Virus record (IMG/VR): IMGVR_UViG_2734482786_000005
Coordinates: 1 to 16,166 of that record
Direction: 5' to 3' (one strand)
Length of the DNA stretch: 16,166 nucleotides
Source: a virus
Taxonomy: Duplodnaviria > Heunggongvirae > Uroviricota > Caudoviricetes
Shown here: positions 1 through 16,166 of the stretch, piece after piece
Layout of the letters: every line of letters starts with the position of its first letter
How positions within the stretch are numbered: the stretch's first letter is position 1
Translations under genes and position numbers: made by a program
Notes under the pieces: generated by a model
Databases searched by the model: none
Seen by the model: only the letters and a program-made list of their open reading frames with translations
Told to the model about the DNA's origin: nothing

Positions 1-1254
1 ATGCTGGAACAAATGGGCATTGCCGCGAAGCAAGCCTCGTATAAATTAGCGCAACTCTCCAGCCGCGAAAAAAATCGCGTGCTGGAAAAAATCGCCGGTG
101 AACTGGAAGCACAAAGCGAAATCATCCTCAACGCTAACGCCCAGGATGTTGCTGACGCGCGAGCCAATGGCCTTAGCGAAGCGATGCTTGACCGTCTGGC
201 ACTGACGCCCGCACGGCTGAAAGGCATTGCCGACGATGTACGTCAGGTGTGCAACCTCGCCGATCCGGTGGGGCAGGTAATCGATGGCGGCGTACTGGAC
301 AGCGGCCTGCGTCTTGAGCGTCGTCGCGTACCGCTGGGGGTTATTGGCGTGATTTATGAAGCGCGCCCGAACGTGACGGTTGATGTCGCTTCGCTGTGCC
401 TGAAAACCGGTAATGCGGTGATCCTGCGCGGTGGCAAAGAAACGTGTCGCACTAACGCTGCAACGGTGGCGGTGATTCAGGACGCCCTGAAATCCTGCGG
501 CTTACCGGCGGGTGCCGTGCAGGCGATTGATAATCCTGACCGTGCGCTGGTCAGTGAAATGCTGCGTATGGATAAATACATCGACATGCTGATCCCGCGT
601 GGTGGCGCTGGTTTGCATAAACTGTGCCGCGAACAGTCGACGATCCCGGTGATCACAGGTGGTATAGGCGTATGCCATATTTATGTTGATGAAAGTGTAG
701 AGATTGCTGAAGCATTAAAAGTGATCGTCAACGCGAAAACTCAGCGTCCGAGCACATGTAATACGGTAGAAACGTTGCTGGTGAATAAAAACATCGCCGA
801 TAGCTTCCTGCCCGCATTAAGCAAACAAATGGAGGAAAGCGGCGTGGCATTACACGCAGATGCAGCTGCGCTGGCGCAGTTGCAGACAGGCCCCGCGAAG
901 GTGGTGGCTGTTAAAGCGGAAGAGTATGACGATGAGTTTCTGTCATTAGATTTGAACGTCAAAATCGTCAGTGATCTTGACGATGCCATCGCCCATATTC
1001 GTGAACACGGCACACAACACTCCGATGCGATCCTGACCCGCGATATGCGCAACGCCCAGCGTTTTGTTAACGAAGTGGATTCGTCCGCTGTTTACGTTAA
1101 CGCCTCTACGCGTTTTACCGACGGCGGCCAGTTTGGACTGGGTGCGGAAGTGGCGGTAAGCACACAAAAACTCCACGCGCGTGGCCCAATGGGGCTGGAA
1201 GCACTGACCACTTACAAGTGGATCGGCATTGGTGATTACACCATTCGTGCGTAA
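1..1254 (+). CDS. proA: gamma-glutamyl phosphate reductase (glutamate-5-semialdehyde dehydrogenase)
   Basis: 417-aa ORF starting at ATG at position 1, stop at 1252-1254. Translation matches enterobacterial ProA as I recall it (aldehyde dehydrogenase fold). Roughly 50% G+C, typical core-genome composition. Confidence 0.93.
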
Positions 1255-1368
1255 ATAAAACCGGGTGATGCAAAAGTAGCCATTTGATTCACAAGGCCAT
1301 TGACGCATCGCCCGGTTAGTTTTAACCTTGTCCACCGTGATTCACGTTCGTGAACATGTCCTTTCAGG

Positions 1369-1444
1369 GCCGATATAGCTCAGTTGGTAGAGCAGCGCAT
1401 TCGTAATGCGAAGGTCGTAGGTTCGACTCCTATTATCGGCACCA
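1369..1444 (+). tRNA. thrW: tRNA-Thr, anticodon CGT (thrW-type)
   Basis: 76-nt sequence GCCGATATAGCTCAGTTGGTAGAGCAGCGCATTCGTAATGCG...GGTTCGACTCCTATTATCGGCACCA with the usual D-loop and T-loop motifs (GGTTCGA), a CGT anticodon in the loop, and a 3' CCA. Lies directly downstream of proA, as at the enterobacterial thrW locus. Confidence 0.93.
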
Positions 1445-1446
1445 TT
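1428..1446 (+). repeat. attL core (3' end of tRNA-Thr)
   Basis: TCCTATTATCGGCACCATT at the tRNA 3' end is repeated as TCCTATTATC-GCACCATT at 15615-15632. Confidence 0.75.
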
Positions 1447-1461
1447 CTAACGTTTCCCCAA

Positions 1462-1546
1462 GTCTACTAAAGTTCACTGAAACCCCTTATACTCTGCGCT
1501 TTACAGCCCCTTTTAGTATTTCTACGTCTACTAAAGTTCCCTGAAA
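1462..1546 (+). repeat. Two 21-bp direct repeats between tRNA and int (putative arm-type recombinase or accessory-factor sites)
   Basis: GTCTACTAAAGTTCACTGAAA at 1462-1482 and GTCTACTAAAGTTCCCTGAAA at 1526-1546, one mismatch, 64 bp apart. Confidence 0.5.
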
Positions 1547-1557
1547 TCTACGGTCGT

Positions 1558-1609
1558 TTGGGGGTACTTATGGGGGTATTTGTTGTTCGGTCTATAGGAG
1601 GTACCCCCA
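1558..1609. promoter_or_regulatory. TGGGGGTA-type motif cluster upstream of int (putative integrase arm sites or int promoter control)
   Basis: TGGGGGTAC at 1559-1567, TGGGGGTAT at 1571-1579, and inverted GTACCCCCA at 1601-1609. The same tandem pair, TGGGGGTACTTTTGGGGGTAT, recurs at 15532-15555 near attR. Confidence 0.45.
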
Positions 1610-1610
1610 A

Positions 1611-2825
1611 GTGAAACTAAACGCCCGCCAGGTGGACACCGTCAAACCTAAAGATAAGCCTTACAAGCTGGCTGATGGTGGTGGTTTGTATCTCTTGATT
1701 AAACCTAATGGCGGCAAATACTGGCGGCTCAAGTATCGTGTAGCAGGCAAAGAGAAGCTGTTAGCGCTTGGCGTGTATCCTGAAGTCACATTGGCCGATG
1801 CTCGGGCAAAACGTGAAGAAGCCAAAAGGGGGATCGCTGGGGGTATCGATCCTATGGAAGCGAAACGGGAAGAAAAGATTGCCCGTGAAACTCAGTTAAA
1901 CAATACATTCAAAGATATTGCCCTTGAGTGGCACAGCAGCAAACTAAAAAAATGGTCTGCTGGGTATGCTTCAGACATCCTGGAGGCTTTCAACAAAGAT
2001 GTGTTCCCTTACATTGGCAAAAAACCAATAGCTGATATCAAACCGCTTGAACTGTTGAATGTGCTACGGCGCATTGAGGGGCGCGGCGCTACAGAAAAGG
2101 CCAAAAAGGTTAGGCAGCGCTGCGGGGAAGTTTTCCGTTACGCAATAGTCACCGGCCGTGCTGAGTATAACCCTGCTCCGGATCTCACCAGTGCGATGCA
2201 AGGGCATGACTCCAATCATTATCCTTTCCTCACACCAAAGGAATTGCCTGATTTCTTCAAGGCTTTGTCAGGATATACAGGAAGCGCGTTAGTAGTTTTA
2301 GCCGCTCGTCTGCTGATTATAACCGGCTTGCGTACCGGCGAACTCCGCGGGGCATTTTGGGATGAAATCAATATCAATAAGGCGGTCTGGGAAATACCAG
2401 CCTCACGCATGAAAATGCGTCGCCCTCATATAGTGCCATTGTCTGAGCAGGCTCTTTCGCTTATTGGGCAGATTAAAGAACTAACTGGCAATTATCCGCT
2501 TATGTTTCCTGGTCGTAATGATCCAAGAAAAACAATGAGTGAGGCCAGCATAAACCAAGTATTTAAGCGCATTGGTTATAACGGAAAGGTTACTGGCCAC
2601 GGTTTCCGACACACTATGAGCACCATTTTGCATGAGCAGGGCTATAACACTGCGTGGATAGAAACGCAGCTCGCGCACGTCGATAAAAACTCAATTCGTG
2701 GCACATACAACCATGCGCAATATCTGGATGGGCGGCGGGAAATGCTTCAGTGGTACGCTGATTATATGGATTCGCTCGAGCATGGCGGAAATGTGGTGCA
2801 TTGTGAGTTCGGAAAATGCGGGTGA
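1611..2825 (+). CDS. int: tyrosine site-specific integrase (P4-like, tRNA-targeting)
   Basis: 404-aa ORF with GTG start and AGGAGG 9 nt upstream. N-terminal arm-binding type region (KLADGGGLYLLIKPNGGKYWRLKYR) and C-terminal catalytic motifs (LRTGELRG, HGFRHT, a Tyr near the C-terminus). Sits immediately 3' of the tRNA. Confidence 0.9.
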   Translation: MKLNARQVDTVKPKDKPYKLADGGGLYLLIKPNGGKYWRLKYRVAGKEKLLALGVYPEVTLADARAKREEAKRGIAGGIDPMEAKREEKIARETQLNNTFKDIALEWHSSKLKKWSAGYASDILEAFNKDVFPYIGKKPIADIKPLELLNVLRRIEGRGATEKAKKVRQRCGEVFRYAIVTGRAEYNPAPDLTSAMQGHDSNHYPFLTPKELPDFFKALSGYTGSALVVLAARLLIITGLRTGELRGAFWDEININKAVWEIPASRMKMRRPHIVPLSEQALSLIGQIKELTGNYPLMFPGRNDPRKTMSEASINQVFKRIGYNGKVTGHGFRHTMSTILHEQGYNTAWIETQLAHVDKNSIRGTYNHAQYLDGRREMLQWYADYMDSLEHGGNVVHCEFGKCG

Positions 2826-2952
2826 CTGGTTGAGTATACAGTAGTAGACTTTGAGCGATTAAGAAAAGGCTGTGTCTAGGGTCGCTCCCGAAAATCCGTA
2901 CACCTCGGCGGACTGGCACAGCCACTACGGTAGAGGGCGCAGAGGTGTGCGT

Positions 2953-3723
2953 ATGGTTGATATTCATGCCGAATTAAATGAATACAAAAAAGAGTTTATT
3001 TATTTACGTGATTTTCTTGATGATGTATTTAAAGTTGTTGATGCTAATATTTCAGAAGTCATTACCTGGATACTCAAGAGAATAAATACAGTAAATCCAG
3101 GCATTACCCTGTACACAGTAAATTCATTAAATGAGGTGGAGCTTTATTCTTCGGATCCGTTTGAGTGGAGATCTGATTTTAACTTTCTTTATGCAAAACT
3201 GGATACGGTTAGGGAGCGTGGTTGTTTACCTTGTGAGAGGGATGAGAGTGGTTTTCTGGTATCTGGTTATTGGGAAGATGCCGAATTTGAGGCAATGGGA
3301 TTCAGAAGAAATGAAATTTTCGAAATTTTCCCAGAAATCCTTGACGGGTTAATGAATCTGGAATGTGCTGACTCTTCTGAAAATAACGAGGCGCAAGGAA
3401 GCAATATTGAACATAAAGAGTTGCGTACAGATGATGATTTTTTATCCCGAATTGCAATGCTGGAAAAAGAAAATGAATCGTTAAGGGCGCGGGTAAATCA
3501 GTTAGAAAAGGAGCGCCCGATTTTGCTAAAGGCGTATCGTGATGATGACCCATTGTATCTGGCTATCGATATTAGAAACAGAGAGTGGGCCAATTACGAC
3601 CCAGAGAATGATCGCGCAACTAGGGGAAACCAGGGCGCGATTACTACTGAGCTTGAAAAACGAGGTTTTACCTCCCGACAGGCCGCATCTATTGAGCTTG
3701 TCGCCTGTCCTATCAAACGATGA
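2953..3723 (+). CDS. hypothetical protein (AT-rich accessory gene between int and alpA; predicted coiled-coil segment)
   Basis: ORF track gives 2872-3723. I prefer ATG at 2953 (MVDIHAELNEY...) because GAGGTG lies about 7 nt upstream. Sampled lines are clearly AT-rich. Contains an LEKENESLRARVNQLEKE heptad-like stretch. No family recognised. Confidence 0.55.
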   Translation: MVDIHAELNEYKKEFIYLRDFLDDVFKVVDANISEVITWILKRINTVNPGITLYTVNSLNEVELYSSDPFEWRSDFNFLYAKLDTVRERGCLPCERDESGFLVSGYWEDAEFEAMGFRRNEIFEIFPEILDGLMNLECADSSENNEAQGSNIEHKELRTDDDFLSRIAMLEKENESLRARVNQLEKERPILLKAYRDDDPLYLAIDIRNREWANYDPENDRATRGNQGAITTELEKRGFTSRQAASIELVACPIKR

Positions 3724-3763
3724 AGCCTTACCCTAGTGGTATCTCATGTTTTGTTCGCGTCTC

Positions 3764-3840
3764 ACCCTAAGGGTAATCAGACCTCACCCTTAGGGTATTT
3801 TTGTATGCTTTCCCATCAATTTTACTATTACCCTTAGGGT
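3764..3840. promoter_or_regulatory. Three copies of palindromic ACCCTWAGGGT upstream of alpA (putative operator array)
   Basis: ACCCTAAGGGT at 3764-3774, ACCCTTAGGGT at 3786-3796 and 3830-3840, centre-to-centre spacing 22 and 44 bp. A degenerate half-site (TACCCTAGTGGTA) lies at 3729-3741. Confidence 0.5.
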
Positions 3841-3943
3841 AAAAATATTCCCGATTACCATTAGACCTGAGAGCATTAAAATATTCGTTATTTCTGTGCC
3901 ATGATTACCTCGTCAAATTGAGTAGACGTTATGAGGTAAATAT

Positions 3944-4141
3944 ATGTCAAATACGCTTATTCGTTTAACGGAAGTTCAGCGTAGAACTGGATATAGCAAG
4001 GCATGGATTTATCGCCTTATGGGGCAAGGTAAATTTCCTGCATCAGTTAAAATTGGCTCGCGAGCGATTGCTTTCGTTGAGAGTGAAATTGACGAGTGGA
4101 TTAATCAGCGTATTGCGGAATCACGCGGAACAGCTACCTGA
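3944..4141 (+). CDS. alpA: AlpA-family phage/island transcriptional regulator (excision activator type)
   Basis: 65-aa ORF with GAGGTAAAT RBS. The sequence ...RLTEVQRRTGYSKAWIYRLMGQGKFP...VESEIDEWINQR matches the AlpA-family HTH pattern as I recall it (CP4-57 AlpA-like). Confidence 0.85.
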   Translation: MSNTLIRLTEVQRRTGYSKAWIYRLMGQGKFPASVKIGSRAIAFVESEIDEWINQRIAESRGTAT

Positions 4142-4219
4142 TTAAATGGCTACGGGGCCAGAAGTCCCAGCTATCCACCAGCAAATAAAAAGTAACTTAA
4201 TTCGATAGCAGGAGTTTTT

Positions 4220-5020
4220 ATGAAACTGCGAAAAACGCCCGTACAGGGGCAGGGCTTCGTTCGGCCTGAAAACCAGAGCCAACAAAATTTCTGCGAAATT
4301 ATCCCAGTTAGTTCCGGCGTTATTGGCGGGCGTGAAACCAATATTGTTAGCGCCAGAGCGTTGCATAAGGTGCTGGGTGTGAAGCGTGATTTCACAACTT
4401 GGATTAAAGGACGCATTGATGAGTACGGATTTAAAAAGGGCGTGGATTTTGAATTCGTAGAAAATTTGACCTCCCCCAATCCGGTGAGCGCAAAATCTCG
4501 CCAACGTGTAGAGCACGACTACCTGAGCACTATCAACATGGCGAAAGAACTGGCGATGGTCGAGCGCACCGAACAGGGGCGCGCCGTTCGTCAGTACTTT
4601 ATCAAATGCGAGGAGGAGCTACACAAGGTAGCGCCAGTGCGGTCCGCAGTGTTACGCCGGGAACTGAAAGCCCGTATCACAGTTGCCAGCTACTTTAAGC
4701 CAATGTGTGCCGCGCTGGAGGCGTACCGGGCTGAGCTGGGTAAAAACACTCTACAGCACCACTACACCACGGAAGCCAATATGCTGGCGCGTATCGTGCT
4801 GGGTGGCATGACTGCAAAACAGTGGGCGCAGGCGAACGGCATCACAGGCGAACCACGCGACCACATGAGCACGTTGCAGCTTGAGCATCTTTCTTACCTT
4901 GAGCAGAGCAATATCACGCTGATTGAGTTAGGCCAGGACTACCACCAGCGGAAAGCTGAATTAATTCGTCTTTCGCAGCGTTGGTTAGCCCGTCGCATGG
5001 AGGAAAACAGCCATGTGTAA
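4220..5020 (+). CDS. phage-associated protein, tentatively AntA/AntB-type (antirepressor-like) N-terminal domain
   Basis: 266-aa ORF with AGGAG 6-7 nt upstream of the ATG. The stretch SARALHKVLGVKRDFTTWIKGRIDEYGFKKGVDFEF resembles the AntA-type signature as I remember it. The assignment is tentative. Confidence 0.5.
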   Translation: MKLRKTPVQGQGFVRPENQSQQNFCEIIPVSSGVIGGRETNIVSARALHKVLGVKRDFTTWIKGRIDEYGFKKGVDFEFVENLTSPNPVSAKSRQRVEHDYLSTINMAKELAMVERTEQGRAVRQYFIKCEEELHKVAPVRSAVLRRELKARITVASYFKPMCAALEAYRAELGKNTLQHHYTTEANMLARIVLGGMTAKQWAQANGITGEPRDHMSTLQLEHLSYLEQSNITLIELGQDYHQRKAELIRLSQRWLARRMEENSHV

Positions 5021-5479
5021 CGCTCTGACCGTTACAAAAAGAAAAAGCGCCCCGTTGCCGGAGCGCCTTTGTGAACAAGTCGCTTACTGCGCCATATTGC
5101 TTACTGTCTACGAGGCAGATTATAGCGTTGTGGTCGTACAGAGTGAAGGCGCTGATCACTGTTATCACAGTAAGCCAGAAATGCAGAATATTTCGCTGCA
5201 AAATGCCGTTGGCCAAGCTGTCTGGAAAGCAAAAAATACTGCTGGTGGCGCGACTGATGCAATTTTTTCTGGTTGCCAGGTGCTGATCAATCTGATGTCT
5301 GATTTCGTTCTGGATAAAACAAAGGCGACCGCAGAGGGCCGCCAGTGGGAAAGCTACATACTTGAACGCACCACCAACAATGCCACATTTGCGGCTGGTG
5401 GGCAATGTGTCAGCTTTGCACCAATGACTCTAGATTTAACTGAGGGGCATTATGGTGAATATGCTGGCTTGCTGGTGGG

Positions 5480-5680
5480 CTATTCCTGCTCTTTAACATC
5501 GCCATGCCGCGATGTTTTCCAGGTATGTGGCCCTAATTTTGTGCGCCTGTACTCTTTCAGGAACGTCTCAAGGACAAACGCACACGGCGCGAATCTGTCT
5601 GATTCATGCTCGCGCGTCATATTTTTGCGACGTCTCTTCCGGGTTGGTGATGGTATTTTTGTTAACTTTTTATTGTTCAT
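5480..5680 (-). CDS. small basic hypothetical protein (66 aa)
   Basis: Minus-strand ORF. I prefer the internal ATG at 5678-5680 (MNNKKLTKIPSPTRKRRRKN...) because GGAGG lies 7 nt upstream. Lys/Arg-rich N-terminus. Lies downstream of, and co-oriented with, the RHH gene. Confidence 0.35.
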   Translation of the reverse strand: MNNKKLTKIPSPTRKRRRKNMTREHESDRFAPCAFVLETFLKEYRRTKLGPHTWKTSRHGDVKEQE

Positions 5681-5737
5681 AATGGCCTCCTGCATAGCAA
5701 TGCGCCGTAGTTCCTCACACCACGGCACTGATAGTTT

Positions 5738-5917
5738 TTATCCTTTAGATTCTATGCCGCGTTGCTGTAATTCTTTGCGGATTATTCGCTTTATCCAGGC
5801 TGCAAGAGAATCATCGCCGTCCTGTTGTTGTGCTTTTTCCATCTTTTCCCGTAAGTCAGGATCTAAACGGAACTGGAACGGAGGATTACCACGCCTTTCG
5901 CTTTTGTGTGCTGACAC
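5738..5917 (-). CDS. putative ribbon-helix-helix (Arc/MetJ-like) DNA-binding protein, 59 aa
   Basis: Not in the ORF track (under 60 aa, GTG start). My manual reverse-complement translation is VSAHKSERRGNPPFQFRLDPDLREKMEKAQQQDGDDSLAAWIKRIIRKELQQRGIESKG. GAGGTG lies 8 nt upstream of the GTG. The beta-strand then two helices pattern is typical of RHH repressors. It is divergent from the replication operon. Confidence 0.5.
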   Translation of the reverse strand: MSAHKSERRGNPPFQFRLDPDLREKMEKAQQQDGDDSLAAWIKRIIRKELQQRGIESKG

Positions 5918-5944
5918 GTCAATTACACCTCATGTAATGTATTT

Positions 5945-5960
5945 ATGTGTAATTACACAT
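5945..5960. promoter_or_regulatory. Perfect 16-bp palindrome ATGTGTAATTACACAT in the divergent intergenic region (putative operator)
   Basis: Self-complementary 16-mer flanked by further TGTAAT/ATTACA half-sites (5921-5970). Lies between the minus-strand RHH gene and the plus-strand operon starting at 6056. Confidence 0.55.
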
Positions 5961-6055
5961 TACACACAATCAGAGCAAAAAGTAAAGCCCTGCAAGTGTC
6001 GGTACCACTGGCAGGGCCTCTAACCACCAACGATAGCAATATTATCGAGGTAGCT

Positions 6056-6592
6056 ATGAGAAATTATACCCCACACCCGCAAGGGCGGGACTCGCACAAC
6101 CTGAATAAACCCGATGTAAAAAACCTGTTGCTCGCCACTGCCAGCCAGGGCTATGATTTATACGCACCAGCAAAATCTGGTGCCGGGATTGGCGTCCTGG
6201 TATTTAACGAAGCGCACAACACGCGCCCTGCGTGTTTTTTTGTGCCGGATAGTCACACCTTATCAATGGTGGGCTGTATGGGGGCGGAGCAATCCGCGCC
6301 GGGTTCTTCGTTAACCGGTTACGCCAACCCCGTACAGTCCACCGCCAGCGAAATTGGCGTTTCCTGCGGTGGGTTTATTAACCCTAACGAAGAGGCTGCC
6401 AATATGGCTACAGTCCCTACCCTTGTACATTCTCACACTGTCTTTATCTGGCGCTTTATCATCTTTGGCGCGTCAGAATCCCAAATCATCCACGTCACCG
6501 CCTGGACGGAACGCGAAGCGCGTAACCATTGCCCGTCCTGTTGTGTCGCTGTATTCGCCGCCCGTATTCGTCAGGAGGTGCGCCATGATTAA
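6056..6592 (+). CDS. hypothetical protein (first gene of replication-module operon)
   Basis: ORF track gives 5945-6592. I prefer ATG at 6056 (MRNYTPHPQG...) because GAGGT lies about 5 nt upstream and the longer version would overlap the operator region. No family recognised. Confidence 0.5.
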   Translation: MRNYTPHPQGRDSHNLNKPDVKNLLLATASQGYDLYAPAKSGAGIGVLVFNEAHNTRPACFFVPDSHTLSMVGCMGAEQSAPGSSLTGYANPVQSTASEIGVSCGGFINPNEEAANMATVPTLVHSHTVFIWRFIIFGASESQIIHVTAWTEREARNHCPSCCVAVFAARIRQEVRHD

Positions 6593-6878
6593 TCTGTCAA
6601 TCTCTGACCTTAACCGCATTCAGTATGACGAGAAATTTACCGGGAGCGTAAAAGCATTGAGGAAGCAGGCTGGATGTGCACGACTTATTAAGCCGTTAAG
6701 GTGTCATCATGATGATGATCCGCACTTTACCGGACGTATGGTGAATCACTACAAAAAAGGCGTTGAGGTATCCTCTGAACAGCTACGAGCTGGTTGCTGT
6801 TTCGGCACACCACCGGAATTTAGCGAACTGCTGACCCGTTGCGATTACCGGATCATTCAGGGGGAAAGTCATGGGTAA
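6585..6878 (+). CDS. hypothetical protein (97 aa)
   Basis: Internal ATG of track ORF 6354-6878, with AGGAGG 6 nt upstream. The start overlaps the stop of the preceding gene, suggesting translational coupling. MINLSISDLNRIQYDEK... Confidence 0.5.
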   Translation: MINLSISDLNRIQYDEKFTGSVKALRKQAGCARLIKPLRCHHDDDPHFTGRMVNHYKKGVEVSSEQLRAGCCFGTPPEFSELLTRCDYRIIQGESHG

Positions 6879-7071
6879 TCAGCCAGCAACAATGACAATT
6901 ACCCTGAATGTGCCAGATGATTTCACCGGGCGCGTACTGGTTTACCTGGATAAAGGGAAAGTGAAATCACAATGCCGACTGCGAAATAATGAAATAGTAA
7001 GTACGGTAGAAGGCTTTTCTGAACTCTGTATTCGTGCAGGAATAAAACCGGAACTGCTGACAGGAAAATAA
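6871..7071 (+). CDS. hypothetical small protein (66 aa)
   Basis: ORF with a GGGGGAAAG purine-rich RBS. Overlaps the previous stop by 8 nt. Sits in the operon with the primase-like gene. Confidence 0.45.
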   Translation: MGNQPATMTITLNVPDDFTGRVLVYLDKGKVKSQCRLRNNEIVSTVEGFSELCIRAGIKPELLTGK

Positions 7072-7075
7072 AACC

Positions 7076-7366
7076 ATGAAAAAGAAAAATTCTGGCTTTA
7101 CTGCCAGCGGCCTCTCTCGGTCTGCAATTCGCTCTGGCGATATTTACCGCGACACCAGACGTGGGGGACGAGTGGTTATTCGTCACGTTACGCCAGGAAA
7201 TATCACCTACCGCCGTGAGGCTTACGAATATGACTGCGTAATGCCGCGCCGTCAGTTTGAGCGTGATTTTATTCTGGTGGAAAACAAAGAACAGGCAGTA
7301 GCGAGACGTGCAGCCTCGAGTATTAAAAAAATCCGGGCAATGTTGGTAGCTGGGGGTAAGAAGTGA
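7076..7366 (+). CDS. hypothetical protein (96 aa)
   Basis: ORF immediately upstream of the replication protein, with its stop overlapping that gene's GTG start. Basic protein. No family recognised. Confidence 0.5.
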   Translation: MKKKNSGFTASGLSRSAIRSGDIYRDTRRGGRVVIRHVTPGNITYRREAYEYDCVMPRRQFERDFILVENKEQAVARRAASSIKKIRAMLVAGGKK

Positions 7367-9495
7367 AAAACGCGCCGAATTTAAAATATCAGCCGAAGGA
7401 TAAATTCACTGAGGCAATCATTTTTGCCGGGATGGATGCTTACGCTCACGCTCAACACTGGATTGAAAGCGAAGGACGGAAATATGGCGATAGCGTGCCG
7501 CCTGTTTACCTGGGGCCAAAGCAACTGGCAGATCTGGCTAATATCCGCATTGTCGACGATGAACGTCGTTTTGCGCGCGTCTATCTCGCGGGGGAGATCG
7601 AACCAATCCAGATTAATGCTATCGCTGAAAGGCTGGCGCTGGCTGGCGTAAAGGATGCGAAATTATACAAAGGTATCCCTGACCAGGATCCGGAGAACTG
7701 GCGCGACTACCTGCAACGGATCCGTGAACAGGCAGAGCGCGGGGAAACCCTGACTGAAGGAATCGGAATAGCTGGTGGCTCACCCGGTAAAACAGGCCCC
7801 ATGAAACCGCATATTACCGAAAAAGACGGGGCGCTCTGGTATATCGAGCCAATCCCCAACACCAGGGCAGAGGAGATGAATTATAAAGAAACCTGGCTGA
7901 GTGACCGGATGCGCACGGCAGGTATTGGTAATGACGGAAGGGAGGCGTATCTGATTATTGAAATGATCCCGGAAGGGACACAAAAAATTATTTACGAAGC
8001 GATGCCGCGCAATGAAATCGGTATGCCCGCAGGATGGGCGCGATTACGTGGGCGGGGAGTTGCAATCACTACCAGCGCCCATTTATTGAACAAACTGGCG
8101 GAATACCTGCAACGTCATGGAGATCGCACGGTGTGGGAGGTCACATCAACAGCAGGTTGGCATTGTGGAGCCTATGTTATGCCTGATGGCGAGGTGATTG
8201 GTGTGCCTGATCGTCCCGTAGCATTCTGCGGCGGATCTGCCGCCATCAAAGGCTATATTGTCAGGGGCACGGTGCATGAATGGCGAAATAATGTTGCTTC
8301 TCTGATGCGTGGCAATCACTCAATGATGCTTGGGGTGCTGGTCGGGCTGGCAGCCCCGCTAAATTCCCTTGTGGGGGGTAGTTGTTTTGGTATTCATCTT
8401 TTCGCGCAGTCGTCAGCGGGGAAAACCACGACTGTGGAGGCCGCCACCAGCCTTTATGGCGACCCTGAAATGCTTAAACTCTCGTGGGATGCCACCCGGC
8501 ACGGGTTGACAGTGGAAGCCGCTGCACGTAATGACGGTTTTATCCCTATTGATGAAATTGGTCAGGGAGGAAGGGTTAATGACATTGCGCAATCCGCCTA
8601 CAGCCTGTTTAACGGTGTGGGCAGGATTCAGGGGCGCAAGGACGGCGGCAATCGTGCGGTAATGCGCTGGAAAATAGCGGCACTAAGCACCGGAGAAGAA
8701 GATTTTGAAACCTTCCTGTTAAAAGGGGGAATTGCCCCAAAGGCAGGGCAACTGGTGCGACTGCTAAGCATTCCCTTTACCGATACAACGGTGTTTAACG
8801 GTTATGACGATGGTGATCAACATGCCAGGGCCATAAAGCGACTTTCATCAAATTATTGTGGCGCTGCGGGACGTGAGTGGGTGCGCTGGTTATCCGCTCA
8901 CAAGGAGTTGGCTATCAACACCACTTCAGATAAAGAAAATGCCTGGCTGGGAAATCTGCCTGAAAATGCCTCGTCACAGGTAAGGCGAGTGGCATCGCGA
9001 TTCGCCATGCTGGATGCAGCCGGAGAGCTTGCTACCGCAATTACTGGCTGGACAGCTGAAGAATGCCGGGAAGCAACGCAACGGGCTTTTGATGACTGGC
9101 TACAGGATTTCGGGCTGGAAAACCGGGAAAAATATCAGGTCATCAGTCGCGCCCGTGACTTTATTCAGCGCCATGCCCTGAGTCGTTTTCAGCCTTATAC
9201 CTACGGGAAAAGCAATGGGGATATGGATAACCACTATGCATCCCGTATAAGCAATCTTGCAGGCTATCTTGTCAGCGGTAAGCGTGAGGATGGAAAACCC
9301 GAATATCACATTATCCCGTCAGTGTTTGATAGCGAAATTTTATGCGGTATATCCAGGAACTTTGGGTGTCAGGCGCTGGAAGAAGCCGGAATGCTGGTTT
9401 GTGCAGAACCTGGTCGCTGGACATCGAAAACAGTGAAGATTAACGGAACACAGCAGCGATTTATCGTGCTGATTGATCAGGCAGAAGACGAATAG
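7363..9495 (+). CDS. replication protein, primase/helicase-like with SF3-type P-loop NTPase domain (DUF927-like, P4 alpha / PICI Pri-Rep analogue)
   Basis: 710-aa ORF with GTG start at 7363 (the first ATG is further in at 7432). Walker A-like FAQSSAGKTT and a downstream acidic IPIDEIG (Walker B-like) motif. Size and position, immediately upstream of an iteron array, fit a replication initiator. Confidence 0.7.
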   Translation: MKNAPNLKYQPKDKFTEAIIFAGMDAYAHAQHWIESEGRKYGDSVPPVYLGPKQLADLANIRIVDDERRFARVYLAGEIEPIQINAIAERLALAGVKDAKLYKGIPDQDPENWRDYLQRIREQAERGETLTEGIGIAGGSPGKTGPMKPHITEKDGALWYIEPIPNTRAEEMNYKETWLSDRMRTAGIGNDGREAYLIIEMIPEGTQKIIYEAMPRNEIGMPAGWARLRGRGVAITTSAHLLNKLAEYLQRHGDRTVWEVTSTAGWHCGAYVMPDGEVIGVPDRPVAFCGGSAAIKGYIVRGTVHEWRNNVASLMRGNHSMMLGVLVGLAAPLNSLVGGSCFGIHLFAQSSAGKTTTVEAATSLYGDPEMLKLSWDATRHGLTVEAAARNDGFIPIDEIGQGGRVNDIAQSAYSLFNGVGRIQGRKDGGNRAVMRWKIAALSTGEEDFETFLLKGGIAPKAGQLVRLLSIPFTDTTVFNGYDDGDQHARAIKRLSSNYCGAAGREWVRWLSAHKELAINTTSDKENAWLGNLPENASSQVRRVASRFAMLDAAGELATAITGWTAEECREATQRAFDDWLQDFGLENREKYQVISRARDFIQRHALSRFQPYTYGKSNGDMDNHYASRISNLAGYLVSGKREDGKPEYHIIPSVFDSEILCGISRNFGCQALEEAGMLVCAEPGRWTSKTVKINGTQQRFIVLIDQAEDE

Positions 9496-9527
9496 CACAA
9501 CCTACGCTCGCAGAGGGTCAAAAATCG

Positions 9528-9801
9528 CGGGATATGCGGGATATCGGGATATGAAAAATATATTGCAGAAATATCAGTTATTTATGTGTTGTTGTCGTAT
9601 CCCGCTGTATCCCGCCGTATCCCGGTATTTAGGTTTACGAGTGGTTGTAAAACAAACAAAATAACCGTATCCCGGAATGTATCCCGCAATATCTTATTGA
9701 TGCATAAGCAAAAAAAAACTTACCGGGATATGGCGGGATATGAAAAATCACATAACACCATGAAATAAATAAGTTTTTTTGTTCATATCCCGATATCCCG
9801 G
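9528..9801. repeat. Iteron array (putative origin of replication): about 12 copies of CGGGATAT / ATATCCCG in both orientations, with A/T tracts
   Basis: Direct tandem CGGGATAT(G/C) at 9528-9553; GTATCCCG(C/G) three times at 9598-9624 on a roughly 10-bp period; further copies at 9668-9687, 9724-9742 and 9785-9801. Poly-A and poly-T runs at 9710-9718, 9774-9780 and 9805-9826. Track ORFs 9473-9664 and 9586-9768 lie on these repeats and are not believed. Confidence 0.65.
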
Positions 9802-9952
9802 TAAAAAATGTTTTTTTACGCCTTATAGAGTACAGAAAAAAGATTGTTCAAATTTTGTATTACGATTGACTACTGTCAGCCATCCCACCCGGAAAAGGCA
9901 TAAAAGCTGACAGGTAACTGACAATGAGACAGTTTTATTTTTACGTGCCGAT

Positions 9953-10510
9953 ATGACGGCAACAATAATGGGGCAGAGCATGACAAAACTGACCATTAAC
10001 AGAAAACCGAAAGGTATTTACGGCACGCCGCAGAAAACGACGCAGGCGGCACAGAAGCAGGATAAAACCACATCGGCACATAAAGTGATGCCCGGTAACC
10101 AGAAAGCGCAGCAGAAGCCCACAGGGGCGACACCGTGGCGGCATATGACCAAACGCCAGCGCAAAAACCGCAGGCGCGTTAACCGCCTCACTGAGTTGTG
10201 GCCTGACTTATTCTGCAGGGAAGCACCGAAGCCACTTAAGGTGGGGATATTCAATGACCTGGTGCAGGATATCGCCGTCAGGGAGCTGGCATTCGGTCCA
10301 GGGGCATTACGTGCGTCACTGGCATCTTATGCGCAGTCACCGCGCTATTACCGAGCCCTGGTTGCTGGTGGGGTGCGCTATGACCTGAAAGGCCAGCCGT
10401 GCGGCGAGGTGACACCACAGAAACAGAACGAGGCAGAAATGCGGCTGATGGCGCTGAATGAGAAGCGCAAACGTCAGCGCCGGGCAGCAAAGGAGAAAAC
10501 AGGCGCATGA
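9953..10510 (+). CDS. ProQ/FinO-domain RNA-binding protein
   Basis: 185-aa ORF. The segment LWPDLFCREAPKPLKVGIFNDLVQDIA...LRASLASYAQSPRYYRALVAGGVRYDLKGQPCGEV parallels the ProQ N-terminal FinO-like domain as I recall it (PLKIGIF..DLV...R.DL.G.PCGE). The start is uncertain among ATGs at 9953, 9968 and 9980. Confidence 0.7.
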   Translation: MTATIMGQSMTKLTINRKPKGIYGTPQKTTQAAQKQDKTTSAHKVMPGNQKAQQKPTGATPWRHMTKRQRKNRRRVNRLTELWPDLFCREAPKPLKVGIFNDLVQDIAVRELAFGPGALRASLASYAQSPRYYRALVAGGVRYDLKGQPCGEVTPQKQNEAEMRLMALNEKRKRQRRAAKEKTGA

Positions 10511-10794
10511 TTCACGACAGCAAAGCGGAAGCACTGGAAGCGCGTGGTCTGTACCGGAGAGCGGCGGAAAGATGGGCAGAAGTCATAATGCGAGTGGATG
10601 GTGATAAGGCTCGGGAGGAGGCGGCAAAACGTCGCGCGGAATGTATCCGCAAGGCAGCCCGCCCACCAGCAAAGCTGGATAATTTCGAAGAGATGCGCGA
10701 AACCATCAGCCAGGCACATGCTGGTATGGGATTACATCAGCCCAATGGTAAGGCATTCAGGAAATACCCCGGGGCAAAAAATTACAATCCATGA
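10507..10794 (+). CDS. PerC-family transcriptional regulator-like protein
   Basis: 95-aa ORF whose start overlaps the previous stop (ATGA). The N-terminus MIHDSKAEALEARGLYRRAAERWAEV matches my recollection of PerC/Pch-family proteins. Confidence 0.65.
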   Translation: MIHDSKAEALEARGLYRRAAERWAEVIMRVDGDKAREEAAKRRAECIRKAARPPAKLDNFEEMRETISQAHAGMGLHQPNGKAFRKYPGAKNYNP

Positions 10795-10798
10795 GAGA

Positions 10799-10826
10799 GG
10801 CCGGGATTTTACCCGGCTTTTTTGTG
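10799..10826 (+). terminator. Rho-independent terminator-like hairpin after the PerC-like gene
   Basis: GGCCGGGATTTTACCCGGC stem-loop followed by TTTTTTG, immediately 3' of the stop at 10794. Confidence 0.6.
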
Positions 10827-10995
10827 TCAGCAAAAAAGCCCACAGACAGCAGTGTTGCGGGGGGGGGTTTCAGGTGGTTGAAGTCATTGGGAAGAACGTG
10901 AACATTACGCGCAAATGTTTCACAAATTGCAATAAAATGGATTGTTATTTCAGTTTATGCAATCATGAGCATTGCTTTGATCAGGAGAGATGATT

Positions 10996-11163
10996 ATGAG
11001 AAAAGCCAGCGTAAAACCCGTTTTACTCGCTCGTGAGCAGATTGAAGCATTACAGCGCATCCAGGACGAAGAGCGTCAAAAATCTGTGCTTGGTGTGGCC
11101 CCGTCGATTCATGTTATTGCCAGGCAACTGATGGACAAGGCACTTAAAGAGGTGAAACTGTGA
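10996..11163 (+). CDS. small hypothetical protein (55 aa)
   Basis: Not in the ORF track (under 60 aa). AGGAG at 10984-10988, 7 nt before ATG 10996. My translation is MRKASVKPVLLAREQIEALQRIQDEERQKSVLGVAPSIHVIARQLMDKALKEVKL. The stop overlaps the GTG start of the next ORF. Confidence 0.45.
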   Translation: MRKASVKPVLLAREQIEALQRIQDEERQKSVLGVAPSIHVIARQLMDKALKEVKL

Positions 11164-11432
11164 AATTAAATATCAGAGTGGATAAACGCCAGCTATGGCA
11201 GAAAAAAGAGAACAGTGAGGCATTCAGGGATTTGCTGGTGGAAAATCTTCAGCACCGTTTCAGTGGAGAGCTGCCAGACGCGCTGGGGAAAAAACTGGAA
11301 TCTCTGACGGTGGAAATTGGCGATTATGGTTTTGTTGATGTTGAAAGCACGACTGCCAACACAGAAATCGTAAAACAGGTCGTCAACGATGTAATGAAAA
11401 CCACGCTTAGCCAGCCATCCTGGCGTAACTGA
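11160..11432 (+). CDS. hypothetical protein (90 aa)
   Basis: GTG start overlapping the previous stop (GTGA), suggesting coupling. Acidic protein. No family recognised. Confidence 0.45.
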   Translation: MKLNIRVDKRQLWQKKENSEAFRDLLVENLQHRFSGELPDALGKKLESLTVEIGDYGFVDVESTTANTEIVKQVVNDVMKTTLSQPSWRN

Positions 11433-11531
11433 ATCCGCAAGGGGCGGTGATTGCCCCTCTCCGCCATACCCACAACGAATTCCTTTTTCGCATGAAGTGA
11501 ATGTTTATCGTATATGCATGAGGTGAGCCAC

Positions 11532-12056
11532 ATGTTGATGAGTAAAGCCGAATACGCCAAATACAAAGGTGTAAGCCGCCAGACAGTTTACGACTGGATC
11601 GAGAAAGGCGAGGTGGTCATGTCGGGTAAAAAAATTGATATGGAGGCTACAGAGTGGCGAAACAGCCCATCATCACAGGGAAAAGACACTGTTTCTGAAA
11701 TGTGGCCTGAGAGAACGCTGGAAATGACGTGGGGCGAGTTCTGGAAAGCTGTCAGGGACAGAGACGGTAAAATTCCTGCGCCAGTAACGGACGATGACAT
11801 AAAGCAGCGTGTGCAGGATGCAGCCGGGGAATTAGGCTGGGAAGCACACTTTCTTGATGATGGTGCTATCTGCCTTGAGGATGATGAAGGACAGCATTAC
11901 TTTGAACAATACAATTTGCGGGGTAATGCCAGGCTGGCAATTCGTATGCTGCGCTGTGAACTCTGCTATGTTGCAGGTGATTATCCTGATGAACTTGAAT
12001 CATGGAGCGAGGCAGGACTAAACGCCCTGGCTGAATGGGAGAAAACAGGTCATTAA
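11532..12056 (+). CDS. putative packaging-redirection protein with terminase small-subunit-like N-terminal HTH (Rpp-like), tentative
   Basis: Track ORF 11514-12056. I prefer ATG at 11532 because GAGGTG lies 6 nt upstream. N-terminal SKAEYAKYKGVSRQTVYDWIEKGEVV resembles the lambda Nu1 N-terminal DNA-binding segment as I recall it (KKQLADIFGASIRTIQNWQEQGMPV). About 175 aa, acidic C-terminus. Followed by a repeat array. Confidence 0.45.
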   Translation: MLMSKAEYAKYKGVSRQTVYDWIEKGEVVMSGKKIDMEATEWRNSPSSQGKDTVSEMWPERTLEMTWGEFWKAVRDRDGKIPAPVTDDDIKQRVQDAAGELGWEAHFLDDGAICLEDDEGQHYFEQYNLRGNARLAIRMLRCELCYVAGDYPDELESWSEAGLNALAEWEKTGH

Positions 12057-12063
12057 CGGCCGC

Positions 12064-12390
12064 AAAAAGTGTCAAGTTGAGCAGCTTGCAAGGTTGACAC
12101 TTTACACTCTGAACACGAAAAAGTGTCAACCTCGCTGTAAGCCCCGCCATTACTGGTCTTGCGCCATGTTTGCCACATCAAAAGGCCGAAAAAATCGCGA
12201 AAAGTGTCAAGTTGCCATGCTTAGAAATGCTAAGTTTTGTTAAGGTTTTTCGCGGAAAAGTGTCAACTCAACCTAACGGATCTTAACGCTCACGCACAAC
12301 AGCTGCAGCCAACGTGTAAAGGACTGATGCGAAGCAGGGCAGCTGTCAGCCTGTTATGGTTTGTTATGCCTTACCTGGGGAAAGTGTCAA
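12064..12390. repeat. Array of six AAAGTGTCAA motifs (five direct, one inverted), candidate packaging (cos/pac-type) or protein-binding site
   Basis: Copies at 12066-12075, 12120-12129, 12201-12210, 12257-12266 and 12381-12390 on the plus strand, and an inverted copy TTGACACTTT at 12094-12103. Most are preceded by CGCGAAA or CGCGGAA. A partial copy lies at 12437-12452. Confidence 0.6.
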
Positions 12391-12451
12391 CCGCTACCGT
12401 TTCAGAAAGCTTCAATTGCAGAGCGTTGGCAGCACCTGTCAAAACTTGTCA

Positions 12452-12480
12452 CCCGCCGGCACAGCCAGCGGGAATTTTTT
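12452..12480 (+). terminator. terminator-like GC hairpin plus T-run
   Basis: CCCGC...GCGGG stem followed by AATTTTTT at 12473-12480. Lies between the plus-strand backbone genes and the convergent minus-strand cargo operon. Confidence 0.4.
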
Positions 12481-12599
12481 GCTCTAAACGCTCTAAGTTA
12501 CAGTTGATGTGATCTGTAAACTGCGGTTGCAACTAGTAATCGTATAAAACCATCAGTTGCAGTTTTACCTAACTATAGTCACAATGATAGTTTATATAA

Positions 12600-14099
12600 T
12601 TATACATTGTATGCGAGGTAATCATATAATGCTAAAAGTTTCCGATAATCAGTATGAGATTTGTCCTTAAACTCCCGGACATGTTTTTCTAAATCTTCTA
12701 AGGGTATATGTTCATCATGAGCATTGAAGAAAATAATATTTTGTAATTTGCTATAACTATCAGAATGTTTAGCGTAAATATCTTCAATGGTATGTTCTAC
12801 TATTCTTTGATTCTTGGGTAACCTGGAATAGTTTAGATTTATTAATCTTTTTTGATTTTTCATTAATGATGTTAAGCATTTAACACCTGGGCTGAATTTA
12901 TGAAAAGCATAAGCTGGGAAATATGATCTTTTATTGATGGTGAACTTGTCAAGCAACTCGACAACATGTGATTCCTTATTTGAAATTAGATCAAAATAGT
13001 TTTCCATCATCTCCTGAGGTGTTTGCATGTATATTTTTATAGAGTTAACAGAACCGACGGCTAGAACAAGCTCATCATTTCTGAGTGTCTCCAAATCCCC
13101 AACAAGTTTTACTTTTATGTCTCCACCTTCCTTTATTTTACCAAAGATACTCTCTACTCTGCGTATATCCATTACCGAAACTGGTAAGTGGAGTTGAGCA
13201 AGTTCTTTATATATATCTGAGAAGTTATCTGTAACGATTTTATTAATGCTAATTAACCCTGCATCTTCTACTTCGAGATCGTGAGAGACAATGTTTAAAT
13301 TATCAATACCTTCTTCTCTTTCAATAAGAAGGAAGTTGTTTTTTATTTTTTCTGCAATTTTAGAACGAGGTGGTATGTATGAGAATATTGTTTTTAATAC
13401 TTTTTTTATATTCGGATCACCTATTCTATATCCCATAAATATAATCGGATTATGTATAAACAAGGATAGGAGTTGAGCACGAATTAATTCATATTTTTTA
13501 TCAAAATGAATATAGTCATCACTGGTTATTATTATGGATTCTGGTTTGCTAACGCATCCGTGAATTTTATAAACAGAACCATAAGGATTGCTTAAAAGTA
13601 TATCATTTCCAATAACAGGATTATAACCAATTGCACTTTCGATAAAATTATCATAGTTTGTCGTAATCACAGAGGCAATGTTTTTTGAGGCCTTTACTAA
13701 TTCAGATATTTCATCTTGAACTCCTAATTTTAAATCTGTGATATTAACCACCTGTGAAAGATAGATTTTAAATCTGCTGATATTTGAGGATATATCTTCT
13801 GACTCGTAGTATAAGTCATTGATATATTTGAACTTTCCGTTCCTGTCTGCTTTTAGTGTTGCATCAAAAATTTGCTCTAATTGCGTTGCTACTTTTGGAA
13901 GGTCTACAATACCATCTTTATTGCTGTTTTCTCTGACAAGATCTTTATAGAGTTCATTAGAATTTGTCAGGTCAATACTAATTTTCTCTAAGAGTGCCGG
14001 CCAGCTATAAGAAATTGATAAGTATCTCATGCTGAAACCTGCTCCAACAAATAATATTGGGTGGTTTCTGTAGCCTTTTAGAAAATCCGTTATATTCAT
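12600..14099 (-). CDS. SIR2-like domain protein (putative NAD+-consuming defence effector) with uncharacterised roughly 200-aa C-terminal region
   Basis: 499-aa minus-strand ORF with GGAGG 5 nt upstream of the ATG at 14097-14099. Motifs checked codon by codon: ILFVGAGFS (aa 15-23, DNA about 14031-14057), TTNYD (aa 146-150, DNA 13650-13664), KIHG with His180 (DNA 13557-13565). AT-rich: sampled lines are about 27-35% G+C. Confidence 0.75.
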   Translation of the reverse strand: MNITDFLKGYRNHPILFVGAGFSMRYLSISYSWPALLEKISIDLTNSNELYKDLVRENSNKDGIVDLPKVATQLEQIFDATLKADRNGKFKYINDLYYESEDISSNISRFKIYLSQVVNITDLKLGVQDEISELVKASKNIASVITTNYDNFIESAIGYNPVIGNDILLSNPYGSVYKIHGCVSKPESIIITSDDYIHFDKKYELIRAQLLSLFIHNPIIFMGYRIGDPNIKKVLKTIFSYIPPRSKIAEKIKNNFLLIEREEGIDNLNIVSHDLEVEDAGLISINKIVTDNFSDIYKELAQLHLPVSVMDIRRVESIFGKIKEGGDIKVKLVGDLETLRNDELVLAVGSVNSIKIYMQTPQEMMENYFDLISNKESHVVELLDKFTINKRSYFPAYAFHKFSPGVKCLTSLMKNQKRLINLNYSRLPKNQRIVEHTIEDIYAKHSDSYSKLQNIIFFNAHDEHIPLEDLEKHVREFKDKSHTDYRKLLALYDYLAYNV

Positions 14100-14190
14100 T
14101 TGACCTCCGAGATATATTAGCGGTAATCATTAAAATTTGTAAGAACACAGCTCAAGTATGTATTTAGCTGTAGAGATAAGAATTTACTTG

Positions 14191-15318
14191 TTATTGACCA
14201 TTTGGATAGTAAATTTTCATAAGCCTCTCTTTTTCTTTGTTGAATTCTTTATCAAAATCAATTTTTTTGTCTAAATTAGAATGTAAGTCATTTAACGCTT
14301 TAACAAGAACCCAAGCGCTGTGGTGGATGAATGGGTTTAATCCAATAATGTTTCCTGCAGAATTATCGTCAACTTTCTCAACTGCTAAAATCGCTTGGAT
14401 TTTTTTACAGCTTTCCTGAATATTCCAATCTGAAACATGTAGTAATAATGCAGATAAAGCCATGAGTGGGTTGTTTGCTTTAATAGATGTAGGGGTGTAA
14501 CTAATAATCATACGGAGTCGAGGGTGGTAGTCTCGAATCAGTCTCGCCATTCGAGTAGCTATCTCATATTTTTCGTTGAGAATTGATCTGTCAAATGTTG
14601 ACGTCCCAGAGTCTTTAATTAATATAGTTCTTGCTTTTTTGACTACTGATTTAAGTCTTACATTCCAAAGCTCAGGATTCTCATGACGGTCTAGATAGAA
14701 TTGAGGATGCTTGAAATAAAGAGATTGATATACTTCCTCGTTGATATCGAACCAACTTTTGTTTATGGCGCTGAGATCGACAACATAATTATCATTGTTT
14801 CTCTTATATCTAATCAATGAGGCCTTTGCAAGGTAGATTATGTGAGGGCTTAAATTAAATGTAAAAGTGCCTTTTTCTCTTAAATCTAAGAACCATTGGC
14901 GCATGTTACGTATATCTTCTTGCGTAAAAATCTTCTCCTGAATTCCCGCACAGACCATAAGACCTATTAAGCGTGTCGCTTCAGAACCCGAGCGCATAAA
15001 ATCAATTTGGCCTTCATTTGAAACAACGTTCAACTTATCATCGCCAGTATAAAAATCACAAAATGGGAGGTGAGAGTCTTTACCTAGATTGTCTCGAAAT
15101 GCAAAGTGTGCTTGCTTTACAACTTTGCCGTTACTGAGAGATCTTCCTTCCGAAACGTAATAACCACCAGAAACATTGCATGCCGGGCATTCAACATCCT
15201 CTTTAACAAAATCTCTAAAACTTAGAGAAGGATCTGAGTTGCTACGTTCGAAAAGGTTTTCCAACTGCTTAGCATCCAGCTCACGCTTAAATTTTCTAGA
15301 ATAGGCCGTTATCGTCAT
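14191..15318 (-). CDS. hypothetical protein, partner of the SIR2-like gene (376 aa from the preferred start)
   Basis: Track ORF 14191-15384. I prefer ATG at 15316-15318 (MTITAYSRKF...) because AAGGAG lies 6 nt upstream. Co-oriented with the SIR2-like gene and 91 bp upstream of it. AT-rich. Contains CPACN ... LPFCDF cysteines. I see no Walker A and no TIR-like signature. Confidence 0.65.
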   Translation of the reverse strand: MTITAYSRKFKRELDAKQLENLFERSNSDPSLSFRDFVKEDVECPACNVSGGYYVSEGRSLSNGKVVKQAHFAFRDNLGKDSHLPFCDFYTGDDKLNVVSNEGQIDFMRSGSEATRLIGLMVCAGIQEKIFTQEDIRNMRQWFLDLREKGTFTFNLSPHIIYLAKASLIRYKRNNDNYVVDLSAINKSWFDINEEVYQSLYFKHPQFYLDRHENPELWNVRLKSVVKKARTILIKDSGTSTFDRSILNEKYEIATRMARLIRDYHPRLRMIISYTPTSIKANNPLMALSALLLHVSDWNIQESCKKIQAILAVEKVDDNSAGNIIGLNPFIHHSAWVLVKALNDLHSNLDKKIDFDKEFNKEKERLMKIYYPNGQ

Positions 15319-15531
15319 TTCGGTCTCCTTTCGAAGGGAGCTTAACTTTATCATAGGATGATCATAAAGGGAGCTGTACGGCAAACATCACTAAGGTTGG
15401 GCCTGAAACACAAATTCCCTAAGTGCAATTTTGACGTCTAACTTACTTGATGTGCTTCAAGGCGGTTCTTACATTGTGGTATCAACAACAATAGAATGTT
15501 TTTTAAACAATTTAGATAGCAACAAGCAAGT

Positions 15532-15555
15532 CTGGGGGTACTTTTGGGGGTATCT
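15532..15555. promoter_or_regulatory. TGGGGGTAC-TTT-TGGGGGTAT motif pair near attR (matches the motif pair near int)
   Basis: CTGGGGGTACTTTTGGGGGTATCT at 15532-15555 matches TGGGGGTACTTATGGGGGTAT at 1559-1579. Confidence 0.45.
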
Positions 15556-15614
15556 AATGATTGCGTAATAGTTTTTTTATATACATATCAATGTGTTGAT
15601 TTCTACAATTTGTT

Positions 15615-15632
15615 CCTATTATCGCACCATTT
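15615..15632 (+). repeat. attR core (degenerate copy of the tRNA-Thr 3' end)
   Basis: CCTATTATC-GCACCATT against tRNA CCTATTATCGGCACCATT. Identical apart from a missing G. Confidence 0.7.
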
Positions 15633-15755
15633 AAATCAAGTAGTTACCCCATATTTAAATACACCACGTTTCCTCCTGTGCCGTATTTGTGCCATTGTAA
15701 CCCTGGCAATTCATCAAAATACTGTTCTGACATCAGGCAATGCAGGTGCAGACAT

Positions 15756-16166
15756 TTAAGCCAATTGCTGCCGCCATTCCTTGACGTGGTCAATCAGGGC
15801 GCGGAGCTTTGGTGCAATATTGCGACGCTGTGGGAAATACAGATAGAAGCCTGGAAATTGTGGAAGAAAGTCATCAAGCAGCGATACAAGCTTACCGCTT
15901 TCAATATATGGCCTGAAAGTTTCCTGAGTGGCAATTGTTATTCCTCCGCCGGCAAGAGCCAGCCTCAACATCAGACGCAGATCATTAGTCGTAATCTGCG
16001 GTTCAATCGCAAGGTCGAAAGTTCTCCCGTTTTCTTCAAATGGCCAGCGATAAGGCGCAACCTCCGGGGACTGACGCCAGCCGATACACTTATGGGTATT
16101 TCCCCCGGAGGCGAGAAAGCGCTCTCCACGCCCGGCCGCAAGGATCAGGACGACGGGGGCAGGCAT
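15756..16166 (-). CDS. LysR-family transcriptional regulator, C-terminal effector-binding portion (gene continues beyond window end)
   Basis: Open frame running from the window edge to a stop at 15756-15758. The C-terminal sequence ...LALAGGGITIATQETFRPYIESGKLVSLLDDFLPQFPGFYLYFPQRRNIAPKLRALIDHV is characteristic of LysR substrate-binding domains. Core-like G+C. Confidence 0.7.
   Translation of the reverse strand: MPAPVVLILAAGRGERFLASGGNTHKCIGWRQSPEVAPYRWPFEENGRTFDLAIEPQITTNDLRLMLRLALAGGGITIATQETFRPYIESGKLVSLLDDFLPQFPGFYLYFPQRRNIAPKLRALIDHVKEWRQQLA

Follow-up and report, generated by a model that had tools for sequence, protein, structure and literature searches.

What occupies the 3' end of the thrW gene in the 16,166-nucleotide stretch of DNA analysed here (hereafter the window), and by what means might it move? 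The integration target, the tRNA-Thr(CGT) gene thrW, is found at positions 1369-1444 (ARAGORN; Rfam tRNA 71.8 bits; here and below, genes and oriented motifs are on the plus strand unless indicated). The attL core, TCCTATTATCGGCACCATT, is the intact 3' end of the tRNA (1428-1446), and the attR core, TCCTATTATCG-CACCATT, is a tRNA fragment minus one G, i.e. TCCTATTATCGGCACCATT is repeated as TCCTATTATCGCACCATT at 15614-15631 with one G absent. An initial annotation of this DNA had placed the duplicated tRNA 3' end at 15615-15632: the duplication stands, but lies one base to the left and is one G short. The single-G attR form is common to the islands of E. coli 55989 and MP1, and deletions in the attR tRNA fragment have been published as PICI-specific. 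The 11-mer TCCTATTATCG is present at two places only, attL and attR, with a chance expectation of 0.23 at ≤1 mismatch. When the flanks are fused in silico (window 901-1446 + 15632-16166), the resulting sequence is found as one unbroken piece in 948 of 5,426 complete E. coli genomes (at least 80% coverage of the fused flanks required), 5 of them at 100% identity; the annotation of this empty site in E. coli chromosomes reads proA, tRNA-Thr, LysR fragment, paoD. This empty site gives the insert a length of 14,185 bp (1447-15631 in the register adopted here), placed within the 3' end of tRNA-Thr(CGT). Both the element of about 14.2 kb at tRNA-Thr and the empty proA-thrW-LysR junction anticipated by the initial annotation are thus recovered. 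The island is a discrete insertion, each side of which bears an att core and a doubled arm-type motif.

The integration and excision module occupies the attL end. In the P' arm, two 21-nt direct repeats, GTCTACTAAAGTTC(A/C)CTGAAA (1462-1482 and 1526-1546; repeat search, 95% identity), are possibly sites for an accessory protein. They are followed by a doubled motif, GGGGGTACTTATGGGGGTA (1560-1578), and an inverted GGGGGTA (1602-1608), with 0 chance matches expected; these motifs are kept in the 55989, BCE049, MP1 and L025 islands. The P arm carries a doubled motif of its own, GGGGGTACTTTTGGGGGTA (15534-15552), 80 bp upstream of the core. The tyrosine integrase (1611-2825) is of the P4 type, with arm-binding, central and catalytic domains (Pfam PF13356, PF22022, PF00589), the first an Arm-DNA-bind_3 domain, and we infer that the doubled motif and inverted GGGGGTA of the P' arm are the sites to which the integrase arm-binding domain attaches. 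Downstream lie an int-alpA RNA motif (RF02996; 2869-2936; Rfam 45.8 bits vs a gathering score of 35.8), one of which is also present in the 55989 island, and, as occupant of the accessory int-alpA slot, a gene for a 256-aa protein (2953-3723) with no match in Pfam, PADLOC, NCBIfam or PDB and a 64% identical counterpart in 55989. The module ends with an AlpA-family regulator/excisionase (3944-4141; PF05930, E = 2.4e-19).

Two islands bear on the identity of the insert. Firstly, EcCIMP1, the PICI of E. coli MP1 with the P22-like helper phage Kapi1 (ISME J 2025, PMC11773190), depends on its helper to circularise and be transduced and needs int and alpA for this, alpA for excision as well as transfer. 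EcCIMP1 sits in the same tRNA-Thr, flanked by proA and, on the other side, pao/yagU, and shares the TCCTATTATC repeat at att, the doubling of the GGGGGTA arm motif and the single-G attR; both islands encode an AntA protein, isrK and C4 RNAs, an Icd-like ORF, DUF4222, a DUF927 replicase and PerC (identities: Int 94%, AlpA 81%, AntA 60%, DUF927 42%, PerC 44%). EcCIMP1 differs in its size (19.96 kb), in a late zone with P22-like ejection, DUF2824 and transglycosylase genes and a second alpA, and in a TOPRIM+DUF927 replicase, only 42% identical and without TATCCCG iterons; it also lacks the hth180 gene, the AAAGTGTCAA array and the SIR2 cargo described below. Secondly, the thrW island of 55989 / O104:H4 (296286-311648 in 55989), entered as "PICI" in the supplementary list of Fillol-Salom et al. 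2018, has a collinear backbone (Int 95%, replicase 98%, ProQ 95%, hth180 89% identical) and the same iterons, AAAGTGTCAA array, att and arm motifs. It differs in its cargo (AAA ATPase + DUF4435 instead of SIR2 and a 375-aa protein), in extra genes after PerC, and in its immunity region (window 5730-6550), which is replaced by one that encodes a longer YlcI/YnfO protein and in which neither C4 nor isrK reaches the gathering score.

The gene order of the island follows the four-zone layout of Gram-negative PICIs, i.e. integration, Bro/immunity, replication and late, and profile searches of its ORFs found no structural (capsid, tail, portal), lysis or terminase families. Judged from sequence, 1447-15631 is very probably a Gram-negative PICI-type satellite of the thrW / EcCIMP1-integrase clade, sharing its backbone with E. 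coli 55989. The modular int-to-attR order of the initial annotation is real, and its PICI-like reading is upheld by the Int/AlpA kinship with EcCIMP1 and by the 55989 listing. The fit is imperfect in two respects. Two of the five components of the SatelliteFinder PICI core (capsid-morphogenesis and small terminase) are unrecognisable in the island, which would be scored only as "Type C", a class that the SatelliteFinder authors call ambiguous. In addition, thrW is also used by prophages, one of them in tandem in BCE049, which departs from the original PICI criterion of "att sites never occupied by prophages".

How the resident island may be kept silent is suggested by the region between an AntA/Bro-type antirepressor-family gene (4220-5020; PF08346 E = 8e-23; phrog_5817 E = 3e-38) and the replication genes. 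In P1 immI (c4-icd-ant) and P4 cI/seqA, the leader of the operon yields, by processing, the antisense RNA that controls this operon. The RNA is complementary to two targets, one of them covering the ribosome-binding site of icd, and its loop sets specificity, giving heteroimmune variants. The same two-target, loop-specified layout can be read in the island. An isrK/seqA-like leader RNA (6164-6240; Rfam RF01394, 80 bits) holds the upstream target TTAACGAAG (6204-6212) and an intrinsic terminator (6218-6236 plus T run; terminator scan), and is followed by a C4/CI-type antisense immunity RNA (6262-6349; Rfam RF01695, 76.4 bits), the loop of which, UUCUUCGUUAA (6304-6314), is complementary both to 6204-6212 and to the downstream target TAACGAAGAG (6385-6394). 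The latter lies over the Shine-Dalgarno of an icd-like ORF, pairs at 10 positions (9 Watson-Crick) and stops 10 nt short of the ATG at 6404. The Icd-like small protein (6404-6592; NF033153 E = 8e-16; PF10554; phrog_29966), whose ORF heads the replication operon, is in frame with a longer "Ash"/eta-like ORF (5945-6592) overlying the RNA genes. Three islands (that in the window, L005 and EcCIMP1) have three loop sequences with targets altered to match: in L005 loop and target covary at both sites, at offsets equal to those of the window, and in EcCIMP1 at the downstream site, as read from the printed sequence. Together, these observations strongly support an RNA-based system, the isrK/C4 antisense RNA of P1 c4 / P4 cI type, as the main immunity element predicted for the island; C4/isrK matches in Gram-negative PICIs have been noted in the literature. 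P1 immI differs in having ant downstream of icd, where the island has its satellite replication module. A further difference from P1 and P4 is a gene divergent from the leader, on the minus strand (5738-5917), for a 59-aa Arc/YlcI-YnfO-like ribbon-helix-helix protein, the matches of which are weak (phrog_228 E = 2e-6; NF041551 E = 5e-4, under the NF041551 cutoff). A 14-bp perfect palindrome read from the sequence, TGTGTAATTACACA (5946-5959), flanked by ATTACAC repeats (TRF, ATTACAC x2), is its candidate operator. The ribbon-helix-helix repressor and operator put forward in the initial annotation are thus plausible; the probable main regulator, the isrK/C4 RNA, had been overlooked.

The replication operon continues with three small ORFs (6585-6878, 6871-7071 and, encoding DUF4222, 7076-7366; phrog_340, PF13973), annotated in BCE049, and a 710-aa DUF927 replicative helicase/initiator of the SaPI Rep / SCCmec Cch family (7363-9495; PF06048 E = 2e-40; NF047345), with PDB matches to 8tch ("Pathogenicity island protein") and 5dgk ("Active helicase") at E about 2e-6. 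Next to it is the replication origin (9527-9800), where 12 TATCCCG iterons, some in each orientation, surround AT-rich spacers; TATCCCG occurs 14 times in the window vs 1.37 expected. The iterons are kept beside the 98%-identical 55989 replicase and absent beside the 42%-identical EcCIMP1 replicase. Of the primase/helicase with iterons described in the initial annotation, the helicase and iterons hold, but no primase domain was detected in a domain search, the helicase domain alone being recognisable. The backbone continues with a ProQ/FinO-family RNA-binding protein (9953-10510; PF04352, E = 3e-24), a PerC-family regulator (10507-10794; PF06069, E = 2e-31) and two small ORFs of 57 and 90 aa (10990-11432), with no protein-family match and kept in the 55989, BCE049 and EcCIMP1 islands.

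The last backbone gene, hth180 (11532-12056), encodes a 174-aa winged-helix protein found in satellites only. It adjoins an array (12066-12390) of six AAAGTGTCAA sites, five direct and one inverted, together with TGCTAAG/TGTTAAGG doubled motifs; all 6 exact matches to AAAGTGTCAA in the window are in the array, vs 1.49 expected. The succession of an hth180 homologue and an array is kept in Pantoea, Klebsiella, Serratia and Enterobacter. The hth180 protein is a candidate for recognition of the array DNA, and the array a candidate packaging or other cis-acting site. A role of hth180 in packaging is what position, fold and array conservation by themselves would suggest, and the fold fits an excisionase or a transcription factor equally well. 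EcCICFT073-type cos PICIs with Rpp (Fillol-Salom 2018, 2019) share with the island the int-alpA-replication-late layout, a PerC homologue, AlpA as presumed activator, and a small winged-helix protein with MerR/TerS-N-terminal fold near the backbone end. They have a single R3-like element, in contrast to the multi-copy array of the island, which is without lambda-type cosQ/cosN. Assignment of hth180 as Rpp or a recognisable TerS was rejected: there is no sequence match to RppC, and its C-terminal domain is alpha/beta and not, as in Rpp, coiled-coil. The gene and repeat array reported in the initial annotation are present, with packaging as a possible role of the gene, and the cos-type helper envisaged there finds no counterpart in a lambda cosN at ≤2 mismatches.

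Accessory cargo lies opposite the integrase, before attR, as initially described. Backbone homology stops at 12266 in at least 127 genomes, and the variable region that follows (12267-15530) has 29-40% GC vs about 43-57% in the backbone. Its ORFs (12600-15318), both on the minus strand, encode a 499-aa SIR2-domain protein (12600-14099; PADLOC candidate PDC-S25, PDLC04968 E = 1.9e-139; PF13289) with TTNYD (residue 146) and KIHG (residue 178) motifs and PDB matches to the SIR2 domains of DSR2, ThsA and KomC, and a 375-aa protein (14191-15318) with conserved CxxC...H...C and GN..G.NPF motifs. By its family matches, the SIR2 gene is a candidate anti-phage defence gene. In other islands the same slot holds AAA ATPase + DUF4435, DUF3800, or type I RM + AbiE, and the SIR2 + 375-aa block is also present on a second backbone: the low-GC slot is exchangeable between islands. 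The defence hotspots of P4-like satellites (Rousset et al. 2022) and PICI-borne immune systems likewise consist of a fixed att-adjoining slot exchanging anti-phage systems; here the satellite family is another, the slot lies between the AAAGTGTCAA array and the P arm of att, and the occupant is the candidate PDC-S25 plus the 375-aa gene. The island family is already catalogued; the cargo variant is new.

Is the island still mobile? It might instead be an immobile or decaying genomic (defence) island, an ex-satellite that no longer has a helper-dependent cycle and persists solely through vertical inheritance and homologous recombination at thrW. Such a history would agree with the absence of a recognisable terminase, capsid-remodelling gene or cos site, with its rarity (the full island is in 5 of 5,426 complete E. 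coli genomes) and with the frequency of decayed remains of this cargo island, which about 540 genomes carry at thrW; since both cargo-bearing backbones share thrW as their site, the cargo could be moved by homology in the flanks. We nevertheless consider it unlikely: the backbone ORFs are all full length compared with relatives, neither side has lost its att core or arm motifs, copies from cow, human, chicken and duck isolates are 99.5-100% nucleotide-identical, the RNA loop still perfectly matches its targets, and a closely related Int/AlpA pair is active in EcCIMP1. Far less probable is a P4-like satellite, as the initial annotation had also proposed; a P2-like helper would mobilise it, with redirection of capsid size (sid/psu/delta) and packaging at a P2-type cos. 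The P4-type integrase domains and AlpA, the CI/C4-type RNA immunity with its icd/"ash" region, and a defence slot brought next to att by circularisation, an arrangement described for P4 in the literature, all recall P4, and int, alpA and primase alone cannot tell P4 from PICI according to the SatelliteFinder authors. However, psu, delta and sid are absent from the family matches of every ORF, P2/P4 cos was not found at ≤3 mismatches, and the replicase is of the DUF927 Rep/Cch type, with no Zn-ribbon, Toprim or D5 domains in Pfam, so that this reading is already largely refuted. Equally hard to credit are two further readings, the remains of a cryptic prophage and an integrative mobilisable element that conjugation would move: prophages do use thrW, and the ProQ/FinO-family protein recalls conjugative-plasmid FinO, but capsid, tail, portal, terminase and lysis genes are all absent, no relaxase or coupling-protein family is found among the ORFs, the island has no nucleotide match among 50,697 phage records, and its gene order is that of a Gram-negative PICI.

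For a PICI-type satellite, the following life cycle can be proposed. In the resident state, the C4-like RNA would silence the icd/replication operon by blocking translation and by ending transcription early at the isrK terminator, and the small ribbon-helix-helix protein would act on the palindromic operator. A helper phage would induce alpA, as shown for EcCICFT073 and EcCIMP1; Int and AlpA would excise the island at TCCTATTATC, and the helicase would fire the iteron origin. The winged-helix protein, on its array, may then mark island DNA for the packaging machinery of the helper. The cargo would protect the host by NAD+-depleting abortive infection, and so, we propose, the island as well.

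The window is E. coli chromosome, part of which is matched by 5,414 of the 5,426 complete genomes. Its left flank is proA (1-1254), followed by the integration target thrW, tRNA-Thr(CGT), at 1369-1444, and its right edge holds a LysR-type substrate-binding fragment, annotated in reference genomes as an N-terminally truncated pseudogene adjoining paoD. All DNA between thrW and this fragment is foreign with respect to many E. coli genomes. The attL core, TCCTATTATCGGCACCATT (1428-1446), takes in the final 17 bases of thrW and the two that follow, while the attR core, TCCTATTATCGCACCATT (15614-15631), is the attL core minus one G; TCCTATTATCG occurs nowhere else in the window. The initial annotation had placed the duplicated 3’ end of the tRNA at 15615-15632: the duplication is real, the position one base off. 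It had also proposed comparison with genomes in which the junction is empty. A hypothetical empty site was thus built by joining 901-1446 to 15632-16166 and searched against every complete E. coli genome. In 948 of them it aligns as one unbroken piece, with 100% identity across all 1,081 bases in five, and the annotation beneath the match reads proA, tRNA-Thr, LysR fragment and paoD. The predicted uninterrupted junction therefore exists, and the insert is 14,185 bp long.

The right boundary is marked independently in strain BCE049, where a 99.5% identical island matches only to window position 15647 and is then followed by a prophage integrase. This prophage (locus L001, 21614-22758) encodes a 372-aa integrase of its own and forms a tandem insertion at the island attR, indicating that thrW is used by satellites and prophages alike. 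The tRNA fragment at attR lacks one base after TCCTATTATCG in the window, in 55989 and in MP1; in BCE049, where it reads TCCTATTATC followed by CATTT, the deletion is longer and begins at the same point. Mageeney et al. described deletions of this sort in attR tRNA fragments, tRNA-Thr included, as integration-associated damage typical of PICIs, and in their data set found them in PICIs only, not in prophages. The single-G form of attR may come from attP alone, in which case the crossover lay to the right of it.

Which kind of satellite is this? The initial annotation had named two candidates, PICI-like and P4-like. The P4-like reading can point to CI-type RNA immunity, AlpA and a P4-type integrase, but all three also occur in Gram-negative PICIs and do not discriminate. 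No ORF matches psu, delta or sid, and the P2/P4 cos GGCGAGGCGGGGAAAGCAC gives 0 matches in a search allowing up to 3 mismatches; the P4-like label was thus dropped. Neither EcCICFT073-style nor P4-style packaging fits the island, since lambda-type cosN and P2/P4 cos are both absent. The PICI reading, assessed with the criteria of Fillol-Salom 2018 and the SatelliteFinder core set, is borne out by an integrase at one end, site-specific insertion, att repeats and the reconstructed empty site. Added to these are an AlpA downstream of int that is 81% identical to the functional EcCIMP1 alpA product, a replicase module with 12 iterons directly 3’ of the DUF927 gene, a size within the expected ~12-15 kb with structural and lysis genes absent, and the attR tRNA-fragment deletion. 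No ORF matches capsid, tail, portal, terminase-large or lysis families in Pfam or PHROGs, and megablast of the whole insert against 50,697 phage records returned no match. The same criteria hold that a PICI att site is never occupied by prophages, and the tandem prophage of BCE049 departs from this; the criterion is however not absolute, as the validated PICI EcCIMP1 uses the same att site.

EcCIMP1, the PICI of E. coli MP1, occupies this tRNA-Thr too, where its neighbours are proA and yagU and its repeats are likewise TCCTATTATC. Identities to it are 94% for the integrase, 81% for AlpA, 60% for AntA, 44% for PerC and 42% for the DUF927 protein. [quoted passage not shown] Like EcCIMP1, the island would be “Type C” in the SatelliteFinder scheme. 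The thrW island of E. coli 55989 / O104:H4, tabulated as a “PICI” of 15.3 kb (296286-311648) in the supplement of Fillol-Salom et al. 2018, has Int and replicase 95% and 98% identical to those of the window, and is collinear with it to position 12266.

The integrase, 404 aa long, has the arm-binding, central and catalytic domains of P4-type enzymes. Two copies of a doubled motif, GGGGGTAC-N4-GGGGGTA, lie at 1560-1578, 132 bp right of the start of the attL core, and at 15534-15552, 80 bp left of the attR core, with a third, inverted motif copy at 1602-1608. No doubled copies are expected by chance, and the thrW islands of 55989, BCE049, MP1 and strain 27992 are flanked by doubled motifs in a like arrangement. 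We infer that these are arm-type integrase sites; they resemble the doubled motif at -81 bp reported by Mageeney et al. for helper-embedded PICIs. A 21-nt repeat, GTCTACTAAAGTTC(A/C)CTGAAA, is also found twice between attL and int (1462-1482 and 1526-1546), with a 77% inverted copy at 2830-2851 just past the int stop codon; these repeats, which bracket int, may serve regulation or the binding of accessory factors. The Rfam int-alpA RNA motif follows int at 2869-2936, and AlpA is encoded at 3944-4141 (PF05930, E = 2.4e-19). Between int and alpA lies an ORF for a 256-aa protein (2953-3723) with a coiled-coil/bZIP-like segment, for which searches of Pfam, PADLOC, NCBIfam and the PDB returned no function. 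This protein is only 64% identical in 55989, where its neighbours are 95-100% identical, and its position is a second fast-evolving accessory slot.

The immunity region, where most is added to the initial annotation, contains three Rfam elements in series on the plus strand: an isrK-type RNA (RF01394, 6164-6240, 80 bits against a gathering score of 50) ending in an intrinsic terminator, a match to the a1/b1 target model (6151-6203, 39.8 bits, below the gathering score of 46.7), and a C4 antisense RNA (RF01695, 6262-6349, 76.4 bits against 45). The C4 hairpin has an 11-nt loop, UUCUUCGUUAA (6304-6314), with complementarity both to TTAACGAAG (6204-6212) within the isrK element and to TAACGAAGAG (6385-6394), which includes a GAGG Shine-Dalgarno sequence 10 nt before the ATG of an icd-like plus-strand ORF starting at 6404. 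This arrangement follows the same logic as the c4-icd-ant immunity of P1 and the cI/seqA immunity of P4. The loop varies among islands. That of RM9088 has a C4 match with a different loop sequence, and both targets are altered to fit it at the same offsets as in the window (-58 to -50 and about +122 to +134). The loop of EcCIMP1 is different again and pairs with GUACAAGGAGG over the icd-like Shine-Dalgarno sequence; this pairing was read by eye from the printed sequence and was not listed by the scan filter, and the complementarity scan returned no upstream C4 target in EcCIMP1. Membership of the C4/isrK families is thus indicated by scores above gathering, by a loop complementary to two flanking targets, and by compensatory variation. 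C4 and isrK profile matches in Gram-negative PICIs have already been noted in the literature. To judge from their sequences, the loop variants look heteroimmune.

In the 55989 island, Rfam finds neither C4 nor isrK at the gathering score, and window 5730-6550, spanning the RHH gene, its operator, isrK, C4 and the start of icd, is non-homologous to 55989 locus positions 7232-8060 while the islands are otherwise collinear. The absence of these RNAs from 55989, together with non-homology exactly across this stretch, argues that the immunity cassette itself is swappable, in what resembles a heteroimmune cassette exchange. The corresponding region of 55989 encodes a 101-aa YlcI/YnfO protein. The RHH repressor with operator proposed in the initial annotation is plausible but weakly supported: the gene is a divergent ORF of 59 aa with marginal Arc/YlcI-YnfO matches, and the candidate operator is a perfect 14-bp palindrome, TGTGTAATTACACA (5946-5959), between this ORF and the leader. 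A sigma-70 promoter scan gave no enrichment over shuffles and no match for the leader promoter. A long “Ash family” ORF (5945-6592; PF10554, phrog_29966), which PGAP calls an “ash family pseudogene” in BCE049, overlies the isrK and C4 genes in frame with the icd-like ORF; as with P4 eta/cI, part of the signal for this protein family may come from the RNAs being conserved. Downstream of the RHH gene, on the minus strand, a 66-aa ORF (5480-5680) with a basic N-terminal stretch, KRRRK, has no family match; it is conserved and annotated in 55989 and is not called in BCE049.

The replication module encodes a 710-aa DUF927 protein related to SaPI Rep/Cch, with matches to two solved structures, 8TCH (the SaPI “pathogenicity island protein”) and 5DGK (the Cch helicase of SCCmec). 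The initial annotation had described a primase/helicase with iterons. The helicase/initiator and the iterons stand; the primase part does not, since no Toprim, Zn-ribbon or Prim-Pol domain was detected. The heptamer TATCCCG is present in 12 copies, in both orientations and around AT-rich stretches, at 9527-9800 directly downstream of the replicase, and in 14 copies across the whole window where 1.4 are expected. These iterons are kept in 55989, where the replicase is nearly identical, and are absent beside the divergent EcCIMP1 replicase, as expected of a cognate Rep-ori pair.

Following homologues of ProQ/FinO and PerC and two small ORFs is a gene (11532-12056) for a 174-aa winged-helix protein, hereafter hth180. 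Its family is confined to Enterobacterales, and all members are annotated as hypothetical or merely DNA-binding. Its alpha/beta C-terminal domain has no structural match, tblastn against 50,697 phage records found no homologue, and viral protein structures (BFVD) gave no full-length match. Just past its stop codon, an array at 12066-12390 has AAAGTGTCAA in exact form six times, five in direct orientation and one inverted, and these six are the only exact sites in the window. Gene and array are kept together in E. coli islands with other replicases and at other chromosomal sites, as well as in Pantoea, Klebsiella, Serratia and Enterobacter, where the protein is just 37-59% identical; residues S15, R16, Q17, V19, Y20 and W22 of the recognition helix are invariant. 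This conserved pairing and the invariant recognition helix make it likely that hth180 binds the adjacent array.

Beside the AAAGTGTCAA sites lies a second, doubled heptamer, ATGCTTAGAAATGCTAAG / TGTTAAGG (window 12212-12250 and 12352-12372), with counterparts in Enterobacter cloacae (locus L024, 9778-9802) and Serratia (locus L023, 9754-9949). It varies by genus, being ATGGTAAC-N3-ATGGTAAC spaced 87 bp apart in Serratia, and could be a site for a second protein that sets specificity. In Klebsiella pneumoniae (locus L022, 5501-9516) and Serratia (L023, 5816-9519), the hth180-family gene comes after captured baseplate-type genes (Dit_like, Pam3_gp18, E217_GP41, Apex spike); the Klebsiella locus, with E217-like myovirus tail genes on its flanks, has the look of a satellite embedded in its helper. 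The E. cloacae element (L024, 2566-9585) adjoins proA, at the position that thrW has in E. coli. It carries a PDDEXK_GAPS4 gene and ends in a distant (37%) hth180 homologue with a AAAGTGTCAA array; no integrase was called within the stretch shown.

What might this pair do? Our best guess is that hth180 and the array would mark island DNA for packaging. The hallmarks of the known Rpp proteins (RppA/B/C) are an N-terminal winged helix, a C-terminal helical coiled-coil dimer and an adjacent lambda-like cosN. An identification of hth180 as Rpp was rejected: there is no sequence match in the PDB, the fold fits only a generic winged-helix domain at the N-terminus, the C-terminal fold differs from that of Rpp, and no lambda-like cosN is adjacent.

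Backbone homology stops at 12266, the end of the fifth array repeat, in at least 127 genomes, and resumes only at the att region; GC content in between is 29-40%. Other islands hold an AAA ATPase with DUF4435, DUF3800, DUF4747, or a type I RM system with AbiE in this slot. Here, confirming the proposal of cargo at the end opposite the integrase, it holds a SIR2 gene and a gene for a 375-aa protein. The SIR2_2 protein (499 aa) corresponds to the PADLOC candidate PDC-S25 (E = 1.9e-139, residues 2-498), DSR2, ThsA and KomC have SIR2 domains that align with its own, and it retains the catalytic motifs TTNYD and KIHG; on these grounds it is a candidate defence gene. Its nearest relatives beyond Enterobacterales are in low-GC Peptoniphilus and Myroides, the latter adjoining an Abi_2 gene and a type ISP-like methyltransferase. 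The 375-aa protein has conserved Cys/His motifs and a confident predicted model, which has no significant neighbour among PDB structures. Do the two genes form an obligate system? Within E. coli PICIs they travel as one 3.2-kb block on two backbones: in 15 genomes a 94.4% identical block fills the corresponding slot of another PICI backbone at thrW, one that is Klebsiella-like. As a general rule, however, obligate partnership was rejected, because each gene occurs without the other: the SIR2 relatives in Peptoniphilus and Myroides lack the 375-aa gene, which for its part is found without SIR2 on conjugative plasmids, where NACHT and AAA_15 genes are its neighbours, and in variable regions of Shewanella, Acinetobacter and Pseudomonas.

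Remnants of this cargo flank the vat/MarR “unclassified island” beside EcCIMP1 in MP1 (window 12571-12715, 15024-15124 and 15545-15647 at L003 10073-10217, 3593-3693 and 3488-3587): one is the 3’ end of the SIR2 gene, joined to a pseudogene of an integrase N-terminus, another is part of the 375-aa gene, and the last is attR. About 540 E. coli genomes, Nissle 1917 included, have the SIR2 remnant of 145 bp. Given these flanking remnants, a decayed PICI with SIR2 cargo appears to enclose the vat island at thrW.

A broader joint reading, which we put forward as speculative and, taken whole, rather unlikely, is that hth180 and the AAAGTGT(C/A)AA array would constitute an undescribed packaging-specificity module of enterobacterial satellites, neither TerS nor Rpp, that acts independently of helper type and bounds recombination at the defence hotspot, and that the 375-aa Zn-motif protein would be a new single-gene anti-phage or anti-defence factor. 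Independence of helper type is argued from the company hth180 keeps: the captured late genes that go with it are P22-like in some cases and of the myovirus-baseplate kind in others, and in some there are none.

Published work already covers the family, its site, RNA immunity in PICIs and the defence hotspots of satellites, and none of these results overturns current understanding. What is new is the mosaic of a 55989 backbone, an EcCIMP1-type RNA immunity cassette and PDC-S25 cargo, and the recognition of a conserved protein-array module at the hotspot boundary. Exact coordinates are now at hand for an assay of empty versus occupied site, the island offers a natural setting in which to test RNA immunity of the C4 type in a PICI, and two candidate defence genes, the PDC-S25 SIR2 gene and the 375-aa gene, are placed on a mobile vehicle. 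The packaging of EcCIMP1-like elements is an acknowledged gap, and the hth180-array pair may explain how “Type C” PICIs are packaged without terS, Rpp or cos. More generally, the locus, clean and with both ends exactly defined, shows how exchangeable blocks make up the phage satellites of enterobacteria: integrase and att sites, a heteroimmune RNA cassette, a replicase and the iterons that match it, a conserved DNA-binding module at the end, and a slot into which defence genes plug.

What the first reader, a model, noticed from the sequence alone, without database searches (positions are those of the whole stretch)
2953..3723. AT-rich accessory gene wedged between int and alpA
A 256-aa ORF with no family I recognise and a predicted coiled-coil stretch sits in a second known variable slot of such islands. 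The first part of the ORF is markedly AT-rich compared with int. The position is typical for morons such as defence or anti-defence factors or superinfection-exclusion genes, separate from the main cargo operon.
Basis: inference. Interest (0 to 1): 0.5.

Follow-up and report, generated by a model that had tools for sequence, protein, structure and literature searches.

The report
Modular regulator wired to satellite alpA
The ORF is real and conserved, and it looks less like a cargo "moron" than like an unannotated zipper-dimer regulator that travels with its own array of palindromic DNA sites in front of alpA, the master switch of this phage-satellite island, so it may be how such islands decide when to wake up.

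Summary
The 256-aa ORF (2953-3723) is real, AT-rich and intact in 171 of 5426 complete E. coli genomes. No Pfam, PHROG, NCBIfam, PADLOC, PDB-sequence or fold match was significant. The window is an EcCIMP1-like phage-inducible chromosomal island at tRNA-Thr.

The protein is modular: a shuffled N-terminal module, a leucine zipper (aa 160-187) and a conserved 70-aa C-terminal domain (CTD).

In all loci examined (Enterobacterales, Orbaceae, Pasteurellaceae, metagenomes) the CTD gene is followed by an alpA gene.

Between its stop codon and alpA lie 4-5 phased palindromes, TACCCTnAGGGTA. The last sits inside the only sigma70-like promoter.

The palindromes follow the CTD, not AlpA:
- AlpA 97-98% identical with a swapped CTD gives different palindromes.
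- AlpA 38-51% identical with a CTD-family member gives the same palindrome.

The N-module recombines separately from CTD plus operators. The orphan Rfam motif "int-alpA RNA" (2869-2936) lies just upstream, as it does for other slot genes.

Best reading (about 0.5): a cis-linked DNA-binding regulator of alpA, probably a repressor, with a variable input domain. DNA binding, the sign of regulation and helper sensing are all inferred. The defence-moron reading is not supported.

The parts
1369..1444 (+). tRNA-Thr (CGU), the integration site (thrW, downstream of proA)
   Evidence: ARAGORN; Rfam tRNA; the same site as EcCIMP1 (PMC11773190)
1611..2825 (+). P4-type tyrosine integrase of the island
   Evidence: Pfam Arm-DNA-bind_3, Phage_int_M and Phage_integrase
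2869..2936 (+). Rfam RF02996 'int-alpA RNA' motif. It ends 16 nt before the ORF's ATG and is most likely the 5' leader of the slot gene.
   Evidence: 45.8 bits against a gathering score of 35.8. The same motif lies 14-20 nt upstream of the slot gene in 23 of 27 slot-containing loci, including unrelated slot-gene families, and in 0 of 3 slot-less islands.
2953..3723 (+). The finding: a 256-aa modular protein (WP_000227606)
2953..3369 (+). N-terminal module (aa 1-139), the AT-rich part. AF2 gives an alpha/beta fold with a winged-helix-like order (a1-b1-a2-a3-b2-b3) plus a small 'GFRR' b-a-a unit. It is replaced by unrelated modules in relatives and is a separate gene in Yersinia and Proteus.
   Evidence: AF2 pLDDT about 85-90. 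Intragenic swap of nt 2974-3540 relative to L041. Split genes. Diverse N-terminal parts across the family.
3430..3513 (+). Leucine zipper (aa 160-187), with Asn174 at an 'a' position, which suggests a parallel dimer (inferred)
   Evidence: AF2 single helix; bZIP zipper-only hits below threshold; E173, L177 and L184 are invariant or nearly so
3511..3720 (+). Conserved C-terminal domain (aa 187-256), a five-helix bundle ending in '...IELVACPIKR'. It is the proposed operator-binding domain.
   Evidence: Alignment A3 with 64% mean column identity. AF2 pLDDT 85. Only 90 cluster representatives among 1.84 billion, and in those inspected it sits at the extreme C-terminus. No significant fold match.
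3729..3741 (.). Operator O1, TACCCTAGTGGTA (degenerate palindrome)
3763..3775 (.). Operator O2, CACCCTAAGGGTA
3785..3797 (.). Operator O3, CACCCTTAGGGTA
3829..3841 (.). Operator O4, TACCCTTAGGGTA (perfect)
3864..3874 (.). Operator O5, GACCTGAGAGC. It is degenerate in this window, but relatives have rGCCTGAGGGT at the same place, 34 bp after O4 and about 75 bp before the alpA ATG. It lies in the spacer of the promoter-like site.
   Evidence: Conserved spacing of 32-34 / 21-23 / 42-44 / 34 bp across genera
3855..3882 (+). The only sigma70-like site on either strand in 2700-4300: TTACCA-16-TAAAAT, the candidate alpA promoter
   Evidence: a consensus match only
3944..4141 (+). alpA, the master activator of Gram-negative PICIs and the proposed regulated gene
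   Evidence: Pfam PF05930; role of AlpA from PMC6092414 and PMC11773190

Best explanation
The ORF encodes a member of an unannotated family of modular regulators that is tied in cis to the promoter of alpA, the master activator of Gram-negative phage-inducible chromosomal islands (PICIs).

Proposed mechanism:
1. The protein is made from the int side, behind the 'int-alpA RNA' leader.
2. It dimerises through its leucine zipper.
3. Its conserved 70-aa C-terminal domain binds the 4-5 helically phased palindromes TACCCTnAGGGTA that fill the gap between its stop codon and alpA. The last palindrome lies inside the promoter spacer.
4. Most likely this keeps alpA shut. It may also block read-through from int, because no terminator separates the two genes.
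5. The interchangeable N-terminal module is the input domain. The most likely input is a helper-phage product, whose binding releases or remodels the complex and lets AlpA start the island's cycle.

Shown here: synteny, the operator array and its phasing, covariation between CTD and operators, shuffling of the modules, and linkage to the leader RNA.

Inferred: DNA binding itself, the sign of regulation (a helper-dependent activator is possible, see PICMI iolg), and helper sensing.
For: 1. Synteny. All 31 CTD-family loci examined place the gene between a P4-type int and an AlpA-family gene. They come from E. coli, Citrobacter, Yersinia, Proteus, Pantoea, Kluyvera, Raoultella, Photorhabdus, Xenorhabdus, Cedecea, Atlantibacter, Orbaceae, Pasteurellaceae and metagenomes, at different att sites.

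2. Operators in the window. TACCCTnAGGGTA occurs four times, only in 3729-3841, against 0.26 expected by chance. A 5-bp stem with a 1-nt loop cannot form an RNA hairpin, so these are sites in DNA.

3. Footprint. The palindromes and the spacing of their centres (32-34 / 21-23 / 42-44 / 34 bp, roughly whole helical turns, with the last about 75 bp before the alpA ATG) are kept from E. coli to Yersinia, Pantoea, Kluyvera and Raoultella. The sequence between them diverges.

4. Covariation in both directions.
- L014: AlpA is 97% identical, but the CTD is only a remote homologue (hhalign 88%, E 3e-6), and the sites become AATGGT-type.
- L018 against L027: AlpA is 98% identical and the CTD 47%. The sites shift from ACCCTnAGGGT to ACCCTsAkrGT.
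- L063 and L064: AlpA is 51% and 38% identical, with CTD-family members, and the sites are still (A/G)CCCTnAGGG(T/G).
- Orbaceae and Pasteurellaceae: their AlpAs are 33% identical to each other, yet both have ACTATnATAGT.

5. Units of exchange.
- The whole cassette (gene, operators and promoter; window 2873-3922) is swapped between constant int and alpA.
- The N-module alone (nt 2974-3540) is swapped while CTD, operators and alpA stay about 91% identical.
- A CTD was never seen exchanged without its operators.

6. Specificity of the array. Two sites 9-13 bp apart occur 24 times in 2.9 million viral contigs. Twenty of those sit directly between a CTD gene end and alpA.

7. Gene fission. In Yersinia and Proteus the protein is split into an N-module gene and a zipper-plus-CTD gene.

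8. Dimer. The zipper has Asn at an 'a' position, with Ile and Val at the other 'a' positions and Leu at 'd'. By the GCN4 rules of Harbury et al. 1993 (my own knowledge) this suggests a parallel dimer, which fits palindromic sites. The last 35 aa are basic (pI 10) and show an HTH-like pattern.

9. Literature context. How helper phages switch on alpA in Gram-negative PICIs is unknown, and no repressor has been identified (PMC6092414).
Against: - There is no direct evidence of DNA binding.
- The CTD as a whole is charge-neutral and the full protein is acidic, with pI 4.6.
- Covariation between CTD and operators could partly reflect physical linkage, because the two are adjacent and move as one block.
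- CTD identity does not predict the operator in a simple way. L064 has a CTD 28% identical and the same site; L014 has a CTD 29% identical and a different site.
- Experimentally helper-inducible PICIs lack any slot gene: EcCIMP1 and EcCICFT073, where alpA appears to be ORF2 (inferred). The protein is therefore not required for helper induction in general.
- O5 is degenerate in this particular window.
- In the Vibrio PICMI satellite, deleting the gene in the same position abolished excision rather than causing it (PMC10803314). That argues against a simple repressor, if the two are analogous.
Confidence: 0.5

Rival explanations
1. An excision or life-cycle cofactor, like IOLG of the Vibrio PICMI satellites. 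The protein would work with Int and AlpA, for example as an architectural or recombination-directionality partner, rather than as a transcription factor. The palindromes would serve another purpose.
For: In PICMI115 the gene between int and alpA (iolg) is essential for helper-induced excision. PICMIs carry 13 unrelated gene families in that slot (PMC10803314). Here the gene is co-oriented with int and sits behind a conserved leader RNA.
Against: The palindrome array is about 2.3 kb from attL, not at an att arm, and it overlaps the only promoter-like site in front of alpA. The operators change while int stays the same (L014). The PICMI phenotype is equally explained by a sensor or activator needed to switch on alpA. 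No sequence relationship to IOLG was tested.
Confidence: 0.15
2. One reading: an accessory moron for defence, anti-defence or superinfection exclusion. The variable N-terminal part would sense or target phages, and the function would be unrelated to control of the island.
For: The slot is variable among islands that share the int. The N-module is AT-rich, recombines and is highly diverse, as in many defence sensors. Satellites do carry defence cargo, and this island has a SIR2/PDC-S25 gene.
Against: There is no PADLOC, PHROG or Pfam hit and no enzymatic or membrane domain. The gene is never found in phages or plasmids. In all loci examined it is followed by alpA, over three orders. It is exchanged together with alpA's promoter and operators. 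It shares its leader RNA with the other slot genes.
Confidence: 0.12
3. The palindromes are bound by something else, such as a helper-phage regulator or a host factor. The conserved CTD would be a protein-protein interaction domain, for example an anti-activator that holds AlpA, or an RNA polymerase or Int partner.
For: The CTD has no recognisable DNA-binding fold, and the protein is acidic. Slot-less PICIs are still induced by helpers acting on the alpA promoter region.
Against: Int is excluded by L014. A host factor is unlikely because the sites change with the cassette inside E. coli. Double sites were not seen in bona fide phage contexts: 20 of 24 hits are satellite loci and the other 4 look like hairpins.
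Confidence: 0.15

Closest known systems
SaPI Stl / PICI Rpr master repressors (Gram-positive satellites)
   Same: Encoded by the satellite next to int. Proposed here to sit on operators in front of the gene that starts the satellite cycle. Built from modules, with one conserved DNA-reading part and one highly variable part that, in Stl, binds different helper-phage proteins.
   Different: There is no sequence or fold relationship. Stl has an N-terminal XRE-type HTH and is transcribed divergently from its target. Here the conserved domain is C-terminal, follows a leucine zipper, and the gene is co-directional with alpA. Function here is inferred, not shown.
IOLG / icg genes of Vibrio PICMI satellites (PMC10803314)
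   Same: Same position (int, then gene, then alpA). Many unrelated families occupy the slot. Function is unknown, but the gene is required for the satellite's own cycle rather than being cargo.
   Different: iolg overlaps int by 1-13 nt, whereas here a 127-nt spacer holds the int-alpA RNA. Sequence homology was not tested. The PICMI mutant loses excision, so the sign of action may differ.
Phage immunity cassettes (CI-type repressor plus operators) and P. aeruginosa AlpR-alpA
   Same: The regulator gene and its cognate operators are exchanged as one unit, giving different 'immunity types' on a constant backbone. AlpR is an adjacent repressor of an alpA gene (my own knowledge, not checked here).
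   Different: There is no HTH_3, S24-peptidase or other known repressor domain. The domain order is sensor, zipper, then DNA-reading domain. There is no sign of SOS-dependent autocleavage.
bZIP transcription factors (RefSeq name on one E. coli homologue, row H24)
   Same: A short leucine zipper with Asn at an 'a' position, and short palindromic candidate sites.
   Different: Only the zipper matches, at 17.3 bits against a cut-off of 27.6. The segment before the zipper is acidic, not basic. The conserved domain lies after the zipper.
Rfam RF02996 int-alpA RNA
   Same: The motif is present at 2869-2936, above the gathering score, and named for this kind of location.
   Different: Rfam types it as an sRNA gene. 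Here it consistently ends 14-20 nt before the start codon of whichever slot gene is present, and it is absent when the slot is empty. That points to a cis-acting 5' leader.

Membership tests
Stl/Rpr-type satellite master repressor | Recognisable HTH (XRE/HTH_3-type) DNA-binding domain | tested here: not met
Stl/Rpr-type satellite master repressor | Transcribed divergently from the operon it represses | tested here: not met
   The gene is on the same strand as alpA, 220 nt upstream of it.
Stl/Rpr-type satellite master repressor | Binds operators at the regulated promoter | tested here: inconclusive
   A phased palindrome array reaches into the promoter spacer and covaries with the CTD. No binding assay is possible with these tools.
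Stl/Rpr-type satellite master repressor | Derepressed when a helper-phage protein binds it | not testable with these tools
   The only support is indirect: the N-module is hypervariable and recombines independently.
bZIP transcription factor | Basic DNA-contact region immediately N-terminal to the zipper, and a Pfam score above the gathering threshold | tested here: not met
   17.3 and 16.6 bits against cut-offs of 27.6 and 22.3, matching only the zipper half of the models. The preceding residues, ELRTDDDFLSR, are acidic.
Known anti-phage defence systems (PADLOC) | Match to a defence-protein HMM | tested here: not met
   No families matched at E <= 0.1, while the island's SIR2 gene matches PDC-S25 at 2e-139.
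PICMI IOLG/icg (positional class) | Lies between int and alpA on the same strand | tested here: met
PICMI IOLG/icg (positional class) | Overlaps or abuts int (ATGA-type overlap) | tested here: not met
   A 127-nt gap contains RF02996.
PICMI IOLG/icg (positional class) | Required for helper-induced excision | not testable with these tools
   This needs a deletion mutant.
Immunity-type regulator/operator cassette | Regulator and cognate sites are exchanged as one unit on a constant backbone | tested here: met
   Window against L014 and L016, and L018 against L027. The breakpoints lie just after int and 21-54 nt before the alpA ATG.
CTD family defined here (zipper plus '...AIxIRNxEW...IExVACPIxR') | The conserved 70-aa domain at the extreme C-terminus after a coiled coil, followed by palindromes and alpA | tested here: met

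The most novel reading that the evidence does not exclude
This protein family is the missing helper-phage sensor of a large group of Gram-negative PICIs. It would be an Stl analogue of unrelated fold and reversed architecture. Its interchangeable N-terminal modules would each recognise a different helper-phage protein. Its zipper-CTD dimer would gate the alpA promoter through a five-site nucleoprotein complex. Its own synthesis would be set by the so far orphan int-alpA RNA leader.
Probability: 0.3. Interest if true: 0.8.

Novelty: new variant of a known kind. Interest (0 to 1): 0.62.

Why it matters

This analysis gives:
- a concrete candidate protein family, testable in E. coli;
- its candidate DNA sites and their conserved geometry;
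- natural specificity variants, ACCCT against ACTAT against AATGG;
- natural N-module swaps that could define helper range.

It also gives a likely role, as a 5' leader, to an orphan Rfam motif. If the reading is wrong, the gene is still a conserved satellite-specific protein with two domains that have no recognisable fold.

Tried and rejected
- **Family and sequence searches.** Pfam, PHROGs, NCBIfam, PADLOC and PDB sequences returned only coiled-coil noise.
- **Phage and plasmid records.** tblastn found no match in either collection.
- **Upstream GTG-2872 start (283 aa).** Rejected, because E. coli 55989 has an in-frame TGA in that stretch.
- **RBS-sequestering hairpin at 2894-2954.** The fold is no better than shuffled sequence, z = -0.41. 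That stretch is instead explained by the Rfam int-alpA motif.
- **AlpA or Int as readers of the palindromes.** Rejected by the natural swaps.
- **Palindromes as RNA hairpins or terminators.** Rejected, because a 1-nt loop cannot form and no terminator-like site lies on the + strand.
- **bZIP membership.** Rejected.
- **Homology of the L016-type slot protein to the CTD.** None, hhalign 0.8%.
- **EcCIMP1_002 as a homologue.** EcCIMP1 has no such gene, only a 427-bp gap.
- **Supplement of Weinberg 2017 on int-alpA.** Not held in the library.

Full report
**1. The observation**

The window starts with the end of proA, followed by tRNA-Thr (1369-1444). Next come a P4-type integrase (1611-2825), the ORF in question (2953-3723, 256 aa) and alpA (3944-4141). 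These are followed by antA, an isrK/C4 RNA pair with an icd-like gene, DUF4222, a DUF927 primase, ProQ/FinO, PerC and a SIR2 gene.

This is the layout of EcCIMP1, an experimentally verified phage-inducible chromosomal island (PICI) at the same tRNA-Thr site (PMC11773190). The 2826-3943 stretch is 100% identical to E. coli BCE049, where the ORF is annotated 'hypothetical protein'.

- GC content is 0.38-0.40 across most of the ORF, against 0.46-0.50 in int.
- AlphaFold2 predicts a single long helix at aa 160-187.
- The only family hits are sub-threshold matches to the zipper half of the bZIP models.
- The upstream GTG at 2872 is not the start, because E. coli 55989 has an in-frame TGA there.

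**2. What the protein is made of**

A search of 5.8 billion proteins gave 75 relatives, all unnamed and without Pfam domains. Alignments show three parts.
- A fast-evolving N-terminal module, which is replaced by unrelated sequences in some relatives and absent in others.
- A leucine zipper.
- A strongly conserved C-terminal domain (CTD, aa 187-256): ERPILL..YRDDDPL.LAI.IRN.EW..YDPENDR.TRGNQ.AI..L...GF...QA..IELVACPIKR.

A profile of the CTD, searched against 1.84 billion representatives, found only 90 clusters. In the proteins whose sequences I inspected, the CTD lies at the extreme C-terminus of proteins of 150-515 aa, after a coiled coil and very different N-terminal parts.

In Yersinia and Proteus the protein is split into two adjacent genes. 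One encodes a 99-109-aa N-module that is homologous to the N-module of some fused E. coli forms. The other encodes a 143-151-aa zipper-plus-CTD protein.

**3. Where the gene sits**

Every CTD gene I could place lies between a P4-type integrase and an AlpA-family gene, on the same strand. This holds in E. coli, Citrobacter, Yersinia, Proteus, Pantoea, Kluyvera, Raoultella, Symbiopectobacterium, Photorhabdus, Xenorhabdus, Cedecea, Atlantibacter, Sodalis, an Orbaceae bacterium, several Pasteurellaceae and higher-GC metagenomic contigs. The att sites differ among them.

No homologue exists in 50,697 phage or 72,556 plasmid records.

In E. coli, 505 of 5426 complete genomes carry a full-length int of this family, and 171 carry this gene. 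The remaining islands have one of the following:
- a 238-aa distant relative (L014);
- an unrelated 251-aa coiled-coil protein (L015, L016);
- a DUF6387 protein (L067);
- nothing at all (EcCIMP1 = L038, L066, L068).

**4. The DNA between the gene and alpA**

The 220-nt spacer holds TACCCTnAGGGTA four times (3729-3841). This is the only place in the window where it occurs, against 0.26 matches expected by chance. A fifth, degenerate copy (3864-3874) lies in the spacer of the only sigma70-like site in the region, TTACCA-16-TAAAAT at 3855-3882.

The same palindrome array is found after the CTD gene in every genus. The distances between site centres are conserved at 32-34, 21-23, 42-44 and 34 bp. 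The last site lies about 75 bp before the alpA ATG and abuts a -10-like TATGAwAAT. The sequence between the sites diverges.

A 5-bp stem with a 1-nt loop cannot fold as RNA, so these are protein-binding sites in DNA. Their phasing suggests a cooperative multi-dimer complex.

In 2.9 million viral contigs, two such sites 9-13 bp apart occur 24 times. Twenty of these sit exactly between a CTD gene end and alpA.

**5. Who reads the palindromes**

Natural variation gives tests in both directions.

| Comparison | AlpA identity | CTD | Sites |
|---|---|---|---|
| Window vs L014 | 97% (same int family) | Remote homologue only (hhalign 88%, E 3e-6) | AATGGT-type half-sites instead of ACCCTnAGGGT |
| L018 vs L027 | 98% | 47% identical | ACCCTnAGGGT becomes ACCCTsAkrGT |
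| Window vs L063, L064 | 51%, 38% | CTD-family members | Still (A/G)CCCTnAGGG(T/G) |
| Orbaceae vs Pasteurellaceae | 33% to each other | CTD-family members | Both ACTATnATAGT |

These comparisons exclude AlpA and Int as the readers of the sites.

Recombination breakpoints show two nested units of exchange.
- The whole cassette (gene, operators and promoter; window 2873-3922) is swapped between constant int and alpA.
- The N-module with the zipper (nt 2974-3540) is swapped on its own, while CTD, operators and alpA stay about 91% identical (L041).

I never saw a CTD exchanged without its sites. This is what a CTD-operator recognition pair with a separate input module predicts. The caveat is that adjacent elements are also linked physically.

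**6. The leader RNA**

Rfam RF02996, 'int-alpA RNA', which Rfam lists as an sRNA, matches 2869-2936 at 45.8 bits against a gathering score of 35.8. It ends 16 nt before the ATG.

It is found 14-20 nt before the start of the slot gene in 23 of 27 slot-containing loci. These include loci whose slot gene is the unrelated 251-aa type or DUF6387, and the split-gene loci, where it precedes the N-module gene. It is found in none of 3 slot-less islands.

It therefore looks like the 5' leader of whatever occupies the slot. The conserved module is int, then int-alpA RNA, then slot gene(s), then palindromes, then alpA.

**7. Mechanism**

My best reading has five steps.
1. The protein is produced from the int side.
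2. It dimerises through the zipper. Asn174 at an 'a' position and Leu at 'd' suggest a parallel dimer by the GCN4 rules, which I cite from my own knowledge.
3. It places two CTDs on each palindrome.
4. It builds a phased complex reaching from about -155 into the promoter spacer.
5. This holds alpA off until the N-module receives a signal, most plausibly a helper-phage protein.

The absence of a terminator between the gene and alpA makes a block at this position useful.

The literature fits this reading. AlpA is necessary and sufficient to start the PICI cycle, its expression depends on the helper, and no repressor or inducer is known in Gram-negative PICIs (PMC6092414; PMC11773190).

The sign of regulation is uncertain. 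In the Vibrio PICMI satellite, the gene in the same slot (iolg) is required for helper-induced excision (PMC10803314). That result would fit a sensor or activator better than a repressor.

DNA binding, the sign of regulation and helper sensing are all inferences. The weak points are these:
- the lack of a recognisable DNA-binding fold;
- an acidic protein, pI 4.6;
- the linkage caveat in section 5;
- slot-less PICIs are also helper-inducible.

**8. Comparison with known systems, novelty and verdict**

Functionally the protein resembles SaPI Stl and phage immunity cassettes. It fails their membership tests: it has no HTH and is not divergently transcribed. It is not a bZIP protein and not a known defence protein.

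Positionally it belongs with the PICMI iolg/icg genes. I file it as a new variant of a known kind: a regulator-operator cassette of a mobile element, built on a protein family and domains that have not been described.

The moron or defence interpretation is not supported.

Noticed in passing
window 2869-2936 (+); also L002, L003, L006, L009, L011, L015-L022, L024, L025, L027-L030, L037, L064, L067: The Rfam orphan motif RF02996 'int-alpA RNA' ends 14-20 nt before the start codon of whichever gene occupies the int-alpA slot. This holds for three unrelated gene families. The motif is absent from slot-less islands, so it looks like a cis-acting 5' leader rather than an sRNA.
   Followed up: partly
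window 12600-14099 (-) and 14191-15384 (-): A SIR2-domain protein matches PADLOC PDC-S25 at 2e-139, with ThsA-like STALD hits. Next to it is a 397-aa partner with no family. Together they are probably the island's defence cargo. E. coli 55989 carries an AAA ATPase plus a DUF4435 gene at the equivalent place.
   Followed up: partly
window 6164-6240 and 6262-6349 (+): isrK and C4 antisense RNA, both Rfam hits above threshold, lie just upstream of the icd-like gene. This is the P1/P7-type RNA immunity module. It recurs in most related islands, including those of Pasteurellaceae and Orbaceae.
   Followed up: no
L003-L008, L017-L020 (Yersinia, Proteus, Pantoea, Kluyvera, Raoultella, Symbiopectobacterium): The slot protein is split into two genes. 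The N-module ORF ends in ...IPF, and the zipper-plus-CTD ORF either overlaps it by ATGA or follows 18 nt later. This is a natural fusion/fission pair.
   Followed up: partly
L014 3766-4021; L016 3792-3830; L067 4780-4820; L038 18950-18990: Each alternative occupant of the slot, and even the empty slot of EcCIMP1, comes with its own different palindromes in front of alpA. L014 has AATGGT half-sites. L016 has two copies of ACCGCAATTGCGGT. L067 has CCGCTTTGAATAC-N7-GTATTTCAAAGCGG. EcCIMP1 has AAAGACCGCAATATG-N7-CATATTGTGGTCTTT.
   Followed up: partly
window 1462-1482 and 1526-1546; window 12061-12267: Two groups of direct repeats. GTCTACTAAAGTTC(A/C)CTGAAA occurs twice between the tRNA and int and may be integrase arm sites. 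CG(C/G)AAAAGTGTCAA(G/C) occurs four times just before the SIR2 cargo; its function is unknown.
   Followed up: no
L030-L035 (Pasteurellaceae bacterium Macca): One genome carries six loci with the same 354-aa CTD-family protein (two of them truncated), the same operators and the same alpA. This points to many copies of one satellite.
   Followed up: no
window 15756-16166 (-): The right end of the window encodes a LysR substrate-binding domain. BCE049 has a second integrase at the corresponding distance. The window's right flank therefore differs from the strain that matches 2826-3943 exactly. The island's right boundary was not determined.
   Followed up: no
RefSeq annotations seen: Homologues or slot neighbours are sporadically named 'bZIP transcription factor' or 'protein kinase'. 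Neither name is supported by domain evidence.
   Followed up: partly

Follow-up and report, generated by a model that had tools for sequence, protein, structure and literature searches.

A ribbon-helix-helix gene with a candidate operator and antisense RNA in a Gram-negative phage satellite island

A small gene lies beside a perfect palindrome in a divergent intergenic region of an E. coli island, and the locus raises the question of whether the two are a repressor and its operator, and if so what they would control. A reading made from the DNA alone (in the following, the sequence-only reading) had proposed that they form the repressor-operator switch of the island. The window, by which we mean the whole analysed stretch of 16,166 nucleotides, represents an E. 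coli chromosomal island that is integrated at tRNA-Thr(CGT) beside proA. From left to right it contains the tRNA-Thr (1369-1444), a tyrosine integrase gene (1611-2825), the AlpA gene (3944-4141), a gene for an AntA-type protein (4220-5020), the small gene, an icd-like CDS (6404-6592, plus strand) with small ORFs next to it, a DUF4222 gene (7076-7366) and a DUF927 primase-helicase gene (7363-9495). Genes of the ProQ/FinO-like, PerC-like and SIR2 types follow farther right. The island thereby has the features of a Gram-negative PICI, namely an integrase by a tRNA att site, AlpA, a primase/helicase module and unidirectional early genes.

The integrase is 94% identical to the one of EcCIMP1, an experimentally verified PICI (PMC11773190), and both are found at the proA/thrW site. 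The cassette described below is absent from EcCIMP1, which is functional with the same att site, so that the cassette is not required for the satellite lifestyle. EcCICFT073 was not located in two stretches of 46-50 kb from CFT073, which contained just the icd prophage and core genes. For islands of this kind AlpA is the published activator, acting on the downstream PICI genes; no repressor was found in Gram-negative PICIs and the existence of one was called 'unclear' (PMC6092414). In Pseudomonas, AlpA loads at a promoter-proximal element (PMC7969949). Our literature search for a link between a ribbon-helix-helix (RHH) protein and Gram-negative PICIs found no relevant paper.

The small gene, its product and its distribution

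The gene is located on the minus strand at 5738-5917 and encodes 59 amino acids from a GTG start codon. The Shine-Dalgarno (SD) sequence GAGGTG, read from the sequence at 5926-5931 on the same strand, lies 8 nt before the GTG, and a purine-rich element is retained at this position in homologous loci. The sequence-only reading had described the ORF as absent from the ORF track, and it was missing from that track alone: the ORF tool lists 5738-5917, and PGAP has it as the hypothetical protein WP_072025262.1 in a genome with 100% identity.

The protein search returned 111 homologues with 50-95% identity, which range from Escherichia to Xenorhabdus, Gilliamella, Frischella and Mannheimia. Six residues (R17, L22, R23, L38, R47 and L50) are invariant in 32 genes of class A, the class of the window (see below), and for each of them all six synonymous codons are used, which indicates purifying selection on the protein. 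R17 is also invariant in 31 out of 31 homologue sequences. Judged by these substitution patterns, the gene is real and under strong purifying selection in Enterobacterales, Orbales and Pasteurellales, and the conservation on which the earlier proposal depended is found. Codons 2-5 (TCA ACA CAC AAA) show almost zero synonymous variation, pointing to an additional, overlapping constraint at the DNA level.

For the fold, the evidence comes from PHROG and hhalign together with weak matches in Foldseek. The protein matches the Arc-like repressor family PHROG 228 (E 2.1e-6), and hhalign pairs residues 8-50 with residues 2-43 of P22 Mnt, in its RHH domain (P 0.0011), and the strand together with the first helix with Arc (P 0.0026). 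These similarities to RHH repressors are weak individually and mutually consistent. The strand FQFRL aligns with FNFRM of Mnt and FNLRW of Arc, and it lines up with Q9-N11-R13 of Arc and the Mnt equivalents. The AF2 monomer model (pLDDT 79) shows an extended N-terminus and then two helices, at 20-33 and 38-52, with no strand formed. About 30 out of the 35 Foldseek matches obtained with this model are RHH domains, several of them with an rmsd of 0.7-1.6 A and all with E>1; the RHH proteins matched are NikR, CopA, Arc, CopG, ParD, AmrZ and PutA.

Pfam, which includes several RHH models (RHH_1, Arc, RHH_7 and others), gave no family for the window protein at E<=0.1, so this check, which the sequence-only reading had suggested, turned out negative for the window protein itself. 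Among 31 homologues, RHH_7 was found in one (E 0.033), HicB in four and DUF3950 in seven. A profile search of PDB sequences with the window protein gave no match. The NCBIfam model YlcI/YnfO (NF041551) scores the window protein at 20.1 bits (E 4.9e-4), below the cut-off of 30 bits, and 23 of the 31 homologues match it weakly with a best E-value of 1e-4. Some close homologues are named YlcI/YnfO by PGAP and some sources call them HicB-like. True YlcI/YnfO proteins (Pfam DUF3950) hold the same divergent position in Nissle, in F9792 and in the L002 locus. Since no functional study of YlcI/YnfO was found in the literature, the name adds no mechanism. From the profile and model comparisons we conclude that the 59-aa protein belongs, as far as such comparisons can tell, to a divergent branch of RHH proteins near DUF3950, in line with the Arc-like ORF that had been proposed.

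The gene neighbourhood was compared in 73 species-level loci. In 40 of them alpA is convergent with the RHH gene, 36 have a primase on the divergent side, and 27 begin that side with an icd-like gene; the reversed arrangement was found in none of the 73. The RHH gene is monocistronic in the majority of loci. Behind it the window has a basic ORF of 66 amino acids (5480-5680, minus strand), which matches phrog_21027 (E 3.6e-32) and probably shares its transcript, with a terminator-like site beyond it (5343 to 5324, read leftward). This ORF is accessory and is found beside the RHH gene in just 3 out of about 88 loci.

The class A gene with its operator is present in 245 of the 5,426 complete E. 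coli genomes (coverage at least 80%), and RHH homologues are encoded on 112 plasmids. In Citrobacter and Klebsiella the cassette heads an orf153-ccdA-ccdB array (L037), and on one plasmid it is positioned ahead of a WYL/DUF1819 (BREX-type) locus (L004). A tblastn search of the phage collection gave just four weak matches, none of them to an annotated P4.

The palindrome, its promoters and its linkage to the protein

The sequence ATGTGTAATTACACAT at 5945-5960 is a perfect 16-bp palindrome, as seen in the sequence and by the repeat finder, and the longest one in the window; here the sequence-only reading was accurate. A palindrome of at least 16 bp occurs somewhere in about 26% of random 16-kb windows drawn from a first-order Markov model, so that the palindrome alone is weak evidence. 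The chance of finding such a palindrome within the 139-nt divergent intergenic region is 0.003. The flanking TGTAAT half-sites that had been noticed are also there: five of the 14 TGTAAT/ATTACA hexamers of the window crowd into 5922-5964, with ATTACA at 5922, 5952 and 5959 and TGTAAT at 5933 and 5948. The first of these boxes, ATTACAC (5922-5928), lies in the spacer of the rightward promoter P_R described below and forms ATTACA-N5-TGTAAT with the -10 box. A second, imperfect inverted repeat, TTGTGT-GCTG-ACACGT (TTGTGTGCTGACACGT, 5904-5919), is a version of the main repeat with two mismatches, centred 41 bp from it, and covers the -35 hexamer of P_R and the start codon of the RHH gene.

In 36 out of 36 related loci the arms ATGTGT-N4-ACACAT occur once per locus, and their distance to the start codon is fixed at 28 nt. 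Between the arms, the 4 central nt differ among the relatives (AATG, GATG, CATT and others), which means that the conserved element is of the form 6+4+6 and that the full 16-bp symmetry is special to this island and a few others. In the light of this comparison, the perfect symmetry seen in the window is incidental and not itself under selection. The operator core of the window, ATGTGT-AATT-ACACAT, spans both predicted transcription starts.

The promoters were derived from 33 class A loci belonging to many genera, which align without gaps into one consensus, and from the L002 locus, which has a 12/12 consensus promoter, TTGACA-16-TATAAT, at the homologous place. The 33-locus consensus is TgTTGACAcgT.aAtTACac..g.tGTAaTGT.tTTaTGTGT.aTgACAcATTAC..acA[variable]AAAaa.CAAcgc. 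For P_R, on the plus strand, the putative -35 hexamer CTGACA (5911-5916) overlaps the RHH start codon and is TTGACA in nearly all relatives; the putative -10 region TGTAATGT (5933-5940) can be read as TGTAAT with a 16-nt spacer or as TAATGT with an 18-nt spacer, and transcription would start at about 5945-5947. For the leftward promoter P_L, on the minus strand, the conserved hexamer TAATGT (5957-5962, the reverse complement of ACATTA) would be the -10 and TTACTT (5980-5985; TTGCTT or TTGTTT in relatives) the -35, with a start at about 5950. The spacer of P_L has 17 nt, fixed in length and free in sequence, and the conserved TTGnnn lies beyond it. The -10 of P_L is an inverted copy of the -10 of P_R, and the arms ATGTGT and ACACAT are placed between the two. 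The hexamers of the window (CTGACA, TGTAAT and TTACTT) are off consensus, and the consensus promoter scan of the window found no site, as TGTAAT has no A at its second position (-11). Two divergent promoters would accordingly overlap here, with the palindrome placed between their -10 hexamers and over both of their start points.

The form of the operator can be compared with the N-terminal strand of the protein, which in the 73-locus set falls into the classes NPPFQFRLD (class A), NKQIALRVE, NKQIAFRVE, DQYQIRLA, VVQLRLD and SQPFQLRLD. The C-terminal helices are nearly identical between these classes. ATGTGT-N4-ACACAT is restricted to class A loci, with zero occurrences in loci of the other classes, and each other class has its own inverted repeat or repeats at the same offset. 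The F9792 island has an identical AlpA protein and flanks that are about 90% identical or better, and in this island the part from 5736 to about 6012 of the window is replaced by unalignable DNA. The replaced part takes in the RHH gene along with the boxes, P_R and P_L, and one half of the terminator described in the next section. Its replacement holds a gene for a YlcI/YnfO-type protein and three 11-bp palindromes like GTGTTCAACAC, two of them exact and one variant. As far as can be judged from the alignment, the swap in F9792 follows the mosaic pattern of phage immunity regions.

AlpA behaves differently. Among class A loci it has a median identity of 41% and, with identical operators, an identity as low as 18%; in one class A locus and one of class B it is 94.5% identical. 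By this comparison AlpA is decoupled from the operator class. A cognate repressor-operator pair that is exchanged as one unit is well supported by the sequences compared here. Against this, physical linkage by itself could account for a part of the co-segregation between the N-terminal codons and the neighbouring intergenic DNA.

A predicted antisense RNA and two RNAs of known families

To the right of the promoters, at 5976-6017 on the minus strand, the repeat finder detected a leftward intrinsic terminator, with a stem running from 6017 to 5987 and then TTTACTTTTT. In 66 of the 77 loci the hairpin 5987-6017 folds more stably in the minus-strand RNA, and a T-run comes after it on this strand. 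An alignment of 41 leftward-strand sequences gave two hairpins with 19 pairs, 12 of which have compensatory changes. In this alignment 97.7% of the cells pair on the leftward strand versus 81.5% on the rightward strand, and the number of G.U cells is 128 versus 2. The G.U counts and the T-run on the minus strand identify the element as a leftward terminator, and for the same two reasons a role of the hairpin as leader structure of the rightward mRNA was rejected.

The candidate antisense RNA has a length of about 78 nt (5978-6056, minus strand, with estimated ends) and covers the SD and the ATG of the first rightward ORF, which are located at 6047-6050 (GAGG) and 6056-6058. Its 5' hairpin lies at the anti-SD sequence CCUC, which falls within the loop for most relatives and, in the window, immediately precedes the stem on its 5' side. 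The candidate -10 of its promoter is TATAAT (6063-6068, minus strand), a TAnnnT motif inside the first rightward ORF. This minus-strand motif lies within codons 5-7 at a fixed ORF offset of +13, or +7 in the form with a short N-terminus. A script found it directly in 39 out of 60 unique loci, a number that rises to nearly all of them after correction by eye of calls that had used an upstream out-of-frame ATG. The residue encoded at the motif varies (H, S, G, Y, F, C or R), and the codon is always NNT. At the other end, the antisense terminator abuts P_L. A permissive Rfam search of the minus strand gave no family for the candidate, and a plus-strand match to the R1162 antisense RNA was non-significant (21.8 bits versus 55). 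On these grounds we predict a conserved and structured leftward cis-antisense RNA over the first ribosome binding site, as a candidate.

Two RNAs of known families follow on the plus strand. The first is an isrK-like RNA (P4 seqA / P1 a1b1-like) at 6164-6240 (Rfam: RF01394, 80 bits, gathering score 50), which ends in an intrinsic terminator at 6218-6236. The second is a C4 / P4-CI type immunity RNA at 6262-6349 (Rfam: RF01695, 76.4 bits, gathering score 45). The c4-a1b1 model reached 39.8 bits, under its threshold of 46.7. Both the C4 and the isrK RNA are absent from twenty other, diverse RHH loci. The two models are known to pick up relatives of P4 CI and seqA in Gram-negative PICIs (PMC10111431). 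Across the same RNA genes runs an 'ash family' pseudogene called by PGAP, the start of which is an ATG within the palindrome; this call is probably spurious.

Proposed regulation, alternatives and known systems

We regard it as probable that dimers of the RHH protein bind the boxes, shut P_R and autoregulate P_L, and that the antisense RNA keeps ribosomes from translating the first rightward ORF. P_R would read into the leader, the isrK-like RNA, the C4 RNA, the icd-like gene and the DUF4222 and DUF927 primase-helicase genes, and P_L into the RHH gene and the 66-codon ORF. The dimers would bind ATGTGT-N4-ACACAT and the related boxes, which cover the -10, the spacer and the -35 of P_R, cooperatively via their beta-ribbons, so that the early and replication operon would be silent or throttled, and the protein would limit its own synthesis at P_L. 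Indirect evidence for binding to inverted repeats comes from the class-specific repeats at a fixed offset and from the swap in F9792. As a second negative layer, the anti-SD of the antisense RNA would pair with the ribosome binding site of the first rightward ORF. AlpA-driven transcription, which runs towards the RHH gene, might overcome the repression. In this scheme we infer the binding, the sign of the regulation, the start points and what lifts the repression. Derepression triggered by a helper phage, as had been suggested, is speculation.

The proposal of a repressor-operator switch therefore survives in part. The operator type follows the beta-strand class, the protein and its operator are swapped together, and the palindrome lies over both predicted divergent start points. 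It is not 'the' switch: on its way to the icd-like and primase genes the rightward transcript encounters the predicted antisense RNA and then the isrK-like terminator and the C4 RNA. In addition, such islands have AlpA as their activator (PMC6092414), and EcCIMP1 is an island without the module.

A wider proposal, which we put forward tentatively, is that the RHH gene, the operators and the ~78-nt antisense RNA form one portable two-layer immunity cassette and would be the missing repressor of many Gram-negative PICIs. Its alleles (class A, class B, the YlcI/YnfO type and others) would then be 'immunity groups' of satellites, AlpA-driven convergent transcription would override it, and on plasmids and chromosomal islets it would have been co-opted for BREX-associated and ccdAB cargo.

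Rather unlikely, though it explains several of the observations, is a copy control of the plasmid type, in which the RHH protein and the antisense RNA sense gene dosage and hold down the primase operon once the island has been excised, while induction is decided elsewhere by AlpA and the C4 RNA. An RHH repressor with an antisense RNA over the ribosome binding site of the first gene of a replication operon is the two-part logic of CopG and RNAII; published work names AlpA as the activator and did not find a repressor in Gram-negative PICIs (PMC6092414), EcCIMP1 functions without the module, and the cassette is also carried by the 112 plasmids. However, it also drives cargo other than replication genes, namely ccdAB in L037 and the WYL/BREX locus in L004, a single-copy integrated island offers little for dosage sensing to act on, and allele swaps resembling those of phage immunity regions suit a role in specificity or immunity.

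We consider it improbable that the palindrome is a by-product of symmetric back-to-back -10 hexamers, or a 5' stem-loop of the rightward transcript with a 6-bp stem and a variable 4-nt loop, and that the protein acts elsewhere or only on its own promoter. The outer repeat GTAATGT...ACATTAC is indeed merely the two -10 hexamers, and invariant arms around a variable centre would also suit an RNA hairpin; as the arms are invariant, no compensatory change can be scored. The inner arms ATGTGT and ACACAT, however, are offset from the -10 hexamers, and a promoter would work without them; at the position of the operator the other beta-strand classes all have inverted repeats of a different sequence, an AU-rich stem of 6 bp is weak, and the protein and the repeats were replaced together in the cassette swap.

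A type II antitoxin that pairs with the 66-codon ORF, the palindrome being a mere toxin-antitoxin autoregulation site, would account for the second small ORF close behind the small RHH gene, for a weak NCBIfam match of the RHH protein to a VapB antitoxin (E 0.0099) and for the HicB-like names of some homologues. This reading was rejected as very unlikely: there is no conserved partner, with the 66-codon ORF in only three loci, the 66-aa protein has no match to a toxin family in Pfam, NCBIfam or PADLOC, and the RHH gene is mostly monocistronic and convergent with alpA. Equally hard to credit is that AlpA or a helper-phage protein binds the repeats and the small protein is incidental, a reading that draws on the activation of downstream PICI genes by AlpA (PMC6092414) and its promoter-proximal loading in Pseudomonas (PMC7969949), and AlpA was rejected as the operator ligand since its identity is uncoupled from the operator class in both directions and the operator is retained in loci and plasmids without alpA.

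The RHH-operator-antisense arrangement which we favour has parallels in several known systems. The immI region of phage P22 combines the RHH repressors Mnt and Arc with the divergent promoters Pmnt and Pant and the antisense RNA sar. Like immI, the window has a small RHH repressor gene divergent from the operon that it putatively controls, a symmetric operator between overlapping back-to-back promoters and a short antisense RNA, here predicted, that starts inside the first regulated gene and covers its ribosome binding site. The strand PFQFRL also resembles PHFNFRM of Mnt, with weak profile similarity. Unlike immI, there is one RHH gene, with marginal homology, the targets would be the icd-like and primase-helicase genes of a satellite and not an antirepressor, and the antisense terminator abuts the promoter of the repressor.

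In pMV158/pLS1, the 45-aa RHH protein CopG, the one found among the Foldseek matches, acts at a pseudo-symmetric promoter site and the countertranscript RNAII covers the translation signals of repB, an organisation that is predicted here as well. CopG is cotranscribed with repB and autoregulates a single promoter, whereas the RHH gene of the window is divergent; the hosts here are integrative satellites and large plasmids of Enterobacterales, and no sequence homology with the CopG system was detectable.

The bona fide C4 and isrK-like RNAs with an icd-like gene directly downstream are shared with P1 immI (c4-icd-ant) and P4 CI. As in P1 and P4 immunity, the candidate cis-antisense RNA would block translation of a first small ORF and thereby silence distal genes. 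Unlike in these phages, the cassette of RHH gene, operator and antisense RNA is separate from the C4 module.

Stl of SaPIs and Rpr of Gram-positive PICIs are larger proteins with a different type of DNA binding, and they are inactivated by helper proteins. The RHH gene resembles them in its divergent position between the integration and replication modules and in its mosaic specificity alleles. It differs from them in encoding a 59-aa RHH protein without known inducer, in islands that are described as AlpA-activated (PMC6092414).

Systems of this kind are known from Mnt/Arc and sar of P22 and from CopG and RNAII of pMV158, and no description exists of the RHH family found here or of its occurrence in satellites. 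Genes for virulence and against phages are among the cargo of Gram-negative PICIs, a widespread type of phage satellite, and the RHH-operator pair between the integration and replication modules is a testable candidate for the missing PICI repressor. As the gene of the cassette is found in many genomes and annotated there just as 'hypothetical' or 'YlcI/YnfO', assigning it a function would improve many annotations.

Exchange of the RHH-operator-leader cassette

Comparison of the window island with the related locus L090 of E. coli F9792 showed an immunity-type cassette swap, in which positions 5736-6012 of the window correspond to positions 2190-2560 of L090. The RHH genes and the operator repeats of the two islands are unrelated, while outside the swap the islands share roughly at least 90% identity and have the same AlpA protein. 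Different RHH modules are also found in tandem pairs, in the related loci L002, L038/L043 and L063/L070.

The cassette of RHH gene, operator and leader is additionally found upstream of non-satellite cargo. In Citrobacter and Klebsiella chromosomes it heads orf153-ccdA-ccdB (Citrobacter youngae locus L037, 1799-3174), and on plasmids it heads a BREX-type locus of a hypothetical gene, WYL and DUF1819 (E. coli plasmid locus L004, 1497-3283). An RHH homologue was detected on 112 plasmids. The helix B segment, which forms the 3'-terminal 60 nt of the RHH coding sequence, has 87% matches in or beside 'Icd-like' genes of many O157 genomes (hits H110-H123, E. coli O157:H7 and related genomes); these matches are possibly remnants of truncated cassettes.

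Directly downstream of the RHH gene, on the minus strand, there is an ORF for a very basic 66-aa protein (5480-5680; phrog_21027, E 3.6e-32). It has no PGAP annotation in the identical genome and is found in just 3 of about 88 related loci.

RNA elements at the leader and the immunity module

On the minus strand of region 5978-6068 lies a candidate cis-antisense RNA, about 78 nt long, which has an anti-SD hairpin, ends at an intrinsic terminator and overlaps the translation start (ribosome binding site plus ATG) of the first rightward ORF. Its structure shows covariation, the G.U pairs are strongly asymmetric between the strands, and the RNA is absent from Rfam. A TAnnnT -10 element of the candidate RNA lies at a constant offset to the ORF; of 60 unique loci, 39 show it directly, and by-eye correction of the ATG calls brings this to nearly all. 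Directly 5' of the SD of this ORF is the small hairpin CGATAGCAATATTATCG (6033-6049), in place of which the relatives mostly have CGTTA-N3-GAGG-TAACG, with the SD within the loop and covarying stem pairs, for example G-C to A-U.

Further downstream is a P1 immI/P4-like RNA immunity module (6151-6592), consisting of an isrK-like RNA (80 bits) with its own terminator, a C4 RNA (76 bits) and then an icd-like CDS; a c4-a1b1 match is sub-threshold. TTGCTC-18-TATGAT (6128-6157) is a possible isrK promoter. The start ATG of the PGAP 'ash family' pseudogene (5945-6373) lies within the palindrome and the call overlaps the isrK-like and C4 RNA genes, so it is probably spurious.

Other features of the island

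An int-alpA RNA motif (Rfam: RF02996, 45.8 bits; 2869-2936) lies in the gap that separates the integrase from the ORF after it, and is also present in three related loci, L016, L018 and L076. At 9953-10794 the island codes for a member of the ProQ/FinO family and a regulator of the PerC family, both as named by PGAP in the identical genome. Two antisense-RNA systems are nearby, for which the FinO-type RNA chaperone might be a helper.

The minus-strand stretch 12600-15384 encodes a SIR2/ThsA-like protein (match to PADLOC candidate system PDC-S25, E 1.9e-139), and the adjoining 397-aa ORF has no PADLOC match. This locus is likely anti-phage cargo of the island.

What the first reader, a model, noticed from the sequence alone, without database searches (positions are those of the whole stretch)
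9528..9801. Dense CGGGATAT iteron field downstream of the primase/helicase gene: probable island origin
About a dozen 8-9 bp repeats in tandem direct and inverted clusters, some on a roughly 10-bp helical period, are interleaved with A/T tracts that could act as an unwinding element. This is the architecture of initiator-bound origins, and it lies directly 3' of the putative initiator gene.
Basis: partly seen in the sequence, partly recalled or inferred. Interest (0 to 1): 0.45.

Follow-up and report, generated by a model that had tools for sequence, protein, structure and literature searches.

The report
Replication origin of a phage-satellite island
The repeat cluster is real and is almost certainly the replication origin of a 14-kb phage-inducible chromosomal island in E. 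coli; it follows a published plan (initiator-binding repeats around AT-rich DNA just after the initiator gene), so it is well supported but ordinary.

Summary
Twelve copies of CGGGATA(T/C) lie at 9528-9800 in five clusters of alternating orientation, separated by AT-rich spacers. The field starts 33 nt after the stop codon of the 710-aa DUF927 gene, and there is no exact copy elsewhere in the window.

The window is a ~14.2-kb island at tRNA-Thr (thrW) with integrase, AlpA and both att sites. Its E. coli 55989 relative is already listed as a PICI.

The upstream protein is a homologue of SaPI Rep and SCCmec Cch, which are MCM-like self-loading helicases, by both sequence and predicted fold. Its C-terminal domain is a winged helix like the iteron-reading domain of SaPI Rep. 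It has no recognisable primase domain.

Relatives in six other enterobacterial genera all carry an iteron array in the same slot. The core layout is conserved: 2-3 direct repeats, an AT-rich spacer, then 2-5 inverted repeats, in most loci 52 bp on. The repeat sequence changes with the Rep allele, and the downstream genes differ.

The experimentally validated EcCICFT073 origin has the same design.

Verdict: this is the Rep-dependent origin of a PICI, a new member of a known kind. No function was tested here. Interest is low to moderate.

The parts
7363..9495 (+). Rep: 710-aa DUF927 initiator-helicase (SaPI Rep / SCCmec Cch family). It has no primase domain. Its N-terminal ~130 aa form a separate shuffled module.
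   Evidence: Pfam DUF927 2e-40. PHROG 1139 7.6e-85. phmmer against PDB: 8TCH 1.8e-6, 5DGK 1.9e-6. AF2 model mean pLDDT 78.5. Foldseek: 5DGK 1.8e-20, 8TCH 1.3e-18.
9103..9492 (+). C-terminal domain of Rep (aa 581-710), a predicted winged helix and the inferred iteron reader.
9510..9524 (+). Conserved leader motif GCAGAGGGTCAAAAA between the stop codon and the first iteron. Role unknown.
   Evidence: 13 of its 15 columns are invariant in the 8-locus, 4-genus alignment A4.
9527..9552 (+). Iteron cluster 1: three direct repeats (G/T)CGGGATAT, core starts 9528, 9537, 9545. Left arm of the core origin.
   Evidence: The 9537 and 9545 repeats are conserved in all 8 aligned loci apart from one base (TGGGATA in ZF8-1 at 9537); the 9528 repeat varies outside E. 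coli.
9553..9596 (.). AT-rich spacer 1, 44 bp, a candidate unwinding element or bend. It contains an IHF-like site at 9572-9584 (TATCAGTTATTTA, one mismatch to WATCAANNNNTTR).
   Evidence: GC 0.28. Second least stable 25-mer of the region, 9549-9573. A perfect IHF consensus sits at the same position in 6 related loci. The offset from the last '>' core to the first '<' core is 52 bp in most of the relatives compared.
9597..9624 (-). Iteron cluster 2: three inverted repeats (TATCCCG cores at 9598, 9608, 9618) on an exact 10-bp period. Right arm of the core origin.
   Evidence: Invariant in all 8 aligned loci. Expanded to 5 copies in 10-bp steps in strain ZF8-1.
9667..9686 (-). Iteron cluster 3: two inverted repeats (cores 9668, 9680).
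   Evidence: Conserved in 6 of 8 loci, with one mismatch in the 9680 copy in a seventh.
9687..9723 (.). AT-rich spacer 2, including an A9 tract.
9724..9741 (+). Iteron cluster 4: two direct repeats (cores 9724, 9734), 10 bp apart.
9742..9784 (.). AT-rich spacer 3. It holds the least stable 25-mer of the field (9764-9788) and is the second candidate unwinding element.
   Evidence: dG -24.6 against a window mean of -33.1, sd 3.5. GC 0.25-0.28.
9785..9800 (-). Iteron cluster 5: two inverted repeats (cores 9786, 9794).
   Evidence: Conserved in all 8 aligned loci apart from one base (AATCCCG in Salmonella L020 at 9794).
9813..9830 (+). Conserved motif TTTTTACGCCTTATAGAG just after the last iteron pair. 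Role unknown: possibly a weak or activator-dependent promoter, or a priming or loading site.
   Evidence: 17 of its 18 columns are invariant across 4 genera although the downstream genes differ. No sigma-70 consensus promoter was called here.

Best explanation
The field is the vegetative replication origin (ori) of a ~14.2-kb phage-inducible chromosomal island (PICI) integrated at tRNA-Thr (thrW).

After induction, the island-encoded Rep (7363-9495) is made. In PICIs of this kind induction runs through AlpA, here at 3944-4141. Rep's C-terminal winged-helix domain binds the CGGGATA(T/C) iterons.

The core origin is the convergent pair of triplets (9527-9552 and 9597-9624) flanking a 44-bp AT-rich spacer with an IHF-like site. 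Three further iteron pairs and two more AT-rich spacers (9667-9800) extend it.

Rep oligomers assembled on oppositely oriented iteron sets distort and melt adjacent AT-rich DNA. Rep then loads itself as an MCM-like hexameric helicase. Because this allele has no primase domain, priming would be left to host DnaG.

Shown here: the repeats, their layout, their conservation, their co-variation with the Rep allele, and the family and fold of Rep. Inferred by homology and precedent: binding, melting, self-loading, which spacer melts, and the roles of IHF and the accessory clusters.
For: Anatomy: 12 iterons in 5 alternating clusters with AT-rich spacers, starting 33 nt after the rep stop codon.

Comparative:
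- The same slot holds CGGGATA arrays in Serratia, Klebsiella and Salmonella.
- It holds TGGGATAA in Proteus (GGGATAA in Citrobacter), GGTGGATA in a 72%-identical E. coli allele, TGGGACAAC in a 47%-identical allele and GTTGGTTCA in EcCIMP1.
- The core geometry is the same in all of them, while the downstream genes vary: ProQ, SSB, HTH, ShlB, capsid.
- Iteron cores are invariant at 68/84 columns against 43/189 for the rest of the field.
- One strain added two iterons in exact 10-bp steps.

Precedent: the validated EcCICFT073 pri-rep-ori has ~11 GGTAGA(C/T)A iterons in alternating clusters directly 3' of its rep.

Element: integrase, AlpA, attL/attR, ~14 kb. The 55989 relative is listed as a PICI.
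Against: There is no functional test of binding or replication for this element or for any DUF927-type enterobacterial island that I could find.

The conservation statistic uses related sequences, and the alignment is anchored on the repeats themselves.

The layout (5 clusters, 3 AT-rich spacers) is more elaborate than the published description of two sets flanking one AT-rich region, so the part beyond 9624 may do something other than initiation.

AT-richness is not unique to this field; the defence-gene region at 12.5-14.7 kb is as unstable.

DUF4222 genes also accompany most of these rep genes, so co-variation alone does not single out Rep as the binder.
Confidence: 0.85

Rival explanations
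1. The repeats are operator sites for transcriptional control, either autoregulation of rep or gating of the downstream ProQ/PerC operon. They would be bound by Rep or by another island protein, with no origin function.
For: The last iteron pair abuts a conserved promoter-like motif, TTTTTACGCCTTATAGAG at 9813-9830. There is no terminator between rep and the downstream genes. Iterons in plasmids often double as operators (general knowledge).
Against: The array travels with rep, not with the downstream genes, which differ between loci. No sigma-70 consensus promoter is called in the field. The fixed 52-bp convergent geometry around AT-rich DNA and the helicase-initiator next door match origins, including the tested EcCICFT073 one. 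A regulatory side-role is compatible with the origin reading rather than a replacement for it.
Confidence: 0.05
2. The field is a relic. It was a true origin in ancestry but is now non-functional in this island, which may be defective or immobile.
For: Some relatives are clearly decayed. STEC383 keeps the iteron field but has lost rep. Many PICI-like elements lack packaging modules and are scored as possibly defective (PMC11773190).
Against: In this window rep is a full-length ORF and 99% identical to a protein cluster with 330 member sequences. All 12 iteron cores are perfect. The integrase and AlpA genes and both att sites are present.
Confidence: 0.06
3. The repeats are a packaging (cos/pac) or partition (centromere-like) site bound by a terminase small subunit or a ParB/ParR-type protein.
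For: Short repeat arrays also characterise cosB/pac and parC/parS sites (general knowledge).
Against: The island has no par genes and no lambda-type cosN. A separate repeat field (AAAAGTGTCAA x6, 12064-12390) next to an HTH gene with weak terminase-small-subunit similarity is a better packaging candidate. The CGGGATA array is tied to rep across elements whose late regions are unrelated.
Confidence: 0.03
4. The origin is host DnaA-dependent and the repeats are DnaA boxes.
For: The GGTGGATA-type allele's iteron (TTATCCACC) matches the DnaA box TTATCCACA at 8/9 positions.
Against: The window's iteron matches the DnaA box at only 5/9 positions. There is no DnaA box with one mismatch or fewer in the field. 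Iterons differ widely between alleles, which fits an allele-specific reader and not a host protein.
Confidence: 0.01

Closest known systems
EcCICFT073 pri-rep-ori (E. coli PICI; Fillol-Salom et al. 2018, PMC6092414)
   Same: The synteny is the same: DUF4222 gene, rep, intergenic ori, then SSB/ProQ/PerC-type genes. The ori lies directly 3' of rep. It has ~11-12 short iterons in clusters of alternating orientation with AT-rich DNA between them. The Rep N-terminal ~130 aa are homologous (47% identity). Its rep-ori was shown to drive plasmid replication.
   Different: Its helicase is of the D5_N/DUF5906/Pox_D5 (SF3, P4-alpha-like) type, not DUF927/MCM-like (relatives; only aa 1-131 align). Its iteron is GGTAGA(C/T)A. 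Its cluster spacing differs. The window's origin has not been tested.
SaPI origins (SaPIbov1, SaPI1, SaPI5) with Rep or PriRep
   Same: The Rep family and fold are the same, including the C-terminal winged helix. There are 6-12 iterons immediately downstream of rep, an AT-rich centre, and at least two iterons on each side pointing in opposite directions (PMC9371898).
   Different: SaPI iterons are 5-6 nt, whereas here the invariant core is 7 nt within an 8-10-nt repeat. Here there are five clusters and three AT-rich spacers rather than two sets and one centre. The host is Gram-negative, there is a candidate IHF site, and this allele has no primase partner or fusion.
EcCIMP1 (thrW PICI of E. 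coli MP1, mobilised by phage Kapi1; PMC11773190)
   Same: It uses the same attachment site (proA-tRNA-Thr) and has the same AntA/Ash/DUF4222 genes and a DUF927 Rep. It has the same core ori layout, 3 direct repeats, an AT-rich spacer, then 3 inverted repeats, right after the gene.
   Different: Its Rep carries an N-terminal Zn-ribbon/Toprim primase and is only 42% identical. Its iteron is GTTGGTTCA, and the inverted copies are ~21 bp apart. Its origin was not analysed in that paper as far as I could find.
Satellite phage P4 ori/crr with alpha protein
   Same: It is a satellite replicon in which a multifunctional helicase-initiator binds short 8-bp iterons through a C-terminal DNA-binding domain (own knowledge; summarised in PMC6092414). 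The island also carries P4-like C4/CI-type RNA, Icd-like and Ash features.
   Different: P4 alpha is a Toprim primase plus a D5-type helicase. P4 needs two separated sites (ori and crr), not an array abutting the gene. Its iteron is TGTTCACC.
Iteron plasmids (pSC101, R6K, RK2, P1/F type)
   Same: Repeated initiator sites lie next to an AT-rich unwinding element, IHF is often involved, and iteron number can modulate control (PMC4980987, listed, and own knowledge).
   Different: Plasmid Reps are small WH1-WH2 proteins that recruit host DnaA and DnaB. Here the initiator is itself the helicase, no DnaA box is present, and the iterons are shorter (8-9 bp against 17-22 bp).

Membership tests
PICI/SaPI-type replication origin (Rep-ori module) | The origin lies immediately 3' of the replication initiator gene. 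| tested here: met
   The first iteron core starts 33 nt after the TAG stop at 9493-9495. The position is the same in 13 related loci.
PICI/SaPI-type replication origin (Rep-ori module) | There are six to twelve short iterons, with at least two on each side of an AT-rich region and in opposite orientation. | tested here: met
   12 iterons. The arrangement 3 '>' / 44-bp AT-rich spacer / 3 '<' is followed by 2 '<', 2 '>' and 2 '<' with two more AT-rich spacers.
PICI/SaPI-type replication origin (Rep-ori module) | The initiator is a Rep helicase of the SaPI Rep/Cch (MCM-like) kind with a C-terminal winged-helix origin-binding domain. | tested here: met
PICI/SaPI-type replication origin (Rep-ori module) | Iterons are cognate to the Rep allele, so specificity differs between alleles. 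| tested here: met
   Iterons found: CGGGATAY, GGTGGATAY, TGGGATAA, TGGGACAAC and GTTGGTTCA with different DUF927 alleles, and GGTAGACAG with D5-type Reps. This is correlation only.
PICI/SaPI-type replication origin (Rep-ori module) | Rep binds the iterons, and rep plus ori drive autonomous replication. | not testable with these tools
   This needs EMSA or footprinting and a conditional-replicon assay. It has been done for EcCICFT073 and SaPIs but not for this type.
Gram-negative PICI (the element as a whole) | A ~10-15-kb island with integrase and specific att sites, an AlpA regulator, rightward unidirectional core genes, a rep-ori module, and no phage structural or lysis set. | tested here: met
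   Integrase 1611-2825, AlpA 3944-4141, attL 1428-1447 and attR 15614-15632, ~14.2 kb. The core genes from 1611 to 12056 are on the + strand. The E. coli 55989 relative is listed as 'PICI'.
Gram-negative PICI (the element as a whole) | A helper phage induces excision, replication and packaging. | not testable with these tools
   This has been shown for EcCICFT073 and EcCIMP1. The helper for this island is unknown, and no lambda-type cosN was found.
P4-type ori/crr | Type I iterons TGTTCACC bound by an alpha primase-helicase (Toprim plus D5-type helicase), with separate ori and crr sites. | tested here: not met
   The iteron is CGGGATAY. Rep is DUF927 and has no Toprim. There is a single array abutting the gene.
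Iteron-plasmid oriV (RepA/pi/TrfA type) | A small WH1-WH2 initiator, 17-22-bp iterons, and DnaA boxes beside the unwinding element. | tested here: not met
   The initiator is a 710-aa helicase. The iterons are 8-9 bp. There is no DnaA box with one mismatch or fewer in the field.

The most novel reading that the evidence does not exclude
The DUF927-type enterobacterial satellite origin may be a distinct, more elaborate origin design than the published 'two sets around one AT-rich region'. It would have three parts. The first is a rigid core: convergent iteron triplets, the first inverted core usually 52 bp after the last direct core, around an IHF-bent spacer. The second is a set of accessory iteron pairs. 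These end on a conserved promoter-like motif, so Rep occupancy could couple replication to expression of the downstream ProQ/PerC cargo, or act in copy control. The third is specificity that can be re-set by a few changes in the Rep C-terminal part: CGGGATA becomes GTGGATA between Reps that are ~88% identical beyond aa 180. That would create incompatibility or immunity groups among co-resident satellites. In addition, the shared ~130-aa N-terminal module, which replaces the primase in two unrelated helicase classes, could be a new adaptor that recruits a host or helper primase.
Probability: 0.2. Interest if true: 0.45.

Novelty: new member of a known kind. Interest (0 to 1): 0.25.

Why it matters
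The result fixes the origin and the probable initiator-DNA code for a widespread family of thrW-type phage satellites in E. coli, Salmonella, Klebsiella and Serratia. These satellites carry virulence regulators (PerC) and interchangeable anti-phage defence cargo.

Knowing the origin and its allele-specific iterons allows several things:
- design of minimal replicons;
- prediction of which satellites can cross-activate or exclude each other;
- reading sequencing-depth peaks after induction;
- direct testing of how an MCM-like self-loading helicase recognises DNA in a genetically tractable Gram-negative host.

It does not change the current picture of how PICIs replicate.

Tried and rejected
(1) N-terminal domain of Rep as the iteron-specificity determinant: rejected. 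E. ruysiae L007 shares 86% identity over aa 1-129 but has a D5-type helicase and GGTAGACAG iterons. CFT073 and L004 have similar N termini but different iterons.

(2) N-terminal domain as a degenerate Toprim: not supported. Profile-profile hhalign against the Toprim of the primase-fused relatives gave probability 0.3%.

(3) The 'VCAEPGRW' stretch of the C-terminal domain as the specificity determinant: not supported. Salmonella alleles with 'TRQESDRL' or 'TRQEPGRL' still have CGGGATA iterons.

(4) Sigma-70 promoter or intrinsic terminator within the field: none on the + strand, and counts are at chance.

(5) Known RNA family in the field: only sub-threshold hairpin-like hits to miRNA models, caused by the inverted repeats.

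(6) DnaA boxes: none in the field.

(7) Lambda cosN: no match better than chance.

(8) The short ORFs 9473-9664 and 9586-9768 are treated as spurious. RefSeq annotates nothing there in 26 genomes. The conservation pattern follows the repeats and includes a 20-bp insertion.

(9) My first guess at the CFT073 coordinates hit a lambdoid prophage instead. The island was found in the next stretch.

(10) The search for related loci patterns fell on the N-terminal module, so the call returned a mix of DUF927-type and D5-type Reps. This was useful, but it was not the clean family sample I intended.

Full report
OBSERVATION. The sequence at 9528-9800 holds exactly twelve copies of CGGGATA, seven as CGGGATAT and five as CGGGATAC. 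They form five clusters of alternating orientation:
- three direct copies, cores at 9528, 9537 and 9545;
- three inverted copies on an exact 10-bp period, at 9598, 9608 and 9618;
- two inverted copies at 9668 and 9680;
- two direct copies at 9724 and 9734;
- two inverted copies at 9786 and 9794.

No exact CGGGATAT occurs anywhere else in the 16-kb window. The top 7-mer count of 12 in the 457-bp intergenic region exceeded all 2000 dinucleotide-preserving shuffles, whose mode was 3 and maximum 10. It also exceeded every other 457-bp window of the sequence, where the maximum was 6.

The clusters are separated by AT-rich stretches. GC is 0.25-0.28 in 60-bp windows. The least stable 25-mers are 9764-9788 and 9549-9573, about 2.3 sd below the window mean stability. 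Other parts of the window are equally AT-rich, so this feature alone is not distinctive.

The field starts 33 nt after the stop codon of the 7363-9495 gene.

CONTEXT. The window runs proA, tRNA-Thr (1369-1444), integrase (1611-2825) and AlpA (3944-4141). Next come AntA, an Ash-like region, a DUF4222 gene, the 710-aa DUF927 gene and the repeat field. After the field come ProQ/FinO, PerC, small ORFs and an HTH gene, then two leftward genes and a truncated LysR gene.

The tRNA 3' end (1428-1447) is repeated at 15614-15632 with a one-base deletion. This bounds an island of ~14.2 kb.

The same island occurs in 26 of 5426 complete E. coli genomes, including 55989 and the O104:H4 outbreak lineage. 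The 55989 copy (296286-311648) is listed as a 'PICI' in the supplement of Fillol-Salom et al. 2018. EcCIMP1, an experimentally mobilised PICI, sits at the same proA/tRNA-Thr site and shares gene families with it.

THE NEIGHBOURING PROTEIN. Pfam sees only DUF927. By sequence it matches two solved proteins: SaPIbov1 Rep (8TCH, 'pathogenicity island protein') and the SCCmec helicase Cch (5DGK).

An AlphaFold model built on 57 homologues has mean pLDDT 78.5. Foldseek returns Cch (E 1.8e-20), SaPIbov1 Rep (1.3e-18), the SaPI5 primase-helicase and MCM proteins.

In SaPIs the C-terminal winged helix of Rep recognises 6-12 iterons that lie immediately downstream of rep. They surround an AT-rich centre, with at least two iterons per side in opposite orientation. 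Rep is a self-loading helicase (PMC9371898).

About 920-aa relatives carry a Zn-ribbon plus Toprim at the N terminus. This protein has instead a ~130-aa alpha/beta module that shows no profile similarity to that Toprim.

COMPARATIVE TEST. I looked at the DNA 3' of relatives of this gene.
- E. coli strains with a 72%-identical allele have about twelve GGTGGATA(Y) repeats in the same five-cluster layout.
- A 47%-identical Escherichia allele has twelve TGGGACAAC repeats.
- Serratia, Klebsiella and three Salmonella loci, with Rep 76-81% identical, keep CGGGATA. One of them, the Klebsiella locus, is a 950-aa primase-fused form in a different island.
- Proteus uses TGGGATAA and a short Citrobacter array has GGGATAA cores.
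- EcCIMP1 has three GTTGGTTCA repeats, an AT-rich spacer, then three TGAACCAAC repeats.

In all of them the first module is the same. There are two or three direct repeats at about +34 to +57 from the stop, an AT-rich spacer, and then two to five inverted repeats. The first inverted core begins 52 bp after the last direct core in most loci.

The genes downstream differ: ProQ, SSB, an HTH gene, ShlB, capsid genes. The array therefore belongs with rep and not with what follows it.

In an alignment of eight CGGGATA-type regions from four genera, 68 of 84 iteron-core columns are invariant against 43 of 189 other columns (Fisher p 8e-20). Two caveats apply: the sequences are related, and the repeats anchor the alignment.

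Strain ZF8-1 has expanded the inverted cluster from three to five copies in exact 10-bp steps. This is what slippage in a functional, non-coding repeat array looks like, not a coding region.

The centre of the first spacer carries a perfect IHF consensus (WATCAANNNNTTR) in six loci and a one-mismatch version in the window at 9572-9584.

KNOWN PRECEDENT. I located EcCICFT073 in the CFT073 genome. Its rep-ori was shown to drive plasmid replication in a rep- and ori-dependent way (PMC6092414).

The 288-bp intergenic region after its rep holds about eleven GGTAGA(C/T)A iterons in clusters of alternating orientation with AT-rich DNA between them. The synteny matches the window: a DUF4222 gene, rep, ori, then SSB and PerC.

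Its helicase is of another class. Relatives with the same iterons are D5_N/DUF5906/Pox_D5 proteins. Only the N-terminal ~130 aa are shared with the window's Rep, at 47% identity.

The window therefore shows the published PICI origin plan, attached to a Rep that is closer to the Gram-positive SaPI Rep than the tested E. coli example is.

MECHANISM.
- Shown: the repeat anatomy, its conservation, its co-variation with the Rep allele, and the Rep family and winged-helix fold.
- Inferred from homologues: Rep's C-terminal winged helix binds the iterons. Oligomers on the convergent sets distort the intervening or adjacent AT-rich DNA, perhaps with IHF. Rep then loads itself as a hexameric helicase, and host DnaG primes because this allele lacks a primase.
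- Not known: which AT-rich spacer melts, and what the three accessory clusters (9667-9800) do. Extra loading sites, copy control, or coupling to the conserved motif TTTTTACGCCTTATAGAG at 9813-9830 are all possible.

RIVALS.
- A purely transcriptional operator array is unlikely. The array follows rep across different downstream genes, and no consensus promoter is present. A regulatory side-role cannot be excluded.
- A packaging site is unlikely. There is no lambda-type cosN. A second, separate repeat field next to an HTH gene with weak terminase-small-subunit similarity is a better candidate.
- DnaA boxes are absent.
- No Rfam family matches the field.
- The field could be a relic in a defective island, but the intact rep, the perfect iterons and the intact int, AlpA and att sites argue against that.

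VERDICT. The finding is the Rep-dependent origin of a PICI: a new, untested member of a known and published kind. My confidence that it is the island's origin is about 0.85. Interest is low to moderate (0.25). The value lies in the precise map, the allele-specific iteron series and the link to the SaPI Rep family, not in any new principle.

Noticed in passing
window 12064-12390 (also L001 13362-13570): There is a second repeat field: six copies of AAAAGTGTCAA(C/G), five direct and one inverted. It lies immediately after the 180-aa HTH gene (11514-12056), which has weak terminase-small-subunit and excisionase PHROG hits. It is conserved in E. coli 55989. It could be the island's packaging (cosB/pac-like) or another protein-binding site.
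   Followed up: partly
window 7363-7752 (Rep aa 1-130); L016 42241-42633; L007, L008, L011-L014: The N-terminal ~130 aa of Rep form a module shared at 40-86% identity by two unrelated helicase classes in enterobacterial satellites, DUF927/MCM-like and D5/SF3-like. The module occupies the place of the Zn-ribbon plus Toprim primase found in ~920-aa relatives. The predicted fold is alpha/beta, there is no profile similarity to Toprim, and the function is unknown.
   Followed up: partly
window 9510-9524 and 9813-9830: Two non-iteron motifs flank the field: GCAGAGGGTCAAAAA and TTTTTACGCCTTATAGAG. Both are nearly invariant across Escherichia, Serratia, Salmonella and Klebsiella (13/15 and 17/18 columns) although the neighbouring spacers diverge. 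Neither matches a consensus promoter or terminator.
   Followed up: partly
window 12600-15384 (- strand); L001 13969-15925: The right end of the island is a variable cargo slot. Here it holds a SIR2-domain protein matching the PADLOC candidate system PDC-S25 (E 1.9e-139) plus a 397-aa partner. In E. coli 55989 the same slot holds an AAA ATPase plus a DUF4435 protein. This looks like an anti-phage defence hotspot.
   Followed up: partly
window 2869-2936, 6164-6240, 6262-6349: Rfam hits above gathering score: int-alpA RNA, isrK and C4 antisense RNA. The last two lie inside the long 'Ash' ORF region, upstream of where E. coli 55989 annotates an Icd-like gene. This suggests a P1/P4-style RNA-based immunity or antirepressor control module.
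   Followed up: no
window 1428-1447 and 15614-15632; 1462-1482/1526-1546; 1560-1579/15534-15553: The att core TCCTATTATCG(G)CACCATT is present at both ends, giving an island of ~14.2 kb. There are also two kinds of flanking repeats that look like integrase or excisionase arm sites: GTCTACTAAAGTTC(A/C)CTGAAA twice near attL, and GGGGGTACTT(A/T)TGGGGGTAT once near each end.
   Followed up: partly
L002 (E. coli STEC383, NZ_CP091026.1 2697607-2704061), 3029-3300: This is a degraded copy of the island at a different chromosomal site, between abgR and smrA. It keeps all 12 iteron cores and the PerC gene but has no annotated rep gene, so it is an orphan origin.
   Followed up: no
L004 3335-3625 (E. 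coli 2013C-3033): The iteron of the 72%-identical Rep allele, read on the other strand, is (A/T/G)TATCCACC. It matches the DnaA box TTATCCACA at 8 of 9 positions, so twelve near-DnaA boxes sit in one satellite origin.
   Followed up: no
L008 (Kluyvera ascorbata) downstream of 3992: A D5-type Rep with the shared N-terminal module is followed by GGTGAACA / GTATTCAC repeats. GGTGAACA is the reverse complement of the P4 type I iteron TGTTCACC, as I recall it from the P4 literature.
   Followed up: no

Follow-up and report, generated by a model that had tools for sequence, protein, structure and literature searches.

E. coli and other Enterobacterales harbor abundant EcCIMP1-like ("type C") PICIs. 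These islands bear anti-phage defense genes as cargo, have no recognizable terminase, capsid, or cos element, and are packaged by a mechanism that has been stated to be unknown (PMC11773190). One such island occupies most of the window (the entire 16,166-nt stretch of DNA analyzed here), and the final gene of its core operon, here the target gene, had been read in an initial annotation as an Rpp-like packaging hijacker. Could this gene supply the DNA-recognition step through which such an island is packaged, and if so, does it do this as an Rpp protein or by other means?

The host island is a 14.2-kb EcCIMP1-like PICI inserted at tRNA-Thr (Table 1). It has the hallmarks of a PICI: Int, AlpA, a primase followed by an ori, a size of 10 to 20 kb, flanking att repeats, and no structural or lysis genes. 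With EcCIMP1 it shares the tRNA-Thr/proA site, an identical att core (TCCTATTATC), the left half (int-alpA-antA/B-Ash-Icd-DUF4222-DUF927 primase), and a PerC-family gene, which in EcCIMP1 lies outside the left half. The two differ after the primase, where EcCIMP1 instead carries P22-like ejection protein homologs and DUF2824. Kapi1, a P22-like phage, mobilizes EcCIMP1 (Pick et al. 2025, PMC11773190), reportedly with very low efficiency (PMC11773190). EcCIMP1 is the only experimentally mobilized relative and has neither the target gene nor its array, so that islands of this type do not all need the module for their transfer. The module described in a preprint on helper-embedded satellites is also different from the one examined here.

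In our island, the core operon runs int-alpA-...-primase-ProQ-PerC-h55-h90 and closes with the target gene, facing a convergently transcribed SIR2/PDC-S25 defense system as cargo. Neither the ORF list nor the PGAP annotation of the island contains a terminase large subunit or any structural gene. A scan of the window returned only chance-level matches to lambda cosN, none of them near the gene, and zero matches to cosQ or P2 cos, and neither the array nor the whole post-primase module has DNA in common with any phage record. Since no terminase, capsid, or cos is recognized and the mechanism is published as unknown, a packaging determinant is missing, and the module at the end of the operon is the obvious candidate.

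Table 1. Coordinates in the window of the island features, the target gene, and its site array
Feature	Position	Strand	Basis or remark
att cores	1428-1437 and 15614-15623		14.2 kb apart, at tRNA-Thr
int	1611-2825
alpA-like gene	3944-4141
DUF927 primase gene	7363-9495
ori: at least 14 GTATCCCG-type iterons plus AT-rich DNA	9520-9810		right after primase
h55, 55-aa basic protein, pI 10	10996..11163	+	co-occurrence with target
h90, 90-aa hypothetical protein	11160..11432	+	co-conserved with target, E. coli-type subfamily
target gene, 174-aa two-domain protein	11532..12056	+	ORF list; PGAP CDS WP_000930135.1, identical coordinates in NZ_CP042250
winged helix-turn-helix, residues 1-44 of target	11532..11663	+	Nu1/Rpp/Xis (MerR-like) class
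acidic alpha/beta domain, residues 61-174, pI 4.45	11712..12053	+	orphan fold
site 1, AAAGTGTCAAG	12066..12076	+	position kept in relatives
site 2 (inverted), AAAGTGTCAAC	12093..12103	-	position kept in relatives
site 3, AAAGTGTCAAC	12120..12130	+	position kept in relatives
non-repeat block CTGTAAGCCCCGCCATTACTGGTCTTGC, between sites 3 and 4	12135..12162	.	alignment A2
site 4, AAAGTGTCAAG	12201..12211	+	position kept in relatives
small palindrome CTTAGAAATGCTAAG, between sites 4 and 5	12220..12234	.	read from sequence; kept in alignment A2
site 5, AAAGTGTCAAC	12257..12267	+	also mosaic crossover point of two island lineages
site 6, AAAGTGTCAAC	12381..12391	+	in part derived from distant subfamily
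terminator-like hairpin (CCCGC-CGG...CCA-GCGGG)	12452..12480	+	RNA fold -14.3 kcal/mol, then U-tract AAUUUUUUG

PGAP labels the 174-aa product a "hypothetical protein." The ORF list gives an ORF of 11514-12056, and PGAP places the start at 11532; the MLMSK start of the protein is kept in 36 aligned homologs. The protein is a member of a conserved, unnamed Enterobacterales family, with 77 homologs found, all unnamed. A literature search with the protein accessions returned nothing, a tblastn search of 50,697 phage records gave no match to either family 1 (the family of the target) or a second family described below, and no plasmid homolog was found. The two small genes upstream are similarly obscure. 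The h55 protein, which is co-conserved with the target gene in almost every family 1 and family 2 locus, forms an orphan family whose AF2 model has an extended N-terminus followed by two helices; it may be a ribbon-helix-helix partner of the target. Family searches with h90 gave no match.

The N-terminal domain of the target is a winged helix-turn-helix (HTH) in the AF2 model (pLDDT 89; residues 1 to 44), with the recognition helix VSRQTVYDW, which is near-invariant in the family, and a Lys-rich wing (SGKKID). When the family profile was compared by hhalign, residues 1 to 33 aligned in register with residues 1 to 33 of lambda Nu1 (33% identity, probability 21%); the DNA-binding domain (DBD) of RppC was matched with a probability of 75% and 36% identity over 33 residues, and RppA with a probability of 34%, the RppA and RppC alignments spanning only 29 to 33 DBD residues. 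The best PHROG is PHROG 57 (E=1.1e-5), the lambda Nu1 family, matched by residues 1 to 39 over profile positions 11 to 54 of 199, whereas Nu1 itself matches positions 11 to 188 at E=1.3e-76. RppA and RppC also have PHROG 57 as their top family (about 1e-8), through weak and N-terminal-only matches, as has every carrier of this N-domain. Other comparisons fell short: pairwise BLASTP against Rpp gave E=0.056, in the DBD only; phmmer and a family-profile hmmsearch of the PDB did not find RppC, although 6HLK is present there (control query); and the scores for HTH_17 (PF12728; 22.4 bits, cut-off 27) and TIGR01764 (22 bits, cut-off 28.8) were below threshold. The Nu1-like HTH proposed for the N-terminal 30 or so residues is thus borne out by the hhalign register, the predicted fold, and PHROG 57, and profile comparison with Rpp and Nu1 yields nothing beyond this domain.

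A disordered linker (residues 46 to 55) leads to the C-terminal domain, which had been described as acidic and unrelated, and is so: it has no fold match in PDB or BFVD. Only 20 matches were recovered among 1.84 billion representative proteins, comprising members of the same family and four long repetitive proteins, which we judged spurious. The domain shows no likeness to the TerS oligomerization, TerL-binding, or Rpp dimerization domains, and a TerS-like ring core is absent from the protein. The N-domain is not tied to this partner. Fusions to three or more other C-terminal regions also occur, so that at least four unrelated regions (family 1, family 2 of 186 to 209 aa, the L021 type, and the L022 type) are found on one N-domain, as would be expected of an adaptor matching different helper proteins. 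Relatives that share only the N-domain and come from outside Enterobacterales (Bacteroidales, Eggerthellaceae, and others) were set aside as uninformative mobile-element HTH proteins.

Immediately 3' of the gene, as the initial annotation had noted, lies a repeat array: six exact copies of AAAGTGTCAA at 12066-12391, against 0.01 expected by chance, and none elsewhere in the 16-kb window. The arrangement after the gene is conserved (+ - + [unique block] + [palindrome] +), and across loci the array comprises 5 to 7 sites over 200 to 330 bp with conserved unique spacer elements. One of these, block CTGTAAGCCCCGCCATTACTGGTCTTGC, is kept in Escherichia, Raoultella, Pantoea, and IMG/VR locus L076, and among viral contigs its extended form occurs in satellites only, the other matches being chance 16-mers; it could be a site for a second factor or a cleavage site. 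The hairpin block beyond site 6 is conserved in L015/L017, and its terminator-like character puts the array within the 3' untranslated part of the transcript made from the operon. The family 2 array is located immediately upstream of the gene. The array also marks the junction between core genes and defense cargo. Homology to L004/L002 stops at 12266 and homology to L038/L096 begins at 12254, which places the crossover of two island lineages on site 5; DNA ends arising at this locus would be compatible with a mosaic breakpoint on one site. Upstream of the gene, the 80 bp before the start show no conservation across genera. A candidate degenerate cosN there, GGGGCGGTGATTGCCCC at 11441-11457, was rejected: it is a small hairpin whose conservation is limited to Escherichia, and other genera have unrelated DNA or a canonical terminator at this position.

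The main new result is the reciprocal pairing of protein and site. The 8-mer of the site clusters beside homologs that are only 38 to 56% identical to the target, in Rouxiella, Raoultella, Pantoea, Lelliottia, Pseudocitrobacter, and Enterobacter, and hardly occurs in the remainder of their 20-kb loci. Conversely, a motif-only scan of 2.9 M IMG/VR viral contigs gave 115 loci, 107 of which have an N-domain gene adjoining the sites. In Pantoea loci that lack the exact motif, a variant differing by one base, AAAGTGTAAAC, is present, with the recognition helix unchanged; helix and site are both nearly invariant, so that no variants informative for covariation were found. Protein and site therefore co-occur reciprocally across genera, and we consider it very probable that the target binds the sites of its own array. 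Of 5426 complete E. coli genomes, 340 (about 6%) match the 2.7-kb region at 9900-12600, within which the module lies. We also looked at phage contigs with 13 to 14 copies of the 10-mer (L156, L175, L183, L189, and L213) as possible helpers and judged them coincidental; the one examined, L189, belongs to an environmental podovirus, and its TerL reaches no more than 45% identity to those of Pseudomonas, Rhizobium, and Pelagibacter phages.

What might such a protein-site pair do? The post-primase end of the helper-induced operon is the zone of PICI packaging and interference genes (PMC6092414, PMC11773190), and in SaPIs, cargo has been reported between pac and the island end (PMC12829572). The target is the final gene of the helper-induced operon, behind primase and ori, with cargo between array and attR, as in the SaPI pac layout. 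The Nu1/Rpp-class DBD and its constant pairing with a site array make the module a good but unproven packaging candidate. We therefore favor, tentatively and at somewhat less than even odds, a reading in which the module is a site-specific anchor at a pac/cosB-like packaging locus of the island. In this model, the target would serve as a sequence-specific anchor on DNA within a two-part module, gene plus cognate site array, that closes the PICI core. Its winged HTH would bind asymmetric 12- to 13-bp sites, (G/A)AAAAGTGTCAA(CC/GT), with one protomer per site, and the orphan acidic domain on its flexible linker would present an effector or adaptor surface. The assembled complex may then mark island DNA for encapsidation, with the pac/cosB-like locus recruiting the helper terminase, and packaging would run from the array toward cargo and attR. 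Lambda Nu1 at cosB, SaPI TerS at pac, and Rpp-TerS at the cos of cos-PICIs are the precedents. By analogy with these, we infer with moderate confidence that the target functions in terminase recruitment and packaging; given the lack of Rpp homology, of cosQ/cosN, and of phage DNA, this role stays a plausible analogy, not one based on homology. Against it stand the lack of an identifiable cleavage site, a C-terminal domain unlike terminase-related domains, and the layout of family 2, which is also that of a classic autoregulated operator. A broader version is possible but doubtful: a modular class of packaging hijackers, in which a Nu1-type DBD on a satellite array would carry interchangeable effectors (family 1, family 2, L021, and L022, which have this DBD and the AAAGTGTCAA sites in common), each tuned to a different helper terminase or portal, by which cos-less, terminase-less "type C" PICIs would be packaged, with the array as the junction for cargo swaps.

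For the missing packaging determinant, the module is a concrete, testable candidate, made up of a Nu1/Rpp-class DBD, a 10-bp site, a conserved array, and a small co-conserved partner gene. A packaging role, if true, would extend the Rpp principle, in which a helper-binding domain is attached to a TerS-like DBD, to a second, unrelated family with swappable effectors, would provide a sequence signature for annotating such islands, and would help explain why the array is directly followed by defense cargo and is the place of its exchange. Should the target instead prove to be a regulator or partition factor, the pair would still be a clean new DNA-recognition system.

The family 2 layout brings up transcription control, in which the target would be an autoregulator, an operator-binding repressor or activator, or a roadblock or insulator between the core operon and the convergent cargo, with the C-terminal domain as sensor or oligomerizer. 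The DBD class is rich in regulators (BldC, MerR, Cox, and AlpA), two Pantoea members of the family are labeled "Repressor" in UniRef, the family 2 sites lie directly 5' of the gene like an operator, and the family 1 array sits between the stop codon and the terminator-like hairpin facing the convergent cargo. We nevertheless consider this unlikely. The family 1 array is inside the transcript, 3' of the gene, at no promoter detected by scan; the promoters of the cargo lie at the attR end, at a distance of 3 kb; 5 to 7 sites with conserved spacers exceed the needs of a simple operator; and swaps of the C-terminal domain among similar islands are unusual for a housekeeping autoregulator. Less likely still, and in our view improbable, is an accessory role in maintaining or replicating the island once excised, whether as a single-protein partition system with centromere repeats (compare pSK1 Par), as a secondary origin or crr-like enhancer, or as a fork barrier shaping concatemers. 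The array is not the primary origin, a candidate role that we rejected, because a separate textbook ori with a different iteron and AT-rich DNA directly follows the primase; nor are its sites primase iterons, because the module stays constant while the primase switches between DUF927 and D5-like types. There is no ParA-type partner, and integrated satellites do not need partition.

Two further explanations have less in their favor. We hold it very improbable that the target is an architectural protein of recombination, bending DNA at the array in the manner of Xis or another recombination directionality factor (RDF) for excision, integration, or exchange of cargo modules. With variable, swappable cargo in between, the array is separated from attR by 3.2 kb and from attL by 10.6 kb, and so cannot belong to the attP arms. 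In the related EcCIMP1, excision is already accounted for by AlpA and Int (PMC11773190). The module contains no second recombinase, and an RDF is one-third as large as the target. Finally, the target could be a true Rpp, forming a heterodimer with a lambda-type helper TerS and redirecting cos packaging like RppA/B/C, which is what the initial annotation had in mind. The PICI context and the DBD signature common to RppA and RppC speak for this, as does, weakly, the proposed R3-PICI of EcCICFT073 cos1 (AGGTGACACCACC, L269 778-795), which has a TGACAC core like the target site. Yet nothing is similar outside the DBD, the alpha3 helix of the target is short and does not form the long helix of the RppC-TerS interface, and cosQ and cosN occur nowhere in the island, although lambda TerL needs cosN to cut. 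The position of the gene just upstream of repeats, once offered as an argument for Rpp, in fact tells against it: in cos-PICIs, cos lies about 100 bp 5' of rpp and repeated R sites are absent (PMC9026076). We regard a true Rpp as extremely unlikely. What survives of the original proposal is a PICI-type satellite and a Nu1-type DBD with an unrelated acidic C-terminus; membership in the Rpp family does not, the likeness being confined to about 30 DBD residues.

The packaging anchor that we favor can be set beside four known systems. Judged by sequence, the target is not an Rpp homolog and falls outside the known Rpp family (RppA/B/C/G of cos-type E. coli PICIs; PDB 6HLK and 6HN7). Like Rpp, it is satellite encoded after primase and ori near the cargo end, has a Nu1-class winged HTH whose wing bears Lys and whose recognition helix has conserved R, T, W, and G positions, has PHROG 57 as its top and only weakly significant family, and ends in a part unrelated to TerS. 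The differences are larger. RppA and RppC share 44% identity, whereas their homology with the target does not leave the DBD, in which three of five proposed base-contact residues differ. Rpp proteins are 135 to 154 aa long and have an all-helical C-terminal domain (alpha4 to alpha6), a coiled-coil dimerizer in RppC (Fillol-Salom et al. 2019, PMC6739421), whose long alpha6 also contacts alpha3 of TerS; the predicted structure of the target, although it has a winged HTH like the lambda TerS DBD, has an acidic alpha/beta domain instead. At the genuine cos1-rppA locus used for comparison (L269), helper-type cosQ-cosN precedes rpp, with no counterpart upstream of the target, and the single proposed R3 of a cos-PICI (PMC9026076) contrasts with the repeated sites downstream of the target, or upstream in family 2.

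Lambda gpNu1 has several cognate sites, R3/R2/R1 of cosB, next to its gene, as the target has putative ones. It differs in its oligomerization and TerL-binding regions, in the terL gene and cosN that accompany it, and in its CGTTTCC-type R sites, which are unrelated to AAAGTGTCAA. The RDF/Cox-type proteins (Pukovnik Xis 4J2N, P2 Cox 4LHF, RdfS, and AlpA; HTH_17, TIGR01764) are single-domain proteins of 50 to 90 aa with sites in att arms or promoters, whereas the target has an extra conserved 110-aa domain and sites kilobases from att. In genetic layout, the SaPI TerS/pac system is similar: a satellite-encoded DNA-recognition protein at the end of a helper-induced operon, a site adjoining its gene, and accessory or defense genes from the site to the island end (PMC12829572, PMC6092414). 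There, a true TerS homolog pairs with the helper TerL; here, a TerS-type DBD is joined to an orphan domain.

The window holds an integrated element of 14.2 kb that adjoins proA and whose limits are direct repeats of the att core TCCTATTATC. The Escherichia coli PICI EcCIMP1 has an identical core at the same tRNA-Thr/proA site (PMC11773190). The region directly 3' of the DUF927 primase gene is a textbook PICI replication origin, with at least 14 iterons of the GTATCCCG/CGGGATAC type, in both orientations, on either side of DNA of 29-36% GC. These iterons are unrelated to AAAGTGTCAA, the site repeated in the array beside the 174-amino-acid (aa) ORF of interest (the target). The SIR2 cargo protein matches the PADLOC candidate system PDC-S25 (E=4e-139; ThsA-like STALD region), and its 397-aa partner has no PADLOC match; together they are likely a two-gene anti-phage system placed between the array and attR. 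The pair recurs in two of the loci fetched for comparison (L038 and L096), and at least the SIR2 gene is present in L102, whose sequence stops inside that gene.

Features of the island, the array and the target protein (nucleotide positions in the window unless residues are stated)
Feature	Position	Strand	Remarks
tRNA-Thr	1369-1444
att core	1428-1437 and 15614-15623		10 bp; exact, only 2 copies in window
Integrase	1611-2825		followed by a hypothetical gene
AlpA-like HTH	3944-4141		followed by AntA/AntB antirepressor; Ash pseudogene, Icd-like gene, small ORFs; DUF4222
DUF927 primase	7363-9495
ori	9520-9810		iterons and AT-rich DNA
ProQ/FinO, PerC			between primase and h55
h55 (hypothetical)	10996-11163	+
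h90 (hypothetical)	11160-11432	+
Target ORF	11532-12056	+	after h90, before cargo
Site 1	12066	+	exact AAAGTGTCAA
Site 2	12093	-	exact AAAGTGTCAA
Site 3	12120	+	exact AAAGTGTCAA
Conserved unique block	12135-12162		CTGTAAGCCCCGCCATTACTGG..TTGC; between sites 3 and 4
Site 4	12201	+	exact AAAGTGTCAA
Small palindrome	12220-12234		between sites 4 and 5
Site 5	12257	+	exact AAAGTGTCAA
Site 6	12381	+	exact AAAGTGTCAA
Terminator-like hairpin and U-tract	12452-12480		3' of array
SIR2 cargo protein	12600-14099	-	convergent to core operon
397-aa cargo partner	14191-15384	-	convergent to core operon
Winged HTH	residues 1-44		AlphaFold2
Disordered linker	residues 46-55		AlphaFold2
Separate alpha/beta domain	residues 61-170		AlphaFold2; confident prediction

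PGAP calls a 174-aa hypothetical protein (WP_000930135.1) at exactly 11532-12056, the coordinates of the initial annotation. It belongs to a coherent family of ~170 aa (family 1; 77 clusters) from Escherichia, Citrobacter, Klebsiella, Enterobacter, Serratia, Pantoea, Rouxiella, Yersinia, and others; no cluster has a functional name, only generic labels ("DNA-binding protein," "helix-turn-helix domain-containing protein," "Repressor"). In a 36-member alignment, the first 40 residues are nearly invariant (MLMSKxxYAxxxxVSRQTVYxW...G.KID), and those beyond are conserved yet variable. The AlphaFold2 model (pLDDT 89) has three parts. Its C-domain is acidic (pI 4.45) and resembles no terminase-related domain, in agreement with the acidic, unrelated remainder first described.

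The repeat array noticed just downstream of the gene was confirmed as six exact copies of AAAGTGTCAA directly past the stop codon, where 0.01 would be expected by chance; the window has no further copy. The order 1(+), 2(-), 3(+), unique block, 4(+), palindrome, 5(+) is kept, and the hairpin and U-tract 3' of the array place it, in family 1, within the operon's 3' untranslated region. The same site core clusters beside 38-56% identical homologs in other genera and is nearly absent elsewhere in those ~20 kb. Across 57 distinct instances the site is asymmetric, 12-13 bp long, with the consensus (G/A)AAAAGTGTCAA(CC/GT). Conversely, a divergent pair of the 10-mer was the sole query against 2.9 million IMG/VR contigs, and 115 loci were recovered. 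Among the first 80 of these, 70 have a target homolog whose end is 15-100 bp away from the sites, and 4 more carry a gene of a second family (family 2) with a near-identical N-terminus and the site cluster immediately upstream. An ORF with the same HTH motif lies beside the sites in 33 of the remaining 35, for a total of 107/115 loci with an N-domain gene. Two Pantoea loci without the exact motif have a one-base variant, AAAGTGTAAAC, and an unchanged recognition helix. From this reciprocal co-occurrence, the joint invariance of recognition helix and site, and the fold of the DNA-binding domain (DBD), we strongly infer that the target protein binds the array.

Repeats of AAAAGTGTCAA/AAAGTGTAAA, in 13-14 copies around AT-rich DNA, also occur in an environmental podovirus contig (L189, 6600-7400), ~1.2 kb upstream of a terS-terL-portal operon; phage contigs L156, L175, L183, and L213 likewise carry 13-14 copies. 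The L189 TerL shares no more than 45% identity with those of Pseudomonas, Rhizobium, and Pelagibacter phages. We rejected L189 as a helper phage and judged its repeats to be a coincidental iteron.

The N-domain is joined to at least four unrelated C-terminal regions, namely, those of family 1, of family 2 (whose hhalign match to family 1 does not go beyond residue 43, probability 96%), of a 223-aa Serratia protein (L021, 9977-10648), and of a 398-aa Lelliottia protein (L022, 8165-9361) whose C-terminal hits are to endolysin-associated PHROGs and to others of unknown function. Family 2 proteins (L041, L084, L092, L108, L143, L144, and L217) have 186-209 aa and the N-terminus MSLMSVSQYAKHAGMSRQALYxW...KID, and 5-7 of the same sites form a dense cluster immediately upstream of their genes. 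The target gene is always the last of the core operon, 3' of the primase, and in some loci cargo separates it from the array (L008, L012, and L021, the last with two cargo ORFs). Usually h55 comes before it, joined by h90 in the E. coli-type subfamily. The h55 product is a basic protein of 55 aa (pI 10), conserved together with the target in almost all loci of both families. No known family or PDB entry matches it; its AF2 model, an extended N-terminal segment and two helices, is compatible with a ribbon-helix-helix protomer, and the array's unique block may be what it binds. In the 38%-identity subfamily (L014-L020), the stretch ~20-90 bp 5' of the gene holds a canonical intrinsic terminator, AGGCCGCC...GGCGGCTTTTTT. 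It stops only ~20 nt short of the start codon, so that the gene would be expressed there only by read-through or antitermination.

The N-terminus is indeed Nu1-like, in the sense of a shared fold class. The family profile and lambda Nu1 (TerS) align from residue 1 of both (33% identity over 33 residues, probability 21%), and Pfam HTH_17 and TIGR01764 "excise" match the target under their cut-offs. The most discriminating test was the PHROG comparison: the target's best hit is phrog_57 (E=1.1e-5, residues 1-39), which is the Nu1 family (Nu1 full-length match, E=1.3e-76). The same PHROG comes out on top for RppC and RppA, both characterised by experiment (~1e-8, N-terminal ~50 residues only) and for every other N-domain carrier found, with a longer match in family 2 (to residue 76-89, E ~1e-8). 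Against the RppC DBD, the family profile reaches a probability of 75% with 36% identity (target 2-34, RppC 7-39). Of the base contacts proposed for RppC, R21, T22, R25, K29, and R30 (PMC6739421), the target retains R21 and replaces R30 conservatively; the changes at T22, R25, and K29 are consistent with a related DBD that reads another sequence.

Like RppA and RppC, the target matches phrog_57 only N-terminally, and its domain architecture mirrors the Rpp design, yet it is not an Rpp. The proposed Rpp-like packaging hijacker is partly supported, for design and position but not for family: HMM comparisons align the DBD and nothing further, and structure prediction gives the winged HTH together with an alpha/beta C-domain, whereas Rpp proteins (135-154 aa) have an all-helical dimerisation domain and a long coiled-coil (PMC6739421, PMC9026076). 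RppC, although present in the PDB, was not found there by the target or its profile. Against the RppA of a genuine cos1-rppA locus (L269), fetched as a comparison, only 29 DBD residues align (probability 34%), with no similarity in the C-terminal part. The array, initially taken to fit an Rpp role, speaks against it, as rpp in Rpp-type PICIs is preceded, at ~100 bp, by a helper-identical cosQ-cosN, and repeated R sites do not occur there (PMC9026076). In the window, cosN matches do not exceed chance, and neither cosQ nor P2 cos occurs; DNA upstream of the target gene is unconserved between genera; and the post-primase module and array have no match among 50,697 phage records. A literal Rpp is therefore very improbable. 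The literature-proposed R3-PICI (L269 778-795, EcCICFT073-type cos1, upstream of rppA), AGGTGACACCACCACCAC, has a TGACAC/GTGTCA core in common with the target's sites (AAGGT-GACAC versus AAGGTT-GACAC, window 12089-12103), which may reflect related DBDs or chance.

By sequence comparison the island is a mosaic. Its left part, up to 12266, is ~90% identical to E. coli and E. ruysiae relatives, while the stretch that starts at 12254 and takes in the SIR2 cargo as far as attR (12254-15634 versus L038/L096) is ~94% identical to distant-subfamily islands, in which the target homolog is only 38% identical. Because the homology blocks change within 12254-12267, the crossover falls on site 5, and a junction on one repeat copy suggests that the array acts as a cargo-swapping boundary. 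In three loci (L015, L016, and L020), proA/tRNA-Thr is the near-immediate neighbor of the target gene and array, and a remnant of the integrase is all that is left besides; these appear to be decayed islands that have kept the module. A 12,914-bp IMG/VR contig bearing the module (L135) begins and ends with a direct repeat of 77 bp, which means a circular or tandem assembly and is consistent with an excised or concatemeric island; its ends are not at the array.

What might the protein-array complex do? Our tentative preference, short of an even chance, is packaging recognition: the complex would be a pac/cosB-like recognition locus, with the C-domain recruiting the helper terminase. Against this, we found no cleavage site and no phage-shared DNA, the C-domain lacks any terminase likeness, and excisionases, regulators, and Par proteins have DBDs of this class just as often. 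The family 2 layout also counts against packaging, since sites upstream of the gene are typical of an autoregulated operator too. A regulator or insulator is a less likely alternative; we consider a partition or replication accessory rather improbable, and an RDF or recombination function more doubtful still.

Of the relatives, only EcCIMP1 has been mobilised in experiments, with the P22-like phage Kapi1 as helper, and it also bears on the question (PMC11773190). Its left half, from int to primase, is like that of our island, but the target gene and array are missing, and its post-primase module differs, with P22-like ejection-protein homologs. It transfers without the module, which counts against packaging recognition, though it does so inefficiently (PMC11773190). 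Its authors describe an island type without identifiable terminase or capsid genes and state the packaging mechanism as unknown (PMC11773190).

We nevertheless favor packaging recognition because the DBD is of the Nu1/Rpp type in an Rpp-like architecture, the C-terminal effector can be exchanged, the module lies where PICIs have their packaging genes, and the island is otherwise without any packaging determinant. The target and array make up a clearly defined protein-site pair that lends itself to experiment. The arrangement of the cargo also argues for packaging recognition: in SaPIs, cargo has been described between pac and the island end (PMC12829572), and here it likewise lies between the array and attR.

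What the first reader, a model, noticed from the sequence alone, without database searches (positions are those of the whole stretch)
12600..15318. AT-rich two-gene cargo operon encoding a SIR2-like protein and an unassigned partner: candidate anti-phage NAD-depletion system
Two co-oriented minus-strand genes with strong RBSs occupy the attR-proximal accessory end of the island. They are far more AT-rich than the backbone, which points to separate acquisition. The downstream protein (12600-14099) carries the SIR2-type triad GAGFS / TTNYD / HG that I verified codon by codon, the same signature seen in ThsA, DSR and SIR2-HerA type effectors. The upstream 376-aa partner shows no TIR-like motif and no Walker A, so the pair does not match Thoeris or SIR2-HerA as I know them. 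Satellite and PICI accessory regions are established hotspots for defence systems, so a defence role is the leading hypothesis; the gene pairing may be undescribed.
Basis: partly seen in the sequence, partly recalled or inferred. Interest (0 to 1): 0.9.

Follow-up and report, generated by a model that had tools for sequence, protein, structure and literature searches.

The report
Solo SIR2 defence gene plus unrelated neighbour
The two AT-rich genes are real, but they are not a conserved pair: one is a widespread stand-alone SIR2 enzyme already listed as an untested anti-phage candidate, and the other belongs to a small uncharacterised family that sits alone or beside many different defence systems.

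Summary
Two co-oriented minus-strand genes (12600-14099, 499 aa; 14191-15318, 375 aa) with strong ribosome-binding sites have 32% and 37% GC, against about 50% in the backbone. They lie at the attR end of a tRNA-Thr-integrated satellite-like island. The GAGFS, TTNYD (N148) and HG (H180) motifs are present.

The 499-aa protein is a true SIR2_2 protein. It matches PADLOC candidate PDC-S25 end to end (E=1.9e-139). Its closest solved relatives are the NADases DSR2, ThsA, KomC and Avs5.

The pairing is not conserved. None of 68 species-level loci with a partner homologue has a SIR2 gene within 8 kb. Of 49 viral-contig loci with a SIR2 homologue, only the four full-length, at least 95% identical copies keep the partner. 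Elsewhere the SIR2 gene is solo, in prophage moron sites, islands and the S. aureus rlmH site.

The partner has a confident model (pLDDT 91) with no fold match, an invariant CCHC motif and no domain fusions. It sits alone or next to Gabija, Hachiman, CBASS or CARF genes.

Best reading: two independent cargo genes. The SIR2 gene is most likely an autonomous NAD-depleting abortive-infection effector. The partner's function is unknown. No experiment exists for either.

The parts
12600..14099 (-). Gene for a 499-aa SIR2-family protein. It has an N-terminal SIR2 NADase domain (about residues 1-300: GAGFS at 19-23, N148, H180), a conserved but low-confidence linker (about 325-357) and a C-terminal all-helical domain (about 360-499).
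   Evidence: PF13289, E=2e-22; PDC-S25, E=1.9e-139, full length; invariant residues; DSR2, ThsA, KomC and Avs5 are the closest solved structures; model, pLDDT 83.
14100..14190 (-). 91-nt intergenic spacer with the SIR2 ribosome-binding site (GGAGG). It contains a weak 7-bp hairpin, and the scan called neither a terminator nor a promoter. It is compatible with co-transcription here but does not prove it.
   Evidence: It differs at 4 of 91 positions between the two E. coli alleles.
14191..15318 (-). Gene for a 375-aa protein of an uncharacterised family. The N-terminal beta-rich part carries invariant C44, C47, H83 and C87 (a putative zinc site). The rest is helical, with invariant Q133/R140/W142 and G322-N323-x2-G326-x-N328-P329-F330.
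   Evidence: alignment A1; model, pLDDT 90.8, pTM 0.86; no fold match; no Pfam hit above cut-off, no PADLOC or NCBIfam hit; phrog_12525, unknown function; 214 clusters, no fusions.
15616..15631 (.). attR core (CTATTATCGCACCATT), a one-indel copy of the tRNA-Thr 3' end. It marks the right end of the island, about 300 bp beyond the partner gene's start codon.
1430..1446 (.). attL core at the 3' end of tRNA-Thr(CGT) (gene at 1369-1444). It marks the left end of the island, followed by the integrase gene (1611-2825).

Best explanation
The region holds two independently evolving cargo genes placed side by side in the attR-proximal accessory slot of a tRNA-Thr-integrated satellite-like island (int, AlpA, Ash, Icd-like, DUF927 primase). 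Gene 1 encodes a stand-alone SIR2 protein of the PADLOC PDC-S25 family. Inferred mechanism: a single polypeptide whose conserved C-terminal helical domain senses or gates, and whose N-terminal SIR2 domain (N148/H180) hydrolyses NAD+ once a phage cue is met. This would starve the infected cell and abort the infection, by analogy with DSR2 and ThsA. What is shown: domain identity, catalytic residues, fold, solo distribution on prophages, satellites and islands, and purifying selection. What is inferred: NADase activity, the trigger and the anti-phage phenotype. Gene 2 is an autonomous 375-aa protein with no fold match, a putative zinc site and unknown biochemistry. It recurs alone or immediately beside many unrelated defence systems. 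It is probably a separate defence-island gene rather than a SIR2 cofactor.
For: SIR2 identity: PF13289 E=2e-22. PDC-S25 model PDLC04968 E=1.9e-139 over residues 2-498. A PDB profile search finds DSR2 (1.4e-11) and ThsA (1.7e-11), with TTNYD and HG aligned to the DSR2 catalytic motifs. Foldseek top hits are DSR2, KomC, ThsA and Avs5. Solo SIR2: homologues at 86%, 73%, 57% and 48% identity stand alone in prophages (between antiterminator Q and holin), among toxin-antitoxin genes, and right after S. aureus rlmH. Other E. coli alleles are also solo. Of 49 IMG/VR loci, only the four full-length loci at 95% identity or more contain a partner-profile hit. Partner without SIR2: no SIR2 hit within 8 kb in any of 68 GTDB species loci. 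Partner homologues stand without SIR2 on IncF-type plasmids (68% identical) and in SSU5-like phage-plasmids (29-35% identical); SIR2 has no plasmid matches in E. coli, whereas the partner has 18. E. coli A65EC keeps an intact SIR2 gene after IS1 deleted the partner. Partner neighbourhoods: Gabija of at least four PADLOC subfamilies, Hachiman HamB, a SAVED-2TM CBASS effector, a CARF protein, PDC-S02 and an AriA/Old-like ATPase. About 16 loci have no co-oriented neighbour within 250 bp.
Against: Nothing here was tested experimentally: neither NADase activity nor phage protection. In this locus the genes are co-oriented and 91 nt apart. No promoter or terminator was called between them. The cassette is inherited as a unit in 20 E. 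coli genomes across two island backbones. A locally evolved functional coupling therefore cannot be excluded. The partner's repeated operon-like position beside different defence systems, with gaps of 0-120 nt, fits a promiscuous accessory or regulator as well as it fits an independent gene. PDC-S25 is only a candidate, and I found no paper validating it.
Confidence: 0.62

Rival explanations
1. The partner is a promiscuous accessory module (a sensor, regulator or adaptor) that plugs into whichever defence effector lies next to it. In this cassette it would modulate expression or activation of the SIR2 NADase.
For: Partner-family genes lie co-oriented and 0-120 nt from Gabija (several subtypes, on either side), Hachiman, a CBASS SAVED-2TM effector, a CARF protein and, here, SIR2. 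The window shows no terminator between the genes. The architecture is fixed, with no fusions, as expected of a self-contained module.
Against: About a quarter of loci have the gene with no co-oriented neighbour. Examples are Shewanella, Acinetobacter, IncF plasmids and SSU5 phage-plasmids. No DNA-binding or known sensor domain was detected. Gabija, Hachiman and PDC-S25 are overwhelmingly found without it.
Confidence: 0.2
2. One reading: an obligate two-gene SIR2 system, in which the partner senses infection and activates the SIR2 effector in a Thoeris-like or SIR2-HerA-like way.
For: The genes are co-oriented with strong ribosome-binding sites and a 91-nt spacer. Both are AT-rich and both are under purifying selection. 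The cassette is conserved in 20 E. coli genomes.
Against: Co-occurrence fails outside the clade at 94-100% DNA identity, from both sides: 0 of 68 loci, and 4 of 49 loci that are all near-identical copies. The SIR2 family is conserved over its full length, including its C-terminal domain, without the partner. The GC content of the two genes differs (0.316 against 0.368). SIR2 is retained intact after IS1 removed the partner.
Confidence: 0.1
3. Neither gene is anti-phage. The SIR2 protein would be a deacylase or ADP-ribosyltransferase, or the partner an anti-defence or maintenance factor serving the mobile element itself.
For: There are no functional data. The partner is conserved in SSU5-like phage-plasmids, among small early or accessory genes, and on plasmids, where anti-defence genes are also common.
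Against: The closest sequence and structure relatives of the SIR2 domain are all defence NADases. It sits at prophage moron sites and in satellite cargo slots. The partner's neighbours are defence systems in at least 24 of 64 loci.
Confidence: 0.08

Closest known systems
PADLOC phage-defence candidate PDC-S25 (single-gene SIR2 candidate)
   Same: End-to-end HMM match (E=1.9e-139, residues 2-498 against profile positions 9-515 of 517). The length is the same, and neighbourhood analysis here confirms the single-gene organisation.
   Different: Nothing distinguishes it: this is a member. The candidate itself has no published validation that I could find. In this locus it happens to have a co-oriented upstream neighbour.
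DSR2 (defence-associated sirtuin 2)
   Same: It is the best PDB sequence and fold match for the SIR2 domain, and the catalytic Asn and His align. DSR2 is a single-protein NADase with a C-terminal sensing region, which is the mechanistic model adopted here.
   Different: DSR2 is about 1,000 aa with a long C-terminal domain that binds the phage tail tube. This protein is 499 aa with a 140-aa helical C-terminal domain that matches nothing in DSR2, and it has no PADLOC DSR hit.
ThsA of type I Thoeris
   Same: Similar size (476-485 aa) and an N-terminal SIR2 NADase domain. The PADLOC ThsA1 model hits residues 140-304 (4.8e-21).
   Different: The C-terminal domain is all-helical rather than SLOG. 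No TIR (ThsB) gene lies nearby, and the upstream partner has no TIR signature.
SIR2-HerA (Gao_19 / Nezha)
   Same: A SIR2 effector next to a second gene in an operon-like arrangement.
   Different: The partner has no Walker A motif and no HerA or ATPase hit, and it shows no conserved co-occurrence with the SIR2 gene.
KomC (Kongming) and Avs5 SIR2 domains
   Same: SIR2 fold similarity (TM-score normalised to KomC about 0.65).
   Different: Those SIR2 domains act inside multi-gene systems (KomABC) or STAND-NTPase architectures (Avs5). Neither is present here.

Membership tests
SIR2 superfamily (Pfam SIR2_2, PF13289) | Profile match above the curated gathering score | tested here: met
   80.2 bits against a cut-off of 24.5, E=2.1e-22, residues 143-244.
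SIR2 superfamily (Pfam SIR2_2, PF13289) | Glycine-rich NAD-binding motif plus catalytic Asn and His | tested here: met
   GAGFS at 19-23, N148 and H180. All are invariant in 30 homologues. TTNYD and HG align with the DSR2 catalytic motifs.
SIR2 superfamily (Pfam SIR2_2, PF13289) | SIR2 Rossmann-type fold | tested here: met
   Foldseek against the PDB finds DSR2, KomC, ThsA and Avs5 at E of 1e-8 to 1e-10 and probability 1.00. The model has pLDDT 83.
SIR2 superfamily (Pfam SIR2_2, PF13289) | NAD+ hydrolase activity | not testable with these tools
   This needs an enzyme assay or NAD+ measurement during infection.
PADLOC PDC-S25 | Full-length match to the PDC-S25 HMM | tested here: met
   PDLC04968 E=1.9e-139, protein residues 2-498 against profile positions 9-515 of 517.
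PADLOC PDC-S25 | Single-gene organisation with no conserved partner | tested here: met
   Solo. Of 49 viral-contig loci, only the four full-length copies at 95% identity or more contain a partner-profile hit.
PADLOC PDC-S25 | Demonstrated anti-phage activity | not testable with these tools
   I found only a listing as a 'phage defense candidate' and no validation paper.
Thoeris (ThsA/ThsB) | ThsA with a C-terminal SLOG ligand-binding domain | tested here: not met
   ThsA models align only to residues 138-304. The C-terminal domain is all-helical. There is no SLOG Pfam hit.
Thoeris (ThsA/ThsB) | Adjacent TIR-domain ThsB gene | tested here: not met
   The partner has no TIR hit in Pfam or PADLOC. 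No TIR protein is found among the island ORFs scanned.
SIR2-HerA | Adjacent HerA-type ATPase with a Walker A motif | tested here: not met
   The partner has no Walker A motif and no HerA or ATPase hit.
DSR1/DSR2 | A protein of about 1,000 aa or more with a long C-terminal sensor domain | tested here: not met
   The protein is 499 aa. Only the SIR2 domain aligns with DSR2. There is no DSR model hit in PADLOC.
   0 of 68 partner loci have SIR2 within 8 kb. Only 4 of 49 SIR2 loci, all at 95% identity or more, have the partner. In E. coli, 18 plasmid copies of the partner family stand against no plasmid SIR2.
P4-like satellite / PICI (host element) | Integrase, AlpA-type regulator and primase or replication module, integrated at a tRNA with flanking att repeats. 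For P4 proper, also psu, delta and sid. | tested here: inconclusive
   Integrase, AlpA, AntA, Ash, DUF4222, a DUF927 primase-like protein, ProQ/FinO and PerC are found, and an Icd-like protein is annotated in the near-identical island of E. coli BCE049. attL and attR are found. No Psu, Sid, Delta or packaging-redirection family was detected, so the subtype is unresolved.

The most novel reading that the evidence does not exclude
The 375-aa partner founds an undescribed defence-associated family. It has a confidently predicted structure with no fold match, an invariant CCHC zinc-type motif and a GNxxGxNPF motif. It would be either a new single-gene anti-phage system or a universal add-on that couples to very different effectors (Gabija, Hachiman, CBASS, CARF, SIR2). 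In this cassette it could give the SIR2 NADase a new trigger.
Probability: 0.35. Interest if true: 0.65.

Novelty: new member of a known kind. Interest (0 to 1): 0.38.

Why it matters
For the SIR2 gene, the result is a tidy placement. It is one more mobile-element-borne copy of a very widespread (more than 1,650 clusters) single-protein SIR2 candidate that nobody appears to have tested. A satellite copy with its native promoter in E. coli is a convenient clone for validating PDC-S25 and finding its trigger. The pairing that made the finding look exciting dissolves on comparison. The less expected product is the neighbour: a compact family with a confident model, no fold match and no annotation in Pfam, NCBIfam, PADLOC or the PDB. 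Its genes sit immediately beside known defence systems in at least a third of species-level loci. That makes it a reasonable candidate for experimental screening.

Tried and rejected

2. Hidden fusions or remote relatives of the partner. An exhaustive profile search of 1.84 billion representatives found 214 clusters. All are about 360-400 aa or fragments, with no fusions.

3. 'GajC'. The literature has a GajC, but it is a MazF-like protein that replaces GajA in type II Gabija. It is unrelated to this family.

4. The 394-aa divergent neighbour of the 86%-identical SIR2 homologue (L085) is not a partner homologue (BLASTP E=0.35).

5. Literature searches for PDC-S25, PF13289, the accession numbers, and PICI/P4 combined with SIR2 found no validation of this family.

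6. ORF 12237-12512 (+) showed no Pfam hit and no similarity to the island integrase. I treat it as non-coding iteron DNA.

7. The promoter and terminator scan of 12300-15800 was no better than shuffled sequence and does not settle whether the two genes are co-transcribed.
Full report
**Observation**

- The first is 12600-14099 (499 aa).
- The second is 14191-15318 (375 aa from the ATG).
- All 37 aligned homologues of the second protein begin at the same MTITAYS methionine, so the upstream TTG of the mechanical ORF is not the start.
- Both genes have strong Shine-Dalgarno sequences: GGAGG 5 nt upstream and AAGGAG 7 nt upstream.
- Both are much more AT-rich than the rest of the window. GC is 0.316 and 0.368, against 0.48-0.56 for the integrase, primase, ProQ and proA genes.
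- GAGFS (19-23), TTNYD (N148) and HG (H180) are present.
- The partner has no Walker A motif.

**Context**

- proA and tRNA-Thr(CGT) (1369-1444) precede an integrase gene (1611-2825).
- Downstream lie genes for AlpA, AntA, Ash, DUF4222, a DUF927 primase-like protein, ProQ/FinO and PerC, and an Icd-like protein is annotated in the near-identical E. coli island.
- The tRNA 3' end (CTATTATCGGCACCATT) recurs with one indel at 15616-15631.
- The island therefore spans about 1430-15631, and the two genes occupy its attR-proximal end.
- The island looks like a satellite, but I found no psu, sid or delta genes and no packaging genes. Its subtype (PICI or P4-like) stays open.
- In complete E. coli genomes the cassette occurs in 20 of 5,426, always at this thrW locus. 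It sits on two different island backbones, at 99.8-99.9% and 94.6% identity.
- Between the two alleles, dN/dS is 0.11 for the SIR2 gene and 0.10 for the partner, so both are functional genes.

**The SIR2 protein**

- Pfam SIR2_2 scores 80 bits against a cut-off of 24.5.
- The best PADLOC hit is the single-gene candidate PDC-S25, matched end to end (E=1.9e-139). ThsA models match only residues 138-304.
- A profile search of the PDB finds DSR2 and ThsA (about 1e-11), with TTNYD and HG aligned to the DSR2 catalytic motifs.
- The AlphaFold model (pLDDT 83) has a SIR2 domain, a conserved low-confidence stretch (about 325-357) and an all-helical C-terminal domain.
- Foldseek matches DSR2, KomC, ThsA and Avs5 through the SIR2 domain only.
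- The family is large (more than 1,654 clusters). It stays about 500 aa long and 47-50% identical over its full length across Proteobacteria, Firmicutes and Bacteroidota. N148 and H180 are invariant.
- The protein is not ThsA: it has no SLOG domain and no ThsB neighbour. It is not SIR2-HerA: there is no ATPase. It is not DSR1/2: it is half their size.

**Is the pair a system?**

I tested co-occurrence from both sides.

From the partner side:
- A scan of one genome per GTDB species gave 68 loci with homologues at 25-66% identity.
- phmmer with the window SIR2 protein, run on all ORFs within 8 kb, found none.
- Closer partner homologues are also solo. The 69%-identical allele sits on IncF-type plasmids. 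Shewanella and Acinetobacter copies are monocistronic.

From the SIR2 side:
- Of 49 IMG/VR loci, only the four full-length loci at 95% identity or more contain a partner-profile hit.
- Homologues at 86%, 73%, 57% and 48% identity stand alone. They lie in prophages (one between antiterminator Q and the holin), among toxin-antitoxin genes, and directly after S. aureus rlmH.
- Other E. coli SIR2 alleles are solo too.
- In E. coli the SIR2 gene has no plasmid matches, whereas the partner family has 18.
- Strain A65EC keeps an intact SIR2 gene after IS1 removed the partner.

The pairing is therefore a recent juxtaposition in one island lineage, not a conserved architecture. In this locus the 91-nt spacer has no called terminator or promoter. 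Co-transcription, and even locally evolved coupling, cannot be excluded.

**The partner**

- The family has no annotation in Pfam (only a sub-threshold DUF7516 hit), NCBIfam, PADLOC or the PDB. PHROGs lists it as phrog_12525, function unknown.
- Invariant residues are C44, C47, H83 and C87, which suggest a zinc site. Q133/R140/W142 and a GNxxGxNPF motif are also invariant.
- An exhaustive profile search of 1.84 billion representatives finds only 214 clusters. All share one architecture and none is fused to another domain.

Its neighbourhoods are informative:
- GajA-GajB-partner, or partner-GajA followed by a further co-oriented gene, occurs with at least four Gabija subfamilies.
- Other arrangements are HamA/HamB-partner, SAVED-2TM-partner, CARF-partner, PDC-S02-partner and an AriA/Old-like ATPase followed by the partner.
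- Gaps are typically 0-120 nt.
- By my count, at least 24 of 64 non-redundant loci have a recognised defence gene within 4 kb.
- About 16 loci have no co-oriented neighbour at all.
- Homologues are also conserved in SSU5-like phage-plasmids.

This pattern fits an autonomous defence-island gene or a promiscuous accessory. It does not fit a dedicated SIR2 cofactor.

**Mechanism (inferred)**

The SIR2 protein most likely acts alone. The C-terminal domain would hold the enzyme off until a phage cue appears. The SIR2 domain would then hydrolyse NAD+ and abort the infection, as shown for DSR2 and ThsA in the literature those structures come from. No step of this was tested here. The partner's biochemistry is unknown. 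Metal-dependent binding of nucleic acid or protein through the CCHC domain is only a guess.

**Novelty and score**

- The SIR2 gene is a new member of a catalogued but unvalidated candidate family.
- The pairing is not a new system.
- The partner family is the only possibly new element.
- Interest is 0.38 overall. The most novel reading still open is that the partner is a new defence or accessory family. I give that a probability of about 0.35 and an interest of 0.65 if true.

Noticed in passing
window 12600-12715 and 15024-15124; L138 (NZ_HG994850.1 3846000-3876000): Roughly 540-550 of 5,426 complete E. coli genomes (UTI89, Nissle 1917, ATCC 25922, ABU 83972, NRG 857C and others) retain only a 116-bp 3' remnant of the SIR2 gene (92% identity) and a 101-bp remnant of the partner gene (95% identity). 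In the one genome inspected (L138) the remnants lie about 6.4 kb apart, and the interval holds IS1, the vacuolating autotransporter toxin gene vat and a MarR-family regulator gene. The vat island at thrW thus looks like a replacement of the interior of this SIR2-partner cassette.
   Followed up: partly
window 12066-12390: Six exact copies of AAAGTGTCAA (five on the + strand, one on the - strand; 0.01 expected by chance) lie in the non-coding stretch between orf180 (11514-12056) and the 3' end of the SIR2 gene. This looks like an iteron array, possibly the island's origin or a regulator-binding region. The mechanical ORF at 12237-12512 lies inside the array and has no family hit.
   Followed up: partly
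window 1560-1579 and 15534-15553; also 1462-1482 and 1526-1546: A 20-mer, GGGGGTACTT(A/T)TGGGGGTAT, occurs once just inside each island end, in the same orientation (0 expected by chance). A 21-nt direct repeat, GTCTACTAAAGTTC(A/C)CTGAAA, lies next to attL. These are probably integrase or excisionase arm-type binding sites.
   Followed up: no
L079-L081 (S. aureus assemblies), gene at 5001-6497: A 48%-identical full-length homologue of the SIR2 protein sits immediately downstream of the 159-aa SPOUT methyltransferase gene (rlmH/orfX), the known SCC integration site. An ISL3 transposase gene follows it. This cluster was seen on at least 81 contigs.
   Followed up: no
L041, L042, L045, L050, L038, L075, L044, L052, L063, L066, L030, L036, L051, L058 (partner at about 8001-9140 in most): Partner-family genes sit co-oriented and within about 0-260 nt of complete Gabija operons of at least four PADLOC subfamilies, on either side. 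They also follow Hachiman HamB, a SAVED-2TM CBASS effector and a CARF protein. This could reflect an undescribed accessory gene or simple defence-island clustering.
   Followed up: partly
L137 (Salmonella phage SSU5, gene SSU5_107 at 5001-6200); plasmid hits H36-H52: A 29-35%-identical homologue of the partner is conserved in SSU5-like phage-plasmids of Salmonella, Klebsiella, E. coli and Enterobacter. About 200 PLSDB records match at under 60% identity. In SSU5 the gene lies among small hypothetical genes.
   Followed up: no
L087 (E. coli A65EC, NZ_CP182331.1): An IS1 insertion and deletion removed the partner gene and the downstream chromosomal genes up to yagU, but left the SIR2 gene intact. 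This is a natural 'SIR2-only' derivative of the cassette.
   Followed up: yes
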